A stretch of DNA of 64,000 bases from an uncultured Alphaproteobacteria bacterium (GCA_963803575.1 CAWDMW010000002.1:1080406-1144405); one strand, 5' to 3'; shown: positions 1-64,000, numbered from the stretch's first letter. Made by a program: numbers and translations. Notes: generated from the letters alone by a model not told the origin.

Positions 1-530
1 GATGTGATTGAGGGTGAATTTGAGGGCTTGGGCAAAACCATGGAAGGCACGCATGGCCGATGCGCTCGATGGCATTAGTGGCCGCTTTGATAGTTTTGGT
101 GATTTTGCCAAAGGCTTCCTATCTGATCTGAATCGTCAGTTGCTGCAATTTGCGCTGAAGGATTTAGGCATCACCGGTGAAGGCGGCATCATTGAGGGCA
201 TATTTGGCTCCATCGGCGGCCTATTTAAAGGTGGCGGTGGTGGCGGTGGCATCGGCAGTCTGCTTTCCAGCGCAGCAAGCCTCTTCGGAGGCTTTTTTGC
301 TGATGGTGGCACGCTTAAAGCCTGGTCAATTCGGTGTGGTTGGTGAGCGTGGCCCGGAGCTGGCATTTGCTGGCAATCGCCCATGCACATCATGCCGAAT
401 GGCTGGCATGTCGCCTGTATCGGTCACCATGAATATCAACACACCGGATGCGCAGAGCTTCCGTCAAAGCCAAAGGCAGATCGCCGCTGATATGGCGCGG
501 TCGATTGATCGTGCAAGGAGGAATCTATGA
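1..530 (+). CDS. Tail tape measure protein, C-terminal part (frameshift near 318)
   Basis: Gly-rich segment, then GFFADGG and (other frame) VVGERGPE ... [23 protein letters not shown], the typical C-terminus of GTA-like tape measure proteins. Confidence 0.85.
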
Positions 531-1565
531 TGCAGGAAACTTATTTCTCGTTCGATTGGAAAATGCTACCAGCGAAAGCATCACTGGCACTTCAACAAGC
601 ACCCCAACCACCGTAGCTAGTGCCGCGCCGGAGTGTAGCCCGAACAGGCTAATTGCTACCGCAACGGCCAGCTCGAAGAAATTGGAAGTGCCTATGAGTG
701 CTGCAGGTGCAGCGGTAGTAAATGGTACACGCCAGAGATATGCCCAGCCATACGCGATGAAGAATATGCCGTAGCTTTGGATGAGTAGCGGTATGGCGAT
801 CAGCGCAATCACCATTGGCTTGTCGATGATGGTTTGTGCCTGAAAGCCAAATAACAAAACGACAGTGGCAAGCAATCCCATGATGGAGAATGGTTTTACT
901 TTGGCAGTGAAGCGCTCGATGCGCTCATGGTTTCCAGAGTGATCCAGCTTTTTGCGGGTAACGTATCCGGCAGCTAACGGAATGACGACATATAGAATAA
1001 CGGAAAGGAGCAACGTTTCCCACGGCACGACGATATCCGTCACACCGAGCAGGAAAGCGGCTAGCGGAGCAAAGGCGAAGATCATGATGATGTCATTGAT
1101 TGACACCTGTACCAACGTGTAATTGGCATCGCCCCGCACCAGCTGGCTCCAGACGAATACCATCGCAGTGCATGGAGCGACACCGAGCAAAATCATTCCG
1201 GCTATATATTCCTTGGCGGTTTCGGGTGCGACCAGTCCGGCGAAGATATATTCGAAAAACAGCACACCGAGTGCCGCCATCGTGAAAGGTTTTACCAGCC
1301 AGTTGATGACGAGCGTAATGCATAGCCCTTTGGGTTTTCGGCCTACGTCCTTGATACTGGCAAAATCGACATTAACCATCATCGGGTAGATCATCACCCA
1401 GATGAACACGGCGACCACAAGGTTGACGCTGGCATATTCCAGCCCTGCAATGGTTTGGAATATGGATGGTACGGCAATGCCAAGGCCGACACCTGCAGTA
1501 ATGCACAGTGCTACCCATAAGGAAAGATAACGCTCAAATAAACCTAAAGGAGAATGTTCAGTCAT
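525..1565 (-). CDS. acr3: ACR3 family arsenite efflux transporter
   Basis: [24 protein letters not shown] and [12 protein letters not shown] motifs; multi-TM protein. Confidence 0.95.
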
Positions 1566-1972
1566 AATAACTCTGTTTCGATCCGTTGTTTTAATAAGTT
1601 AAATGCCTCCTCAAAGGCGGCGTTTATGTTGTCTTCTGTGCCTGTCGCTTTGGCAGGATCAGGGGTACTCCAATGCAGCTTTTCATGTTTACCAAGAAAT
1701 GCAGGGCAGCTTTCAGCAGCGGCAGCATCGCAGACGGTAATCACCAGATCAAAATGCTCATTTGCAAACTCATCCCATGATTTGCTGCGCGGTTCATTGA
1801 TATTGATGCCGTGACGTTGCAGTGTTTCGATGGATTTCGGATGCACGTAACCGGCTGGTTTGCTTCCGGCGCTTACGGCTTCATAACGCCCCGCAGCGAG
1901 TACATTGATCAGCGCCTCGGCCATGATGGAACGGCAGGAATTGCCAGTGCAAAGAACAAGGACTCGTTTCAT
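1562..1972 (-). CDS. arsC: Arsenate reductase, LMW-PTP/thioredoxin type
   Basis: CTGNSCRS P-loop and VITVC...ESCP. ATG at 1972 overlaps the upstream stop (TGATG). Confidence 0.92.
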
Positions 1973-2181
1973 CAGCAGCACCCATGATTTTGTTGAATAG
2001 GAGGGCATTTAACGCTGCCATAGGAACAGAATACACAGCAATCACCTTGCTTGGGCTTTAGTAATGCATGGCAATTAGTGCATTCATAAAAATACTGGCA
2101 AGCATCGGTGGGCATGGTTTCCCCCTTTTGATGGCTGCATTCAGGACAAGTGATGATGGATTGTAAGATTGGATTTGTCAT
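1972..2181 (-). CDS. GDCCVxC domain-containing Cys-rich protein
   Basis: ITCPEC, CQYFYECTNC, GDCCVFCSYGSVKCPP. Confidence 0.9.
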   Translation of the reverse strand: MTNPILQSIITCPECSHQKGETMPTDACQYFYECTNCHALLKPKQGDCCVFCSYGSVKCPPIQQNHGCC

Positions 2182-2534
2182 CGTAATGCCCTGATTAAAC
2201 CTGGCTCAATCTGTGGCCAGATAATGGCTATGCCGATCAGCAATACAGCAATAATCGTTAGAATAACCATGCCAGTCTTTTGCTTGGGCGTATCTCCGCA
2301 AGGCTCACAAGCAGTCTTACGATTGCGCCAATACACGTAGCCACCAATAGCTAAGGTAAGAATGGAAGCTGCAATGAGGTACGGACGAAACGGCTGTAAT
2401 ACAGCCAGGTTAGAAAGCCATGCACCGCCAATACCGAGATTAAATAACACTAAAGGGATGACACAGCATGACGCACCAATAACAGCGGTGATGGATGCTA
2501 CAATACTACTGATGATGGGAAGTTTGTTTTTCAT
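2178..2534 (-). CDS. MerT-family mercuric transport-like membrane protein
   Basis: ASCCVIPL..LGIGGAWLSNL..LQPFRPY, three TMs and a cytoplasmic CxxC. ATGA overlap with arsR. Confidence 0.8.
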   Translation of the reverse strand: MKNKLPIISSIVASITAVIGASCCVIPLVLFNLGIGGAWLSNLAVLQPFRPYLIAASILTLAIGGYVYWRNRKTACEPCGDTPKQKTGMVILTIIAVLLIGIAIIWPQIEPGLIRALR

Positions 2535-2902
2535 GACGCCTCCTTGTTGGGGCAGCATGTTTCAAGCAACTCAATGGTGGTTTTGCCTGTTTTGTTATCC
2601 TCATGCATACAGACGAAATTAACGGCACAGCAATTTTCTACCATGTAACGGATGAGTTGCTGTGTTAGCGCATAATTGGCCGAGTAGATCATGCTCCGGC
2701 CATTTTTTTGTGCTTGGATTAACCCTGCTTCACATAAGTGGGCAAGGTGAAATGACAATGTGTTGTGCGGCATTTTTAGCCTCTCACTCATGGCTCCGGC
2801 GGCTAACCCCTCTGGGCCAGCCACGGCAAGCATCTTGAATGCTTTGAGTCGTGTTTCGTGAGCAAGAGCAGCAAATGCCTTAATTGAAGTATCTAAATCC
2901 AT
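2531..2902 (-). CDS. arsR: ArsR/SmtB family repressor with C-terminal CC motifs
   Basis: ALAHETRL, TLSFHLAHL, GRSMIYSANY, ENCC and ETCC. Confidence 0.9.
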   Translation of the reverse strand: MDLDTSIKAFAALAHETRLKAFKMLAVAGPEGLAAGAMSERLKMPHNTLSFHLAHLCEAGLIQAQKNGRSMIYSANYALTQQLIRYMVENCCAVNFVCMHEDNKTGKTTIELLETCCPNKEAS

Positions 2903-2937
2903 TCGTCCATAATAATGGACATATTATAACTCGTCAA
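2903..2937 (-). promoter_or_regulatory. arsR promoter and operator, probably leaderless
   Basis: Minus strand reads TTGACG-N17-TATTAT-N6-ATG. Inverted repeat GTCCAT-N4-ATGGAC (2905-2920) overlaps the -10. Confidence 0.7.
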
Positions 2938-2973
2938 GGATTCTCGACGTATTAAATTACAGGATTGATTATT

Positions 2974-3642
2974 ATGAGTTTTGAAGAAGTACAGTTCCCC
3001 AGCGACATTTCGTATGGTGCAACCGGTGGGCCGATGTTTTTAACCGATGTGGTGGCAACCGTATCCGGCCATGAGCAGCGCAATAGTAAATGGCAGCAAT
3101 CACGCGCTAAATACAATGTGGCTTCAGGTATTAAAACCGAGTCGCAATGGCAGGCGCTGATTGCCTTTTTTCGTGCGCGGCGTGGCCGGGCGATCGGCTT
3201 TCGTTTCAAGGATTGGAGTGATTACAAAGCTGAAAACCAACCGCTTAAATCGCTGGGTGGCAATGACTACCAGCTGGTTAAACAATATGTCAGCGGCGCG
3301 GTGGTGTATGAGCGCGATCTTACCAAGCCTGTGGCCGGAAGCGTCAAGCTATATGCCGATAGTATTTTGCAGGCCAGCGGCTGGAGCATTGATACCGAAA
3401 CCGGGATCATCACCACCAGTATTTCCGGCACGCTAACGATCGACTGTGAGTTTGATGTGCCTGTGCGATTTGATACCGATGAGATGGCCATTTCTATGGA
3501 TAGCTTCGATGCGGGTAATTGGAGCAGCATTCCGCTGATTGAGGTGCGCATTTGTCGCGGTGATGATCGTCCATTGGCGAGCTCATCGCCGAAAGCGGAT
3601 CGACAGGATGTACCAGCTCAGATACAGCACCACAAATTTTGA
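2974..3642 (+). CDS. DUF2460/TIGR02217 distal tail protein (RcGTA g12-like), C-terminally extended past the usual end
   Basis: FEEVQFPSDISYGATGGPMFLT, FFRARRGRAIGFRFKDWSD, EFDVPVRFDTD, IPLIEVR. Confidence 0.92.
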   Translation: MSFEEVQFPSDISYGATGGPMFLTDVVATVSGHEQRNSKWQQSRAKYNVASGIKTESQWQALIAFFRARRGRAIGFRFKDWSDYKAENQPLKSLGGNDYQLVKQYVSGAVVYERDLTKPVAGSVKLYADSILQASGWSIDTETGIITTSISGTLTIDCEFDVPVRFDTDEMAISMDSFDAGNWSSIPLIEVRICRGDDRPLASSSPKADRQDVPAQIQHHKF

Positions 3643-3894
3643 AGGATCAAAGCGGGTAGTGATGATTGATGCAAGATGGTGATGATCAGGTGGTGTCATA
3701 AGGTAGCACCGTCATAGGTCAGCATCAAGTTAATGAGATTGCCACTGGTTTCATGCCATGCGGCATTCCGAAACAGCCGCATGATCAGCATATCATATTC
3801 ATAGCGGATAGGCAAAGTAACCGACTAGCAACCCGCATAGCAGCAGGAACTTAATCAGCACTTGTTTCTGTGGTTTGATCGTAGCGTTCAACAT
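3552..3894 (-). pseudogene. Garbled remnant of a hypothetical membrane protein
   Basis: ATG at 3894 gives MLNATIKPQKQVLIKFLLLCGLLVGYFAY, then multiple stops and shifts. Later fragments read LSIRF/GDEL/HHRD. Candidate promoter TTGCAT-N16-GATACT upstream. Confidence 0.55.
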
Positions 3895-3943
3895 GGCGGC
3901 GAGTATCTAACAAAACGCAGAAAATGCAAGGATTTACAATTTT

Positions 3944-4808
3944 ATGAGAGTGATTTCACCACAGCTTGAAGCCCACTTTGCAGGCGGCATGACGACGCTT
4001 GCAACTTGCTGGCGGATTACCCGGCAGGATGCGGTAGAGGTTGGTTTTACCGACCATGATCTGCCGATCACCTTCGACAGCGTGTTGTATGATTCTATTG
4101 CTGGCTTTACCCCCACCACGGTGGAGAGTAAATCCAATATGTCGGTCGATAATCTCGATGTGGAAGGTCAGGTATTCCCTTCAAAAATTACCGAGGAAGA
4201 TCTGCTGGCGGGTTTATATGATTATGCCGAGATTGAGATATTCCTCGTCAATTATAACGACCTTACCCAAGGCAAGCTGGTGGTCAAACGTGGTCGCCTC
4301 GGTGAGGTGACGCTCAATAGCCAAATGTTTCAGGCAGAGGTGCGCGGCCTTACGCAGCATCTATCGCAAACCATCGGTCAGGTGTTCTCTCCCTCTTGCC
4401 GCGCCATCTTGGGTGATAGTAAATGCAAGGTGGCGCTGGCTTCTTTTACCGTCTCAGCGACGGTGACGGAGGTGGTGAATAATCAAACCTTCAAAGCCTC
4501 CACGCTCTCACAAGATGCAGGATGGTTTACAGGTGGCGAGGTGCTGTGGACATCGGGCAATAATGATGATCGCCGGATGGAGGTGAAGGAATTCGCTTCC
4601 GCGCAGGTGGTGTTGGCGCTGGCCGATGGGCAAATCAGTACAGGTGGGTGATACATTCGACATCATCGCCGGGTGCGATAAGACCCGCGAAACTTGTCAG
4701 AGCAAATTTACAAATATTCTCAATTTTCGTGGTGAGCCGGATGTGCCGGGAACGGACAAGCTGCTGACCACGGCTGGAACATTCAACAAAGGCAATCCAA
4801 ATGGCTAA
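3944..4808 (+). CDS. DUF2163/TIGR02218 baseplate hub (RcGTA g13-like), frameshift near 4620
   Basis: TTLATCWRITR..GFTDHD, CRAILGD..C, and in another frame AGCDKTRETCQSKFTNILNFRGEP. Confidence 0.9.
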
Positions 4809-5287
4809 AATTAAACCAGAGCAGATTACCGCGCAGGCGCGTACATGGCTGGATACGGCCTATCACCACCAAGGGCGGCTTAAAAAAAGCGCCAAAGGCA
4901 ATGGTGGCGTCGATTGCCTTGGGCTGGTGATTGGCATGATCGATGAGCTGGGCATGCAGGATGGTGATGGCAACCCGCTGGTGAATGCGGATGAGTTTAA
5001 TTATTCGATGTATCCGGAGCGTGGCCGTTTGGTGGGAAGCATTTCCAAGCATCTGCTGCGAAGTGCCGATCGAGAAAATGCGCGTGGGTGATTTACTGCT
5101 GTTTCGCACATTCAAAGACCCGCAGCATGTGGGGCTGCTTACCGACTACCCTAGCGGTGGGCCGGGCCTCATTCATTGCAACTCCAGCGCTGGCAAGGTG
5201 GTGGAGCAACCGCTTTCTATGACGTGGGTGCGCATGCTGACGCATGTGTATCGCTTCAAAAACAAACAACTGAAATCGTTAAAGTAA
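4801..5287 (+). CDS. Phage NlpC/P60 tail peptidase (RcGTA g14-like), frameshift near 5055
   Basis: ARTWLDTAYHHQGR, GVDCLGLV, then GDLLLF..PQHVG..LIHC in the next frame. Confidence 0.88.
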
Positions 5288-5288
5288 T

Positions 5289-8200
5289 ATGGCTGATATT
5301 GTTCTTCCTGTCGTCGGTGGTGTCACTGGCTTTGTGCTGGGTGGCCCTTCGGGTGCTATCTTGGGCGCAAATCTTGGTAGCACCGCTGCCGGGCTGTTCT
5401 TCCCAAAGTCGCAGCGCGTGCAGCTACCTACTCAGGAAGGCCCACGGCTGGCTGATTTGCGTGCGCAAACGGCCACCTACGGCAATATGATCCCAAAGGT
5501 CTATGGCACGATGCGCTTGGCAGGTAATGTCATCTGGTCGACTGATTTAAAGGAGGTGAAGGTTGAAACAACCAGCACGCAAACAGCTCCGGCGGTGGCG
5601 GTAAAGGTGGCGGCGGTGGCGGATCGGTCACGACCAGCCAAACCAGCGTCACTTATGAGTATTTTGTCACGCTGGCCATTGCGATATGCGAAGGGCCGAT
5701 TGATGAGGTGATCCGGGTTTGGGCCGATAGCAAGGTGCTAACTGAAGATGTGCTGTCCTCTGCCCAAGGTAAATACAACGTCCATCTCGGTACTGAGGAT
5801 CAGATGGTCGATGATATCATGGCCAAATATTTAACCGCAGGCACCATCCCTGCCTATCGCGGCATGGCTTACGTGGTGATTGAGGATTTCCCGCTGGGAG
5901 CCTATGGCAATCGCATTCCAAACTTTACGTTTGAGGTGCGCCGCACGCTTCGCTTTACGCCATCGGTCGAGGATAAAATTACCGATGTGGTGATGATCCC
6001 CGGCGCGGGTGAAATGGTCTATGGCACGGATGTGCAGACCAAGCAGGATGGTTATTTTGATGCGTATCAAGGCGGCATTTTTGTGCCTAACGCGGATAAA
6101 AACTTCATCAACATGCACAATTACGAGGGTAAGGCTGATGCGCTGGTGGCGATTGATCAGATGATGGATGTGCTGCCTAATCTTGAATGGGTGGCGATTT
6201 GTGGTGACATGGTTTGCCACCTCCACCGATGCCGGGGCATGCGAGATTGTGCCAAAGGTAGAGTTTCAAGGCTCGACGCAGGTGTTGCCGCAGGATTGGA
6301 GCGTGGCAGGCATTGGCAGAACACGCTGCGCAGGTGGTACTAAAGTTTGATCCGGAAACACCAACCTATGGCGGCACGCCTTCTGACCATACGGTGGTGC
6401 AGCTGGTTGATCACCTGAAAAGCAAAGGCTTGAAGGTGATGCTGTATCCGATGCCGTTTGTGGATACGATCACTCCGGTACCAAAGCCATGGCGCGGACG
6501 TATTATCCCTGCCAATGCTACCGATGCTAATAGCTGGTTTACCAAAACTAATGGCTATAATGCGTTTATTAGCCATTATGCCAATCTGGTGAAAAACAAA
6601 GTGGATGCGTTTGTCATCGGCTCGGAGCTAATTGGCATGACCGGCTTTACCGACTCGTCCGGGCAGCTATCCGGCGGTGAATCAGCTGGTGTCATTGGCG
6701 GCGACCGTTAAAGGCATCATGGGCGCTGGTACCGATATTACTTACGCTGCCGATTGGTCTGAATATCACAGCACCGATGGCTGGTTTAACCTTGATCCGC
6801 TCTGGGCTTCACCGAATATCGATTTTGTGGGCATTGATAGCTATTTTCCGCTGACGGAAGATCTGCCGCAGATCCAAATTACCGAGGAATTGATCAAGGA
6901 ATATTGGGAAGCTGGCGAAGGTTGGGATTATTATTACACCGACTCGGTGGCTCGTACTGGCCAAACCAGCTATGGCGGCGATGCAACATTTGCATGGAAA
7001 AACCTAGAATATTGGTGGAAAAATACCCACACCAATCCGGATACCAACACCACAGCTTGGACTGCCAAGATGAAGCCAGTGTGGTTTACCGAGTTCGGCT
7101 TTCCCTCCGTGGATGGTGCAGCTAACCAGCCTAATGTGTTTTATGATCCGACCAGCTCGGAGAGTTTCTTACCCTCGTGGCAGTCCAAAGGCCGGGTGGA
7201 TTTTCAGGCGCAGCGTGAAGCGCTCAATGCGACGCTGGATTACCTCGATGCACGCGAGCAAGAGGCTGGCAATACCGGGCTGGTGGCGCGGCGTTTCCTA
7301 TGGACGTGGGATGCGCGGCCATTTTCCTTTTGGCCTGATCTGGAAGGCGTGTGGCAGGATTCTATTCTGTGGGCAACCGGGCATTGGGTGCAAGGCAAGC
7401 TGGGCAATTCCACGCTTGGTGCGGTGGTGGCCGAGCTGCTGCAACAGCTGGGCTTACCGCAAGCGATTATGATGTAACCCGCCTGCTTGAAACGCTGGAG
7501 GGCTTTATTCTGGATCGCCCGATTACGGTACGCAGTGCGCATGGAGTATCTGACCTCGGCGTTCTTTTTCGATATCGTCGAGAGCGATGGCATTTTGAAA
7601 TGCGTGCCGCGTGGCAATGAATCGGTTAAAGCGGTGCCGGAGGACGACCTTATTCCTTCTAAGAAGAAAGGTGTGCAGGATGTGCTGGAGATTAATTACG
7701 CGCAGGAGCTGGAGCTGCCGCAGCGGGTGAATGTGACCTATCTGGATCGGCCTTTTAATTATGATCCGGTCACGCAAACCTCGCAGCGTCAAACGGTACG
7801 TGCGGTGGATCAGGTGAGTATGAGCCTGCCAATTGTGATGGGTGCAACTCGCGCCAAGCAGATCTCCGACATTACGCTTTATGGCACATGGAAGGAGCGC
7901 ATTAGCTTTGCGCTAACATTGCCGCCGAAATATGTGCGCATCGAGCCTACGGATATTATTACGGTGACGGTCAATAATGTGCCGCATGAAATGCGCGTGC
8001 TGAAGACCAATATGGAAGCCAATGGCCTGATGAAGGTCAATGCGGTGGCGGAGGATATCAGCTCCTATGATTTCTACACCCCGCCGGGCGAGACCAGCTC
8101 GACATTGGAGCCGCCAACGCTAGTGCCTGGTACTATCGGCAAAGTTTATCGATGCACCGCCATTGCCTAGCGATAACGTCCCCAATCAGGGGTTGCTTCG

Positions 8201-9056
8201 CATTGGTGTGGCGGCAGATGGCGCACAGTGGCAAGGCGCTGCTATCTATCGCTCCGATGATGGTGGCGAGGCTGGTGGCAATACCTTCACCTTGCTTGCC
8301 GGGATGGATGGCGCGGCCACTTTTGGTGCGCTTACCACGGCGCTGCCTGCAGGCCCGTATGAGGCGTGGGATGATATCCACGAGGTGGAGGTTATTTTAA
8401 CCTCTGGCTCCTTGGCTTCGGTGAGCGAGCTGGGTGTGTTTAATGGTGCTAATGCCGCATTAATTGGCAATGAGCTGGTGCAATTTCAAAATGCGCAGCT
8501 GATTGGTGAGAAAACCTACAAGCTATCGCGGCTGTTGCGTGGCAGGCAAGGCACCGAATGGGCAATGGAGCATGTTTCCGGCGAGCCATTCGTGCTGATT
8601 ACTCCAGCGCTTTACACCACCACGATCGCCAATAATTCGATCGGGCGTGAGCTTTACTACAAGGTGGTGAGCGTGGGCAATAGCCTCGGCAATACCGATG
8701 AGGTGCCGTTTACCTATACCGGGCGCAATTTAAAGCCGTATGCTCCGGTGCATGTGGCTGGCCTGCGTGATGGCTCTGGCAATCTAAGCGTAAGCTGGAT
8801 TCGAAGGTCGCGGGTGGATGCTGAATGGCGCGATGGTGTGGATATTCCGCTGGGTGAGGAATCGGAGCGTTATCAGGTCGATGTGCTGGATGGCTCGGAT
8901 GTGGTGCGCACCATTGAGGTGACCAGCCCGGCGGCAAGCTATAGCGCTGCCGATCAGGTGGCGGATTTTGGTTCGGCGCAAAGCGCGATCGATATCAAGA
9001 TTTACCAGATGTCAGCCGTGGTGGGCCGAGGCTATGCGGCTGCGGCCACTTTATAA
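5289..9056 (+). CDS. Baseplate 'megatron'/host-specificity protein with GTA TIM-barrel-like domain (RcGTA g15-like), split by several frameshifts
   Basis: Consecutive overlapping ORFs carry EGPRL, YGTMRLAGNVIW, PAYRG, YGGTPSD, FVIGSEL, TYAADWSEY, WTWDARP, LLRGRQGTE and WIRRSR. Confidence 0.88.
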
Positions 9057-9079
9057 TTTAACACTAATTGGAGAATATT

Positions 9080-9790
9080 ATGTCCCAGACCGGAAGGCTG
9101 GGCCTGCCGTATATTATTACGGCGCAGGCTCAAAAAGAAGTAACGCATAATGAGGGGTTAAATCGCCTCGATGCGTTCGTTACGCCCGTGGTGGCCGATA
9201 TTGCCAATGCTCCACCGGCTAGCCCGACCGTGGGTGATCTCTATATTGTAGGTGCACAGTCGCCCACCGGGGATTTTGTCTGGCTCAGGCAAATAAGCTG
9301 GCGCAGTATCTCACCGGGGGCTGGGTGTTTTATACGCCGTTTCAATGGATGGATGCGGTGGTGGAGGAAACGCAGAGCCGCATGGCGTGGGATGGCACCG
9401 CATGGGTGCCGTTTGGCCTTATTATGCGCGATAGCGGCGAGTATGCACGCGTGCTGCGTTGGCAGGAGGATATTGATCTTTCTGGCGACGACGCAAAGCG
9501 TTACCAACATTCCCAATCGCTCGACGGTGCTGGCGGTCAATACGCGGGTCATCACGGCGCTTACCGGAACGGTCGGCAGCTTTGGTGTGGGCGTGTCCGG
9601 CGACACCTCGCGCTATGGCAATGGCATCGGCACCGGGCAGGATTCAACCAATATCGGGCTTACCTATCATCCGGTGAGTTATTACAGCGATACCCCGGTG
9701 GAGATCACGCCCGATAGCGGCAGCATCACAGGCGGTGTGGTGCGAGTTAACGTGCAATATATGGCCTTCCGTGGGCCTTGGAATTGGTAA
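9080..9790 (+). CDS. DUF2793 domain tail fibre protein (frameshifted)
   Basis: LGLPYI..AQAQKEVTHNEGLNRLD and PP..P..GDLYIV. Confidence 0.85.
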   Translation: MSQTGRLGLPYIITAQAQKEVTHNEGLNRLDAFVTPVVADIANAPPASPTVGDLYIVGAQSPTGDFVWLRQISWRSISPGAGCFIRRFNGWMRWWRKRRAAWRGMAPHGCRLALLCAIAASMHACCVGRRILIFLATTQSVTNIPNRSTVLAVNTRVITALTGTVGSFGVGVSGDTSRYGNGIGTGQDSTNIGLTYHPVSYYSDTPVEITPDSGSITGGVVRVNVQYMAFRGPWNW

Positions 9791-9795
9791 TTATT

Positions 9796-11320
9796 ATGGC
9801 GAACAGCATTTCACTATCAGAATACCTTTGAGGATAATCTGGCACAGGAATTTAGGCAGGCGTTGTCGGTCGATGGCATTGCCTATCTTTACATCGTGCT
9901 GGGCGATAGCATTGCACTGGGCTGGCCTGAAAATAGCAGCAGCCCAGATGAGACCACGCCGCCACCATACGATGCACCCATTGCTCAAAGCCGCATTTTT
10001 GACAATCCCGGTTTTTTAGCTCTGGAGAGCATGGTGACCACCTTATCGACCACTGCCGTAAGTCCGATTGTAGGGCTGGGCTATCGATTAGCGCAGACGC
10101 TAGGAGAGCATTATCTGGTGCAGCATGCCGTTGGTGGTTCAAAGCTCACCGATGTGTGGCAATCACCCTCCGGCGCTCAGTATGTGAATTTAGTTGCTAA
10201 AATTGATGCTGCCATTGCCGAGCTAGTGGCTGAAGGCAAACAGGTGGTGATCCGTGGTAGCCTGATTGCGCTTGGCACAAATGATTCTGCCAGTGCCTCG
10301 GATGCAAATGCGGCAAAGGCTGGGTGGGATAATTTACTGGATGCGCTGGATAATTGCTATGGCAGCTACTACTCAAATAGCTTCAGGCATGTACTATCTG
10401 CCGTGGCAAAACCTTCTGGGTTTAATTTTGCGGGTGTCCCTTATATCGCCACCCGGCAAGTGGTGGCCGAGCGTGCCAATTGCCTGCTACTGAAGAACTT
10501 TGATTACACCACAAGCGATGGCACACATTTCAATGAAGCGGATTCTATCGATATGGGTATTCGCGCCGCCGATGCCATCAACGGCAACATTTCCGATGAC
10601 GATATTGCCGTGGGTTATGACATTAAGGCCAATATTAATACGCTCTATCATTGGGATGCCAACGACCCAACTTCGCTAACATTGGAGGCAGCTCCGGCGC
10701 AGAACATTTCGACGGTAACAGGCTGGAAGGATCAACAGGCTGATATCAACCCCACGATGGACACGGATGGCGACCAACCTAGCATCATTCAAAATTGGAA
10801 GAATGGGAGGGATTGGCTGCAATTTGCAGGCGATACGTTGGTGGGTGTGTTACCGGAGGGGTTAACGGCTCCATTTGCGTTGCTGGTTGCCAGCGAAATT
10901 ATCAGCACCCCGGCAGGAACGGTTTATGCGCTTTCCTTCGGTGATGCTACAGGATTTGGTAATAGCCTCGGAGTTGTCTATCGATCCAACGGCTTGGTTC
11001 AGGTGTTTGATGGTGCAACCAACTCTGGTGATTTTTCATGGGCCAATGGCGATGCGCATGTGATTTACATCGAGTGCAAAGAGTCCGGCTCACCTATCAA
11101 CACCATCCGCGTCAATGGCGTGGATGGAAATTCGACCAGCCCTCACGAGATGCAGACCAATGCCAATTTTGTGCTGGGTGGTTATGCGCCAGATGATCCC
11201 GATGATGGCCTGCGCTGCAACCACCGCATTGGCGAGGTGTATGTGTTTGGCGAACTGCCAACAACGCAACAACGAGATGCCGCAATCGTTGAATTGATGC
11301 AGCGCCACGCAATTAGCTAA
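9796..11320 (+). CDS. SGNH/sialate O-acetylesterase-like tail-associated protein with C-terminal beta-sandwich-like domain
   Basis: SGNH blocks GDS, GGS, GTND and DGTH. ATG 9796 joins the 9863 ORF if one extra A near 9802 is removed. Confidence 0.7.
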
Positions 11321-11339
11321 CCAATCTAGGAGAAACACC

Positions 11340-11477
11340 ATGGAAACCATATTTATTGCAATTTGCTGCCTGATGACTGGCCTGCTGGTCTGGGGCATTG
11401 GCTGGTATTACCTGCTGGCCAGCGGCATTGCCACGCTTTTTATGGTCACATTATTTAAATTCACCGACCCAAGCTAA
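11340..11477 (+). CDS. Small hydrophobic membrane protein, 45 aa (not in ORF track)
   Basis: AGGAG RBS; METIFIAICCLMTGLLVWGIGWYYLLASGIATLFMVTLFKFTDPS. Confidence 0.6.
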   Translation: METIFIAICCLMTGLLVWGIGWYYLLASGIATLFMVTLFKFTDPS

Positions 11478-11501
11478 CCAGCAAAAACAATCAACTACAA
11501 C

Positions 11502-11526
11502 AACCCGCCTTCGAGCGGGTTTTTTT
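11502..11526 (+). terminator. Rho-independent terminator before the lysis genes
   Basis: AACCCGC-CTTCGA-GCGGGTT followed by a T run. Confidence 0.85.
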
Positions 11527-11541
11527 ATGCCCGGAGGAAAC

Positions 11542-11730
11542 ATGGCAGAGAAAAAATACGACGAAACCAACAGCCTGCCCACGCACGTAGCCGTGTGCGT
11601 GGAGCGCTACAAATCGCTGGAGCGCCGTTTAGCCCGACTTGAAAGAATCATCTGGTGGTGGGGAACCATGATCGTCTCCGGGCTGGTCGGCATCATCATC
11701 AAATTAACAATCATAAATGGAGGACTCTAA
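11542..11730 (+). CDS. Small coiled-coil plus C-terminal TM lysis-cassette protein
   Basis: GGAGG RBS; HVAVCVERYKSLERRLARLE followed by a TM segment; TAATG coupling to the holin. Confidence 0.7.
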   Translation: MAEKKYDETNSLPTHVAVCVERYKSLERRLARLERIIWWWGTMIVSGLVGIIIKLTIINGGL

Positions 11731-12179
11731 TGATTACATTACTTGGATCACTAATCGGATTTTTAGGCGCTGCCTTTCCCGATTTCTTAAAATTATTCCG
11801 CGACCATCAGGATCGAAAGCATGAGCTGACGATTTTACAAATGCAGCTGGAGCAACAGGCGCAAGGCCATGCGCAGCGCTTGGAGGAAATCCACACGCAG
11901 GCGGATATCGCCGAGAGCAAAGCGCTTTATAAAACCTTCTATTCCGGCATTAAATGGGTGGATGCGCTTAATGGCACCGTCCGCCCGGTGCTGGCGTATG
12001 CGTTTTTCCTGCTCTATTTCACCGTCAAATGCATGCAATTTGCGATGGTGGATATCAGCAATCCGCTGCCGTGGCACATGGCCACGCTATGGTCAGTCGA
12101 AGACCAGGCTATTTTCGCTGGCATTATCAGCTTCTATTTCGGTCAACGTGCAATGGCTAAGGTGCGTGCTGGGCGTTAA
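11730..12179 (+). CDS. Putative 3TM holin
   Basis: MITLLGSLIGF, WVDALNGTVRP, IISFYFGQR; position upstream of the lysozyme. Confidence 0.75.
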   Translation: MITLLGSLIGFLGAAFPDFLKLFRDHQDRKHELTILQMQLEQQAQGHAQRLEEIHTQADIAESKALYKTFYSGIKWVDALNGTVRPVLAYAFFLLYFTVKCMQFAMVDISNPLPWHMATLWSVEDQAIFAGIISFYFGQRAMAKVRAGR

Positions 12180-13558
12180 GCCGCACTCGTGGTTGGCGCA
12201 GGGGCTTCTTCGTCAGCGCTTTCCACATCATCAATCAATGCTTCGGTGTTTTTGGTTTTAATTTTTGGCGGTGGAGCCACCCATTCTTTGATGTGCTGGC
12301 CTGCCTGTTCGTAAAATTCAAGTAGCAAAGGCTCAGATTCCTGAATAAAGGTTTTAGCGCCTTTAAACTTTGCACCCAAATCGCGGGTCAACGTCACCTC
12401 GAATGCGGTGGGTTTAAGAGAGCTATTGTCGCAGAGCAATGCTTCAATGCCTTGCTCACGGATGGTTGACAATGTTGCCATCGTATCTGGCGCTCGGCTG
12501 GGCCAAATGGCACGAATAGCCACATCCGGATGCGTTGTTTTCTTGAGCTGACCGACGAACCAATTAATTCGACCTTTAGTGGTGGCACGCTCTTCCGGAG
12601 CTTTCACACGCATACAGGCGGTAACGGAGCGTGTTTCGACATCGGCGGTGAGCTTGATACGGCTGGCAGCATCAGGGATATCAAATTCAGCGGTCAAAGT
12701 CTGTTCATGTGCTAATTGCGCTGCATCATCATCAAGGCGTTTATTAGCATCATCCCGGTGGGCCTTCTTCAAATAGATGGTAGTAGTCTCGCCAATGGCA
12801 AGGCTCAAATGTAGGGACACATTGCGGATAAATTGATGCCAGCTACCAACGCTATCAAGCACTTCCTGCGCTGATTTTTTGAGCGTAATACGATTTTGAA
12901 CGGAGCTGCAGACATCTTTCCATGTGCTGTTCATACGATCGAATGAGGTGACGCCGGAGCTGTCATGCTGCAGGTAGCGCACCAGCTCTTCTAAAATGTA
13001 AGCTTGGTCGGGATCGGTCACGCCATGATATTTAACCCACATCACAGCCTCGGCGATGAGGTACGTCCATGACCAGTGGAATAGCGATACGCTGCGCGTT
13101 TTGGTTTTACTTACGGTAAGCGGATGATGCGTCGGTGAGGCAGCAAATTGGTTGGAAATAGTGATGACACAGTCAATTTTATGTTCTTTGGCCAGATCAA
13201 GATAGGTTTCCACCTGTTCGCTCTGCAGCTCGGCTTTGCCAATTTTAGCTTCAACCAGAGCTGACCATTGTTTTTTGCCTGTGGTGACAACGATTAAACC
13301 ATCGGGACGAATCTTGGAAGCAGATCGGTCTTTACCCTGCAGCACGATTTCGGTGAAGCACTCTACCTTTGAGGTTTTACCTAAGCGTACACCAACCGAG
13401 TCAAGCAGCCCTTTAGCAAATTCGTCGACTGACATGAATGCCGCCAGAGTGGAGCTGGTAATGCGTCCCTCTTTGCTGGTGTCAGCCAGCACGGGGATCA
13501 GCCGAGCACGCTCGCCGGAGGCTAAGTAGTCGGGTTTTTGAATGGTGAATAACGTCAT
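12176..13558 (-). CDS. PD-(D/E)XK nuclease-like protein, candidate defence moron
   Basis: RPDGLI...ALVEAK, then Q..Y and VITISN. GGAGG RBS before ATG 13558. Stop overlaps the holin stop. Confidence 0.65.
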   Translation of the reverse strand: MTLFTIQKPDYLASGERARLIPVLADTSKEGRITSSTLAAFMSVDEFAKGLLDSVGVRLGKTSKVECFTEIVLQGKDRSASKIRPDGLIVVTTGKKQWSALVEAKIGKAELQSEQVETYLDLAKEHKIDCVITISNQFAASPTHHPLTVSKTKTRSVSLFHWSWTYLIAEAVMWVKYHGVTDPDQAYILEELVRYLQHDSSGVTSFDRMNSTWKDVCSSVQNRITLKKSAQEVLDSVGSWHQFIRNVSLHLSLAIGETTTIYLKKAHRDDANKRLDDDAAQLAHEQTLTAEFDIPDAASRIKLTADVETRSVTACMRVKAPEERATTKGRINWFVGQLKKTTHPDVAIRAIWPSRAPDTMATLSTIREQGIEALLCDNSSLKPTAFEVTLTRDLGAKFKGAKTFIQESEPLLLEFYEQAGQHIKEWVAPPPKIKTKNTEALIDDVESADEEAPAPTTSAA

Positions 13559-13638
13559 GGTGCCTCCTTCTGATTTTGCCGTCTGAACACCTAACCCTAA
13601 CAATTTATTCGAAAATAACAACTTAAAGAGGCTTTTTT

Positions 13639-14079
13639 ATGCGCCATATTACACAAGAAGGTTTAAACTTGATAAAGCATTTTGAAGGTTTTGAGCCTGA
13701 AATCTATCTGGATGCCGCCGGATTGCCTACCATTGGCTATGGCCACCTTATTAGACCCGGTGAGCATAGGATGTTTGAGAATGGCATCACCGAGCCTGCA
13801 GCGCAGGCATTGCTGGCAAAAGATGTATGGTCAGCGGAACGATCAGTGCTGCGGCTAATTAGCGTGCCGCTGGATGATGGGCAGTTTGATGCATTAGTGT
13901 CATTCACCTTTAATCTTGGTGGCGGTGCGCTACAGCGCTCGACTCTGCGCCGTAAGGTCAACCGTGAGGAACACTATGAAGTGCCGGAGCAGCTAATGCG
14001 CTGGGTATGGGCCGGTGGCAGACGCTTGCGTGGCTTAATGCGCCGCCGTGAGGCAGAGGCAGAGCTTTATTTAAGTTAA
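13639..14079 (+). CDS. Phage lysozyme (GH24 endolysin)
   Basis: FEG..YLDAAGLPTIGYGH, QFDALVSFTFNLG, RRREAE. Confidence 0.95.
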   Translation: MRHITQEGLNLIKHFEGFEPEIYLDAAGLPTIGYGHLIRPGEHRMFENGITEPAAQALLAKDVWSAERSVLRLISVPLDDGQFDALVSFTFNLGGGALQRSTLRRKVNREEHYEVPEQLMRWVWAGGRRLRGLMRRREAEAELYLS

Positions 14080-16650
14080 GAGATGCTTCTTAGCACTATT
14101 ATCTTCAACAAAACTTTTAATACTGGCTACATCAATAGTCGCTTGAATGAGCGCAGATTTTGCTTCTGCCCTCCAGACTAGATCTCCTGGTTCATTGAAG
14201 GATTTACGAATTTGACGGATCACCGCTAAAGCATTTTCTGCCCATTTTACAAATTCGTTCAATTCCCAATAATAAAACCCTCCTAAATGCGGTATTGCAC
14301 CACTCGATGCTTTAGATACTGGAGATACGAGAACTGGCAGAATTTTCATATCATCATTTATCGGGAGATTTTCTTTTATCCAGTTAGGATGTGACGCTGT
14401 TTGCCTTGCTTTTTTAGTTGCCAAAGAGGAGTCGGTCTGAGCATCTGCATGGTCTTCAAAAACAAAACATAAATCTTCAATAATCCACCAAGGGTCTGGT
14501 GACCCTTCGGACTCTTCTTTCCCTGCCTCAAAGCCGAGCATTGTGCCAAGTGATTTATGAGCATTCTCAAATGTATCTGCATCAGCCAAACCTTCAAGAA
14601 TCATTTTCTCTTGGGCATCAAATTTTTTCATATGCAGTGTGCCTAAATCGGCGAGAACAGATTCAATGTGCTCAATTTGCTTATCTAGTAAGAAATCTTC
14701 TTGATCAAACTGCTTAGGTTCTGCGGTAAAAATTGCTAATTTAGATAACCATGCAATGTCAGATGTTGCCTTCTTTGCTTGTTTAAAATATTCACGCGCC
14801 CGGCTCTCATGCGTCGTGCTTCCTTCTTTGAATAAAAGCCAGCATGCAGAGCCAGCAAGATAACACCACAGCGCTCGGTAGCCTTTCAATTCTGGAGATG
14901 TTAATTTAGCCAAAACGGATTCAGCTGAAGACAATGCCCCTATAAAATCATTTGATAGCAAGGCTTTTTGGTAGTCAATTTCTTTATTAACGGCAGACTG
15001 AAGCTCACTAACAACTGGAAACTCAGCTTGTTCTGCGTTTGCTCTTAATTGTAGGATTTCGTCATTTGCTTCTTCCCACTCCTCACCATTTTCTAGAAAA
15101 ATTCCTAAATTCTCAAGCATTTCCATGGCAGTTCGGCGTTTAGATTGCTCAATTCCAAATTCTAATTCGGCTTGTAGTTCAGGATGAAAATAACTGCGTT
15201 TTTTGTTATCCAACAAATAGTCTGGAAGGTGTTCTCCACTAAGAATAACGGCTGAATAATCTTGCAGAGAGCGAGTGCACCTTCCAATGGCTTGTAAAAC
15301 TCTTGTCTGCAAGCGCTCACTAAATAGAACATTTGCCCCCATTTTTGTCATAAGGAAATTCTCTTGAGAATTTGTCGCCCTAGGAAGGCCATCAATAAAG
15401 AGCACCCGACAATCGTCTCCGGGAAAATCAATGCCATCATATCTGTTCGCAATCACCGCAACAGCTTTCTCCGCCTGAATAAATGGCTTCTTCGATCGCT
15501 CGATTTGTTCTGCACTGAATATTTGAAACTCATCAGAATCAATGTTTTCTGTAATTTCATTTTTTTGTCTTTCGCTGGGAACAAGCATCACACTGCGACC
15601 AGCTTTTTCCATCATATCATTACGAAGCGTTGGAATATCTGTATCCTTTAAAGAGAGGCTCGGAAAAACAAAAAAACGTCTACCTATACCCTGCTTATCC
15701 CACCCTTCCGGAACCGGGAGGCGGTGGATGTTTTTTCTTCCAGTCAGTCGCTCTAAATCCCCCCCTGCACCTAGTGTAGCTGACATAAATATACGCTGTG
15801 TGGCGTTATCAAAAGGTGCATGAGTCCAAGTTGGAGGAATAATTGGCCTTAATAATATATCTTTGGAAGAGATATAAAGGTGACACGCATGGATGCCGTC
15901 ACGGAGCATCTTCCATTCATGTTTTATGTTCGAATTGTCAGCATAACTATCGATGATGTTTCTAAATTCATCAGCAATTTCTAAGAAGGTTGGTGTGGGC
16001 AATTTATCGACCCATGTTGCATCAAAAAGGCTATGACTTTCTCCAGATAATCTTTGGAAGTCTGATATCCGGATGTAAGGCTTTAATAAATTACATAGTG
16101 CTGTGTGTAGCGCTTTATGATCACTGTTGTGTTTCTCGATATGAAGCGACCAAAGTGACGCGATGTAATTTTCAGCTGCATGAGCATCGTCGATGATGAT
16201 GGTCTGTGGTTTATCAAAAAATGGGTTGGTGTTGAATAAGGAGCTATATGTGGTAATCGCAACACGGTCAGCTGTTTGATACTCGGTTTTTTTGATAGGA
16301 TCGTAAGCGCTCTTGCTGCCCGTAAAGCCATTGACTGTTAAGCCATATTGCTCCTCTGCCTGTTCAACAACCTGATGTACAAGCTGTTTTGTCGGGCACA
16401 AATAGAGCACACGCTCTTTGTATTTTCTTCTTCGCCACTCGGCAATCATTAAACCTACTAGTGTTTTTCCGCTGCCAGTTGGAAGTTGTATAGCAACGTC
16501 TGATTTATCTAACGCGCTTTGCGTATAAGCACGCATGCTCTCGCCTTGATGAAGAAGGGCACCTTGTATTTTTCGCCGTGGCAATTCAAGTATGAGCTTC
16601 TCAGGACTATCTGGAACGCTTTGTTGCTTATTTAATTTTTTAAAGGCCAT
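14071..16650 (-). CDS. SF2 (DinG-like) helicase with probable C-terminal nuclease domain, Hna-like
   Basis: LPTGSGKT, DDAH, SAT, GIDFP and QAIGRCTR motifs; C-terminal SPDPWW..FEDH. Hna resemblance is from recall, not a search. Confidence 0.75.
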   Translation of the reverse strand: MAFKKLNKQQSVPDSPEKLILELPRRKIQGALLHQGESMRAYTQSALDKSDVAIQLPTGSGKTLVGLMIAEWRRRKYKERVLYLCPTKQLVHQVVEQAEEQYGLTVNGFTGSKSAYDPIKKTEYQTADRVAITTYSSLFNTNPFFDKPQTIIIDDAHAAENYIASLWSLHIEKHNSDHKALHTALCNLLKPYIRISDFQRLSGESHSLFDATWVDKLPTPTFLEIADEFRNIIDSYADNSNIKHEWKMLRDGIHACHLYISSKDILLRPIIPPTWTHAPFDNATQRIFMSATLGAGGDLERLTGRKNIHRLPVPEGWDKQGIGRRFFVFPSLSLKDTDIPTLRNDMMEKAGRSVMLVPSERQKNEITENIDSDEFQIFSAEQIERSKKPFIQAEKAVAVIANRYDGIDFPGDDCRVLFIDGLPRATNSQENFLMTKMGANVLFSERLQTRVLQAIGRCTRSLQDYSAVILSGEHLPDYLLDNKKRSYFHPELQAELEFGIEQSKRRTAMEMLENLGIFLENGEEWEEANDEILQLRANAEQAEFPVVSELQSAVNKEIDYQKALLSNDFIGALSSAESVLAKLTSPELKGYRALWCYLAGSACWLLFKEGSTTHESRAREYFKQAKKATSDIAWLSKLAIFTAEPKQFDQEDFLLDKQIEHIESVLADLGTLHMKKFDAQEKMILEGLADADTFENAHKSLGTMLGFEAGKEESEGSPDPWWIIEDLCFVFEDHADAQTDSSLATKKARQTASHPNWIKENLPINDDMKILPVLVSPVSKASSGAIPHLGGFYYWELNEFVKWAENALAVIRQIRKSFNEPGDLVWRAEAKSALIQATIDVASIKSFVEDNSAKKHLLT

Positions 16651-16699
16651 TCAATCAGTTACCATTTAATACGATTAACACGAGTTTTACCCATCTAAG

Positions 16700-16729
16700 A
16701 TAGACGATGATGGTAAAACTTCAAATATT
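16700..16729 (+). repeat. 30-bp direct repeat, copy 1
   Basis: ATAGACGATGATGGTAAAACTTCAAATATT, 26/30 identical to 26481-26510. Confidence 0.85.
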
Positions 16730-16734
16730 CTCTT

Positions 16735-17625
16735 TTAGGCTCGACAAGCACTATTCTCTTCATGCTCAAATTCCAAGGTGGAGTGGCCAATTTCAAATTG
16801 ATCTGAGAGCAGTTGTTTGAGCCGGGTTTTGGTGGCTTCAATATCGGATAGCTGCGCGGCCTCGCTTACCACATGCGCCTCTAGCGCGCTGTGGTGCTCA
16901 TCCAATTGCCAGATATGAACGTGATGCACATTCTTTACGCCATCCACGCCCTCCATCGCCGCAATCACCTCTTCAATGGATAAATGCTCCGGCGTGCCTT
17001 CCATCAACAGATGGATGGTTTTAGGCAGCATGGTAAAACCCTGCCACAGCACATATCCGGCAATCACCAATGTCAGTAGCGTATCGACCCAATACCAGCC
17101 GTAAAGCAGGATCAGCGTTCCGGCGATAATCACGCCCACCGAGGCCAGCGCGTCCGATACGTTGTGCAAAAACGCCGCTTTGATATTCATGCTGTTTTTG
17201 GACATGGTATAGGTCAGCACCGCCGTTACCACATCTACGGCCAGCGCAATGCCTGCGACGATCACCACCGTCCAGCCTTCAATTTCTTGCGGCTCGGCAA
17301 AACGCCATAGCGCTTCGTAAATCAGATACAGGCCGATAATGACCAGGGTGGTTAAATTGATCAGCGCAGCAATGACCTCGGCGCGTTTATAACCAAAGGT
17401 TTTATGCGCATCGGCAGGTTTGCGCCCGATCTTCCTTGCAAATAGAGCAATGCCCAATGACGCGGCATCACTCAAATTATGCAGCGCATCGGCAATGAGC
17501 GATAAGCTACCCGAAAGCACCCCGCCAACTACCTGTGCGGCGGTAAGCAGGACATTCACACCAACCGCCGCGATCAGCTTACCATCTCCCATATTTTCTG
17601 TGCCGTGATCGTGTGAATGTCCCAT
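16735..17625 (-). CDS. czcD: CDF family Co/Zn/Cd transporter
   Basis: His-rich N-terminus, ADALHNLSD, TFGYKRAE, HNVSD. Confidence 0.92.
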   Translation of the reverse strand: MGHSHDHGTENMGDGKLIAAVGVNVLLTAAQVVGGVLSGSLSLIADALHNLSDAASLGIALFARKIGRKPADAHKTFGYKRAEVIAALINLTTLVIIGLYLIYEALWRFAEPQEIEGWTVVIVAGIALAVDVVTAVLTYTMSKNSMNIKAAFLHNVSDALASVGVIIAGTLILLYGWYWVDTLLTLVIAGYVLWQGFTMLPKTIHLLMEGTPEHLSIEEVIAAMEGVDGVKNVHHVHIWQLDEHHSALEAHVVSEAAQLSDIEATKTRLKQLLSDQFEIGHSTLEFEHEENSACRA

Positions 17626-17636
17626 GATGCTTCTCC

Positions 17637-18035
17637 TTACTGGCTGCTATTGCCCATCCATTTGTTATGCCATTTATTGTTCTGCATATTGCCCATGCCC
17701 ATATCTTTGTGCATTTGCTGCATTTCTTTCATATGCTCATGCATGGCTGGGCAATCATCATAATTGCCGTTACAATCCTTGTGCATCTGATCCATCATAT
17801 TGCCCATATTTTGGTGCATCTGGCGCATCGATTTCATGTAGTTTTGCATGGAGCCATCGCCTCCATTGCCGTTCATCATCTGCATACACATCGGACAGCA
17901 CATCATCATTGGCGTGTCGCCACTATTTTGCATTTGCTGACCCATTGAGCCGCTTTGCCCATTGTTGGTTTGGGCATAGACCGCCAACGGTATGGCAAGT
18001 AATGCGAGGGCTAAAAAGCTGGTTATTTTCTTCAT
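17637..18035 (-). CDS. Secreted Met/His/Cys-rich putative metal-binding protein
   Basis: Signal peptide; MMMCCPMCMQMM and repeated MH/MM motifs. Confidence 0.65.
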   Translation of the reverse strand: MKKITSFLALALLAIPLAVYAQTNNGQSGSMGQQMQNSGDTPMMMCCPMCMQMMNGNGGDGSMQNYMKSMRQMHQNMGNMMDQMHKDCNGNYDDCPAMHEHMKEMQQMHKDMGMGNMQNNKWHNKWMGNSSQ

Positions 18036-18085
18036 GGTATTCTCCTTGATTGGTTTAGTTGGTTGGTTGTTGAACGGTTGACATT

Positions 18086-18531
18086 TTAGCTTCTTGGGTG
18101 GTGCTGAACAAAAGCAGCGCCACCGATGAAGATAAAACTGTCGGACAGGTTAAAGGCAGGCCAGTGGTAGCCTAAGGCATGGAAATCCAGATAATCAAAC
18201 ACGGCGGAAAACCGTATCCTATCTATGATATTGCCTATGGCTCCGCCGATAATTAGCCCCAGCGCCAAAGCGGTGGAGCGATGTTCGACCTTCCTTAACC
18301 ATACGAATAGCCATGCCACGATGAGCATGGCGACAGCTGAAAGAATCCACTGACCGTTTGGGATATCTTGCAGCATGCCAAAGCTGATGACGGGATTCCA
18401 TACCGTCACCAGATTAAAAAATGGGGTCACCCCCACTGGCGCTTTTGCGCCTGCAATGGTCGCAAATAACGCTTGCTGGGTGAGCTGTATCAGCAGCAAA
18501 CCAATCGCAGCGATGGTGATGCCAAATCGTG

Positions 18532-18535
<4 letters not shown>
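18086..18535 (-). CDS. lspA: Lipoprotein signal peptidase II (probable indel near the 3' end)
   Basis: VWN..ISFG, GGAIGNIIDR, DYLD, WPAFNLSD; ATGA overlap at 18535. Confidence 0.88.
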
Positions 18536-22304
<3,769 letters not shown>

Positions 22305-23279
22305 CTAATGGTCATGTTCGGCTTCGGATTTACCGATATCCGCTTTGATGATAAAACTGCCGACGCTGACATATTCCTCGCCCACTTTTAGGCCGGAGAG
22401 AATCTCCACCATCTCGCCATCGCGTTTGCCAATCGATACCGGACGAGCTTCGTAAGCATCACCTTCTTTTACAAACACCACATTTCTCTCTTCGATTTGC
22501 TGGATTGCATCTTCTGTGATCGCAAGGCTTACGGGATGCTCACTGAGCATTACATCGCCTTCGACGGTCATACCTGGTCGCCATGTATTTTCCGGGTTGG
22601 TTACCGATACCACAGCGGTGATCGTTTGGCTGAGTGGGTCGGCGGTGGGAAGAATCAGCGTAATCGGCGCTTGGGTTTTATGGTCACCATCAATCGTATG
22701 CACCCGCACCGATTGGCCTTCTTTCACCTTATCAAGATCACGCGGGAAAACATGAAACTCTGCCCATACCTCTGAAAGATTGGCAATGGTAAATAGCGGC
22801 TCTCCTCCGGCAACACTGCCGATATTGGTATTGCGCGTCAGTACCACGCCATCGACTGGTGAGGTGACGTTGTAGCTGCGTAAACTATCATTGGCTTCAA
22901 TGGTGGCCAGTGCTTGGCCTTTGCTAACCTTGTCACCCCAGCTTACCTTCACGCTCTTAACGATACCGGAAAAACGAGCGCCCACTTCTGCTGTGGTGTT
23001 ACGATTGGTAACAATACGCCCGGTGAGGGTTAGTGTCTCATAAATAGTCGCTGCTTCTGCCTTCGCGGTTTGAATGCCAGCATTTTCTGCCACTGAGTCA
23101 TCAATTACCGTTCTGCCTTCACCATGCTCATTTTCTTCGCCTTCCTCATGCGCATCCTCTCCATGTTCATCGCCATGTTCTGCGTGCGGGTGATCTTCGT
23201 GATCAGACATCGCGTAATAGGCTATGCCTCCGGCCACCACTAAAAGTATAGCAAGAAGTGTTATGTAATTGTTTTTCAT
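22305..23279 (-). CDS. czcB: CzcB-type periplasmic adaptor
   Basis: His/Glu-rich N-terminus, RPGM, C-terminal EHDH; lies between czcC and czcA. Confidence 0.9.
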   Translation of the reverse strand: MKNNYITLLAILLVVAGGIAYYAMSDHEDHPHAEHGDEHGEDAHEEGEENEHGEGRTVIDDSVAENAGIQTAKAEAATIYETLTLTGRIVTNRNTTAEVGARFSGIVKSVKVSWGDKVSKGQALATIEANDSLRSYNVTSPVDGVVLTRNTNIGSVAGGEPLFTIANLSEVWAEFHVFPRDLDKVKEGQSVRVHTIDGDHKTQAPITLILPTADPLSQTITAVVSVTNPENTWRPGMTVEGDVMLSEHPVSLAITEDAIQQIEERNVVFVKEGDAYEARPVSIGKRDGEMVEILSGLKVGEEYVSVGSFIIKADIGKSEAEHDH

Positions 23280-24574
23280 TTTTTTTCTCCTGTGGTAGTC
23301 AGCCGCTGCACATTCGCACTGGCCGCATGGTAAGCTCGAAGCGCCTCGACATGTTGCTCCTTCACTTCAAAAAGAGTGCGCTGGGCATCTAGCACTTCCA
23401 AATAAGGAAAGCTGCCTGCCTGATATCCCTCGCGGGACAGCCGGAAGGCTTTTTCTGCGGAGGGAATGATGTCATCTTTGAGCGTGTTGGCCTGATCGTA
23501 AGCGTTGGTTAAATCTTCAAGATGTTGAAATATCTCGTTACGCAATGTTAATTGCGCATGGCGGCCTTGGCTTTCAACCTGCACTGCCTCGCTTCGGGCT
23601 TTCGTTATATTACCCTGATTGGCGTTGAATACCGGAATGGGGATGGACAGACCGAGCATGAAGGCTTGCTGGTCTTCTCCTCGTAAATCGCGCACACCTA
23701 CGGTTACGTTGGGATCAGGAATGGCATTCGATTCTTCCAGTTCCGCCAATGCCATGCGACGCTGATATTCCACATCCCAGCGTTTTAAATCCGGTGTTTT
23801 ATCCAGCAATGTTTCCACCTCATGCTCGGTGGGAGGTGCTTTAAGCTCATAGAAATGCGCATCCGCTAAGTGAAAACTATCATCATGCCCAGCCCACAAA
23901 CTTGAAAGCACATGCTTAGTATGCTGAGATTCTCGCTCGGCGCGGGTCAGGTTAAAGCTGGCTGTGGATACCCCAATTTTTGCTTTACTCTGCTGGATTT
24001 CCGGTTCGCGTGCTGCTTGCACACGTTTTCTGACCGTCTTATAAAGCTGCTCTGCCAGCTCCTTACGTTCTTGAGCAAGGCGCAACGCTTCCTGCGCGGC
24101 AACCGCGTCGGCATAGGCAATATGCACATCACGCACTAAGTTAAATTGCTCGATATCCGTATCCAATTGGCTGAGGGCATATCCTTGCTCGGCTGCAGCC
24201 ATACGGTTGCTACGTTTTCCACCTATTTCGATTTGTTGCGATATGCCGTAAGTGATTTCAGCGCCGCTAATGCCGCTCAGTTGACCGCTGCCTGCAATAT
24301 CTTCTGCTTCCATAAAGATATTGGGGTTTGGACGGTAACCAGCTTGTTCGCGCATTCCGCCTGCTGCTTCCTGACCGGCTTGGCTGGCTTTTAAACGTGG
24401 AGCGGCGTTAATTGCTTTAGCAATGGCATCGTCAAGGGTAATGACAGATGTTCGATGCTCTTGATGTTCTGCGTGAATCTGTGAATGTGCTGCTTTTTCT
24501 GCCCAAGCTGGCGGTGACAAGATGGTTGAGCACACCAACCCTCCCACACAGAGTGTCTTTAATAATAATTGCAT
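23276..24574 (-). CDS. czcC: CzcC/TolC outer membrane factor
   Basis: PNP, IEIGGKR, YLEVLDAQRTL. Confidence 0.9.
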   Translation of the reverse strand: MQLLLKTLCVGGLVCSTILSPPAWAEKAAHSQIHAEHQEHRTSVITLDDAIAKAINAAPRLKASQAGQEAAGGMREQAGYRPNPNIFMEAEDIAGSGQLSGISGAEITYGISQQIEIGGKRSNRMAAAEQGYALSQLDTDIEQFNLVRDVHIAYADAVAAQEALRLAQERKELAEQLYKTVRKRVQAAREPEIQQSKAKIGVSTASFNLTRAERESQHTKHVLSSLWAGHDDSFHLADAHFYELKAPPTEHEVETLLDKTPDLKRWDVEYQRRMALAELEESNAIPDPNVTVGVRDLRGEDQQAFMLGLSIPIPVFNANQGNITKARSEAVQVESQGRHAQLTLRNEIFQHLEDLTNAYDQANTLKDDIIPSAEKAFRLSREGYQAGSFPYLEVLDAQRTLFEVKEQHVEALRAYHAASANVQRLTTTGEKK

Positions 24575-24681
24575 GATATTTTCCCTAAATTCCTAAATCC
24601 GTGCTGTATCGCAACGAGTTAAGCGGCAATTACCGCACACTGATTGCGTTGCAGGCACACGTCACCTGCTAAAAAAGGAAT

Positions 24682-25014
24682 TTAGGCTTGGGGAGGTTTT
24701 GAAGGGGGGTAGTGCAGTTGGGATAGGTAAGTAACGCCATCACTGCTATGGGCCGCTTGACTTGAGACCATGACAGGCTCGGATTTGCCGTTCATGAAAG
24801 CGGCATGGTGGTGATGTCCGGCGCAACGAGCACAGCAATCGCAATCAGCTTTCTGACTGCCATCCTCTTGACCCTGCTTATCCATCACAGATGTTTGCTG
24901 CAATCCATCACAAACAAAGCCTTCCGCGCAATCGGCATGCGCTGTGCTGGCGATACTCATCACCAACATCGCAACCACTAAAATATATGCGGGAAGTTTT
25001 GTCATAGCCTTCAC
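24682..25014 (-). CDS. Exported Cys/His-rich leader protein (CzcI/CutF-like)
   Basis: Signal peptide, CDCCARC-HHHH, C-terminal PPSKPPQA; directly upstream of czcC. Confidence 0.7.
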   Translation of the reverse strand: MKAMTKLPAYILVVAMLVMSIASTAHADCAEGFVCDGLQQTSVMDKQGQEDGSQKADCDCCARCAGHHHHAAFMNGKSEPVMVSSQAAHSSDGVTYLSQLHYPPSKPPQA

Positions 25015-25104
25015 ACTAGCATATAATTGCTAAGTTTCTAGTTTTTATTGTAAAAAGTGTTCGGACGCGACATAAATCATAAGGTTAGCATAGTAAAGTG
25101 AATC

Positions 25105-26436
25105 TTAGCTCTTATGAGCGTCTTCCGGCATCAGCTTATCTAGCGTGATGCTGGCGGCCATATCCCCTGTGACATTTACTGAGGTGCGACACATATCTAG
25201 AATCCGGTCTACCCCAATGATGAGGGCAATGCCTGTGGGTGGTATGCCTACACTCTCTAAAATGGTGGCTAAAATCACAATGCCGACTCCGGGTGTGCCG
25301 GGAGAACCGATAGATGCACCTGTTGCCATGACCACCACCAGAATCATTCCGGATATCCCGATATCCACCTGAAACACCTGTGCTAAAAAGAGTGTGGCAA
25401 CGCCCTGATAAAGCGCCGTGCCGCCCATATTAATGGTGGTGCCAAGCGGAATAACAAAGCGGGAAATGCCTGAGCGCACGCCCAGCTTTTCCTCTGTCGG
25501 TGCTAAGTGTTAAGGGCATCACCGCAGCCGAGCTGGAAGTGGAAAGTGCTAGCAGCATGACTTCTCTGGATGACTTCAAGAATTTGAGCGGATTCATGCG
25601 TCCGATAATGGCAATAATCAGCAGATATACGCCCAATAAGATAGCCAAGCCGATCAGCACGGTGGCAACATAGACGGCGGTGGCCAGTAAGGTAGAAATC
25701 CCCACTCTGGCGCTGATATTAGCCAGCAAGCCGAATACGGCATAAGGCACGAATTTAAGCACCCAGCTTACGATCACCATGCACACCGATTGGATAGAGC
25801 CGAGTAAATCAAGAATGGGTTTACGCTGATTAAGTCGGCATGGCCACCAACGCAATGCCTATAATGACTGCGCTGATAACGGTTTGTAGCATGTTGCCGC
25901 TTACAAAAGTGGCGAGTGGGTCTTTGGGAAATAATCCTGTCAGTAATTCGGGGAATTCTTTTAGGGATGGCATGCTTGCCGGGATAGCGCCACTCGTTTC
26001 GGGAACGCCCTCTGACGCCACAATATGTTGGAGCAACGAGCTGTCAATATAGGCTCCGGGCTGGATAATCATGGCTGCCCCAATACCTATCGCTACGGCG
26101 ATAGCGGTGGTAGCGAGGAAAAATAATATGGTGAAGATACCGAGCTTGCCGATATCCTCGCTTGATTCCCCCGCCGCAATACCCCTGATAACCGAGGCGA
26201 CAATGAGAGGGATTACAATGAACTGGATGGCCAGAAGGAATATCTTTCCCGGCAGCGCGACCCATCCGGCGATTAATTCCGAGGTATCATTATCCACCAG
26301 CTGCATGGTGGGGCCGATCAGAACACCAAAGCCCACGCCTAAGAATCATGGCGATAATCACCTGCAGCCACAGCTTGCCCTTTACCAGACCAGTCAGGCT
26401 TGAATGAAGATTAATGAGTGAGCGTGATAGTTCCAA
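25105..26436 (-). CDS. Dicarboxylate/amino acid:cation symporter, frameshifted
   Basis: STSSSAA, PLGTTINMGGTALY and GVDRILDMCRT across three ORFs; start approximate. Confidence 0.85.
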
Positions 26437-26480
26437 GGGTATGCCTTATTTTATTTGTTAAAATGATGCCTGCGCCCAGA

Positions 26481-26510
26481 ATAGACCATAGTGTTAAAAC
26501 TTCAAATATT
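26481..26510 (+). repeat. 30-bp direct repeat, copy 2
   Basis: ATAGACCATAGTGTTAAAACTTCAAATATT. Confidence 0.85.
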
Positions 26511-26517
26511 TCTACAA

Positions 26518-28705
26518 TCACAACCTCTTAATATTAAGCCTGAGCGCGTTGGCCACGACACTCACCGAGCTTAGGGACATGGCCGCTGCTGCGATGATCG
26601 GCGAAAGCAATATGCCAAAGAACGGATACAACGCCCCGGCTGCAATTGGCACGCCTGCCGCGTTATAGATAAATGCGAAAAACAGGTTCTGCCTGATGTT
26701 ACGCATGGTGGCGCGGGATAGATTGATGGCGGTGACAATGCCATTCAAATCGCCGCGCAGAAGCGTGACGCCTGCGCTCTCCATTGCGACATCGGTTCCG
26801 GTTCCCATCGCCACGCCCACATGCGCCGAGGCTAAGGCCGGGGCATCATTCACCCCATCGCCTGCCATAGCAATAATGGCACCGCCATCGCGCAATTCAC
26901 TCGACGATACGGCTTTTATCCTGCGGCATGACATCCGCATGCACTTCATCAATGCCGAGCTTTTCTGCCACCGAGCGTGCGGTGGTTTCATTATCCCCGG
27001 TGAGCATCACGATTTTTAAGCCTGCCTTGTGCAAGGCGCTAATCGCTTGCGGTGTGGTTTCCTTAATCGGGTCGGCCACTGCAATCATCCCTGCCAGTTT
27101 TCCATCCACTCCGATAAACATCGCTGTGCCACCTTCGGCGCGATAAGTATCGGCTTGTTCTTTCAAGCTGCTGCTATCAACGCCCATATCATCCATGAGC
27201 TTGGTGTTGCCGAGCGCCACTTCTTTCCCATCAACGCTTCCTTTCACCCCTTTGCCTGTGACCGCTTCAAACGCGCCTGCTTTTTCCAGTTTTAGCCCTT
27301 TGGCTTCTGCGCCGCGCACGATGGCTTCTGCCAACGGATGCTCGCTGCCTTGCTCTAACGAAGCGGCAAGGCGCAGCACCTCATCTTCTGATAAATCACT
27401 GGCGCTTACCACATGGGTGAGCGCAGGTTTTCCCTCAGTCAGCGTTCCGGTTTTATCGACCACCAGCGTATCCACCTTTTCCAGAATTTCCAACGCGCTG
27501 GCGTTTTTGATCAACACGCCGGATTTTGCACCGCGTCCGACACCAACCATAATCGACATGGGCGTGGCTAACCCAAGCGCACATGGGCAGGCAATGATTA
27601 ACACCGATACGGCGGCAATCAGGCCATAGCTAAAGCCTTGCGCGGCGGCAAAGACCGTCCATGCAATAAAGGCGATGATGGCAATGACGATCACAATCGG
27701 CACAAACCAGCCCGATACTTTATCGACCACACGCTGGATGGGTGCTTGGCTGCGCTGGGCATCGGCCACCATTTGCACGATTTGCGCGAGCATGGTGTCG
27801 GAGCCTATTTTCTCTGCTTTAATAATCAGCGAGCCATTGCCATTGACCGTACCGCCAATCACTTTTGCACCTTCGGTCTTTTCAATTGGCATCGGCTCTC
27901 CGGTGACCATCGCTTCATCGACATGGCTTTTACCTTCCACCACCACGCCATCGACCGGGACTTTCTCGCCGGGGCGGATGCGCAGCAAATCACCGAGCTG
28001 AATATCCTCGATCGCTATTTCCTCTTCCTCATCACCCTTGATCCGTTTTGCGGTTTTAGGTGCCAGCCCCAGCAGGGCTTTAATTGCGCCTCCGGTACGC
28101 TCCCGCGCTTTGAGTTCCAGCATTTGCCCTAATAACACCAGCACAATGATGACCGCTGCCGCCTCAAAATAGACAGGCACTGCGCCTTCGCTGCGGAATC
28201 CTTCGGGGAAGATGCTTGGCGCGATCGTTGCCACCACGCTATAGACCCACGCCACGCCTGTTCCCATGGCGACGAGCGTAAACATATTTAGCGACATGGT
28301 TTTGACCGATTGCCAGCCACGATGGAAGAACGGCCATCCGGCCCATAGCACCACCGGGGTGGCAAAGGCAAATTGTATCCAGTTGGAGAGCTGCTTATCG
28401 ATGAGGTGCATATCAAATAGATGTGCGCCCATCTCCAACACCAGCAAAGGTAGCGTCAATACCAACCCGATCCAAAAGCGCCTGCGAAAATCGGTCAGCT
28501 CCGGGTTTTCACCTTCCTCTCCGGTGATCGTCTCCGGCTCCAACGCCATGCCACATTTCGGGCAACTTCCCGGCCCCTTTTGCCGCACCTCCGGGTGCAT
28601 GGGACAGGTGTACATCACCGTGGCCGGATCAACGCCCTCTGGCAATTGCTTCGGCTCTTTATTGCCGTGTTCATGGCAGCAGCTTTTGGTGTGTTCTTCA
28701 CTCAT
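26518..28705 (-). CDS. copA: Cu(I)-translocating P1B-1 ATPase (frameshift near 26900)
   Basis: [34 protein letters not shown] and MSLSS. Confidence 0.93.
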
Positions 28706-30037
28706 GATGATTCCTCACTTTTATATCGTAAAAATAAACGCTCTCCGGCAAAAATAATGACCAGTCCCACCAGCGATGCCCAAATTACCAGCATATCGCT
28801 TTGTGCTTTGATCCACAGGAATGCACCCAGCACCACCACGTCTAGTGCGATGGCGGTAATGAGGATGGCGGCATTGGCTTTCACTTCTTTTCGTAAATAA
28901 CGCAGCACCCCCCAATGGATGGCGATATCCATGATAAGATAGAAAATAGCACCGAGTGAGGCGATACGGCTTAAATCAAAAAAGACGGTCAGCAGCATGG
29001 CAATGACGATGGTATAGACCAACGTGTGCTTTTGGATGCTGCCCGGCATTCCAAAATGGCTGTGTGGTACCAGCTTCATATCGGTGAGCATGGCCAGCAT
29101 GCGCGAGACCGCAAATACGCTGGCAATCACGCCGGAGACGGTGGCGATGATGGCAAAGCCCACCGTAAACCACAAACCCCATTGACCGAAGGCCGGGCGG
29201 CGATGCTTCTGCCAATGCGTAATCCTTGGCTTTGACAATTTCGTCGATGGAAAGGTTCGCACCCACCGCCAAGGTCACGAGCATGTAAATCGACCAAACA
29301 AATAACGATGGATATAATGATAGCGCGACCGACATTCTTATGCGGCTCTTTAATCTCGCCACCGCTGTTGGTGATGGTGGTAAAGCCCTTAAACGCCAGA
29401 ATCCCCAAGTGCCACTGCGCCTAAAAATCCGGCAAAGGTCGTTTCCTCCGGCTGGACGGAAACGCTCTCAAAATTAAAGCCGGAGGCGTACAAGCCACCC
29501 GCTGCCAGCAATACCAATCCGCCAATCTTTACAAAGGCCATAAAGAAGGAGAAGGTTTGGATGAATTTATTGCCTAGAATATTGACCAAAAAGGCAAAGG
29601 CCAATAGCCCCACGCCGAGCGCCGGAACCAGCCAGCTACCTTTGATCAATATCGAAGAGCTGCAGGGTATAGGTGCCAAAGGTGCGTGCGACCAGGCTTT
29701 CATTAATCACCATGGAAAAATACATGAGCAATGCGCAGGCGGCGGTCATCGTGCCTTTGCCATACGCCTTTTGCAAAAACATGGCGATGCCGCCGGCGCT
29801 GGGATAGGCATTGGACATTTTCACATAAGAATAGGCGCTAAACCCTGCCACGACAGCGGCGGCTAAAAAAGCCAGCGGGAACCATTCCCGCGCCAGCTCT
29901 GCAACCTGTCCGGTAAGCGCAAAAATGCCTGCGCCGATCATCACTCCGGTACCCATCGACACCGCCCCCCATAATGTCAGGCTGTCTTTTTTATAATTCG
30001 ATGAGCGATCGCTATCGCTATGGTTATGCTCTGTCAT
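28702..30037 (-). CDS. APC family permease, frameshifted
   Basis: [32 protein letters not shown] and SRMLAML across several ORFs. Confidence 0.85.
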
Positions 30038-30197
30038 CCTGCGCCTCTGTCTTTTGTGTTTGCTTTCCTTTATGTGGTTTTTCGTTATTGCTGCAGCATG
30101 ATCGTGGTTGCTTTGGCTTCACTTCAACCGTTTCTGTTTTTGGGTTGCAGCAGCAACCACTATTGGTAGTTTCCTTTTTATTATCAATACTATTCAT
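30024..30197 (-). CDS. 57-aa Cys-cluster peptide (not in ORF track)
   Basis: MNSIDNKKETTNSGCCCNPK...RSCCSNNEKPHK...; AGGAG RBS and ATGA overlap with the MerR stop. Confidence 0.65.
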   Translation of the reverse strand: MNSIDNKKETTNSGCCCNPKTETVEVKPKQPRSCCSNNEKPHKGKQTQKTEAQDDRA

Positions 30198-30616
30198 TGT
30201 TTCTCCTTATTGTATAAAAATCCTATAAACGGGCATTCGCGGGTTGGTACCTGACCGCCGGGGCAGTCATGCGCGAAACGTTGCAACGCATCTAAAGCTA
30301 ATTGCGTGTCGGACAGTTCGGTTTGAAAGGCAGTAATTTTATCCTCCACCATAGCCAACACCTCGCCGCATACGGCATCATCGCTTTCGGACATAGTGAG
30401 CAGCGTTTTTATTTCCTCCAACGTAAAATTAATGACCTTGGCACGCTTGATGAAGAGTAGAATATTCAGCGTGTCCTGAGTGTAGACGCGATAGCCATTG
30501 GCGGCACGCTCAGGCTTTCCGAGCACGCCCATTTTCTCGTAATAGCGGATGGTGTCGGTTGAGAATCCGCTGATATTCGAGAGCTTACCTATGGTGATGT
30601 AATTGTTTTTACTCAT
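30194..30616 (-). CDS. MerR-family metal-responsive regulator (ZntR/CadR-like Cys set)
   Basis: TIRYYEK, NGYRVY, FTLEEI, AVC, CPG...ECP. Confidence 0.9.
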   Translation of the reverse strand: MSKNNYITIGKLSNISGFSTDTIRYYEKMGVLGKPERAANGYRVYTQDTLNILLFIKRAKVINFTLEEIKTLLTMSESDDAVCGEVLAMVEDKITAFQTELSDTQLALDALQRFAHDCPGGQVPTRECPFIGFLYNKEKQ

Positions 30617-30627
30617 AATATCTCGCA

Positions 30628-30659
30628 AGCCTACACCTTGGAGTGTACTCCAAGGTCAA
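30628..30659 (-). promoter_or_regulatory. MerR-type promoter with 20-bp spacer and dyad operator
   Basis: Minus strand TTGACC-N20-TAGGCT. Perfect inverted repeat ACCTTGGAGT-gt-ACTCCAAGGT at 30635-30656. Confidence 0.9.
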
Positions 30660-30667
30660 GCCTCTTT

Positions 30668-31006
30668 TTATAACCACTTCATTATTTGTTGGTGCAGTAG
30701 GTATCCGATGGGCAGCAAGACCACGCCAACAGCATAGGTTCCCCAAAAGCCCAGCTCCCATTTTCCGTTAAAAAAGAACGGCAGGAAAAACAGCCATGAA
30801 ATCGGCACTGCAATCATAATGCTCCTCGCATATTGAGAGGTCGTCTCTGCGTCCTGATATTGAATGTAGGAAAAGGCGATCGCCAGAATTGACACCAAAG
30901 GCAATGCTGTAATGAAACCTGCCAGCTCTGGTTTTTTCCCTGAAAGCCAAGATGCTCCCATGATCACGCTTACGGCTATCGTTAGTTTTGTGACGGTCAA
31001 TAACAT
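30668..31006 (-). CDS. DUF3147-like small membrane protein
   Basis: K.P.LAGFITALPLVS pattern; about 4 TMs. Confidence 0.65.
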   Translation of the reverse strand: MLLTVTKLTIAVSVIMGASWLSGKKPELAGFITALPLVSILAIAFSYIQYQDAETTSQYARSIMIAVPISWLFFLPFFFNGKWELGFWGTYAVGVVLLPIGYLLHQQIMKWL

Positions 31007-31009
31007 GGC

Positions 31010-31294
31010 TTATCCCTCATCTTTTTCGGAGGTTGAGCCACCCACCAGCTTATTGCACAGGCCGTTTGGCACTTTGATCCATTCGTTCGGGTCGCTATCT
31101 GCTTTGGCCATGGTAGCGCAGGAATGCTTATTGGCTTTGCTGGCACAGTCATTCTTGCCCGCTTTGACCACGCCATAGCATTTCTCCATCCCGTCGCCCT
31201 TTTTGGGTTCCATATGGGCGCTGGCATCCTGAATGCCTGCCAAGGCAGCGGTTAACATACTGGCTGCGGTTAGAAATTTGGTTTTATTATTCAT
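31010..31294 (-). CDS. DUF2282 / BufA1-type bufferin precursor-like protein
   Basis: Signal peptide, then EKCYGVVKAGKNDC..HSCA..EWIKVP.GLC.KLVGGS. Confidence 0.85.
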   Translation of the reverse strand: MNNKTKFLTAASMLTAALAGIQDASAHMEPKKGDGMEKCYGVVKAGKNDCASKANKHSCATMAKADSDPNEWIKVPNGLCNKLVGGSTSEKDEG

Positions 31295-31760
31295 GATGAT
31301 CTCCTGTTGGTGGGTTGATGGGAAAATGAATGTCCCAGAGTTTTTGCACAGCAAAATAGCTAAACATCACCGACCAGCCGATCAGCATCAGGCCGTTTAA
31401 GACCTGCACGCCTGTGATGAATTGCATGATGCCGTGTGGAAAAACATCGCCAATCCCAAGCGATGAATAAGTGGCGGCTGAAAAATAGATGTAGCCGAAG
31501 AAATTATCGTGAGCGATGCCGCTTAATGGCTCCGCGCCGAAAATATGCACCATCACCCAATAGACGGTGCCATATATCCAGACCGCGATGGTGTGGGCCG
31601 AAAAGATGCCCACCACCAACACGAACATCAACGCACGATTGCGAAGATTATGCTTGGCGATCACCTTCAAAATCAGGCCAAGCATTTCATAGAAAATGGC
31701 GGTGGTGATAAGCACCAATGCCACGCTAATGAGGATGGCGATATGCATGTTCTCGTACAT
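31287..31760 (-). CDS. Potassium-channel-like (Ion_trans_2) small membrane protein
   Basis: YFSAATYSSLGIGD pore-loop-like motif; TAATG coupling to cusA. Confidence 0.8.
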   Translation of the reverse strand: MYENMHIAILISVALVLITTAIFYEMLGLILKVIAKHNLRNRALMFVLVVGIFSAHTIAVWIYGTVYWVMVHIFGAEPLSGIAHDNFFGYIYFSAATYSSLGIGDVFPHGIMQFITGVQVLNGLMLIGWSVMFSYFAVQKLWDIHFPINPPTGDHHE

Positions 31761-34700
31761 TACGCGGCCTCCTTGCTATCCGTGGTGGGGCTGCGGTATT
31801 GCCTGCCTTCCCACATGGTGTAGACGACCGGGATCACGATCAGGGTTAAGATGGTGGTGGTGATCATGCCGCCGACCATCGGTAGCGCGATACGGCGCAT
31901 CACATCCGCGCCCAAGCCCATCAAAGATGAAGATGGGCAGCAACCCGGCAAATTCGGTGATGACCGTCATCAGCACCGGGCGGATACGCATCAGCGCTCC
32001 TTCATGCACCGCTTGGCGCGTAAGTCTCGGCCATGTTGGTGGGGTTGGTTTCGCGCACCCGCAGATCAATATAGACCATCATGATGGCAGCGGTTTCGAC
32101 CGCCAAGCCACCCAGCGCAATAAAGCCTACGCTTGCGGCCACCGACAAATTATAGTCTGCCAAATACAGCGCCCACATGCCGCCGACCAAGGCAAATGGT
32201 AGCGATAGCATCACCATGGCGGTGCGATCTGACCCGGCCAAAATAGACCATCAGCAATATGAAGATGGCAAAGATGGCGGCGGGAATGGCAATATTTAAT
32301 TGCGCTCTGGCTTCCAGCATCTGTTCAAACTGGCCTGACCATTCAACGGCATAGCCTGCTGGTAGTTTGACCTTTCCTGCCACCACGCCCTGCGCTTCAT
32401 CGACGTAAGAACCAATATCCCGGTCGGCGATATCGACAAACACCCAGCCGGTCAGCCGTGCGTTTTCCGATCTTGATCATCGGTGGGCCTTCGACAAATT
32501 CAATGCTGGCCAGCTCTGCCCAACGGGATATGCTGGCCTTGCGGCGTGGGGATCGAGGATATCGGCTAAATCTTCCGGATGCTCGCGAAAGGCTCGCTCA
32601 TAGCGCAGCATGATGTTATAGCGCTCACGCCCTTGCACCGATTCGGAGATCTTGCATGCCGCCCAGTGCGGTTTGAATGACCCGCTGGAACATGCCCAAA
32701 TCAATATTCTGCCGTGCCAGCTCGTCACGGTTGGGCGTGATTTCCAAATACTTCCCGCCAATCACGCGATCGGCAAACGCCGAGCGCGTGCCTTCCACAT
32801 CTTTTACCGCTGCTTCCACATCCAGTGCGATTCGGCTGATCTCATTGAGATCTGCGCCGGATATTTTAATTCCCACAGGCGTGCGGATTCCGGTGGAGAT
32901 CATATCCATGCGAATTTTAATCGGATAGCCCCAGCTATTGACCACACCTGGCATTTTTACGGTTGATCCAGCTCTTTGGTGAGCTGTTCGACATCCATGC
33001 CATCACGCCACTCATCTTTGGGTTTGAGCTTGATCCAGCTTTCTATCATGGTAATCGGCGCGGGATCGGTGGCGGTGTCGGCGCGGCCCACCTTACCAAA
33101 TACATGATGCACTTCCGGCACCGTTTTAATCAGGCGGTTGGTTTGCGCAATATTTCCTTGGCTTTGGTGATCGATACACCCGGCATGGTGGTGGGCATAT
33201 AGAGCAGCTCACCTTCATAAAGCGCTGGCATAAATTCAGAGCCGGTGCGTGCAGATCGGCACCGCCATGCTGACCAGCAACACGCCTGTTAAAATGAGCG
33301 TGAGCTGGCGTTTGCCAGCACCTTGGTGAGCAATGGTTTGTAAAAACGCAGCAAGGCGGCGTTGATTGGGTTTTCCTCGGCGCGTCTAATTTTGCCGCGC
33401 ACCAGCCATAGCATCAAGCATCGGGATTACCGTGATCGACAGGATGGAGGCAAAGCCTAGCACGTAGGTTTTGGTAAATGCCAAGCGGCGAGAACATACG
33501 ATAGGATTGCCCGGTTAGCGCCAAGACCGGCAGGAAGGATACGGTGATGATCAGCAGTGAGAAAAATAGACCCGGCCCGACCTCTTTGGCGGCTTGAATG
33601 ATGGCCACATTGCGTTTTCGTCGCGCAGGCATTATCATCCAGTTCCGAGAGTTTACGGTGGGCATTTTCGACCATGACAATCGAGGCATCGACCATCGCA
33701 CCGATGGCAATGGCGATCCCGCCGAGCGACATGATGTTGGCGGTGATGCCTTGCGCTGACATGACAATGAATGCACCGAGCACACCAAGCGGTAGCGTGA
33801 TGATGGCTACAAACGCCGAGCGCACATGCAGCAAGAATATGAGGCACTACCAAGGCCACGACGATACCTTCTTAATCAGTGTGGTGGTAAGATAATCGAC
33901 CGCACCTTCAATTAGCGGGGCGCGATCATACACTGTTTCAATTTCCACGCCTTCAGGCAGGCCGTTGTGCAGTTCATCGAGCTTGGTTCTTTACGCCTTG
34001 GATCACGATAGAGCATTTTCACCGGAGCGCATCACGACTATGCCGCCAACCACTTCACCTTCGCCGTTTAATTCTACCACGCCACGCCGCAGCTCCGGCC
34101 CTTCAATGATGCGTGCGACATCGGATAGCACCACAGGCGTGCCACTTTTGGCGTAGACCACCACTTTCTCTCAGTTCTTTCAGATTGGTGATATAGCCTT
34201 TGGAGCGGATCATCATCTCCATTTCGCCTTGCTCAATCACGCGGCCACCCACTTCCTGACTTGCGGCTTTTACCGCAGCGACAATGCGGTGCAGTGGCAC
34301 GTCATAGGCACGCAGGCGGTTGGGATCGACCAGCACCTGATATTCTTTGACAAAGCCGCCCACGGTGCGACTTCGGATACACCTTCGACGGTGGCCAGCT
34401 CAAATTTTAAAAACCAATCCTGCAGGGTGCGAAGATAGGCCAGGTCATGCTTGCCGGTTCTATCGACCAGCGCATATTGATACACCCAGCCGACGCCGGT
34501 GGCATCGGGGCCAATTTGCGGCGTGGCATTATCCGGCAGATCTCCTTGAATTTTGGAGAGCGCTTCAATGACTCGGCTTCGCGCCCAATATTGATCCACG
34601 TTATCTTGAAAGATGATATAAACAAATGACGAGCCAAACATTGAAAAACCACGCACATCCTTGGTCTTTGGCAGACCCAACATGGTGGTGGATAAGCGGG

Positions 34701-34953
34701 TATGTGACCAAATCCTCGACAATCTGCGGCGACTGGCCTGGGAAATCGGTACGGATGATCACTTGCGTATCGGACAGATCGGGGATGGCATCGAGCGGGT
34801 GTTTTGACCGCAAAATCCAGCCTGCCACCAGCATGGCTACCACAGCCGACGATCACCAGCAGCTGGTTGCCCACCGACCATTCGATAACCTTGGCAACGA
34901 ATGATTCGGTAGGATCATGGTTTAAGTGCTTGTCTTGCTTAGTGGTTCTGCAT
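31760..34953 (-). CDS. cusA: CusA-type Cu/Ag RND permease, heavily frameshifted
   Basis: [48 protein letters not shown] and [11 protein letters not shown] in successive fragments; start approximate. Confidence 0.88.
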
Positions 34954-36619
34954 GCGCACCTCCTGCAGGTGCGTCACCGTAGGAGCTTCGGCATCTATTT
35001 TATCGGGCAATTCCACTTCTACCGCATGGCCGCCACCATAAGGATGCGCCATCTCACCGTTTAAGCTGCAGCCAGTGATTGCCGGTGCCGTGATCCAAGA
35101 TAGAGCTTGATGCCTTTTTGTTTATAATGCTGTCGGCTTGCCTTCCATGATCCACGGCTTTAAGGCGATGACCAGCTCGGCCATGGCCTGTTGCTGTTCC
35201 TCCTCGGTGATGGATTCATTTGCTGCCATCAGCGCTTTTTCAGCATCCTGCAAAATGAATTGCAATTTGGTGCCTCGGAATTTTGGCAGCAGATGATCAT
35301 TGAGCTTTAGCGCTGGCATGAGCATCTTGGCATCCATATCCGCATCGGTGGTTTGCGTTTCGTGTAAATACAATGCGGCATCGATGAGATGATCGATCAT
35401 CGACTGCTGATCTTTGCTTATCTGCAGCAGCGCCAGCGGCGTTTGCACCTTCTGCAATTTGCGGAAGGATTCGCGCAAGGAGCTTTCCGAGTCGATCAAA
35501 AATTGGCTGCTGACCACCACCTGTTCGCCTGCGGTGATGCCGCGTGTTACCTCGGTGCGGCCTTTATTGCTAATGCCCGTTTGTATCTTTTGCGACTGGA
35601 ATTTACCCTCGCCGAGAGCAACCACTACAAAATCACCTTCCGAGCTTTTTAAGATCGCCTCGGAGGGGATGCTTAGGCGTTTATCGATATCGGTTTCAAA
35701 GGTGACATCGGCATACGCGCCGGGGCGCAATGTGCCATCTTCATTACTCCAGCACCAAGCGCACCTGTCCGGTACGGCTATCGGGGTCGATGGTCGGGTG
35801 GATATAGTCGATGCGTGCGGTGCGCTCGGTATTGCCTAAATTGGGAAAGCTCACCGTTGCTTTGCTGTTTTCCTCTAAAAAGCGTAGGTCTTTTTCGGCC
35901 ACGCTGACATCAATCCACACGCTGCTATAATCCTGAATGGTGGCAATTTGCATGCCGGGTTTGACGTAGCTGCCTTGGTTGACCATAAGGTGGCTGACGA
36001 TCCCATCCGTTTCCGCGTAAAAAGGCAGATTCTCTAATTTCTTTCGTGAGCTACGGATTTGCGCGATAGCCTTGCTGCCTGCACCGAGGGATTTTAACCG
36101 CTTGGCGCTGGAGGCAATACGGCCTTTAATGCCTGTGGCGATGGCGGCGATATAATCCTGCTGGGCCGAGATCAAATCGGGGCTGTAAAGCGTAAAGAGC
36201 AGATCGCCTTGTTTCACTTCATCGCCCACGGCGGTGATGTTTAGCGCTTCAATCCATCCGGCGACGCGGCCTGAAATGGCATGGGTCTGGCGCACATTTT
36301 CGGTGACCAGGCCATAGCTTCGCACGTCATTGCCAAACAATGCCATGGTCGCGTTTTCGCTGCGCACACCGATATTTTGAATGGTTTGCGGCGCAATGGT
36401 GATGATGGTGCGTTTATCGGCATCCTGCTCGCCATTATGGGCGCTATGGTCTTCTGCCTCACCGCCCTCCATTAGTACCAAATCCATGCCGCAAATCGGG
36501 CAGCTTCCCGGCTCGCTGGCAATATAATGCGGGTGCATGGGGCATGTGTATTGCTCGGCGGCTAAGGCCGGGCTTGCGGCCACCAGTGCGATGACCATTA
36601 ATAGTTTAATTATTCTCAT
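34950..36619 (-). CDS. cusB: CusB-type adaptor with N-terminal YTCPMHP domain and C-terminal extension, frameshifted
   Basis: YTCPMHP..CPICGMDL, YSPDL, SSQFLIDSESSLR; end approximate. Confidence 0.85.
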
Positions 36620-37832
36620 GGCTATCTCCTATGATGTGGCTGTTAAATTCGGCGCTTAAGCGGATATGGCGGCTTTTCATGCTGGCCAATTGCGAGGCGA
36701 TGGTTAGCTCGTCAATTTGTGCATCCAACATCGTCTCCAATGGCGCATTGCCGGATTCGTAATTGCGGTTGGCGGCTTTGACCATTTGCCGCAAGGCCGC
36801 TTTCTTTTCTTCCAGCAGCTCGATGTTATCGGCGGCAATATCACGCTCGGCTTTTAGTGCGGCCATGCGTTTGATCCAGTTCACGCTTGGTATCCTCCAG
36901 CGCAAATTCGGCGCTGCGTTTGCCTGCTTCGGCGGCACGCAGGTGCGGCTTTTGATTGGATTCATACCAAAGCGGGATGGAGATGGTGGCTTGCACGAAA
37001 ACCAATCATCGCCTCTAAAGTTGCTGCCCGACTCGCGTTGTTTATAGATCGCTTGCACACCGTAATTTGGGTTAAAGGCGGCATCGGCGGCATCCACATC
37101 CTGCTGGCGGCTGGACTTCTTTATTAGCAATGCGGACGGGATAAAGCGCATCCGCTTCGCGCTGCCATGTGATGTCGGCCTGCGCGGGGATGGTTAGCTC
37201 CGGCACTTCTCCCACCAATCGGATTAGTTCTTGCTTCGACCGCCACGCGCTCGGCTTTTAGATCGTTTAGGCGTTGTTCTAAATCGGTGCGCTCGACATC
37301 AATTTCGGAGAATCGGCCATAGACCGGGTTGCCTGCCTCCAGCTGACCTTTTAAATCATCCTCCATCGATCGGTAATATCCGAGCTGGCGCTTGGCTAAT
37401 TTCTCCAGCGTGGTGACTGTGTCCAATTCAGTCATCTGCGATATTAAAATGGCTCGCAGGCGCTTCTTGGTATAGTCGGCCAGCAGCTTCTGACGCTCGG
37501 ATAAGCGTCTCCTGCTTGTCAGATTTTGCCTCGCGCAGCTCGTAGCTGGGGATTTGCTGTTTAAACCCAAACACCTTCGAGGTTGGCAAAAAGCGATCAA
37601 AGGCCGGGTCTTCTATCGGCATGTTATCGACGCCAACGATCAGCTGCGGGTCAGGCAGGCTCATTTCAGCATCGGACAGCTCACGCAGCCGCGTGCTCTG
37701 TTCTAATATGGTGGTTACTTGGGGATGCTCCGCCAAACGCTGGGTGTAAACCTCTAGCGTTTCGGCCTGTGCTGGCGCAACCCCTGTGGACATGGCCAAT
37801 AAAGCCAATGCCCAAAGGCGTTTCTTAATCAT
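36606..37832 (-). CDS. TolC-family outer membrane factor (CusC-like), frameshifted
   Basis: Signal peptide, LPDP, NYESG; operon position upstream of cusB. Confidence 0.8.
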
Positions 37833-37917
37833 GATATTCTCCAAAGTTAATGGCGCGGATCGGCTGCAAAAAGGCGCAGCTATCCAGCGTTAAAGGCGCA
37901 CCGCTGGTGCGAAAACT

Positions 37918-38301
37918 CTAGGAGATGTGTTTGGGAGGGTTATCGATGCCAAAAGCGATGTTCGAGATAAGAATATCGCTGGTTGGCAGATGCATATCAC
38001 TGCTGGTCATCACCGGGGATGCCGCAGGATTGTTTAAAAGTGAGGTTTGTGATGGGACTTTGCAATGACCGCAGCCACATTTATCGCAATTGGCCTGCTT
38101 GCTGTCATCATCACTGGTTTGCTCGGCTTCGGCCTTATCCATACCATGGCATGGCATATCGGAGTTCATTTCCTGTTTGGCTTCAGCGCTCATGTCGGGG
38201 CAGTTGCATGCAGCCATAGCGGTGGCCGCGACCGCATTCAATGTGAATGCTGCCATTATCATAATGATAAATATGCGTTTAATTTGCCTCATGCGTATCA
38301 T
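37918..38301 (-). CDS. Exported Cys-rich leader protein (CutF/CopL-like)
   Basis: Signal peptide, CNC, MPCH, CDKCGCGHC, C-terminal DNPPKHIS. Confidence 0.7.
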   Translation of the reverse strand: MIRMRQIKRIFIIMIMAAFTLNAVAATAMAACNCPDMSAEAKQEMNSDMPCHGMDKAEAEQTSDDDSKQANCDKCGCGHCKVPSQTSLLNNPAASPVMTSSDMHLPTSDILISNIAFGIDNPPKHIS

Positions 38302-38413
38302 TATACCACTTAATAGTTAAAAGTCTATTCCTATCATAATTCGTGCTTCAAATATAAAAGGTTACATGTTCATGCGGCTTTACTTTTAGTACGGATATTC
38401 TATGATGTATATC

Positions 38414-38625
38414 GTGACGGGGCGTAGAAACCTCACAAAGATATATCGGACAAGTATTTACAAAATGTCCTCCCTTACGTTGGGAGGGCGGCGGAATACA
38501 ATAACCGCTTGCGGTGAATACGCTGCGGGTCGCTTTGTGACTTTTCTAACCTCCCGGCACCATCGGGGTGCCATGATGGGAATACCTCGTTGCCGATTGA
38601 GTAACTAATCAAAGGAGGTATTTTC
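38414..38625 (+). ncRNA. Structured leader RNA (C4/ash-like) upstream of a lipoprotein gene
   Basis: 38414-38440 pairs with 38533-38560; inner hairpin CCTCCC..GGGAGG; AATACCTC (38581) pairs with GAGGTATT covering the RBS. Confidence 0.55.
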
Positions 38626-39063
38626 ATGAAAAAAACTATTTTAATAGTATCAATGGCGGCGCTTTCGGCCTGTACCACGCTTGGCGAGGTGGAGACCAAG
38701 GCGCTTTCCAAACAGGCGGTGCTGGATGCACGCGCTGAAAAAGCTGAGGTACATTTGGCCTATTTGCAATGCTACGGCCTGCCAAAGACGGATAAGAAAA
38801 GCTGCCGCCGCAAGGCCGCTGCGCTTACCGAAAATGGGCGGAGCAGCGCCAATACATGGGATTATATTTTGCCGCATGATTACGAGGCGGAGCGATTGGG
38901 CTTTAAGGCGTATTTGGACGATGCTGGCAAACGCTGCGCACGCGTTGATCAGGGGCCGCAATATAATGAAGAGCGCCAAGGCTATGTGGTGCAATGCATC
39001 GATGGGGCTGAGTATCTAATGGGTTACGATCGCGGCAATGATGCGTGGCGATTGCTACCATAA
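38626..39063 (+). CDS. Hypothetical lipoprotein
   Basis: MKK-hydrophobic-LSAC lipobox; GGAGG RBS. Confidence 0.75.
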   Translation: MKKTILIVSMAALSACTTLGEVETKALSKQAVLDARAEKAEVHLAYLQCYGLPKTDKKSCRRKAAALTENGRSSANTWDYILPHDYEAERLGFKAYLDDAGKRCARVDQGPQYNEERQGYVVQCIDGAEYLMGYDRGNDAWRLLP

Positions 39064-39073
39064 GAGAGGTGTG

Positions 39074-39430
39074 ATGAGCAAATATACACGCCCGGTGCAT
39101 CCGGTTAACATACAAATTGGTGAGCGCATTCGTGCAGGCCGCAAAATAGCCGAGCTTAATCAACAGCAGCTGGGCGAGCGATTACCTAAGCCTATTAGCT
39201 TTCAGCAGATTCAAAAATATGAGCGCGGCACAAATCGCATTTCTATATGCACCTTAAAAGATATCGGCGCGGTGATGGGACTGCCGCTGCCGTTTTTCTT
39301 GGAAGATTTGAGCGAGGTGCGCGATATGCTGGCCGAGGATGAGTGGCGCTTGCTTACGGCATACCGAAAGGTTAGCCCGGAGATACGGGAAGCGATGATG
39401 CTATTGCTGGGTGATCGACAGGCGATTTAA
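39074..39430 (+). CDS. XRE-family HTH regulator
   Basis: IGERIR..R, ISFQQIQKYERGTNRIS. Confidence 0.9.
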   Translation: MSKYTRPVHPVNIQIGERIRAGRKIAELNQQQLGERLPKPISFQQIQKYERGTNRISICTLKDIGAVMGLPLPFFLEDLSEVRDMLAEDEWRLLTAYRKVSPEIREAMMLLLGDRQAI

Positions 39431-40171
39431 GCGGCACGCAGACGATAATGGCCTTTGCCATCGGACTCAATTAAGTTGCGCCATTGCGGTTGGCTTTTAA
39501 ACACATCCCGCATGCGGTGGCATTGCGAGCCGACATCGTGAAGAATCACTTTACCATACACCCATGGCTCACCATCCTGCGTGGCGGTATGCAATCGTTC
39601 CACGACCTTGGCTTGAATATTTCCCAAGATGAAAATCCTTCTCGCAGCACACCACATGGCGATAGTGATTGCTGTGCTGCAACCCTTCGGGCCGGGTGCG
39701 CCCGTTGCGATGGCGAGGGGGTTGGATGGCTTGTTTGGGTGCGTCAAATAATGGCAGCGTATCGCTGCTGCGCACCTCGTGCTCTTGTTCAAAGTGGTGG
39801 CGATGATCGTTGGTGATCAGCAGATCTCGCACGCTTACCTCAAGCGGCGGCTGTGGTGGCTCCGCCGCAATACGGATATCGGTATATTCCTCTTCGTTCA
39901 CCGCTAGAAAATGACTCAAGGTGATGGTGCCGCGCTGGAACAACATATGGCAATCTTTCGGGCGCAGGCGCACCAGCCCTTCACAATGATCGTGGGACAA
40001 AACATAAAATTCGCTGTCTTCCTGCTTGCCGCGTTCAACAAAGCACATGGGAAGCCAGACGCAGACCGGGAGCATGCCGTTTTCTACCGCATACATGGTT
40101 TCATCATGGGTAATATCCCACCCATTCTCGATGACCTCTAATCGAAAATATTTCTGCTTTTTGAGTGACAT
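39427..40171 (-). CDS. Conserved-looking prophage hypothetical protein with probable C-terminal DNA-binding domain (frameshift near 39620)
   Basis: Two ORFs join if one A is removed from GGGAAAT. C-terminus QAKVVERLH..PW..GK..MRDVFKSQPQWRNLIESD.GHYRL. GGAGG RBS. Confidence 0.65.
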
Positions 40172-40318
40172 GCCGACCTCCGTTGTTGTATATATTATAA
40201 AAGTTACTACATTTGTTACTTGCTTTGTTACAAAATGAATTTTATAAAATGTTAGTGGCTAAATTGCAACCTAAACTATATATTATCATCCAAACACTCA
40301 ACCTATAGGAGTTATCAC

Positions 40319-40816
40319 TTGACACAAAAGTCTGTCAAACAATCGCGTTCTGCCAAGCAAACCAAGGTGATGCGTGTGCCTGTGGAGCTGGCTAATCAGA
40401 TTGAAACATATTGCAAAAATAGTGGCTATCGTTTGCCGCTTTTAAGCGGAAAAGTGCCTGCGGGTTTTCCGCTTAACTCCACCGAGCATGTGGAGGAATG
40501 GGTCGATATTAATCAGCTGATGATCAAAGACCCTGGTCAAATGTTTTTGATTGAAGCGTCGGGTGATTCGATGGAGCAGGATTGTATTTTTGATGGCGAT
40601 TTGCTGATGGTCGATGGCTCCATTGAGCCGCGCCATGGCATGATTGTAATTGCCGCGCTTGATGGTGAGTACACCGTCAAACGCTTTTTTAATCAGGGCG
40701 GCGATGTGAAATTGATACCCGCCAATAGTAATTATCCAGAGATTGAGGTGACCGCATCGTCCAACTTTTCCATTGCCGGAGTGGTGGTGCGTTCCATGCA
40801 CAAATTTACATACTAA
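40319..40816 (+). CDS. umuD: UmuD/LexA-like S24 peptidase
   Basis: VPAGFP cleavage site, GDSM (Ser) and TVKR (Lys). Confidence 0.8.
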   Translation: MTQKSVKQSRSAKQTKVMRVPVELANQIETYCKNSGYRLPLLSGKVPAGFPLNSTEHVEEWVDINQLMIKDPGQMFLIEASGDSMEQDCIFDGDLLMVDGSIEPRHGMIVIAALDGEYTVKRFFNQGGDVKLIPANSNYPEIEVTASSNFSIAGVVVRSMHKFTY

Positions 40817-40850
40817 CCTTAGAGCCAACTCCTTGGTGTGGACTCCTTAA

Positions 40851-41173
40851 TCCCCACACCATCCCCATCCAAGCCCCACCCAAATAGATTGACATGCCGC
40901 ACGCCATATCAGGCGGTGCGTTGGCTGCCGCCGCGTGGGAACTAACTCCAATGAATCGCTTCAAACTTCCGGGGGATCATCCCCCTTTGCTCCCCACCGC
41001 ATCCCCCTTGGGTGGGGAGGATGGCATGATATGGCATGTTTTGATGCTATCTGCTCCCCCTTATATCCCCACCTTATCCCCGGTCTAATCCGCTAACCCT
41101 TGCAGCGCTTGGTTTTTAGGGTGGGGATGCTGCTCCCCCAACGACCCCGCTGCGCTCCCCACGACATCCCCAC
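40851..41173. repeat. Four clusters of ~11-bp-phased (T)CCCC(AC) repeats
   Basis: Motif starts at 40851/40862/40873, 40980/40991/41002, 41055/41066/41077 and 41134/41144/41156/41167; inverted copies at 41012 and 41121. Confidence 0.8.
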
Positions 41174-41223
41174 CCATCGTTTGCAAGCCTTGTGTCCGAA
41201 CAGTTCGAACAACGGAGGCAAAT

Positions 41224-41466
41224 ATGAACGATTCACAACACAATAAACCTATCTCTACCTTTGACGAAATCTGCCATTTGACCATCGAGACGATGCGAAA
41301 AATGGATATGGAGTCGTTGCTGCAGCTCAAAAAGCAGGCGGTGCGCGAGCTTGATCGCGCCAAGCTGACCAAGGGCTGCATCGATCTGGCACTGTCGCTT
41401 AAAACGCAGGATCACGATCGAGAGGTGGCCCAAGCCGACGCTAATCAACCTTCAATGCTGGATTAG
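41224..41466 (+). CDS. Hypothetical phage protein
   Basis: GGAGG RBS; first gene of the replication operon. Confidence 0.7.
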   Translation: MNDSQHNKPISTFDEICHLTIETMRKMDMESLLQLKKQAVRELDRAKLTKGCIDLALSLKTQDHDREVAQADANQPSMLD

Positions 41467-41476
41467 GGGATAGCGG

Positions 41477-42649
41477 ATGGCAATGGAATGGTTCCGAATG
41501 TATCACGGCATGCCTTTTGATACCAAACTTCGGGTGGTCGCCAAACGCGCTGACCAGCCGATGGGTATCGCGGTGGTGGTGTGGGCCTGCTTACTTGATG
41601 CGGCCTCACAATCCGACCCGCGTGGCATTGCCGTGGTCGATGCGGAGGAGATTGCCGTTGCCTTGGATTTTGAGGTGGAGGCGATCGAGGCCATTCTGCA
41701 GGCGATGCTGGATAAGGGTATGATCGATGAGGATGGCCACCTTGAGGCGTGGGATAAGCGCCAGCACACCACATCCACCGAGCGTTCCAAGAAGAGCCGC
41801 GCCCGTAAAAAAGGCGATGCAGCGGATGGCAACGCCAAGCAACGCGGTGCAACGCGAGGCAACACCGCGCAACGCAAAAAGGGCAAAAAAACACCAGATA
41901 CAGATAGAGATACAGATACAGACTTAGATGAGAATACAGATGCAGATGCAGATGCAGACTTAAAAAAAGAAAAAGATAAAAAATTAAGAACGAGAGAAGA
42001 AAAGAAGGAGTCTGAGGAGGAAAAACCCAGCATCGGTGGAAAAGATAAGAATCAGATTTTACACCAGATGCTGGATATCTGGAACGAAGAGGTTCAGAGC
42101 AAAATTACAAATGGCCAGAAGGCCATACTCACACCCAAACGCAAAGAGCTGCTAACGCTGCGCTTTATCGATGAGTTTGCAGAAGACATTCGGGCTTGGC
42201 GTTATTTTTGCGAGATCATCGGCAGATCAGAATTTTGCCTTGGCAAAATAGAAGGCAAAGATTGGACGATCGATCTGACATGGGCCATCCAGTCAGCAGA
42301 TCGCATAGCCAAAATTTTAGAGGGCGGCTTTTCAGGTGGCAAGCATCCTGCCAAACCACCCAGCTGCGCCTTACCAGAATTTGCAGATGCATGGGATGAG
42401 GTGCTGGGGCGCATGGCCCACCATCATGGCAAGCCTGTCATCCGCAGCTGGTTTTCCAATACTGAAATTACACATGCAGAGGAGACGCCAGATGGCGTGA
42501 TGCTGCGGCTTGAATGCCCCCGCGAGTTCGTGCGCGGCTGGATTGAGCAACATTATCTCACCGACCTTAACCATTGCTGGGACGAGCAGACATCCTGCTC
42601 GCAGCCCGTTGTCGGTGTGCAACTCGCAATCAAGGAGGTTTCATCATGA
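41477..42649 (+). CDS. Phage replication initiator with C-terminal DnaA-N-like domain
   Basis: WFRMYHG N-terminus, STERSKKSRARK, DT/DA linker, RSWFS..FVRGWIEQHY. Confidence 0.8.
   Translation: MAMEWFRMYHGMPFDTKLRVVAKRADQPMGIAVVVWACLLDAASQSDPRGIAVVDAEEIAVALDFEVEAIEAILQAMLDKGMIDEDGHLEAWDKRQHTTSTERSKKSRARKKGDAADGNAKQRGATRGNTAQRKKGKKTPDTDRDTDTDLDENTDADADADLKKEKDKKLRTREEKKESEEEKPSIGGKDKNQILHQMLDIWNEEVQSKITNGQKAILTPKRKELLTLRFIDEFAEDIRAWRYFCEIIGRSEFCLGKIEGKDWTIDLTWAIQSADRIAKILEGGFSGGKHPAKPPSCALPEFADAWDEVLGRMAHHHGKPVIRSWFSNTEITHAEETPDGVMLRLECPREFVRGWIEQHYLTDLNHCWDEQTSCSQPVVGVQLAIKEVSS
41829..42020 (+). other. Putative replication origin inside the initiator gene
   Basis: Five GCAAC(G/A)C repeats at exact 10-bp period (41829-41875), then A tracts and CAGAT repeats. 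Confidence 0.6.
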
Positions 42650-42939
42650 ATGGCGAACAATTACTGCAACAGGCGCTGATGACATTTGAGCATCGACGCG
42701 CCAACTATGGGCTGGCCCGGCATCACTTCCGGGATGTGGCCAAACGCTGGTCGCAATTGCTCGGCCATGAGGTGTCGCCGCAGCAGGTGATTGCCTGCAT
42801 GATTGAGCTGAAGCTGGCGCGGCTGCGCGAGAATCCTGGTCATGTTGATAGCATCATCGACATTGCGGGCTATGCGGCGGTGATGGCCGAGGTGGTGCCA
42901 ACCGATGATCTGGGAGGGTTGGTCGATGAGAGAGCTTAG
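42646..42939 (+). CDS. DUF6378-like phage protein
   Basis: RRANYG, AKRWS, ELKLAR, HVDSIIDIAGYAA. Confidence 0.8.
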   Translation: MNGEQLLQQALMTFEHRRANYGLARHHFRDVAKRWSQLLGHEVSPQQVIACMIELKLARLRENPGHVDSIIDIAGYAAVMAEVVPTDDLGGLVDERA

Positions 42940-43327
42940 AAAATATACCGTGACGGATGTGGCCGATCGATTTGAGGAAGCCGCGCAAACATTGCATCGC
43001 CTGCCGCGTGTTGGCGTGCAGGGATATTTCAACGCCATGCCGGAGGTGATCCGCACCGCCGCTGAAACGCTGCAGGAGGAAAAGCTGCCGATGCGCCTTG
43101 GCCCTCCATCAGCGGAGGCCATTTCCAAAATGGAGGAAGTGCTCGAGTGGATTTGGTGGCTGGATGATGAGGATGAGCGCCGCCTCGTGTGGCTGCGTGC
43201 CGAGCGCGTGGTCTGGAAACGCATTTGCTGGCGGCTTGGCTGTGGTCGTACCAAGGCATGGCAGATGTGGACATACTCGCTGCTTAAAATTGTTACACGC
43301 CTCAACACCAAGCAGGGAGGGCGTTAA
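42926..43327 (+). CDS. DUF6362-like putative late-transcription regulator
   Basis: VADRFEEAA.TL.RLP, PPSAEAISKMEE, LVWLRAE..WKRICWRLG. Confidence 0.8.
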   Translation: MRELRKYTVTDVADRFEEAAQTLHRLPRVGVQGYFNAMPEVIRTAAETLQEEKLPMRLGPPSAEAISKMEEVLEWIWWLDDEDERRLVWLRAERVVWKRICWRLGCGRTKAWQMWTYSLLKIVTRLNTKQGGR

Positions 43328-43328
43328 A

Positions 43329-43610
43329 GTGTTCGAACAAAAAAAGACTAAACAGGATGAACAAAAAAGCGTATCTTCACTCATATCATCGCGAGAGGTG
43401 GGCGAAGACGACCCACTCGCGCCCTATAGACCCCATATTGATCGATTTGATCTCAACGAAGAACAAAAGCTGGAATTGGTTGGTGCAGTCATCGCCATTG
43501 CCGACATGGTGCTGGATCAACAGTTTGGGCTGATAAAATATCCGCATCAGTGCCAGAAACCAGTTGATGAAGTTGGCGCTTCGATCAATGGTGATAGGCA
43601 TGAAAACTAA
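43329..43610 (+). CDS. Small hypothetical protein overlapping the recombinase start (start uncertain)
   Basis: YRPHIDRFDLNEEQKLELV..I..MVLDQQFG resembles small ORFs recalled upstream of alphaproteobacterial serine recombinases. Confidence 0.5.
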   Translation: MFEQKKTKQDEQKSVSSLISSREVGEDDPLAPYRPHIDRFDLNEEQKLELVGAVIAIADMVLDQQFGLIKYPHQCQKPVDEVGASINGDRHEN

Positions 43611-45177
43611 TGCAAAATCAGTTATTTATTGTCGGGTTTCCAGTCAGGCGCAACTGAAAAAGGGCGATGGGCTGGCAAGCCAAGAGACGCGCTGTCGTGA
43701 ATTTGCACGCATGCGCGGATACAGTGTCGAAGAGGTCTTTTACGATGAAGGTATCAGCGGCAAATTGCTCGACCGCGCCAAGATGCGCGAGTTGCTGGAG
43801 TATTTGAACGACCATGCACAGAAAGAACCTATCGTTGTTATCATCGACGATATTAGCCGATTAGCACGAGACCTTGAAACACATATCCGCTTGCGCACGT
43901 CCATCTCGGATGCAGGTGGCAAGCTGGAATCCCCGGCAATTGAGTTTGGTGAAGACTCCGATAGTCGATTGGTTGAGCATTTACTCGCATCGGTCGCCGC
44001 GCACCAACGTGAGAAAAACGCCGAGCAGGTCAAAAACCGGATGCGAGCGCGAATGCAGAATGGCTATTGGGTTTTCAATGCAGCCATCGGATATAAATTT
44101 GAACGCAAATCCGGTCATGGAAAAGTATTAGTGCCAGATGAACCCGCTGCCTCAATCATGGTTGAAGCGTTAGAAGGATTTGCGGCAGGACGGTTTGAAA
44201 CCATTTCAGAAGTACGGTGCTTTTTGCTTTCTAAGCCCGGCTATCCGCGTGATCGGAATGGGGATTTGCACGTAACAAAAATTCGAGAGATGCTAGAGCG
44301 TGTACTTTACACGGGTTATATGGAGTACAAGCCATGGGGTATCACGCTTCAGCCCGGCAAACATACGCCGCTTATTGACTTTGAAACCTATAACAAGGTG
44401 CAAGCGCGACTACGTGGTCAGGCGAAAGCTCCGGCTCGAAAGGATATTCGGGAAGATTTCCCGTTGCGAGGCTTTGTGCTTTGCGGCACATGCCATACGC
44501 CAATGACAGCATGCTGGTCAGCGGGGCGGGCATCGAAATATCCATACTATCTTTGCCGAAACAAGGAATGCCCGGATTGCAAAAAGTCGATCCGTAAAGA
44601 AAAGCTAGAAGACGAGTTTGAAGGAATCTTGCACAAACTGCAGCCGACGCCAGATTTGGTATATATCACCAGAGAGGCGGTGAAGAAGGTTTGGAAGAAG
44701 CATAAAAATGGTCATGGCCTAGATCGCAGCGAGCTAAAGAAGCAACTCAAAGAGCTGGATCGAAAAACTGAACAACTGATGGATCGTATCGTTGAGACCG
44801 ATAGCGAGACGCTGGTCAAAGCCTACGAAGCGAAGATCACAAAGATTGAATATCAGAAGGCAGAAATTAGCTCAAAACTGGCAAGCTCACTGAGCGGCCC
44901 AGAAAGTTTTGAGGAGAGTTTTCAAACCGTCTTTGATTTTATCGAAAATCCGCAGAAACTTTGGCATTCTGACAGCTTGGAGGATAGAAGATTGCTGCTA
45001 AAACTCGTCTTTACCCGCCCATTGGCCTACCACCGAAAAGACGGTTTTCAAACCGCCGCTATCGCGCTGCCATTCGGGCTTTCAGGGCAGTCGATTAGGG
45101 GTAAGTCGGAAATGGTGGAGGATAGCGGAGTCGAACCGCTGACCTCTTCGCTGCCAGCGAAGCGCTCTACCAGCTGA
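43600..45177 (+). CDS. Large serine recombinase (integrase)
   Basis: IYCRVSS, DDISRLAR, recombinase domain, Zn ribbon CGTC..YYLC....C, coiled coil. Confidence 0.93.
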   Translation: MKTNAKSVIYCRVSSQAQLKKGDGLASQETRCREFARMRGYSVEEVFYDEGISGKLLDRAKMRELLEYLNDHAQKEPIVVIIDDISRLARDLETHIRLRTSISDAGGKLESPAIEFGEDSDSRLVEHLLASVAAHQREKNAEQVKNRMRARMQNGYWVFNAAIGYKFERKSGHGKVLVPDEPAASIMVEALEGFAAGRFETISEVRCFLLSKPGYPRDRNGDLHVTKIREMLERVLYTGYMEYKPWGITLQPGKHTPLIDFETYNKVQARLRGQAKAPARKDIREDFPLRGFVLCGTCHTPMTACWSAGRASKYPYYLCRNKECPDCKKSIRKEKLEDEFEGILHKLQPTPDLVYITREAVKKVWKKHKNGHGLDRSELKKQLKELDRKTEQLMDRIVETDSETLVKAYEAKITKIEYQKAEISSKLASSLSGPESFEESFQTVFDFIENPQKLWHSDSLEDRRLLLKLVFTRPLAYHRKDGFQTAAIALPFGLSGQSIRGKSEMVEDSGVEPLTSSLPAKRSTS

Positions 45178-45188
45178 GCTAATCCCCC
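45113..45188 (-). tRNA. tRNA-Ala (GGC)
   Basis: GGGGGATTAGCTCAGCTGGTAGAGCGCTTCGCTGGCAGCGAAGAGGTCAGCGGTTCGACTCCGCTATCCTCCACCA, 76 nt cloverleaf with encoded CCA. Confidence 0.97.
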
Positions 45189-45267
45189 ATATAGGCTGTG
45201 AACTTAGCATGTTTTTTCAGGCTGACAAGCAAAATTTGTATCTATATGGCAAGCTATATCTACTTTG

Positions 45268-46425
45268 TCAGTTCTTGTTTTCCTGATTCTTTGGCGTGCC
45301 TTCAGTATTTAATGCATTGGTGAGTGCTTCTGGCATAGTGGCCATGTGTAGCGTTTTGGTTGGGTAAGCAATTTCTGCATCATTTTCATCAATGATACGT
45401 GCAATGTGCAGCAGCACATCTTGTTTGATTCTATGGAATTCCACCCAGTCTGTTGTGTGGGTAAAAGTATAGATGAAGAAATCGCAGGATGAATGATTAA
45501 ACGCATCAAAATTTACAATCAACGTTTGTGACTCATCAATCTCGTCATGCTGCTTTAACATTGAGCTAACGGCTTCTGTAATCTGACCCATGACACCAAT
45601 ATCCTGATAACGAATACCAATCGTTTCATAAATACGCCTATGACTCATACGGGAGGGGTTTTCTACGGCGACTTGTGTAAAGACAGAATTCGGGATGTAG
45701 AGAGGTCGCTTATCAAAGGTGCGAATGGTGGTGATACGCCATCCAATTTTTTCTACCACTCCTTCAATGGTGCGGTCGGGTGAGCGTATCCAGTCGCCTA
45801 TGTTAAATGGGCGGTCAAGGTAAACCATTAATGCACCAAAGAAGTTTGCAAGCAAATCTTTTGCGGCAAAACCAATGGCGATACCTCCAATGCCGCCAAA
45901 GGTGAGTACGGCGCTGATGGAGTATCCCATAGCTTGCATAACTATCAGCAGCATCGTGATAACGATAGACACTTTCAGCAGATTATTTATGGCATCTACA
46001 GTTGTCATGTCGGGACGTTTATTTTTACGCCTTTTTTGTTCTACCAACGCATAGGTGCCGTGATCTACGAATCTGAGTAACGCCCATCCAATGATTCCAA
46101 TGAAGACGATGTTGCTAATTTCAGGAATAGCGGAAAAGATCGGTGTTTCCGTAACGTGATGTATAATATCTGCGGCAAACCCTATGCCAATTACCCAAAG
46201 CAGTCCAGAGACTGGCCTTCGTATTGCGCTGACGAAAGCATCGTCCCATAGATTCTCGCTTTTATGCAGTTTCTTCTCTAAACGTTTCAGTACAAAACTG
46301 GCAGCAAAAGCAGTTAGCGCCGTCAACGTAATGATTGCTGCTACCTGAGCAATCCAGCCTAAATTGCTTTGCCATACGGTGCTTTCTTTAAGATATTGGA
46401 TAAGTTCGTGAAATATATTTTCCAT
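45268..46425 (-). CDS. MscS family mechanosensitive channel
   Basis: GGIAIGFAAKDLLANFFG, DRPF.IGDWI, YIPNS. Confidence 0.93.
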   Translation of the reverse strand: MENIFHELIQYLKESTVWQSNLGWIAQVAAIITLTALTAFAASFVLKRLEKKLHKSENLWDDAFVSAIRRPVSGLLWVIGIGFAADIIHHVTETPIFSAIPEISNIVFIGIIGWALLRFVDHGTYALVEQKRRKNKRPDMTTVDAINNLLKVSIVITMLLIVMQAMGYSISAVLTFGGIGGIAIGFAAKDLLANFFGALMVYLDRPFNIGDWIRSPDRTIEGVVEKIGWRITTIRTFDKRPLYIPNSVFTQVAVENPSRMSHRRIYETIGIRYQDIGVMGQITEAVSSMLKQHDEIDESQTLIVNFDAFNHSSCDFFIYTFTHTTDWVEFHRIKQDVLLHIARIIDENDAEIAYPTKTLHMATMPEALTNALNTEGTPKNQENKN

Positions 46426-46507
46426 AAACGTTTACTTAGTGCTACTCATTTCTGAATGCAAGATGACTGTATTATTAATGCATTCATTATTTATATCTCA
46501 CTACGCA

Positions 46508-47833
46508 TCAGGCGGCTTGTTTGCCCCACGTTGCTAATGCATTTAATGCGCGTTCTGCATGAAGGCGGGGGCGATCTTTTTTAGGGATTTTCTTGGTTGA
46601 TAGTGGTGGAAATAAACCAAAATTGATGTTCATAGGTTGGAAAGTTGCCGTGTTGGCTCCTCCGGTAATGTGGTGTGTTAATGCACCAAGAGCGGTATCT
46701 TTGGGTGGTATTTCTTTATGCTTTCCATGTAACTGAGCAACAGCATATTGCCCGGTAAGCAGCCCTGTTGCTGCACTTTCCACATATCCTTCTACTCCGG
46801 TGATTTGTCCTGCAAAACGTATGTGGGGGGCGGATTTCAGACGCATTTGTTCGTCCAGTAATATCGGACTATTGATGAATGTATTGCGGTGAATCCCGCC
46901 AAGGCGCATAAACTCGGCTTCTTCTAACCCTGGAATAAGGCGAAAAATCCGTTGCTGCTCACCCCACGTTAATTTTGTCTGGAAGCCAACCATATTGTAT
47001 AATGTTCCAAGCGCATTATCCTGACGCAATTGCACCACGGCGTAAGACCTTTCCTGTGTGTGCGGATTGGTTAACCCAACGGGTTTCATGCATCCGAAAG
47101 TGAGTGTCTGTCTGCCACGTTCTGCCATGACTTCAATGGGCAGGCATCCTTCAAAATAGGGGGTGTTTTTCTCCCATTCTTTAAAAGATATTTTTTGACC
47201 GTCCAGTAGCGCGTCCAGAAACAGATGGTATTGTGCTTCATCCATTGCGCAGTTAATATAGTCTGCACCGTTGCCTTTATCATAGCGCGATTGAAACCAT
47301 GCTTTGTCCATATTGATGGATTCACGCGAGACAATGGGGGCAATAGCATCAAAGAAAGACAGATATTCTTCTCCGGTATGCGCTAAAATAGCGTCTGTTA
47401 ATGCTGGCGAGGTGAGGGGGCCAGTTGCCACAATCACTTGCCCAACGGATGCGTCAGGTAAAGCCGTTAATTCTTCACGCTTGAAGGTAATGTTGGGATG
47501 CGCTTCCAACATCTCCGTAACGCTGCGGGCAAATGCTTCACGATCCACAGCCAACGCGCCGCCAGCAGGTACTTTGTGCTTATCGGCTTGTTGCATGATT
47601 AACGAGTTACATCGCCGCATTTCTTCGTGTAATAGCCCTACAGCATTATTGTAAGTGTCGTCAGAGCGAAACGAATTGGAACATACTAGTTCAGCGCAAT
47701 CATCGGTGTGATGTGCATCCGTGCGTCTGGTTGGGCGCATTTCATACAGGGTGACAGAGATTCCTGCCTGAGCCGCTTGCCATGCAGCTTCACTGCCAGC
47801 CAGCCCTGCACCAATGATGGTTAGATGTGTCAT
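46508..47833 (-). CDS. trmFO: tRNA m5U54 methyltransferase TrmFO
   Basis: [28 protein letters not shown]. Confidence 0.96.
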
Positions 47834-47867
47834 GTAAGTAGTTCCGTATTGCTAAGATGAATGATTA

Positions 47868-48644
47868 TCATGTGTGGATAAAGTCCAGCACTTGTTTGTG
47901 GAGTGTAGTATTGGCAGTAACAATAACATTTATGTGCGTGTTGCTGGTATCCAACTTGTGACCTTCCCAATCACTGACGGTTGCACCGGCACCGGTTAGG
48001 ACGGGGAGTAGGGGAAATATATCATGAGGTTTTAGTCCGGCTTCCATAATAATGTCAATATGTCCGGCTGCCAGCAGACCATAATTATAGGCGTCTCCAC
48101 CATAATGCTGGATCGCTGCTTTTTGTTGCACTGCTTTTACGCAGCGTAACTGCTCAAGTGTGAACAAGTCAGGGGAAGTTGTAGCGAATCGCGCGTGAGA
48201 TATATTGCTGCACGTGCTGCTGGAAATAGGTTGGCCGTTTAAGGTCGCGTGACTGTCAGTAGCTCCATACCAGCGCTCGCGAGTGATGGGTTGAGAAATG
48301 ATCCCAAGGGCAGGTGTTTGGTGATGCATCAGGCCAATCAGGGTCGTGAAGCTGGGTGTGCCACAAGTAAATGCGCGTGTGCCATCAATAGGATCCAGCA
48401 CCCATTGCCATGGTGCGTCAGGCTGATAGGCGGATTGTTCTTCTCCTACAATACCATGGTCGGGATAATCATGCTGTATCATGTCTCGCAATGCTTGTTC
48501 GATAGCTACGTCCGCTTGTGTGACCGGACTATCATCTGCTTTTAACGTCGTATGAATATGGGGGCTTCGGAAATATTGTCTGGCTACGCCGTCAGCCGCA
48601 TCTGCAAGCATATGTGCAAAATCAAGATATTGTGTGAGATGCAT
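47868..48644 (-). CDS. hisN: Inositol monophosphatase-family histidinol-phosphatase
   Basis: SPVTQAD, GEE, WVLDPIDGT. Confidence 0.8.
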   Translation of the reverse strand: MHLTQYLDFAHMLADAADGVARQYFRSPHIHTTLKADDSPVTQADVAIEQALRDMIQHDYPDHGIVGEEQSAYQPDAPWQWVLDPIDGTRAFTCGTPSFTTLIGLMHHQTPALGIISQPITRERWYGATDSHATLNGQPISSSTCSNISHARFATTSPDLFTLEQLRCVKAVQQKAAIQHYGGDAYNYGLLAAGHIDIIMEAGLKPHDIFPLLPVLTGAGATVSDWEGHKLDTSNTHINVIVTANTTLHKQVLDFIHT

Positions 48645-48865
48645 AACGTGTCAGGTGTACCAATATTTCTGACCGCACGATAGCGTATGGAACAGCTCAA
48701 TGCAATAAGCATGAAGAGGGCGCTTTGTCGATTCCTCAATAATACACTAATATTCCTCTTTAGGTTGAAAGAGTTTAACCATAATTAAACTTATAAATGA
48801 TATTCTCATTATTATTACAACCTAAAGTTACAATACTTTGTTGCTAGATTATAAGAGAGGCGCAT

Positions 48866-51655
48866 ATGTCTGAAGAAGCTTTTTCATTGTCAAAAGAGAT
48901 GACCAACCAAAATTCGTTGGAAGATTTAACCGTTGTTTCTACAACTAAGCTGGATGCAGATGAGTATGCAGCGGAAGATATTGATGGTGTAACAGAGAGC
49001 TTGTCTGGTTCTGGTAATATGGGCTACGCCAGTCTGCAAGCGTCCCAAACGGATGAGGCGCTCAGAGATGGTAGTGCCATAGATTACCAGAGCGACACTA
49101 CTGGCAATGTAGATGGTAACAACGCATATGTTGGTGAGCAAAGTAGTAGCGCATTTGATGATGCATCTGGAAGTAGCACGAATGTTGCGCAGAAAAAAGG
49201 AAGCATCAGCGTTGATACAGATCGTCCGCTCGACAATGCGCTGCAGGATACAGATGCAGGTGTTTCAGGCAGTGGAGGGCAATTTAATTCTACGGCGGGG
49301 TCAGTGTCCGCGTCTCAATTGTCATCTGATGCAGGGAATTTTAGTCCTTCCGGGTCAGGGATACGGTTGGATGATGGTTTAAACGATGTAGCAGATGAGG
49401 CTTCCAGTCCAGAGAATGCTACTAATAGCGCACCCTCTTCACAAAATTCTGAATCTACCAATGCGGCAACCTTGGCACGAGGTGATGATGTAAAGCAGGG
49501 TGACATAGCACAACATACGCAGAGTGACGTTGCTGGAGGTATGAATATAGATGTGGATATTGAGATTAATATCAATAATGCGGGCGACACGATCAATGAC
49601 ACGCTGATTGAGCTGGGTGATGTTATCACAGTCGTAACCGCAAACATAACCAACATTACGCAACATCTGACACATACCGTGAACCAGTCACACCTCATGT
49701 CATATGAAACGGTAGATCACGTCACAACACTGGTACATCAGGTGACTGACGTATTACAGTCCACAATAAATCAAACCATAGACGTAGTGAGCAACGCAAC
49801 GAATACGGTTGTAAATAATGTAAGTAGTACGCTTGTGGACGTATCTAACGTGAGTATTGATACTATCACCTCCCTTTCAGACATATTAGAGCTATTACAA
49901 GATTTGCCAGCAGCAGATAGCTTGGAGGCAGTCGTGGAATCATTGATTGATGCGACGAACATTTTACAAGACGTGGTTGAGTCAACGGTTATCACGGTGG
50001 CTGATGCAGTTCCCGACACGATTGGTGTTGACGTGCTGCAAACAGCTTTTGAGGGTTTAGGCGACGCCATTAATATACTGCAACCTATTTTAGGAGAGAC
50101 TCAAACACAGATTGATGCTGTATCCAGCGAGCTTGTCCAGGACGTTATTCACCATGCTGATACACACATTCCTGATAATATACTGAATGCCGTAGCCGAT
50201 CATGTACATGATCTTGTGGATGCCGCTGGAAAAACGTTGCAGGATGTGAAGTCTGAAGCTGTTGGAGATGTCTTAAACGTGACGAATGAAGCACTGGACA
50301 TTATTGCACCTTTAGCCAGCAATATATCAGATGCAACTCATGGAGCCACCAATCAACTGCTTACGCCAGATTCAGACAATACACAAGATAGCGACATTAC
50401 CGCTGACGCTGGCCTAGACGTGCTTGATGTTTCTGTAGCAGACGTTGCTGCCGAAGCAATCATTGATCCGGTTGAAGATGTGCTTGGCGATGTAGATATA
50501 GACACCTCTGCCACCATGGATGTGTTAGGTGATAATAATACTGACAATGAAGCAGGGGATAACGATCTGACTGTTACGCCAAATATTGACGTTGCAGACG
50601 TGGATATTGCGGATAGTACGGTTGACGTTAACCTTGATCCGGTAGAGGCAATCACCGGAGATATTGACGTTAATAACGAGACTGCCGTCAATCTGCTCGG
50701 TGAGCAAGCTGATGGCACGGTGAATGATGCACCGGGTGGCAGCGGAGATGGCACGTTTCTTAATCACGTGGGAGATGGGTTACAGCATGTTGCAGATGAA
50801 GTTATAGCTGATAATGTTGGTTTGTCTGACAATCATGATAATGTTGATAGCGACATTACTGCTGATGCAGGGATTGACGTGCTTGATGTTTCTGTAGCAG
50901 ACGTTGCTGCCGAAGCAATCATTGATCCGGTTGAAGATGTGCTTGGCGATGTGGATATAGATACTTCTGCCACGACAGATGTGTTTGGTGATAATAACAC
51001 TGACAATGAAGCAGGGGATAACGATCTGACTGTTACGCCAAATATTGACGTTGCAGACGTGGATATTGCGGATAGTACGGTTGACGTTAACCTTGATCCG
51101 GTAGAGGCAATCACCGGAGATATTGACGTTAATAACGAGACTGCCGTCAATCTGCTTGGTGAGCAAGCCGATGGCACGGTGAATGATGCACCGGGTGGCA
51201 CCGGTGATGATACACTTCTTGATTATGTGGGAGAAGCACTGAACCATGTTGCGGATGAAGTAATATCCGAGGAGCATCATGCGGAAAATGATACGCATGA
51301 TAGCGACCTGTTAGTGAATGGGGACATAGATATTGCCGGACACGACGTGGTTGAGATAGAAGCCGATATTTCACTCGATCTTATTGAGAGTTTGGTAGGA
51401 GACATAGATCTTCATGTTACTGGCGACATAGCATTACTTGATACTGAAGCTGATGGAACGGACATAGCAAATGCTGAAATAGGCGCTGCATGGACAGAAA
51501 CAACCGTTATTGATGGTGGCGGTATGTTTGGTGACATGGTTAACGGTGCTATACATGATGAACTCCCTGATCCTTCCGGTACCGTTGCTGAAGGTCTTGG
51601 AGCATTACATATTGATCCCGACATAGGTAGTGGTTCCGGTGGATTGCTAGGGTAG
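48866..51655 (+). CDS. Large acidic repeat protein, probable type I secretion substrate
   Basis: D/V/T-rich, no Cys and no N-terminal signal peptide; GGTGDDTLL RTX-like nonapeptide; directly upstream of T1SS genes. Confidence 0.7.
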   Translation: MSEEAFSLSKEMTNQNSLEDLTVVSTTKLDADEYAAEDIDGVTESLSGSGNMGYASLQASQTDEALRDGSAIDYQSDTTGNVDGNNAYVGEQSSSAFDDASGSSTNVAQKKGSISVDTDRPLDNALQDTDAGVSGSGGQFNSTAGSVSASQLSSDAGNFSPSGSGIRLDDGLNDVADEASSPENATNSAPSSQNSESTNAATLARGDDVKQGDIAQHTQSDVAGGMNIDVDIEININNAGDTINDTLIELGDVITVVTANITNITQHLTHTVNQSHLMSYETVDHVTTLVHQVTDVLQSTINQTIDVVSNATNTVVNNVSSTLVDVSNVSIDTITSLSDILELLQDLPAADSLEAVVESLIDATNILQDVVESTVITVADAVPDTIGVDVLQTAFEGLGDAINILQPILGETQTQIDAVSSELVQDVIHHADTHIPDNILNAVADHVHDLVDAAGKTLQDVKSEAVGDVLNVTNEALDIIAPLASNISDATHGATNQLLTPDSDNTQDSDITADAGLDVLDVSVADVAAEAIIDPVEDVLGDVDIDTSATMDVLGDNNTDNEAGDNDLTVTPNIDVADVDIADSTVDVNLDPVEAITGDIDVNNETAVNLLGEQADGTVNDAPGGSGDGTFLNHVGDGLQHVADEVIADNVGLSDNHDNVDSDITADAGIDVLDVSVADVAAEAIIDPVEDVLGDVDIDTSATTDVFGDNNTDNEAGDNDLTVTPNIDVADVDIADSTVDVNLDPVEAITGDIDVNNETAVNLLGEQADGTVNDAPGGTGDDTLLDYVGEALNHVADEVISEEHHAENDTHDSDLLVNGDIDIAGHDVVEIEADISLDLIESLVGDIDLHVTGDIALLDTEADGTDIANAEIGAAWTETTVIDGGGMFGDMVNGAIHDELPDPSGTVAEGLGALHIDPDIGSGSGGLLG
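50387..51259 (+). repeat. Near-identical intragenic tandem duplication, 459-bp period
   Basis: TGCTTGATGTTTCTGTAGCAGAC occurs at 50421 and 50880, followed by long identical stretches. Confidence 0.9.
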
Positions 51656-51661
51656 GGGCGT

Positions 51662-53443
51662 ATGCAGCGTATCATACAAAGCCTTAATTCTCTTGTGTTT
51701 ATCACGCCCTGCGTCAGTTCGCGATTGAACCATTTTACGTTAAACAAAAAGCAGGTTGATCCTCTATGGCCTGAAGGATTCCGTCAGCACTTAGCATCAC
51801 TATTACTGTCAACACTGGCAATTAATGTACTGTCGCTGGCACTACCTGTGATGACATTGCAGATTTACGATCGTATCTTACCTAACTCCGGATCTGGTAC
51901 ATTACCTGTTTTGACAACAGGTGTGTGTATTGCGGTTGCGCTTGAAGTGCTGCTACGCCTTTCCCGTGTTTATATAATTGGTCAAAATGGGGCAATTTAT
52001 GAGCATCGTATGGCATGTACAGCTATGTCGAAAGTGTTAAATGCTGATCTATCCAAGATGCAAACTCGCGGAGTTGGTGAGCATTTGCATCACATGAGTA
52101 GTGTCAGCAAGTTGAAGGAATTCTATAATGGCCACGCAATGACCACGCTTGCCGAGCTGGCATTTGTGCCATTTGCACTGGCATTGATTGGCTATATTGC
52201 AGGGTGGCTTGTGATGGTGCCCGTATGTGTACTAACGCTCTTTACGTTTATCTCAATCTGTAATGGCCATCACCTAAAACGAACGTTGCAAGGTCGTGAG
52301 GAAACAGATGATAAGCGCTTTAATTTCCTGATAGAAACACTGGAAGGTGTTCACACGGTGAAAGCGCTTGCACTGGAGAAATATTTTGAACGACGTTATG
52401 AAGCATTGGAAGAAGCCTCAGTGCAGGCGAATTATGCGGTAACACAACAAACCGCTAACACATTTAATAGTGGTGCAATCTTTTCTCATATTATGATTGC
52501 CGGCGTTATTACGATTGGTGCATGGGCAGTGCTGTCAGGTGATTTAACGACCGGTAGTTTGATTGCGACATTGTTACTGGCCGGACGTGTGATGCAACCC
52601 GTGCAAAAGGCACTGGCACTCTGGACACGCTATCAGGATTATCAGCTAGCTCGTTCCTGCGCGACAGACTTGATGGAAACCATACAGCAGGAGGTGGTGC
52701 ATCGTGAACATGACTCGCCAGTGTTGCGAGAAGGCAGGCTTGAGCTGAAGAATGTATCCTTTCACTATGCCGGACAAAATCAGCCAATAATTGAACATAT
52801 CTCTTTGTCACTTCAACAGAAACAAGCAATTCTAATCTCGGGGGATCACGGATGTGGGAAAACCACGCTGATGAAACTGATTGCCGGTATTTATCCTGCA
52901 TCTGAAGGGAAGATTCACATCGATGGTGAACCTGTTGGTACATATCAATCATCCGAATTGGCGCATCATGTTGCGTATGTTTGTGCGCGCCCTGTTATTT
53001 TCCGAGGAACAATACGTGATAATATCACTGGATTTGGGCAAATACCGGAGGTGAAAGCAAAGGAAATAGCTGCCTTAATGGGGTTGGAGAAAGATATTTC
53101 CCGTCTGCCGGGCGGGTTTGATACGTTTCTTAGCGGCAATGAAACGGACAGTATTCCCCCCGGACTTAAGCAGCGCATCGCGATTGTCAGAGCATTAGCT
53201 ACGCGACCAAAACTGATTTTATTTGATAATGCCGACCTCGCACTGGACAAGGATGGGTATAACACCATGCATACGTTGTTGGCTCGATTAAAGGGCAAAG
53301 CCTCCATGGTAATTGTCTCAGATGATTATAATATTCGCTCACTTACCGATAAACATTATCTGCTGAAAGATGGTCAGCTACTGGAAGACCGTACACCGGA
53401 TGTTACCAGCTATATTCGCCCTTATCAGGAACTGGCTTTATGA
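51662..53443 (+). CDS. T1SS ABC transporter subunit 1
   Basis: LALPVMTLQIYDRI TM domain, Walker A GDHGCGKT. Confidence 0.9.
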   Translation: MQRIIQSLNSLVFITPCVSSRLNHFTLNKKQVDPLWPEGFRQHLASLLLSTLAINVLSLALPVMTLQIYDRILPNSGSGTLPVLTTGVCIAVALEVLLRLSRVYIIGQNGAIYEHRMACTAMSKVLNADLSKMQTRGVGEHLHHMSSVSKLKEFYNGHAMTTLAELAFVPFALALIGYIAGWLVMVPVCVLTLFTFISICNGHHLKRTLQGREETDDKRFNFLIETLEGVHTVKALALEKYFERRYEALEEASVQANYAVTQQTANTFNSGAIFSHIMIAGVITIGAWAVLSGDLTTGSLIATLLLAGRVMQPVQKALALWTRYQDYQLARSCATDLMETIQQEVVHREHDSPVLREGRLELKNVSFHYAGQNQPIIEHISLSLQQKQAILISGDHGCGKTTLMKLIAGIYPASEGKIHIDGEPVGTYQSSELAHHVAYVCARPVIFRGTIRDNITGFGQIPEVKAKEIAALMGLEKDISRLPGGFDTFLSGNETDSIPPGLKQRIAIVRALATRPKLILFDNADLALDKDGYNTMHTLLARLKGKASMVIVSDDYNIRSLTDKHYLLKDGQLLEDRTPDVTSYIRPYQELAL

Positions 53444-55647
53444 CGCGCCTTGCCGAACGCTTCCAGCATTCAGAACCGGTTGCCCATATGCTCTCGCTGT
53501 TATCACGCGCCGGACGTGACAATTTCCGCGAAGATCATGTGTGGGAAGTGTCTCTTTGTGCCATTATTTTAGCCATTGAACCACACTGTAAGTTACAGCG
53601 TATTTTGGAAGCATTGCCATATAGTGATTCTGCTATGGATGAGGCAGATATTCTCAATACGATGGCGCATCTTGGATATGTATGTGTAAACACTCACACC
53701 ACTCTGGATACGATAGATGCGCGGTTGCTCCCGGGGTTTTGTGTTTCTGATAAGGGCGATCCTTTTATTGTGCTGGGGTACGATGAGCAAAAACAGCTAA
53801 CATGTTATGATCCGGTTTCCACAGACGTTCGTCAGGTGACTCCCTTTGAAGGAAAAAGCAAAATCTGGTTTTTCCAACCCTATGATGAACACCGTCAAGC
53901 CACCTCAAAATTTATGCGCCAGGGTTCTGGCCATAGCTGGTTCAGAGCGTTACTTGGGCGTTTTAAAGGAACGTTTGTACAGATCATGACAGCGGGGCTA
54001 ATCCTTAATATTATTACCCTTGCGACACCTATTTTCATTATGATTGTATATGATCGTGTGATTGCAGCTGGTTCTATAGGGACATTGCCTATGTTGGCAC
54101 TCGGGGCTGTTATTGCGATTGGGTTTGAGTGGAAAATGCGCTCCATTCGCTCTACGGGGTTGTCATGGCTGGCTGGACGGCTGGATAATATCGTTGGAAA
54201 TAAAATATTTACTCACTTGACCGGGCTGTCTCCTTCACTAATTGAGAAAGCTTCCGTTGCATCCCAGTTGGCACGCATTAAGACATTTGAATCAGTGCGG
54301 GATTTTTTCAGTAGTTCTGCTTTTTTGTCATTGTTGGAAGCGCCGTTTATTATCTTAGCCATTGGTGCGGTAACATATATTGCCGGAGCGCTGGTGATGG
54401 TGCCACTGACCATTGCGCTGGGGTATATTGCATTGTTTTTCTTTATCCGCCAGCAGGTAAAGCTATCTATCCGTATGGCAGCCAAAGCCAGCTCTGTACG
54501 TCAGCAATTTACGATTGAAACATTCGACAAGCTGGAAGGTATTCGTGTACAGGGACTCTCTGCGAAATGGCAGGAAAAATTCCGTCATCTGTCTGGCCGC
54601 GAAATGATGGCACATTTTCATCTTGGCTGGCTGGGCATGATTGCTGAAAGTCTTGGTCATGCCCTCACGGTACTGGCAGCTGTGGCGACTGTCGGGTTTG
54701 GTGTGCAAATGATCTGGGATGGTGACATGACGACGGGTTCACTTGTTGCTACAATGATTCTTGTCTGGCGTATTCTTACCCCGTTTTATGCGCTTTGTAC
54801 GATGGTGCCACGATTGGAACAATTGCGTAACAGTATTCATCAGGTCAATAAACTGATTGATATTGATACCGAAGCAGAAGAAGCACGTAGCTATTCACGC
54901 CTGCCTAATGTGAAAGGAAGGCTGGTGTTTGACAAGGTAGGGTTTCATTATGGAGAAGAAGGCGATCATGTATTTAGTGGCTTGAGCTTTGAAGCTCGTG
55001 CCGGCGACCTTGTCACCATTACCGGAAGCAATGGAAGTGGCAAGGCAACCGTATTAAAAATAGCACAGGCACTTCACCCGATTTCAAATGGATCAGTACG
55101 TATTGATGGGTTTGACATACGCCAGCTTGATGCACCAGACTTGCGACGCCAGATAGCGTATGTACCCAAGGTTGCACACGTATTTTCAGGCACATTAATT
55201 GAGAATCTGCGTTTTGCTAACCCGCTGGCAAGTATAGAGGACATACAACACGCGCTGGAGCTGGCAGATGTATGGCAGGAAGTGCAAAAACTTGAAGGTG
55301 GTTTGTATGCCGTTATCGGTACTGGTGGCGTATCGCTGACCGCCAGCCTGCGTACCAGACTTTCACTAGCGCGTGCTTATCTGCATCCGGCAAATATTTT
55401 GCTCATTGATGAGCTTCCCAATGCATTGCTAAGTGGTCAGGCAGGCAAGAATCTTAAAGATTATCTTGCTCGGATTAAGGGCAAACGCACCGTGGTATTT
55501 TGTACGTACCGCGAGGATTTTATGCAACTCGCTGACACCATTATCTGGTTACGCGGCAGCGAGTCACCACTGGTAGGGTCACGTGATATACTCTCAGAGA
55601 TGCTAATGAGTGGTGAAGAAACAATCAGAAAAGGAGTTGCCGCTTAA
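53440..55647 (+). CDS. T1SS ABC transporter subunit 2 with N-terminal C39-like extension
   Basis: PIFIMIVYDRVI, GSNGSGKAT, LLIDE. Confidence 0.9.
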   Translation: MTRLAERFQHSEPVAHMLSLLSRAGRDNFREDHVWEVSLCAIILAIEPHCKLQRILEALPYSDSAMDEADILNTMAHLGYVCVNTHTTLDTIDARLLPGFCVSDKGDPFIVLGYDEQKQLTCYDPVSTDVRQVTPFEGKSKIWFFQPYDEHRQATSKFMRQGSGHSWFRALLGRFKGTFVQIMTAGLILNIITLATPIFIMIVYDRVIAAGSIGTLPMLALGAVIAIGFEWKMRSIRSTGLSWLAGRLDNIVGNKIFTHLTGLSPSLIEKASVASQLARIKTFESVRDFFSSSAFLSLLEAPFIILAIGAVTYIAGALVMVPLTIALGYIALFFFIRQQVKLSIRMAAKASSVRQQFTIETFDKLEGIRVQGLSAKWQEKFRHLSGREMMAHFHLGWLGMIAESLGHALTVLAAVATVGFGVQMIWDGDMTTGSLVATMILVWRILTPFYALCTMVPRLEQLRNSIHQVNKLIDIDTEAEEARSYSRLPNVKGRLVFDKVGFHYGEEGDHVFSGLSFEARAGDLVTITGSNGSGKATVLKIAQALHPISNGSVRIDGFDIRQLDAPDLRRQIAYVPKVAHVFSGTLIENLRFANPLASIEDIQHALELADVWQEVQKLEGGLYAVIGTGGVSLTASLRTRLSLARAYLHPANILLIDELPNALLSGQAGKNLKDYLARIKGKRTVVFCTYREDFMQLADTIIWLRGSESPLVGSRDILSEMLMSGEETIRKGVAA

Positions 55648-56981
55648 TGTCATTACTTGCGCTTATCACCCGAAGACAGAAACATCAAACACGATATTTG
55701 TCTCAGGCAGTCCAGCTGGAAGAAGCGGTGAATCCACATATTATTCGTGCAACCATGAGCATGATTTCTCTGGCGATTCTGGTCTTTTTGGTATGGGCAG
55801 GATTCACTTCCATTAATGAAGTTGCCCGAACGCCAGGGGAGGTGGTGCCGCAAGGGTACGTCCAAACAATTCAACATCTTGAAGGTGGCATGATAAAGGA
55901 AATTCATGTGCGCGAAGGTCAGACGGTACAAGAAGGGGATATATTAATTACGTTTTATCCCTCCGGTATTGCAGAAGATGTACAGCGTATTCGCGCCAAG
56001 CAATTGTCGCTTCACATGCAGGAAGAACGATTGCGTGCGTTCATTGAAGAGCGTGAACTGGATCTTTCCGCTTTCACGAATGCTACATCACCCATGATTG
56101 CCGATCAACAAGCCTTCTTTAAGGGTATGCGCGTTGCTCGTGAAAAGGAGGCACATATCCTTCAGCAGCAACTGAAAGAAAAGCAACAAATGATCCAGTC
56201 TTTGACCTCTGATCTGCGCACCACGAAACGAAATTATGTTATTAATGATGACGTCTATAAGCGGCTACATAAACTTGGTGAAAAAGGGTATGTGTCTCAA
56301 ATTCAGATACTGGAAGCAAAGCAACAGCAAAATGATTTATATGGTGACATTACACGTATCAAAAACCAGCTAAACGTAGCGCACACCGCCATTTCCCAGT
56401 TTGAAAACAGACTATCTTCCTTAAAAGCTCGTCATCGTGATGAAGCATATGAAAGGCTCTCCGCCATTGAAGCAGAGAAGGCGCAAAATCACGGATTATT
56501 GCAGAAGTCACAAGATCGTATGGCACGGTTGCGGTTACATGCTCCAACGGAAGGAATGGTTAAAGGCCTGAATGTAAATACCATAGGAGCTGTCATTCAG
56601 CCGGGGGAAACCATGATGGAAATCGTCCCGCTGGCAAAGCAACTGGAAGTGAGTGTGAAAATCTCTCCTCAGGATGTTGGTCATGTGCATATTGGTCAGT
56701 CCGTACAGGTCAAGCTTTCCAGCTATGATTTTTCGCGTTATGGCTTTATTACTGGAACGCTAGAGCAAATTTCTGCCTCAACATTTACAGGCGATGCAGG
56801 AGAGCGTTATTATCAGGGGCGCATTTTACTGGATCAGCATTATGTAGGTGATAATGCAGACAATACGATTATGCCCGGTATGACTGTTATGGCAGATATC
56901 ATTACAGGCAATAAAACGATTTTACAATATTTGCTCAAGCCCATTCACTTATCACTTCAAACCGCATTTAGCGAAAGGTAA
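55647..56981 (+). CDS. HlyD-family T1SS periplasmic adaptor
   Basis: IQHLEGG, IMPGM, TILQYLLKPI, AFSER. Confidence 0.95.
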   Translation: MSLLALITRRQKHQTRYLSQAVQLEEAVNPHIIRATMSMISLAILVFLVWAGFTSINEVARTPGEVVPQGYVQTIQHLEGGMIKEIHVREGQTVQEGDILITFYPSGIAEDVQRIRAKQLSLHMQEERLRAFIEERELDLSAFTNATSPMIADQQAFFKGMRVAREKEAHILQQQLKEKQQMIQSLTSDLRTTKRNYVINDDVYKRLHKLGEKGYVSQIQILEAKQQQNDLYGDITRIKNQLNVAHTAISQFENRLSSLKARHRDEAYERLSAIEAEKAQNHGLLQKSQDRMARLRLHAPTEGMVKGLNVNTIGAVIQPGETMMEIVPLAKQLEVSVKISPQDVGHVHIGQSVQVKLSSYDFSRYGFITGTLEQISASTFTGDAGERYYQGRILLDQHYVGDNADNTIMPGMTVMADIITGNKTILQYLLKPIHLSLQTAFSER

Positions 56982-56986
56982 ATCAT

Positions 56987-57946
56987 ATGACACTTCCTGA
57001 AAAGACAGATAATTCACACCTAAATCTATTACAATCCGAGAAACAGGTCACCATTTTAGCTGTGGAAGATGATGAACTTTCCATGGCGTTTCTGGAAGCA
57101 CAGGTGACAGAATTGGGTCACGCCATGCATAAAGCATGTAATGGGAAAGAAGCACTTGAATGGTTGGCGTTGCATAGTCACACCATTGACGTCATTTTGA
57201 TGGATCGTGAAATGCCTGTGATGAATGGTATTACGGCGGTTAAACATATCAAGGAAGACCCGGTGTTGCGTCAAATTCCGGTCATTATGATAACTGCTGC
57301 TGATTCAGCGGAGGATATGCGCGAGGGGCTAGAGGCAGGAGTATTTTACTACATTACCAAACCAGTCGATGGGCAAATGCTCAGCTCTGTTATTGCCGCA
57401 GCAGTCAGGGATATAGAGCAAAGCCGCGTACTGGCAGGAGAATTGAGTCTTCATAAAGGGAGTTTTCAGCTTATCCGAACCTGTAAATTTGAATTTAGTA
57501 CCTTGGCGCATGTGGAAGGACTAGCCGCATTTGCTGCCAACTGCTTTCCAAACCCTAAGCGCGTTCTGACCGGGCTTGGACAATTGATGATTAATGCCGT
57601 TGAACATGGCAATCTTGGTGTAGGGTATGAAGGAAAAAGTGAGCTGGTAGCATCAGGAATCTGGCGTGCTGAAATAGAGCGTTGCCAACAATTGCCTGAA
57701 CATGCCGGCAAACGTGCAACTGCATCAATAGTGCATAAAGAGAATGGTGTTTACGCGGTTATTGAAGATATGGGACAAGGATTTAACTGGAAGAAATATT
57801 TACAGATTGATCCGTCTCGTGCTGGTGATAGCCATGGCAGAGGTATTGCACAAGCCAACGCACTAAGTTTTGATAAGCTGACCTACAATGAGCAGGGAAA
57901 TAAAGCAGTCGCATGGGTAAGCCATACCGAGCAACTGGAATGGTAA
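56987..57946 (+). CDS. Response regulator with C-terminal HATPase-like (RsbW-type) domain
   Basis: REC motifs (VEDD, MDREMP, KP) plus NAVEHGN, DMGQGF and HGRGI. Confidence 0.85.
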   Translation: MTLPEKTDNSHLNLLQSEKQVTILAVEDDELSMAFLEAQVTELGHAMHKACNGKEALEWLALHSHTIDVILMDREMPVMNGITAVKHIKEDPVLRQIPVIMITAADSAEDMREGLEAGVFYYITKPVDGQMLSSVIAAAVRDIEQSRVLAGELSLHKGSFQLIRTCKFEFSTLAHVEGLAAFAANCFPNPKRVLTGLGQLMINAVEHGNLGVGYEGKSELVASGIWRAEIERCQQLPEHAGKRATASIVHKENGVYAVIEDMGQGFNWKKYLQIDPSRAGDSHGRGIAQANALSFDKLTYNEQGNKAVAWVSHTEQLEW

Positions 57947-58003
57947 GGCGCGCATCCAATCCAGCAATACGTAGCACTTGTATCTCTTAAGGTAAGGCAT
58001 TTT

Positions 58004-60811
58004 ATGAAAAAACACTCTGATCGCCGCCAGCATAACCGTGTGAGTAGCCGCTGTATTACGATTCGTTATTTGCTGGCCATCGCTTTGGTGGCTGTGGCTG
58101 TGATTGGGGGGTATTTTTATATTCAGCATTATATTAGCGCAAATAAAAACTATGCCTATATCATCAATATTAGTGGTAAGCAGCGTATGCTTTCCCAAAG
58201 AATTGTATTGCTGTCTAACAGGTTGGCATTAATGCCAGACGGTAAGAATTCTGCGCATTATGCTGCTTTGTTGAGTCAGGCAATTAGCACGATGCAAAAA
58301 ACGCACAATATTTTGGCAACATTAGCACGTCAGGATAATCACCCCATACAGACAGGCGTTCCATCAGGCCAAACCACTGTTCATGTGGCAGAGAGTCAAA
58401 GCTTCACCTATACCTATGATACCTATTTTGAGGAACCGTATCTCTTGGATGATCGGGTCAAAAACTTTCTTTATCACAGTCAGACATTTTTGAACGCTTA
58501 TTATGCGTCACTGACAGATGGAACAGACGCACCACTTGATAAGCATTCCGGCTTGCATATGATTAATATGCAGGTGGAAGAGTCGCTACTTAACGCACTG
58601 GATCATGCCGTCACAGAATATCAAAATGGGCAGGAACAGGCACTTTCTGAATTTAAGGTTGTTCAAACGTTATTGCTCATATCTATCCTGGTTTTATTAC
58701 TATTAGAAGGAGTTATTATTTTCCGTCCTCTTGTTCAGCGTGTTGACGGGCAGATGAGAGCGCTTGAAAGAGCGCGCCGTAAAGCAGATGAACTTAACCG
58801 GTTAAAGTCTGATTTTCTGGCTAATATGAGTCATGAAATCAGAACGCCTATGAATGGTATTTTAGGTATTGCAGAGTTAATTCTTGGCTCAAAGCTAACC
58901 CCGCAACAGGAAGGATATGCACGCACGATTATTAGTTCAGGTGAATCATTGCTTAATATTATCAATGACATTCTGGATTTCTCCAAAATCGAAGCGAATA
59001 AAATGGAACTGGATTTAATGCCTATTGATTTGCTGGAACTGGCAGATGATATCACAATGCTGTATTCGGTGCAGGCACGTGACATAGCGATTGAACTGGT
59101 CATTCGCTATGTACCCGGTAGCGAGCAATTTGTGTATGCTGATCCCGTCAGGCTTCGTCAGATACTCACAAATCTGGTCAGTAACTCTATTAAGTTTACT
59201 GAGAAAGGTCATATTATTATTACGATTAAAGAAGATCGTCAGCAAAATATTCATTCCAATGAAGAAGCTGTTTTGCATTTTTCCGTCGAAGATACGGGAA
59301 TAGGGATGACAGAAGAAGCATGTAGCCGGATATTTGAAAAATTTACGCAGGCTGATAGCTCGACCACCAGACATTATGGAGGTACCGGACTTGGACTGTC
59401 CATTTCTAAAAGTCTGGTAGAATTAATGGGTGGGACATTGTCCGTTAATAGTGAGGTAGGAAAAGGTACGCAATTTTCATTTATGCTTTCGTTGAAGCGT
59501 AATAGTCAGGAAGTTCAGATATTGCCATCTTTGCCTGTGTTGCATGGCATAAAAGTACTGATTGTCGATGATTTACCGGTTATTCGTACACTGGTTCGCG
59601 AGCAGCTTACTGATGCTAACGTACGTTGTGATACAGCCATTAGCGGTGAAGAAGCGCTGAACATGCTTACAAGTGCCCACCAAGATAATGATCCATATGA
59701 CATGGCCATACTGGATTATCTGATGCCTGAAATGAATGGAGAAATGCTGGCTTGTGCAATCAATGATTACCCAGAGCTTCGCAACTTATGTCTGGTTATG
59801 CTAACAGGTGCGGGGAATCCACTGGCTGATGAGGATTTTGTCAGTAAGGGGTTTTCTGCATATATTCCCAAGCCTGTGTCAAATCGTGGATTGTTGCGTT
59901 CTATGGCAATCATATGGGAGCGCTACCTTAGTGGCGATACGGATGTGCTGATTCGCATAGATTCCCAAACGCTGGATGTTGAAGAACATCATAACCGGTT
60001 GCTTTTACCCGGAGCGCATATTCTGGTTGCAGAAGATAATCTGATTAATCAGATGTTCGTAAAAGAAATATTACAGGATATGGAGGTGGATTGTACCATT
60101 GTGTCTAACGGGAGAGAAGCAGTTAATGCGGTTGCTCAACAGCGCTTTGATGCAATATTGATGGATTGCCTGATGCCCGAAATGGATGGATTTGAGGCAA
60201 CACGCCGTATTTGTCGCCTTAAAGATGAAGGATTACTTCCCCATGGGTTGCCTATTATTGCTCTCACAGCAAATGCGATGAAGGGCGACAAGGAACGGTG
60301 TTTTGAAGCAGGGATGGATGAGTATATGTCGAAGCCGGTGCGTAAAAAGCTTCTTCAGGAAACTATATATCGTCTGGTGAAAAAGACCCTTGCTGAACCT
60401 GAGATACTTGCAAAACCAGATTCAGATAAAGAGGAACATGTGCACACACCATCACAAGAGCATGATGAGACACATACGTCCAAGTTATTAGATGAAGAGG
60501 CCACCCAGCAGGCCAGACTCATACTTAAAGATAAGTATGACGATATGGTCGGGGTGTTTATTACCAATAGTCGGGAACGTCTGGAAGAATTGCATCAAGC
60601 CATAACATCAGGTGTGGTTGAGGAGATGGTGCGTCCGGCTCATACCCTGAAATCTACCAGTATGCAAATGGGGGCGATTGCTCTTTCAGATAAGGCAAAA
60701 GAACTGGAAAAACTGGCGAAGTCTGGCAATAGCATAACGCACATGATGCGAATGTATATAAGTCAAATCAGCGATCTACTGGAAGCTACAGATGAAGCGT
60801 TTCAACAGTAG
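58004..60811 (+). CDS. Hybrid histidine kinase (PilJ/NarX-like sensor, HisKA, HATPase, two REC, Hpt)
   Basis: INISGKQRMLSQR, MSHEIRTPMN, GGTGLGL, two REC domains, AHTLKS. Confidence 0.93.
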   Translation: MKKHSDRRQHNRVSSRCITIRYLLAIALVAVAVIGGYFYIQHYISANKNYAYIINISGKQRMLSQRIVLLSNRLALMPDGKNSAHYAALLSQAISTMQKTHNILATLARQDNHPIQTGVPSGQTTVHVAESQSFTYTYDTYFEEPYLLDDRVKNFLYHSQTFLNAYYASLTDGTDAPLDKHSGLHMINMQVEESLLNALDHAVTEYQNGQEQALSEFKVVQTLLLISILVLLLLEGVIIFRPLVQRVDGQMRALERARRKADELNRLKSDFLANMSHEIRTPMNGILGIAELILGSKLTPQQEGYARTIISSGESLLNIINDILDFSKIEANKMELDLMPIDLLELADDITMLYSVQARDIAIELVIRYVPGSEQFVYADPVRLRQILTNLVSNSIKFTEKGHIIITIKEDRQQNIHSNEEAVLHFSVEDTGIGMTEEACSRIFEKFTQADSSTTRHYGGTGLGLSISKSLVELMGGTLSVNSEVGKGTQFSFMLSLKRNSQEVQILPSLPVLHGIKVLIVDDLPVIRTLVREQLTDANVRCDTAISGEEALNMLTSAHQDNDPYDMAILDYLMPEMNGEMLACAINDYPELRNLCLVMLTGAGNPLADEDFVSKGFSAYIPKPVSNRGLLRSMAIIWERYLSGDTDVLIRIDSQTLDVEEHHNRLLLPGAHILVAEDNLINQMFVKEILQDMEVDCTIVSNGREAVNAVAQQRFDAILMDCLMPEMDGFEATRRICRLKDEGLLPHGLPIIALTANAMKGDKERCFEAGMDEYMSKPVRKKLLQETIYRLVKKTLAEPEILAKPDSDKEEHVHTPSQEHDETHTSKLLDEEATQQARLILKDKYDDMVGVFITNSRERLEELHQAITSGVVEEMVRPAHTLKSTSMQMGAIALSDKAKELEKLAKSGNSITHMMRMYISQISDLLEATDEAFQQ

Positions 60812-60828
60812 GTGAGACACCAAAAAGA

Positions 60829-61746
60829 CTATGCACCTCTTCCCTGACCAAGCGCAGGTGCGTTGATGTTTGGTGTTTGTGCAGGTGCAATATTGCCCAG
60901 ATTTGCCAATGCGACATCCTGACCTTGCTGATTTGGATCAATACCTGAACCATTAAAAGCATTCATGAGTTTGCCTATTGCTTCATTAAGCATTTCCTTA
61001 GCCTGCGTTCCAAATGCCATGAACGTTCCAAGCGTAGCAGCCATGCCACCCATCCCACGATCTTCTTCTTTGTTAGGGGCTTTTGCCTGATCTTCCATAC
61101 GTTTGTTGAAATCGGCAACGCTCTCACCTGGTTGCGCATTCATCATATACTCGGCACCGGCTGTTTGCAGAGCCGCTTTATCCATGGCAGCGTCAACTGC
61201 TTCACTTGACCCCGAATAACGGGCGTTAGCTTCTACTTGCTCCTGTGTTCCATGACCTGCAGCAGCTGCTTTTGCTTGCAACTCTACATCCAAATCTTTT
61301 TCTGTGGTTGTTCCTGTATGACTTTTTAAGGCAATGCTACGATCATTTTTTGCTTCCATGTTATCAAGTGACGTTGATCGGTCTCCTGTTTCACGGCTCA
61401 TATCTGCCTGTTTCGTGGAAGTCATGGCAGCAGCGGGGGCTTCATCGTCCCAGAGATTAGCTGAGGCAAAGACTTGTGGGCTATCTTGCGCTATGTCGGG
61501 AAACTGGGTGGTTTGCTCTTGCGCTACTTCAGACGTACTTATACCGGGCAATTCATCAAGTACTGTGGTGTCACCCATTGCCATACGCCCCATGCTTGAA
61601 GGATCCAAATCATTAATATTTATACCCGCAGATGCCAGAGTCTGTTCTATGTCACCACGCCTCTTCATTGCTTCGGGGTCTGTTCGCTCACCAATAGCCA
61701 TAAGGTCGAGAGCTGCGGTTGATAGCATGGGATCCATTTGTTTCAT
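60829..61746 (-). CDS. Hypothetical low-complexity protein
   Basis: 305-aa ORF with GAGG RBS; rich in A/D/Q/M. Confidence 0.7.
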   Translation of the reverse strand: MKQMDPMLSTAALDLMAIGERTDPEAMKRRGDIEQTLASAGININDLDPSSMGRMAMGDTTVLDELPGISTSEVAQEQTTQFPDIAQDSPQVFASANLWDDEAPAAAMTSTKQADMSRETGDRSTSLDNMEAKNDRSIALKSHTGTTTEKDLDVELQAKAAAAGHGTQEQVEANARYSGSSEAVDAAMDKAALQTAGAEYMMNAQPGESVADFNKRMEDQAKAPNKEEDRGMGGMAATLGTFMAFGTQAKEMLNEAIGKLMNAFNGSGIDPNQQGQDVALANLGNIAPAQTPNINAPALGQGRGA

Positions 61747-61850
61747 TCTTCGCCTCTTTATCTATATCCTGTGTATTATACCATAATATAACGAATACTA
61801 CTAATATTTAATCAATATGCCATCAGTTCTTCGTTTCTTGGTGCATTACT

Positions 61851-63068
61851 TCAGTATAACTGCTTATGTCCCAACCGTAATCTTAAAGCATTTAAGCGGA
61901 TGAATCCCTCAGCATCCCGTTGATTATAGACCTGATCTTCTTCAAAGGTAACGTGCTGGGCGGAATACAGACTATTGTCAGAGCGGCGGCCTTCAATCAT
62001 CACGTTGCCTTTATAGAGTGTCAATCGTACGTCACCGCTCACATGTTCCTGCGATGCGTCAATTAATGCTTGCAACATGTGACGTTCTGGTGAGAACCAG
62101 TACCCATTATATAGCAATTCTGCATAACGCGGCATGATTTCGTCTTTCAAGTGCGCGGCACCGCGATCAAGGGTAATGGATTCTATCGCACGGTGAGCTG
62201 CCAGCAATATGGTGCCACCCGGTGTCTCATAGATACCACGCGATTTCATGCCAACGTAGCGGTTCTCCACAATATCAATACGCCCAACACCATGCTTACC
62301 ACCTAAACGATTCAATTCAGTAAGCAGTTCAGCCGGTGTGTAGTCTATGCCGTTAATGGAAGTAGCGTCACCCTTTGCAAAGCCAATGGTAATGGTTTCA
62401 CCTGCATCTGGTGCATCTTGGGGCGATACTGTCCAGCGATACATGGAAGGGTCTGAGGCCACCCATGGGTCTTCCAGTACTTTGCCTTCATACGAGATAT
62501 GTAGCAGATTCGCATCCATGGAATAGGGGGCTTCATTGTGCTTGTCTTTAGCAACCGGAATCTGGTGCTGCATTGCATAGTCAATGAGTTTGGTGCGCGA
62601 ATTTAACTCCCATTCCCGCCATGGTGCAATTACGTTAATGTCTGGTTGCAATGCATAATACCCGAGTTCAAAACGCACCTGGTCGTTGCCTTTTCCTGTT
62701 GCACCGTGAGACACGGCTTGCGCACCCAGCGTGCGGGCAATCTCTATTTGCCGTTTGGCAATAAGTGGGCGCGCAATGGAGGTGCCAAGCAAATAGATGC
62801 CTTCATAGAGCGCATTAGCACGAAACATGGGGAAAACATAGTCACGGACAAATTCTTCACGCAAATCTTCAATAAAGATATGTTCTGGTGGAATACCCAG
62901 CAGCTGTGCTTTTTCGCGCGCAGGTTCCACTTCTTCTCCCTGACCCAGATCAGCGGTAAAGGTGATAACCTCCGCCTGATACGTATCTTGAAGCCATTTG
63001 AGAATAACTGAAGTATCAAGCCCGCCAGAATAAGCGAGGACAATTTTAGAGATGGAAGAAGAAGTCAT
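61851..63068 (-). CDS. argG: Argininosuccinate synthase
   Basis: [30 protein letters not shown]. Confidence 0.97.
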
Positions 63069-63137
63069 AAGTAATGTAGGTATCCTGAAACGGGGTCTTG
63101 TCTTGTGTTTTGTGCAGTGTCACGGTAAGGTGGTATC

Positions 63138-63791
63138 ATGAAGTATTTTGATCGCATAATCAATATGGTAATAATCGTTATCGTGCTTTTTGCCGCAATT
63201 TCTTATTTCGGTAATCGCGGTAGTTCAACGCCTTCTGTTACACGTCCGGACAATCAGACGCTATTATCAGCGCAGGCTCGCTCGCCCGTAGCAGAAAGTA
63301 ATTACACACCGCAAGACATCGTGTTGAATGACGCTACGACACTGAAGGAAATGACGCTAGCGCGCTTTGATGCATGGCTAACTCTTTCGGCGACTAAACC
63401 TGTATTCTTTATGTTTTATGCATCGTGGTGTCCGCATTGCAAACGTATGTATGCAGATTTGAATCGTTTACATGCTCAATATGGCGATACCATAGAGTTC
63501 GTCACGATTTCTATTGATAACAACCCTATGAAAGCAAAAGAATTTTTGCAAAAGATGGCACCGGTACAATTGGGTACCTATGTGATTCGTAATGGCGCTG
63601 CTTACCGTGAGATAGGCGATATGCTACGCGCGCACAAACTTTCTTTTCAGGGTGGACAGTCCAATAATGTTAGTGTGCCGTATAATACGGTTTATTATAA
63701 AGGTATTCCGGTGGCTGAATTTAATGGTGCATTGCCAACAAAAAATTTGGAAAACCTGCTACAAGACATTGCAGATAGTGTAAATAACTGA
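63138..63791 (+). CDS. Membrane-anchored thioredoxin/TlpA-like protein
   Basis: N-terminal TM segment, FYASWCPHC. Confidence 0.85.
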   Translation: MKYFDRIINMVIIVIVLFAAISYFGNRGSSTPSVTRPDNQTLLSAQARSPVAESNYTPQDIVLNDATTLKEMTLARFDAWLTLSATKPVFFMFYASWCPHCKRMYADLNRLHAQYGDTIEFVTISIDNNPMKAKEFLQKMAPVQLGTYVIRNGAAYREIGDMLRAHKLSFQGGQSNNVSVPYNTVYYKGIPVAEFNGALPTKNLENLLQDIADSVNN

Positions 63792-63836
63792 TATAGAGCG
63801 TATTAACTAATACGATACTCTTGAAGGAAATTACAT

Positions 63837-64000
63837 ATGGATATCACGAACATTCCAACTGGCAAAGATGCGCCGCATGAAGTTAATGTCATTATTGAAG
63901 TGCCTATGGGGTCAAGCCCTGTCAAATATGAAGTAGATAAAGACTCCGGGGCATTATTTGTTGATCGTTTTGTGCATACGGCCATGTACTACCCATGCAA
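63837..64000 (+). CDS. ppa: Inorganic pyrophosphatase, N-terminal part (truncated by window)
   Basis: [46 protein letters not shown]. Confidence 0.93.

Follow-up and report, generated by a model that had tools for sequence, protein, structure and literature searches.

How does the plus-strand tail and lysis operon of a prophage come to be broken at its gene junctions, each time by cargo on the minus strand? The question is raised by a 64,000-nt stretch of contig C2 (hereafter, the window; positions are counted from its first nucleotide) in the 2.3-Mb genome of an uncultured alphaproteobacterium. A preliminary description of the window had counted four such interruptions and ascribed them to a systematic, junction-precise process of gene capture. 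The window holds ~45 kb of an integrated temperate siphophage of ~58 kb (copy W), which has three relatives (copies B, C, and D) in the same genome, with 70 to 80% nucleotide identity; of six loci with a DUF2460 gene in this genome, these four form a collinear family. The genes of the family run in the order lambda GpA-type terminase, RcGTA-like distal tail (g12 to g15), holin, lysozyme, a bay of variable cargo, early genes, and a serine recombinase. In W, the minus-strand cargo comprises an ars cassette, the remnant of another cassette, a PD-(D/E)xK nuclease-like gene, and a helicase with a metal island. In BLASTN comparisons of W with B, C, and D, similarity breaks at 530|2974, 3554|3943, 12166 to 12172|13639, and 14079; the four interruptions are thus where they had been placed and, since the breaks are seen against three paralogous copies, are true insertions in W relative to its kin.

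The first interruption separates the tape-measure (TMP) gene from g12. The 3' part of the TMP gene (1 to 530, plus strand) is homologous to the 3' ends of the 634- to 638-aa TMPs of B, C, and D, of which the intact B protein gives a Pfam TMP_3 match; the TMP gene of W is fragmented into stretches of 182, 111, 120, and 117 aa, the final open piece (177 to 530) ending ...AAT CTA TGA. It meets an intact ACR3-type arsenite efflux permease on the minus strand (525 to 1565, 346 aa; Pfam SBF, 4e-43), whose homologs of 88 to 96% identity carry the name ACR3 in their sources. The two genes overlap by CTATGA (525 to 530), such that the last codon and stop of ACR3 are the reverse complement of the TGA and CTA of TMP. 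The nearest ACR3 homologs end in ..KFPA and the W protein ends in ..KFPAS, so that only the permease's own stop codon was lost in W; this junction is common to W and the relative L106. The minus strand continues with a low-molecular-weight-phosphatase-type arsenate reductase (ArsC; 1562 to 2008, 148 aa; Pfam LMWPc, 1e-21), a Cys-rich ORF recovered from ORF clusters and translation (1972 to 2181, 69 aa; also in the relative L111), a MerT-like membrane protein (2178 to 2558, 126 aa; Pfam MerT, 4e-15), and an ArsR-family regulator (2531 to 2902, 123 aa; Pfam HTH_20 and HTH_5). With an ArsR-type HTH, ACR3, and LMWP ArsC on one strand and 4-nt overlaps, this is a predicted ars operon. The MerT-like and Cys-rich ORFs are atypical members of such an operon. 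A divergent leader of 71 nt with 69% A+T (2903 to 2973), which carries the inverted repeat GTCCAT-AATA-ATGGAC, separates arsR from g12; a scan placed a promoter-like minus-strand site in it at 2937 to 2909, the sites of the region being no more frequent than in shuffled sequence. L111 carries a homologous leader, and W matches it in BLASTN over 1972 to 3554; the ars cassette of W is the sum of two cassettes that occur apart in L106 and L111.

The second interruption follows g12 (2974 to 3642, plus strand; Pfam DUF2460, 3e-64), with which the kin align up to residue 196 only; the 29-aa C-terminal extension beyond it exists because the next insertion displaced the g12 stop. That insertion, a decayed antisense membrane-protein cassette (3550 to 3943), lies at the exact ATGA overlap of g12 and g13. 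Its right leader is homologous to leaders in L106 and L126, where the antisense ORFs are intact (199 and 188 aa, respectively); judged by this homology, the remnant is real and is a decayed copy of the 188- to 199-aa cassette of these relatives.

The third interruption separates holin from lysozyme. The GTA-type 3TM holin (11655 to 12179, plus strand; Pfam GTA_holin_3TM at 4e-4, below the cut-off) adjoins the lysozyme in kin and is conserved. Its stop overlaps the native stop of the nuclease-like gene as TTAA (12176 to 12179). The product of the latter (12176 to 13558, minus strand, 460 aa, within a 481-aa ORF at 12176 to 13621) was tentatively assigned from its motif and weak fold matches. 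It belongs to a large family (981 homologs), in which neither its own scan nor the 120 homologs listed of the 981 yielded a Pfam match, and it gave no PADLOC match. Across 27 sequences, residues D86, E103, and K105 do not vary. Foldseek searches with an AlphaFold model (pLDDT 86) recovered weak matches to EcoT38I, BamHI, PaqCI, and MspJI (probability, 0.8 to 0.99; E, 4e-3 to 4e-2; TM, 0.13 to 0.27), and a profile search of PDB sequences found nothing. The intact phage lysozyme (13639 to 14079, plus strand, 146 aa; Pfam, 8e-41) is in turn overlapped at its end by the stop of the helicase gene, at TTAAGTTAA (14071 to 14079). Thus, the sequences agree with the three stop overlaps that had been reported. 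The fresh AT-rich leaders, also reported, are borne out by composition (59 to 71% A+T in the cargo leaders of W versus 46 to 49% in its phage genes), but in this dead copy they now precede pseudogenes.

If the junctions are recurrent loading sites, relatives should show them empty and coupled by ATGA in some cases and carrying different cargo in others; this had been set as a test and was borne out in the paralogs, in MAG and viral contigs, and in metagenome contigs. We surveyed 69 loci (4 copies in the genome, 22 genome loci, and 43 viral contigs), scoring a gap of >200 nt as occupied. Cargo was present at TMP|g12 in 25 of 54 loci, g12|g13 in 13 of 65, g13|g14 in 10 of 65, g14|g15 in 3 of 59, g15|g16 in 11 of 39, and hol|lys in 10 of 32, counts that overstate independent events in that the loci are mutually related. 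Gaps are bimodal, measuring either -8 to ~70 nt or 279 to 4,005 nt; the empty junctions show ATGA-type coupling (at TMP|g12, CTATGA, with the ATG of g12 contained in it), and the loaded ones differ in cargo among relatives. The nearest backbone, L105 (84 to 94.5% nucleotide identity), is empty at all of these junctions, and metagenome contigs bridge 530 to 2979 (X5 and X7), 3549 to 3943 (X1), and 12166 to 13645 (X7). Clustering of the 124 cargo ORFs gave 68 groups across the six junctions; with their conserved flanks and their candidate and known defense systems, these mark a prophage accessory hotspot. Copy B has a type I CBASS at TMP|g12 (PADLOC cyclase, 1e-91; Cap15-type 2TM effector, 3e-32) and a 257-aa gene at g15|g16, and copy C has RelE with an HTH antitoxin at g13|g14 and MntP at g15|g16. 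The families identified include Fic, ChrA, CsoR/RcnR-HupE, GDT1, TauE, TerC, a Na/H exchanger, glyoxalase, SieB, DUF4268, and DUF3800, and further defense-type cargo consists of RelE, ParE-like proteins, and type I restriction-modification; ion and metal transport accounts for more than half of the named cargo. All the interruptions of W are antisense, as had been described, but family-wide this orientation is a bias and not a rule (45 of the 68 families are antisense and 23, about a third, are sense). Leaders common to different cargos, cargo-free scars in L023 and C, and the composite ars cassette are signs of cassette turnover.

We estimate at roughly 75% the probability that W, though dense in cargo, is an ordinary example of phage moron hotspots in a temperate phage family, formed by illegitimate insertion, selection, and exchange. 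In the bare state, the late genes overlap (ATGA and similar) with no spare DNA between them; cassettes would arrive through rare illegitimate recombination. The survivors would be those insertions that hit the few bases of a stop/start overlap and restored the upstream stop and the downstream start, so that the precision would be apparent only. Antisense cassettes retain a putative promoter leader of 70 to 90 nt towards the downstream phage gene, from which they may be expressed, and no 3' untranslated DNA, newer ones tending to join beside the stop of the upstream gene. Recombination among related phages, several of them co-resident in one cell, would later swap, nest, trim, or delete cassettes. 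The cargo would serve the lysogen through the handling of arsenic, chromate, Ni/Co, Mn, Zn/Cd/Co, and copper and through toxin-antitoxin pairs, CBASS, PDC-S28, SieB, and restriction-modification; copy W itself is by now dead as a phage.

A search for capture machinery agrees with this account. There is no rve, DDE_Tnp_1, or tyrosine recombinase match within C2:1080406-1125600 (all four PF00589 matches in the genome lie outside it) and no transposase Pfam match among the W-element ORFs that were selected from the 80-aa list and scanned; W has no meaningful repeats or terminal repeats, and the cassette ends have no common motif, repeat, or hairpin. Hence, for the profiles and ORFs covered, an IS element or composite transposon was rejected, as was an integron, given the lack of an IntI-type recombinase in the element and of a repeated element at the cassette ends and the presence of leaders proper to the cassettes. 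The earlier statement that no transposase, IS end, or integron integrase is visible is upheld, and none of these explains the insertions. The inferred systematic capture is not, as no machinery was found and the ATGA overlap of the empty state means that selection alone predicts the precision.

A dedicated, junction-directed capture nevertheless deserves to be weighed, though we hold it unlikely: a recombinase or microhomology-guided step would act at the stop/start overlaps of late genes (palindromic TTAA or CTAG, or CTATGA) and set the newest cassette beside the upstream stop, amounting, if true, to integron-like accretion with no integron integrase involved. Regularity counts in its favor. 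At 33 of 36 junctions, no more than 11 nt separate the antisense cargo stop from the stop of the preceding phage gene, versus 92 of 280 convergent ORF pairs elsewhere in the genome; this exceeds chance, though the baseline is high, tight convergent pairs being common in this compact genome, and the 36 junctions are related, nonindependent loci. At TMP|g12, 11 of 15 antisense cassettes finish on the antisense of the last two codons of TMP and none reaches deeper, ~7 cargo types sharing this end frame; the newer cassette is the one closest to the TMP stop in W, L022, and L106, and the helicase similarly occupies the lysozyme-proximal end of the bay. This abutment, together with an ACR3 that lost just its stop, counts against the illegitimate-insertion account, under which chance breakpoints and trimming should scatter more. 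The antisense cassettes have no 3' spacer, and a scan found no terminator-like site at 530, 12179, or 14079; as the sense cassettes of relatives have hairpin-T terminators directly before g12, avoidance of terminators cannot explain the absent 3' DNA. Against directed capture, however, stand the lack of any shared feature at the cassette ends, the restriction of recombinases in the element to the terminal serine integrase, breakpoints that vary within the stop codon (TGA, TAG, or TAA being retained), as expected of many events filtered by selection, and the third of cargo families that are in sense orientation with spacers of 70 to 180 nt.

Still less likely is that W accumulated its cargo because it was already dead, its late operon having been freed from selection. 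W is indeed a defective prophage when judged against the intact B and D. In addition to the split TMP gene, g13 (DUF2163 baseplate hub; 3944 to 4651, plus strand; by Pfam and ORF lengths) is shortened to 235 aa versus 287 aa in B, C, and D, and the rest of g13, g14 (NlpC/P60-like), and g15 (host-specificity protein) (together 4652 to 9056, plus strand; Pfam) are all broken. In W, g15 lies in six frames or pieces with its GH113, GTA_TIM, Phage-tail_3, and Rcc01698_C matches on separate ORFs, and in D and B it is a single ORF of 1,258 to 1,260 aa. An antisense ORF at 4783 to 5115 was rejected as cargo, being no more than the complementary strand of the gene for the g14 peptidase. Downstream lie a DUF2793 tail protein (9068 to 9790, plus strand; Pfam) and a SASA-esterase tail accessory gene (9863 to 11320, plus strand; Pfam), the latter placed by TBLASTN and BLASTN in just two of the four copies, W and B, and missing from L105. 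This decay, the insertion-caused extension of g12, and the cargo-free state of L105 would suit insertion after death. Yet the late operon of B is intact and loaded at two junctions, many viral contigs with full-length backbone matches are loaded at the same sites, the W insertions spare all phage ORF boundaries but one, unlike random insertion, and the ACR3 junction recurs in L106. The ars genes, nuclease-like gene, helicase, and czc module are still intact in W and, as the intact cargo of a dead copy, are domesticated. The proposed metal-resistance and defense vehicle is right as to the cargo, and the carrier is a defective prophage. At ~58 kb, W may exceed the capacity of its capsid, as may B at ~63 kb.

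The preliminary description had treated the helicase and metal island as a fourth insertion after the operon. Gene order instead indicates that a conserved cargo bay separates the lysis genes from the early genes and that the island fills it and is not an appendage. The helicase (14071 to 16650, minus strand, 859 aa; Pfam DEAD, ResIII, and Helicase_C_2) matches the candidate defense gene PDC-S28 in PADLOC (E, 2e-109; residues 2 to 818 on model positions 4 to 810 of 846), is unique in the genome, and lies in a region with a G+C content of 0.42 versus ~0.52 in its flanks. It is followed by intact genes for CDF, LspA, CDF, CzcA, CzcB, CzcC, and a 110-aa ORF (16735 to 25014, minus strand; Pfam, BLASTN, and TBLASTN), also present in copies D (89.5% nucleotide identity) and B (74%); with ACR_tran (1,069 bits), HlyD_D23, and OEP matches plus two CDF genes, they form a CzcCBA-type RND operon of predicted metal-efflux function. 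Mostly decayed cargo follows (25105 to 37844, minus strand; Pfam, with stops inside an RND match), with pieces of SDF symporter (three), P-type ATPase (two), and amino acid permease (three), as well as MerR, DUF2282, a K-channel-like ORF, a shattered second RND pump, a CusB-like MFP, and an OMF fragment. The bay ends with a 127-aa ORF (37918 to 38301, minus strand) without a Pfam or PADLOC match, for which TBLASTN found 46% identical homologs in the corresponding bays of copies B and D. The early region (38626 to 43327, plus strand; Pfam) comprises small ORFs, an S24 peptidase (40319 to 40816) that is a repressor or UmuD-like, and a replisome organizer with a DnaA_N domain (41477 to 42649), with homologs at equivalent positions in B, C, D, L099, L101, and L102. 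A 537-aa large serine recombinase (43564 to 45177, plus strand; Pfam Resolvase, Recombinase, and Zn_ribbon_recom) is likely the integrase and right end of the element; a recombinase closes each of the four copies, and that of C is followed within ~80 nt by the first gene of B. All four copies possess the bay, which is 11 to 29 kb long, as do relatives of other genera, often with czc: L099 (G008) has lysozyme, antisense czc, early genes, and recombinase in this order, L101 (G013) and L102 (G033) have different cargo, then early genes, then recombinase, and L098 (G025) and L100 (G036) have CDF and czc genes from lysozyme to contig end. At least the czc part is old and no W-specific event. Least likely of all is that the helicase and island are non-phage, the prophage stopping at lysozyme with a chromosomal metal-resistance island as its neighbor, or another element having inserted there: the IMG/VR contigs of nine relatives end exactly at lysozyme (meaning that predictors treat the bay as host DNA), host-like transporter genes are many, psd and pssA recur as second copies in the B bay alongside two DDE_Tnp_1 IS copies, and W and D are closer in czc than in their backbone (~73%), but the bay leads to homologous early genes and recombinase in 4 of 4 copies, the same order recurs in other genera, and the abutment of C and B marks the boundary of the unit.

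Phage morons were reportedly described by Juhala et al. (2000) and Hendrix et al. (2000). As characterized in PMC10884400, they are extra genes between late genes that lie side by side in related phages, dispensable to the phage, of benefit to the lysogen, and often unlike their flanks in composition. The W cargo likewise lies between genes that are adjacent in kin (paralogs, 65 related loci, and metagenome contigs) and differs in G+C content. Unlike such morons, the cargo of the family is dense, with six loaded junctions within ~11 kb of tail and lysis genes and the bay in addition, and includes whole operons (ars and Ni/Co), beyond single genes. The classic moron, usually in sense orientation with its own promoter and terminator, fits only the sense cassettes, as the antisense ones have neither terminator nor 3' spacer. 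P2-like phages and P4-like satellites have antiviral-system hotspots (Rousset et al. 2022, PMC9122126) that resemble the present sites in being fixed between conserved phage genes with exchangeable cargo, here including CBASS, PDC-S28, toxin-antitoxin pairs, SieB, and type I restriction-modification. They differ in that the present sites belong to another phage family, in a marine alphaproteobacterial MAG lineage, lie inside a tail-tip operon, and have more transport than defense among their named cargo. The Paracoccus prophages vB_PcoS_PD6 and vB_PsaS_PD20 have an antisense ArsB inside structural genes, and other prophages of that genus carry ZntA, ZitB, CorA, TerC, AcrAB-type efflux, a Cu ATPase with a multicopper oxidase, and toxin-antitoxin modules (Decewicz et al. 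2019, PMC6536676). The arsenite transporter is ArsB there and ACR3 here, and the sections of that account considered contain no comparison of junctions or of their empty and loaded states. The prophage had been called GTA-like, which holds only for the distal tail (g12 to g15) of the W family; homologs of g12, g13, g14, g15 (GTA_TIM, Phage-tail_3, and Rcc01698_C), and the GTA 3TM holin of RcGTA are present, but the family departs from RcGTA in its GpA-type terminase, serine recombinase, replication organizer, S24 repressor-like gene, and four diverged copies; by gene content, the element is not a GTA but a temperate phage whose distal tail is GTA-like. The closest cultured phages are <50% identical to it in g13. 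Thus, morons, prophage hotspots, and antisense ArsB in Paracoccus prophage structural genes are already known, and what is new here is a further phage family with morons and hotspots inside its tail-tip operon.

We mapped the window's prophage copy (W) from an ORF listing and Pfam scans. Its + strand late genes run from the 3' end of the tape measure gene (TMP; to 530) through g12 (DUF2460; 2974 to 3642), g13 (DUF2163; 3944 to 4651), pieces of g14 (NlpC/P60-like peptidase) and g15 (host-specificity protein) up to 9056, a DUF2793 gene (9068 to 9790), a SASA esterase (9863 to 11320), and the holin (11655 to 12179) to the lysozyme (13639 to 14079). On the minus strand lie an ars cassette encoding ACR3 (525 to 1565), ArsC (1562 to 2008), a 69-aa Cys-rich ORF (1972 to 2181; ending ..GDCCVFCSYG..), a MerT-like protein (2178 to 2558), and ArsR (2531 to 2902); a noncoding remnant (3550 to 3943); a nuclease-like gene (ORF, 12176 to 13621, 481 aa; start probably at 13558, giving 460 aa); a helicase (14071 to 16650; PDC-S28, 2e-109 in PADLOC); a CDF-LspA-CDF-CzcABC module (16735 to 24574); and transporter genes, most of them broken, over about 13 kb as far as 38301. 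The early region follows on the + strand, with an S24 peptidase (40319 to 40816), a DnaA_N replisome organizer (41477 to 42649), and a large serine recombinase (43564 to 45177); to its right (45268 to 64000), the long open ORFs (929, 593, 735, 444, 319, and 935 aa) are host-like. The interrupted late operon of the preliminary description is borne out by this map. The stop overlaps at three junctions read CTATGA, TTAA, and TTAAGTTAA, and the A+T content of the leaders is 59 to 71%. The MerT-like protein and the Cys-rich ORF sit inside the ars cassette (1972 to 2558), with no MerA or MerP nearby. A further minus-strand ORF (4783 to 5115), seemingly conserved in tblastn searches, was discarded as cargo because it is the opposite strand of g14.

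The genome (2.30 Mb in two contigs) contains six DUF2460 loci, four of which are collinear phage-like elements with 70 to 80% nucleotide identity: W, the tandem copies B and C (C2, 1.17 to 1.27 Mb; G000:C2:1170566-1273465), and copy D (1.62 to 1.66 Mb). More distant tail or lysis relatives are found at C2:82094-82782, C1:242445-248775, C1:379391-382972, and C2:378180-379426, with a lone holin-lysozyme pair beside rve-type IS fragments at C2:82 kb. In blastn comparisons, the similarity of B, C, and D to W is interrupted at 530/2974, 3554/3943, 12166-72/13639, and 14079. The late genes are intact in B and D (TMP, 634 to 638 aa; g13, 287 aa; g14, 155 to 162 aa; g15, 1258 to 1260 aa) and g15 is split once in C; in W, TMP has come apart into at least four pieces and g15 into six, g13 ends at 235 aa, and g14 is broken. 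As the host genes of the window are long and open, and g15 is whole in B and D of the same assembly, we attribute the breaks in W to decay and not to sequencing error. Judged by its reading frames, W is a dead prophage, a copy whose cargo has survived it.

In all four copies, the lysozyme is followed by a cargo bay, which spans about 24.5 kb in W, 29 kb in B, 11 kb in C, and 15 kb in D. Early genes that are homologous among the copies come next, and then the large serine recombinase. The left arm of B encodes a gpZ-like protein, a ParB-methylase, a lambda GpA-type terminase, a C5 methylase, a protease-capsid fusion, gpU, the tail tube, and TMP. The early genes, the recombinase, and this left arm with its GpA-type terminase identify the element as a temperate siphophage; its likeness to RcGTA is that of the distal tail, and the element itself is not a gene transfer agent. 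The recombinase of C lies within about 80 nt of the first gene of B, which marks the ends of the element, and the tandem order is as if B had integrated at the end of C. The metal island is thereby placed inside the phage element, and cargo accounts for roughly 29 kb of the 58 kb of W, or about half (an approximate share, since homology limits set the lengths). Among cultured phages, Microcystis phage Mwe-JY26, PhiJL001, and Paracoccus phage vB_PmaS-R3 have g13 homologs of <50% identity. The g13 match of PhiJL001 and of Brevundimonas, Mesorhizobium, and Caulobacter phages (AY576273.1, ON529853.1, MT188704.1, and MH588547.2) falls into two pieces (about 1.65 kb versus 0.86 kb), which suggests an insertion or an extra domain inside g13.

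We then surveyed the junctions of neighboring late genes in 69 loci, comprising the 4 copies from this genome, 22 genome loci (records mostly titled "Rickettsiales bacterium" metagenome-assembled genomes), and 43 IMG/VR viral contigs. The gaps are bimodal, either -8 to about 70 nt or 279 to 4005 nt. Occupied junctions amount to 25 of the 54 scored for TMP/g12, 13 of 65 for g12/g13, 10 of 65 for g13/g14, 3 of 59 for g14/g15, 11 of 39 for g15/g16, and 10 of 32 for holin/lysozyme, counts that exceed the number of independent events because near-identical loci are included (L112 and L113; L129 to L131; L029, which is almost identical to D). Seven of the 10 occupied g13/g14 sites, all in one distant clade, share one pair of sense genes (clusters 2 and 3) that probably belongs to the backbone in that clade. 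The g16/holin interval, filled in 33 of 33 cases by phage genes, one fibre-like and one encoding a small holin partner, was rejected as a cargo gap and excluded from the counts. The 124 cargo ORFs group into 68 clusters, of which 45 are antisense and 23 sense. Within the genome itself, B carries an antisense type I CBASS at TMP/g12 (cyclase, 1e-91; Cap15-type 2TM effector, 3e-32; PADLOC) and an antisense 257-aa gene of unknown family at g15/g16, C carries an antisense RelE with an HTH antitoxin at g13/g14 and a sense MntP at g15/g16, and these junctions are empty in D. Cargo elsewhere includes Fic (alone or with an HTH partner), ChrA, CsoR/RcnR with HupE/UreJ and DUF6488, GDT1, TauE, TerC, a Na/H exchanger, glyoxalase, SieB, GrpB, DUF3800, and DUF4268, together with ParDE-like and HigBA-like pairs that we named by eye from their sequences. 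A small conserved sense gene (93 to 120 aa; MSKLFYKAMIEDIQND...) stands between the holin and antisense cargo in nine loci, including L016, L021, L022, L026, L106, L112, L113, and L120, but in none of the four copies W, B, C, and D.

The closest backbone to that of W, in L105 (84 to 94.5% nucleotide identity), contains neither the ars genes nor the remnant, and it has no SASA gene and no 460-aa gene; similarity is interrupted at 530/2979, 3549/3943, 9789/11327, and 12166/13639. The ars operon of W is a composite of two cassettes, since L106 has ACR3 alone, with the left junction as in W, and the cassette of L111 is limited to the genes for the Cys-rich ORF, the MerT-like protein, and ArsR. In L106, ACR3 adjoins the leader of a Fic-HTH cassette. 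The right leader of the W remnant (3550 to 3943) is common to intact antisense genes of 188 to 199 aa in L106 and L126, and leader scars free of cargo are kept in L023 and C. Contigs from public metagenomes, bridging the junctions at a likeness of ≥90%, extend the series: in two contig sets (X5 and X7), 530 is joined to 2979 with GTGA between them, which restores the ATGA-coupled junction, 3549 is joined to 3943 in X1, and 12166 is joined to 13645 in X7. One X1 contig runs TMP-ACR3-ArsC and diverges at 1977, and one X5 contig matches 13597 to 17000 with two differences. Each sequencing run holds ≤22% of the sampled words; uncovered parts (e.g., 2269 to 2835) are no evidence of absence. Thus, among the copies of this genome, the surveyed loci, and the metagenome contigs alike, junctions loaded in one relative are empty or differently loaded in another, the pattern that the preliminary description had named as support.

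How the cassettes came to lie so exactly at the junctions can be judged from the empty state. The empty TMP/g12 junction reads ...AGGAGGAAT CTA TGA GTT..., with the ATG of g12 inside CTATGA, the empty g12/g13 junction is GTATGA, and the empty holin/lysozyme junction is ATGA or similar. With no spacer, an insertion can survive only within these few bases, and only by leaving a stop and a start. At loaded TMP/g12 sites, TMP retains ARRNL followed by TGA, TAG, or TAA, with no conservation upstream of the g12 ATG. On their promoter side, antisense cassettes have a leader of 45 to 110 nt, and 3' DNA is lacking; sense cassettes lie 70 to 180 nt away and end in hairpin-T terminators. Avoidance of terminators as the cause of the missing 3' DNA was dismissed, since sense cassettes keep theirs just before g12. 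A mechanism that guides insertion, which we regard as improbable, would draw on the regular 3' abutment of the antisense cassettes, whose stop lies ≤11 nt from the phage stop at 33 of 36 junctions; this is tempered by the high baseline of a compact genome, where, outside the prophages, convergent ORF pairs are just as tight in 92 of 280 cases. Two of the ends were read in detail: ACR3 of W ends ..KFPAS where its nearest homologs (345 aa) end ..KFPA, having lost only its stop and borrowed TCA-TAG from the antisense of the TMP TGA-CTA, and the 460-aa gene retains the native ..SAA stop that L022 has as well, which merges with the stop of the holin into TTAA. We found no motif, repeat, or hairpin common to the cassette ends, no rve, DDE_Tnp_1, or tyrosine recombinase matches within W, and, in a repeat search of window positions 1 to 46000, short chance-like matches only, with no att-like or IS-like ends. 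A scan for promoters and terminators gave site counts not above those of shuffled sequences and offers hints only. Most of the pattern is explained if insertions arise by rare illegitimate recombination, selection filters the survivors, and cassettes are then exchanged among co-resident related phages. The systematic, junction-precise capture proposed in the preliminary description thus stands in part: the junctions do recur empty or differently loaded, but selection and exchange explain most of the apparent precision.

The bay of W opens with the PDC-S28 helicase, followed by the intact CDF-LspA-CDF-Czc module and then by broken genes (an SDF symporter in three pieces, a P-type ATPase in two, a permease in three, and fragments of a second RND pump). 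A 30-nt direct repeat (87% identical; 16700 to 16729 and 26481 to 26510), immediately beyond the CDF gene and the broken P-type ATPase gene at their 3' ends, could represent either a 3' element common to both or the vestige of a duplicated module. The bay of D holds a multicopper oxidase, MauE/glutaredoxin, DUF305, and LysR and then the czc module of W at 89.5% nucleotide identity, with CzcA and both CDF genes disrupted. That of B holds czc (74%), a multicopper oxidase, a histidine kinase, a split second RND pump, sulfatase/PAP2, LysR, and two IS copies; adjoining the kinase and IS copies (C2:1192491-1193923) are a second psd (phosphatidylserine decarboxylase) and pssA (CDP-alcohol phosphatidyltransferase), either lipid-synthesis cargo or a sign of a composite bay. 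The bay of C holds a type I restriction-modification system, an IrrE-HTH protein, and a SMODS enzyme. In other genera, antisense CDF and czc genes lie directly past the lysozyme in G025, G008, and G036, and the bay is closed by early genes and the recombinase in G008, G013, and G033. By its occurrence in the bays of W, D, and B and in other genera, the czc module is an old and mobile component of the phage family, with the lysozyme-proximal end of the bay as the variable part. The bays of L095 to L097, L103, and L104 have few or no homologs of the cargo panel of W, B, C, and D, a comparison that is uninformative on content beyond the panel. Nine IMG/VR contigs (L106, L108, L109, L115, L119, L120, L123, L124, and L141) have their end precisely at the stop codon of the lysozyme gene; it seems that automated trimming of prophages removes this family's bay and early genes, and prophage predictors that cut there miss the cargo bay.

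The family of the 460-aa protein numbers at least 981 members. The protein itself matches nothing in Pfam or PADLOC, no Pfam match is precomputed for the 120 listed homologs, and a PDB profile search yielded chance hits only. D86, E103, and K105 are invariant among 27 compared sequences, in a PDG...EAK pattern. Its confident AlphaFold model (pLDDT, 86) gives weak but consistent Foldseek matches to the restriction endonucleases EcoT38I, BamHI, PaqCI, and MspJI (E = 4e-3 to 4e-2), and the ESM Atlas offers unnamed clusters and a weak PDDEXK_4 lead. The label "nuclease-like" is a fair one, and the place of the gene would suggest a role in defense.

These elements provide a natural series for the entry and exit of morons, with empty, loaded, nested, scarred, and decayed states at the same six junctions, some of them on backbones >90% identical. 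In a marine alphaproteobacterial lineage with small genomes, temperate phages carry whole metal resistance operons (ars, chromate, Ni/Co, czc, and copper) along with defense genes, with up to half of the element being cargo. Five of the RND pump loci of this genome lie in prophage bays (two in W, two in B, and one in D; three of the five are broken), so that phage-borne traffic may shape the metal tolerance of these bacteria. The phenomenon belongs to known moron and hotspot biology, and the present locus is a dense and well-documented case of it from a host lineage that has been little studied. Morons within late operons (PMC10884400) and hotspots of antiviral systems in P2 and P4 (PMC9122126) have been described. 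The cargo here is unusually rich in metal genes, and among the reports cited the closest precedent, which includes an antisense ArsB amid prophage structural genes, is that of ten Paracoccus prophages with metal genes (Decewicz et al. 2019, PMC6536676).
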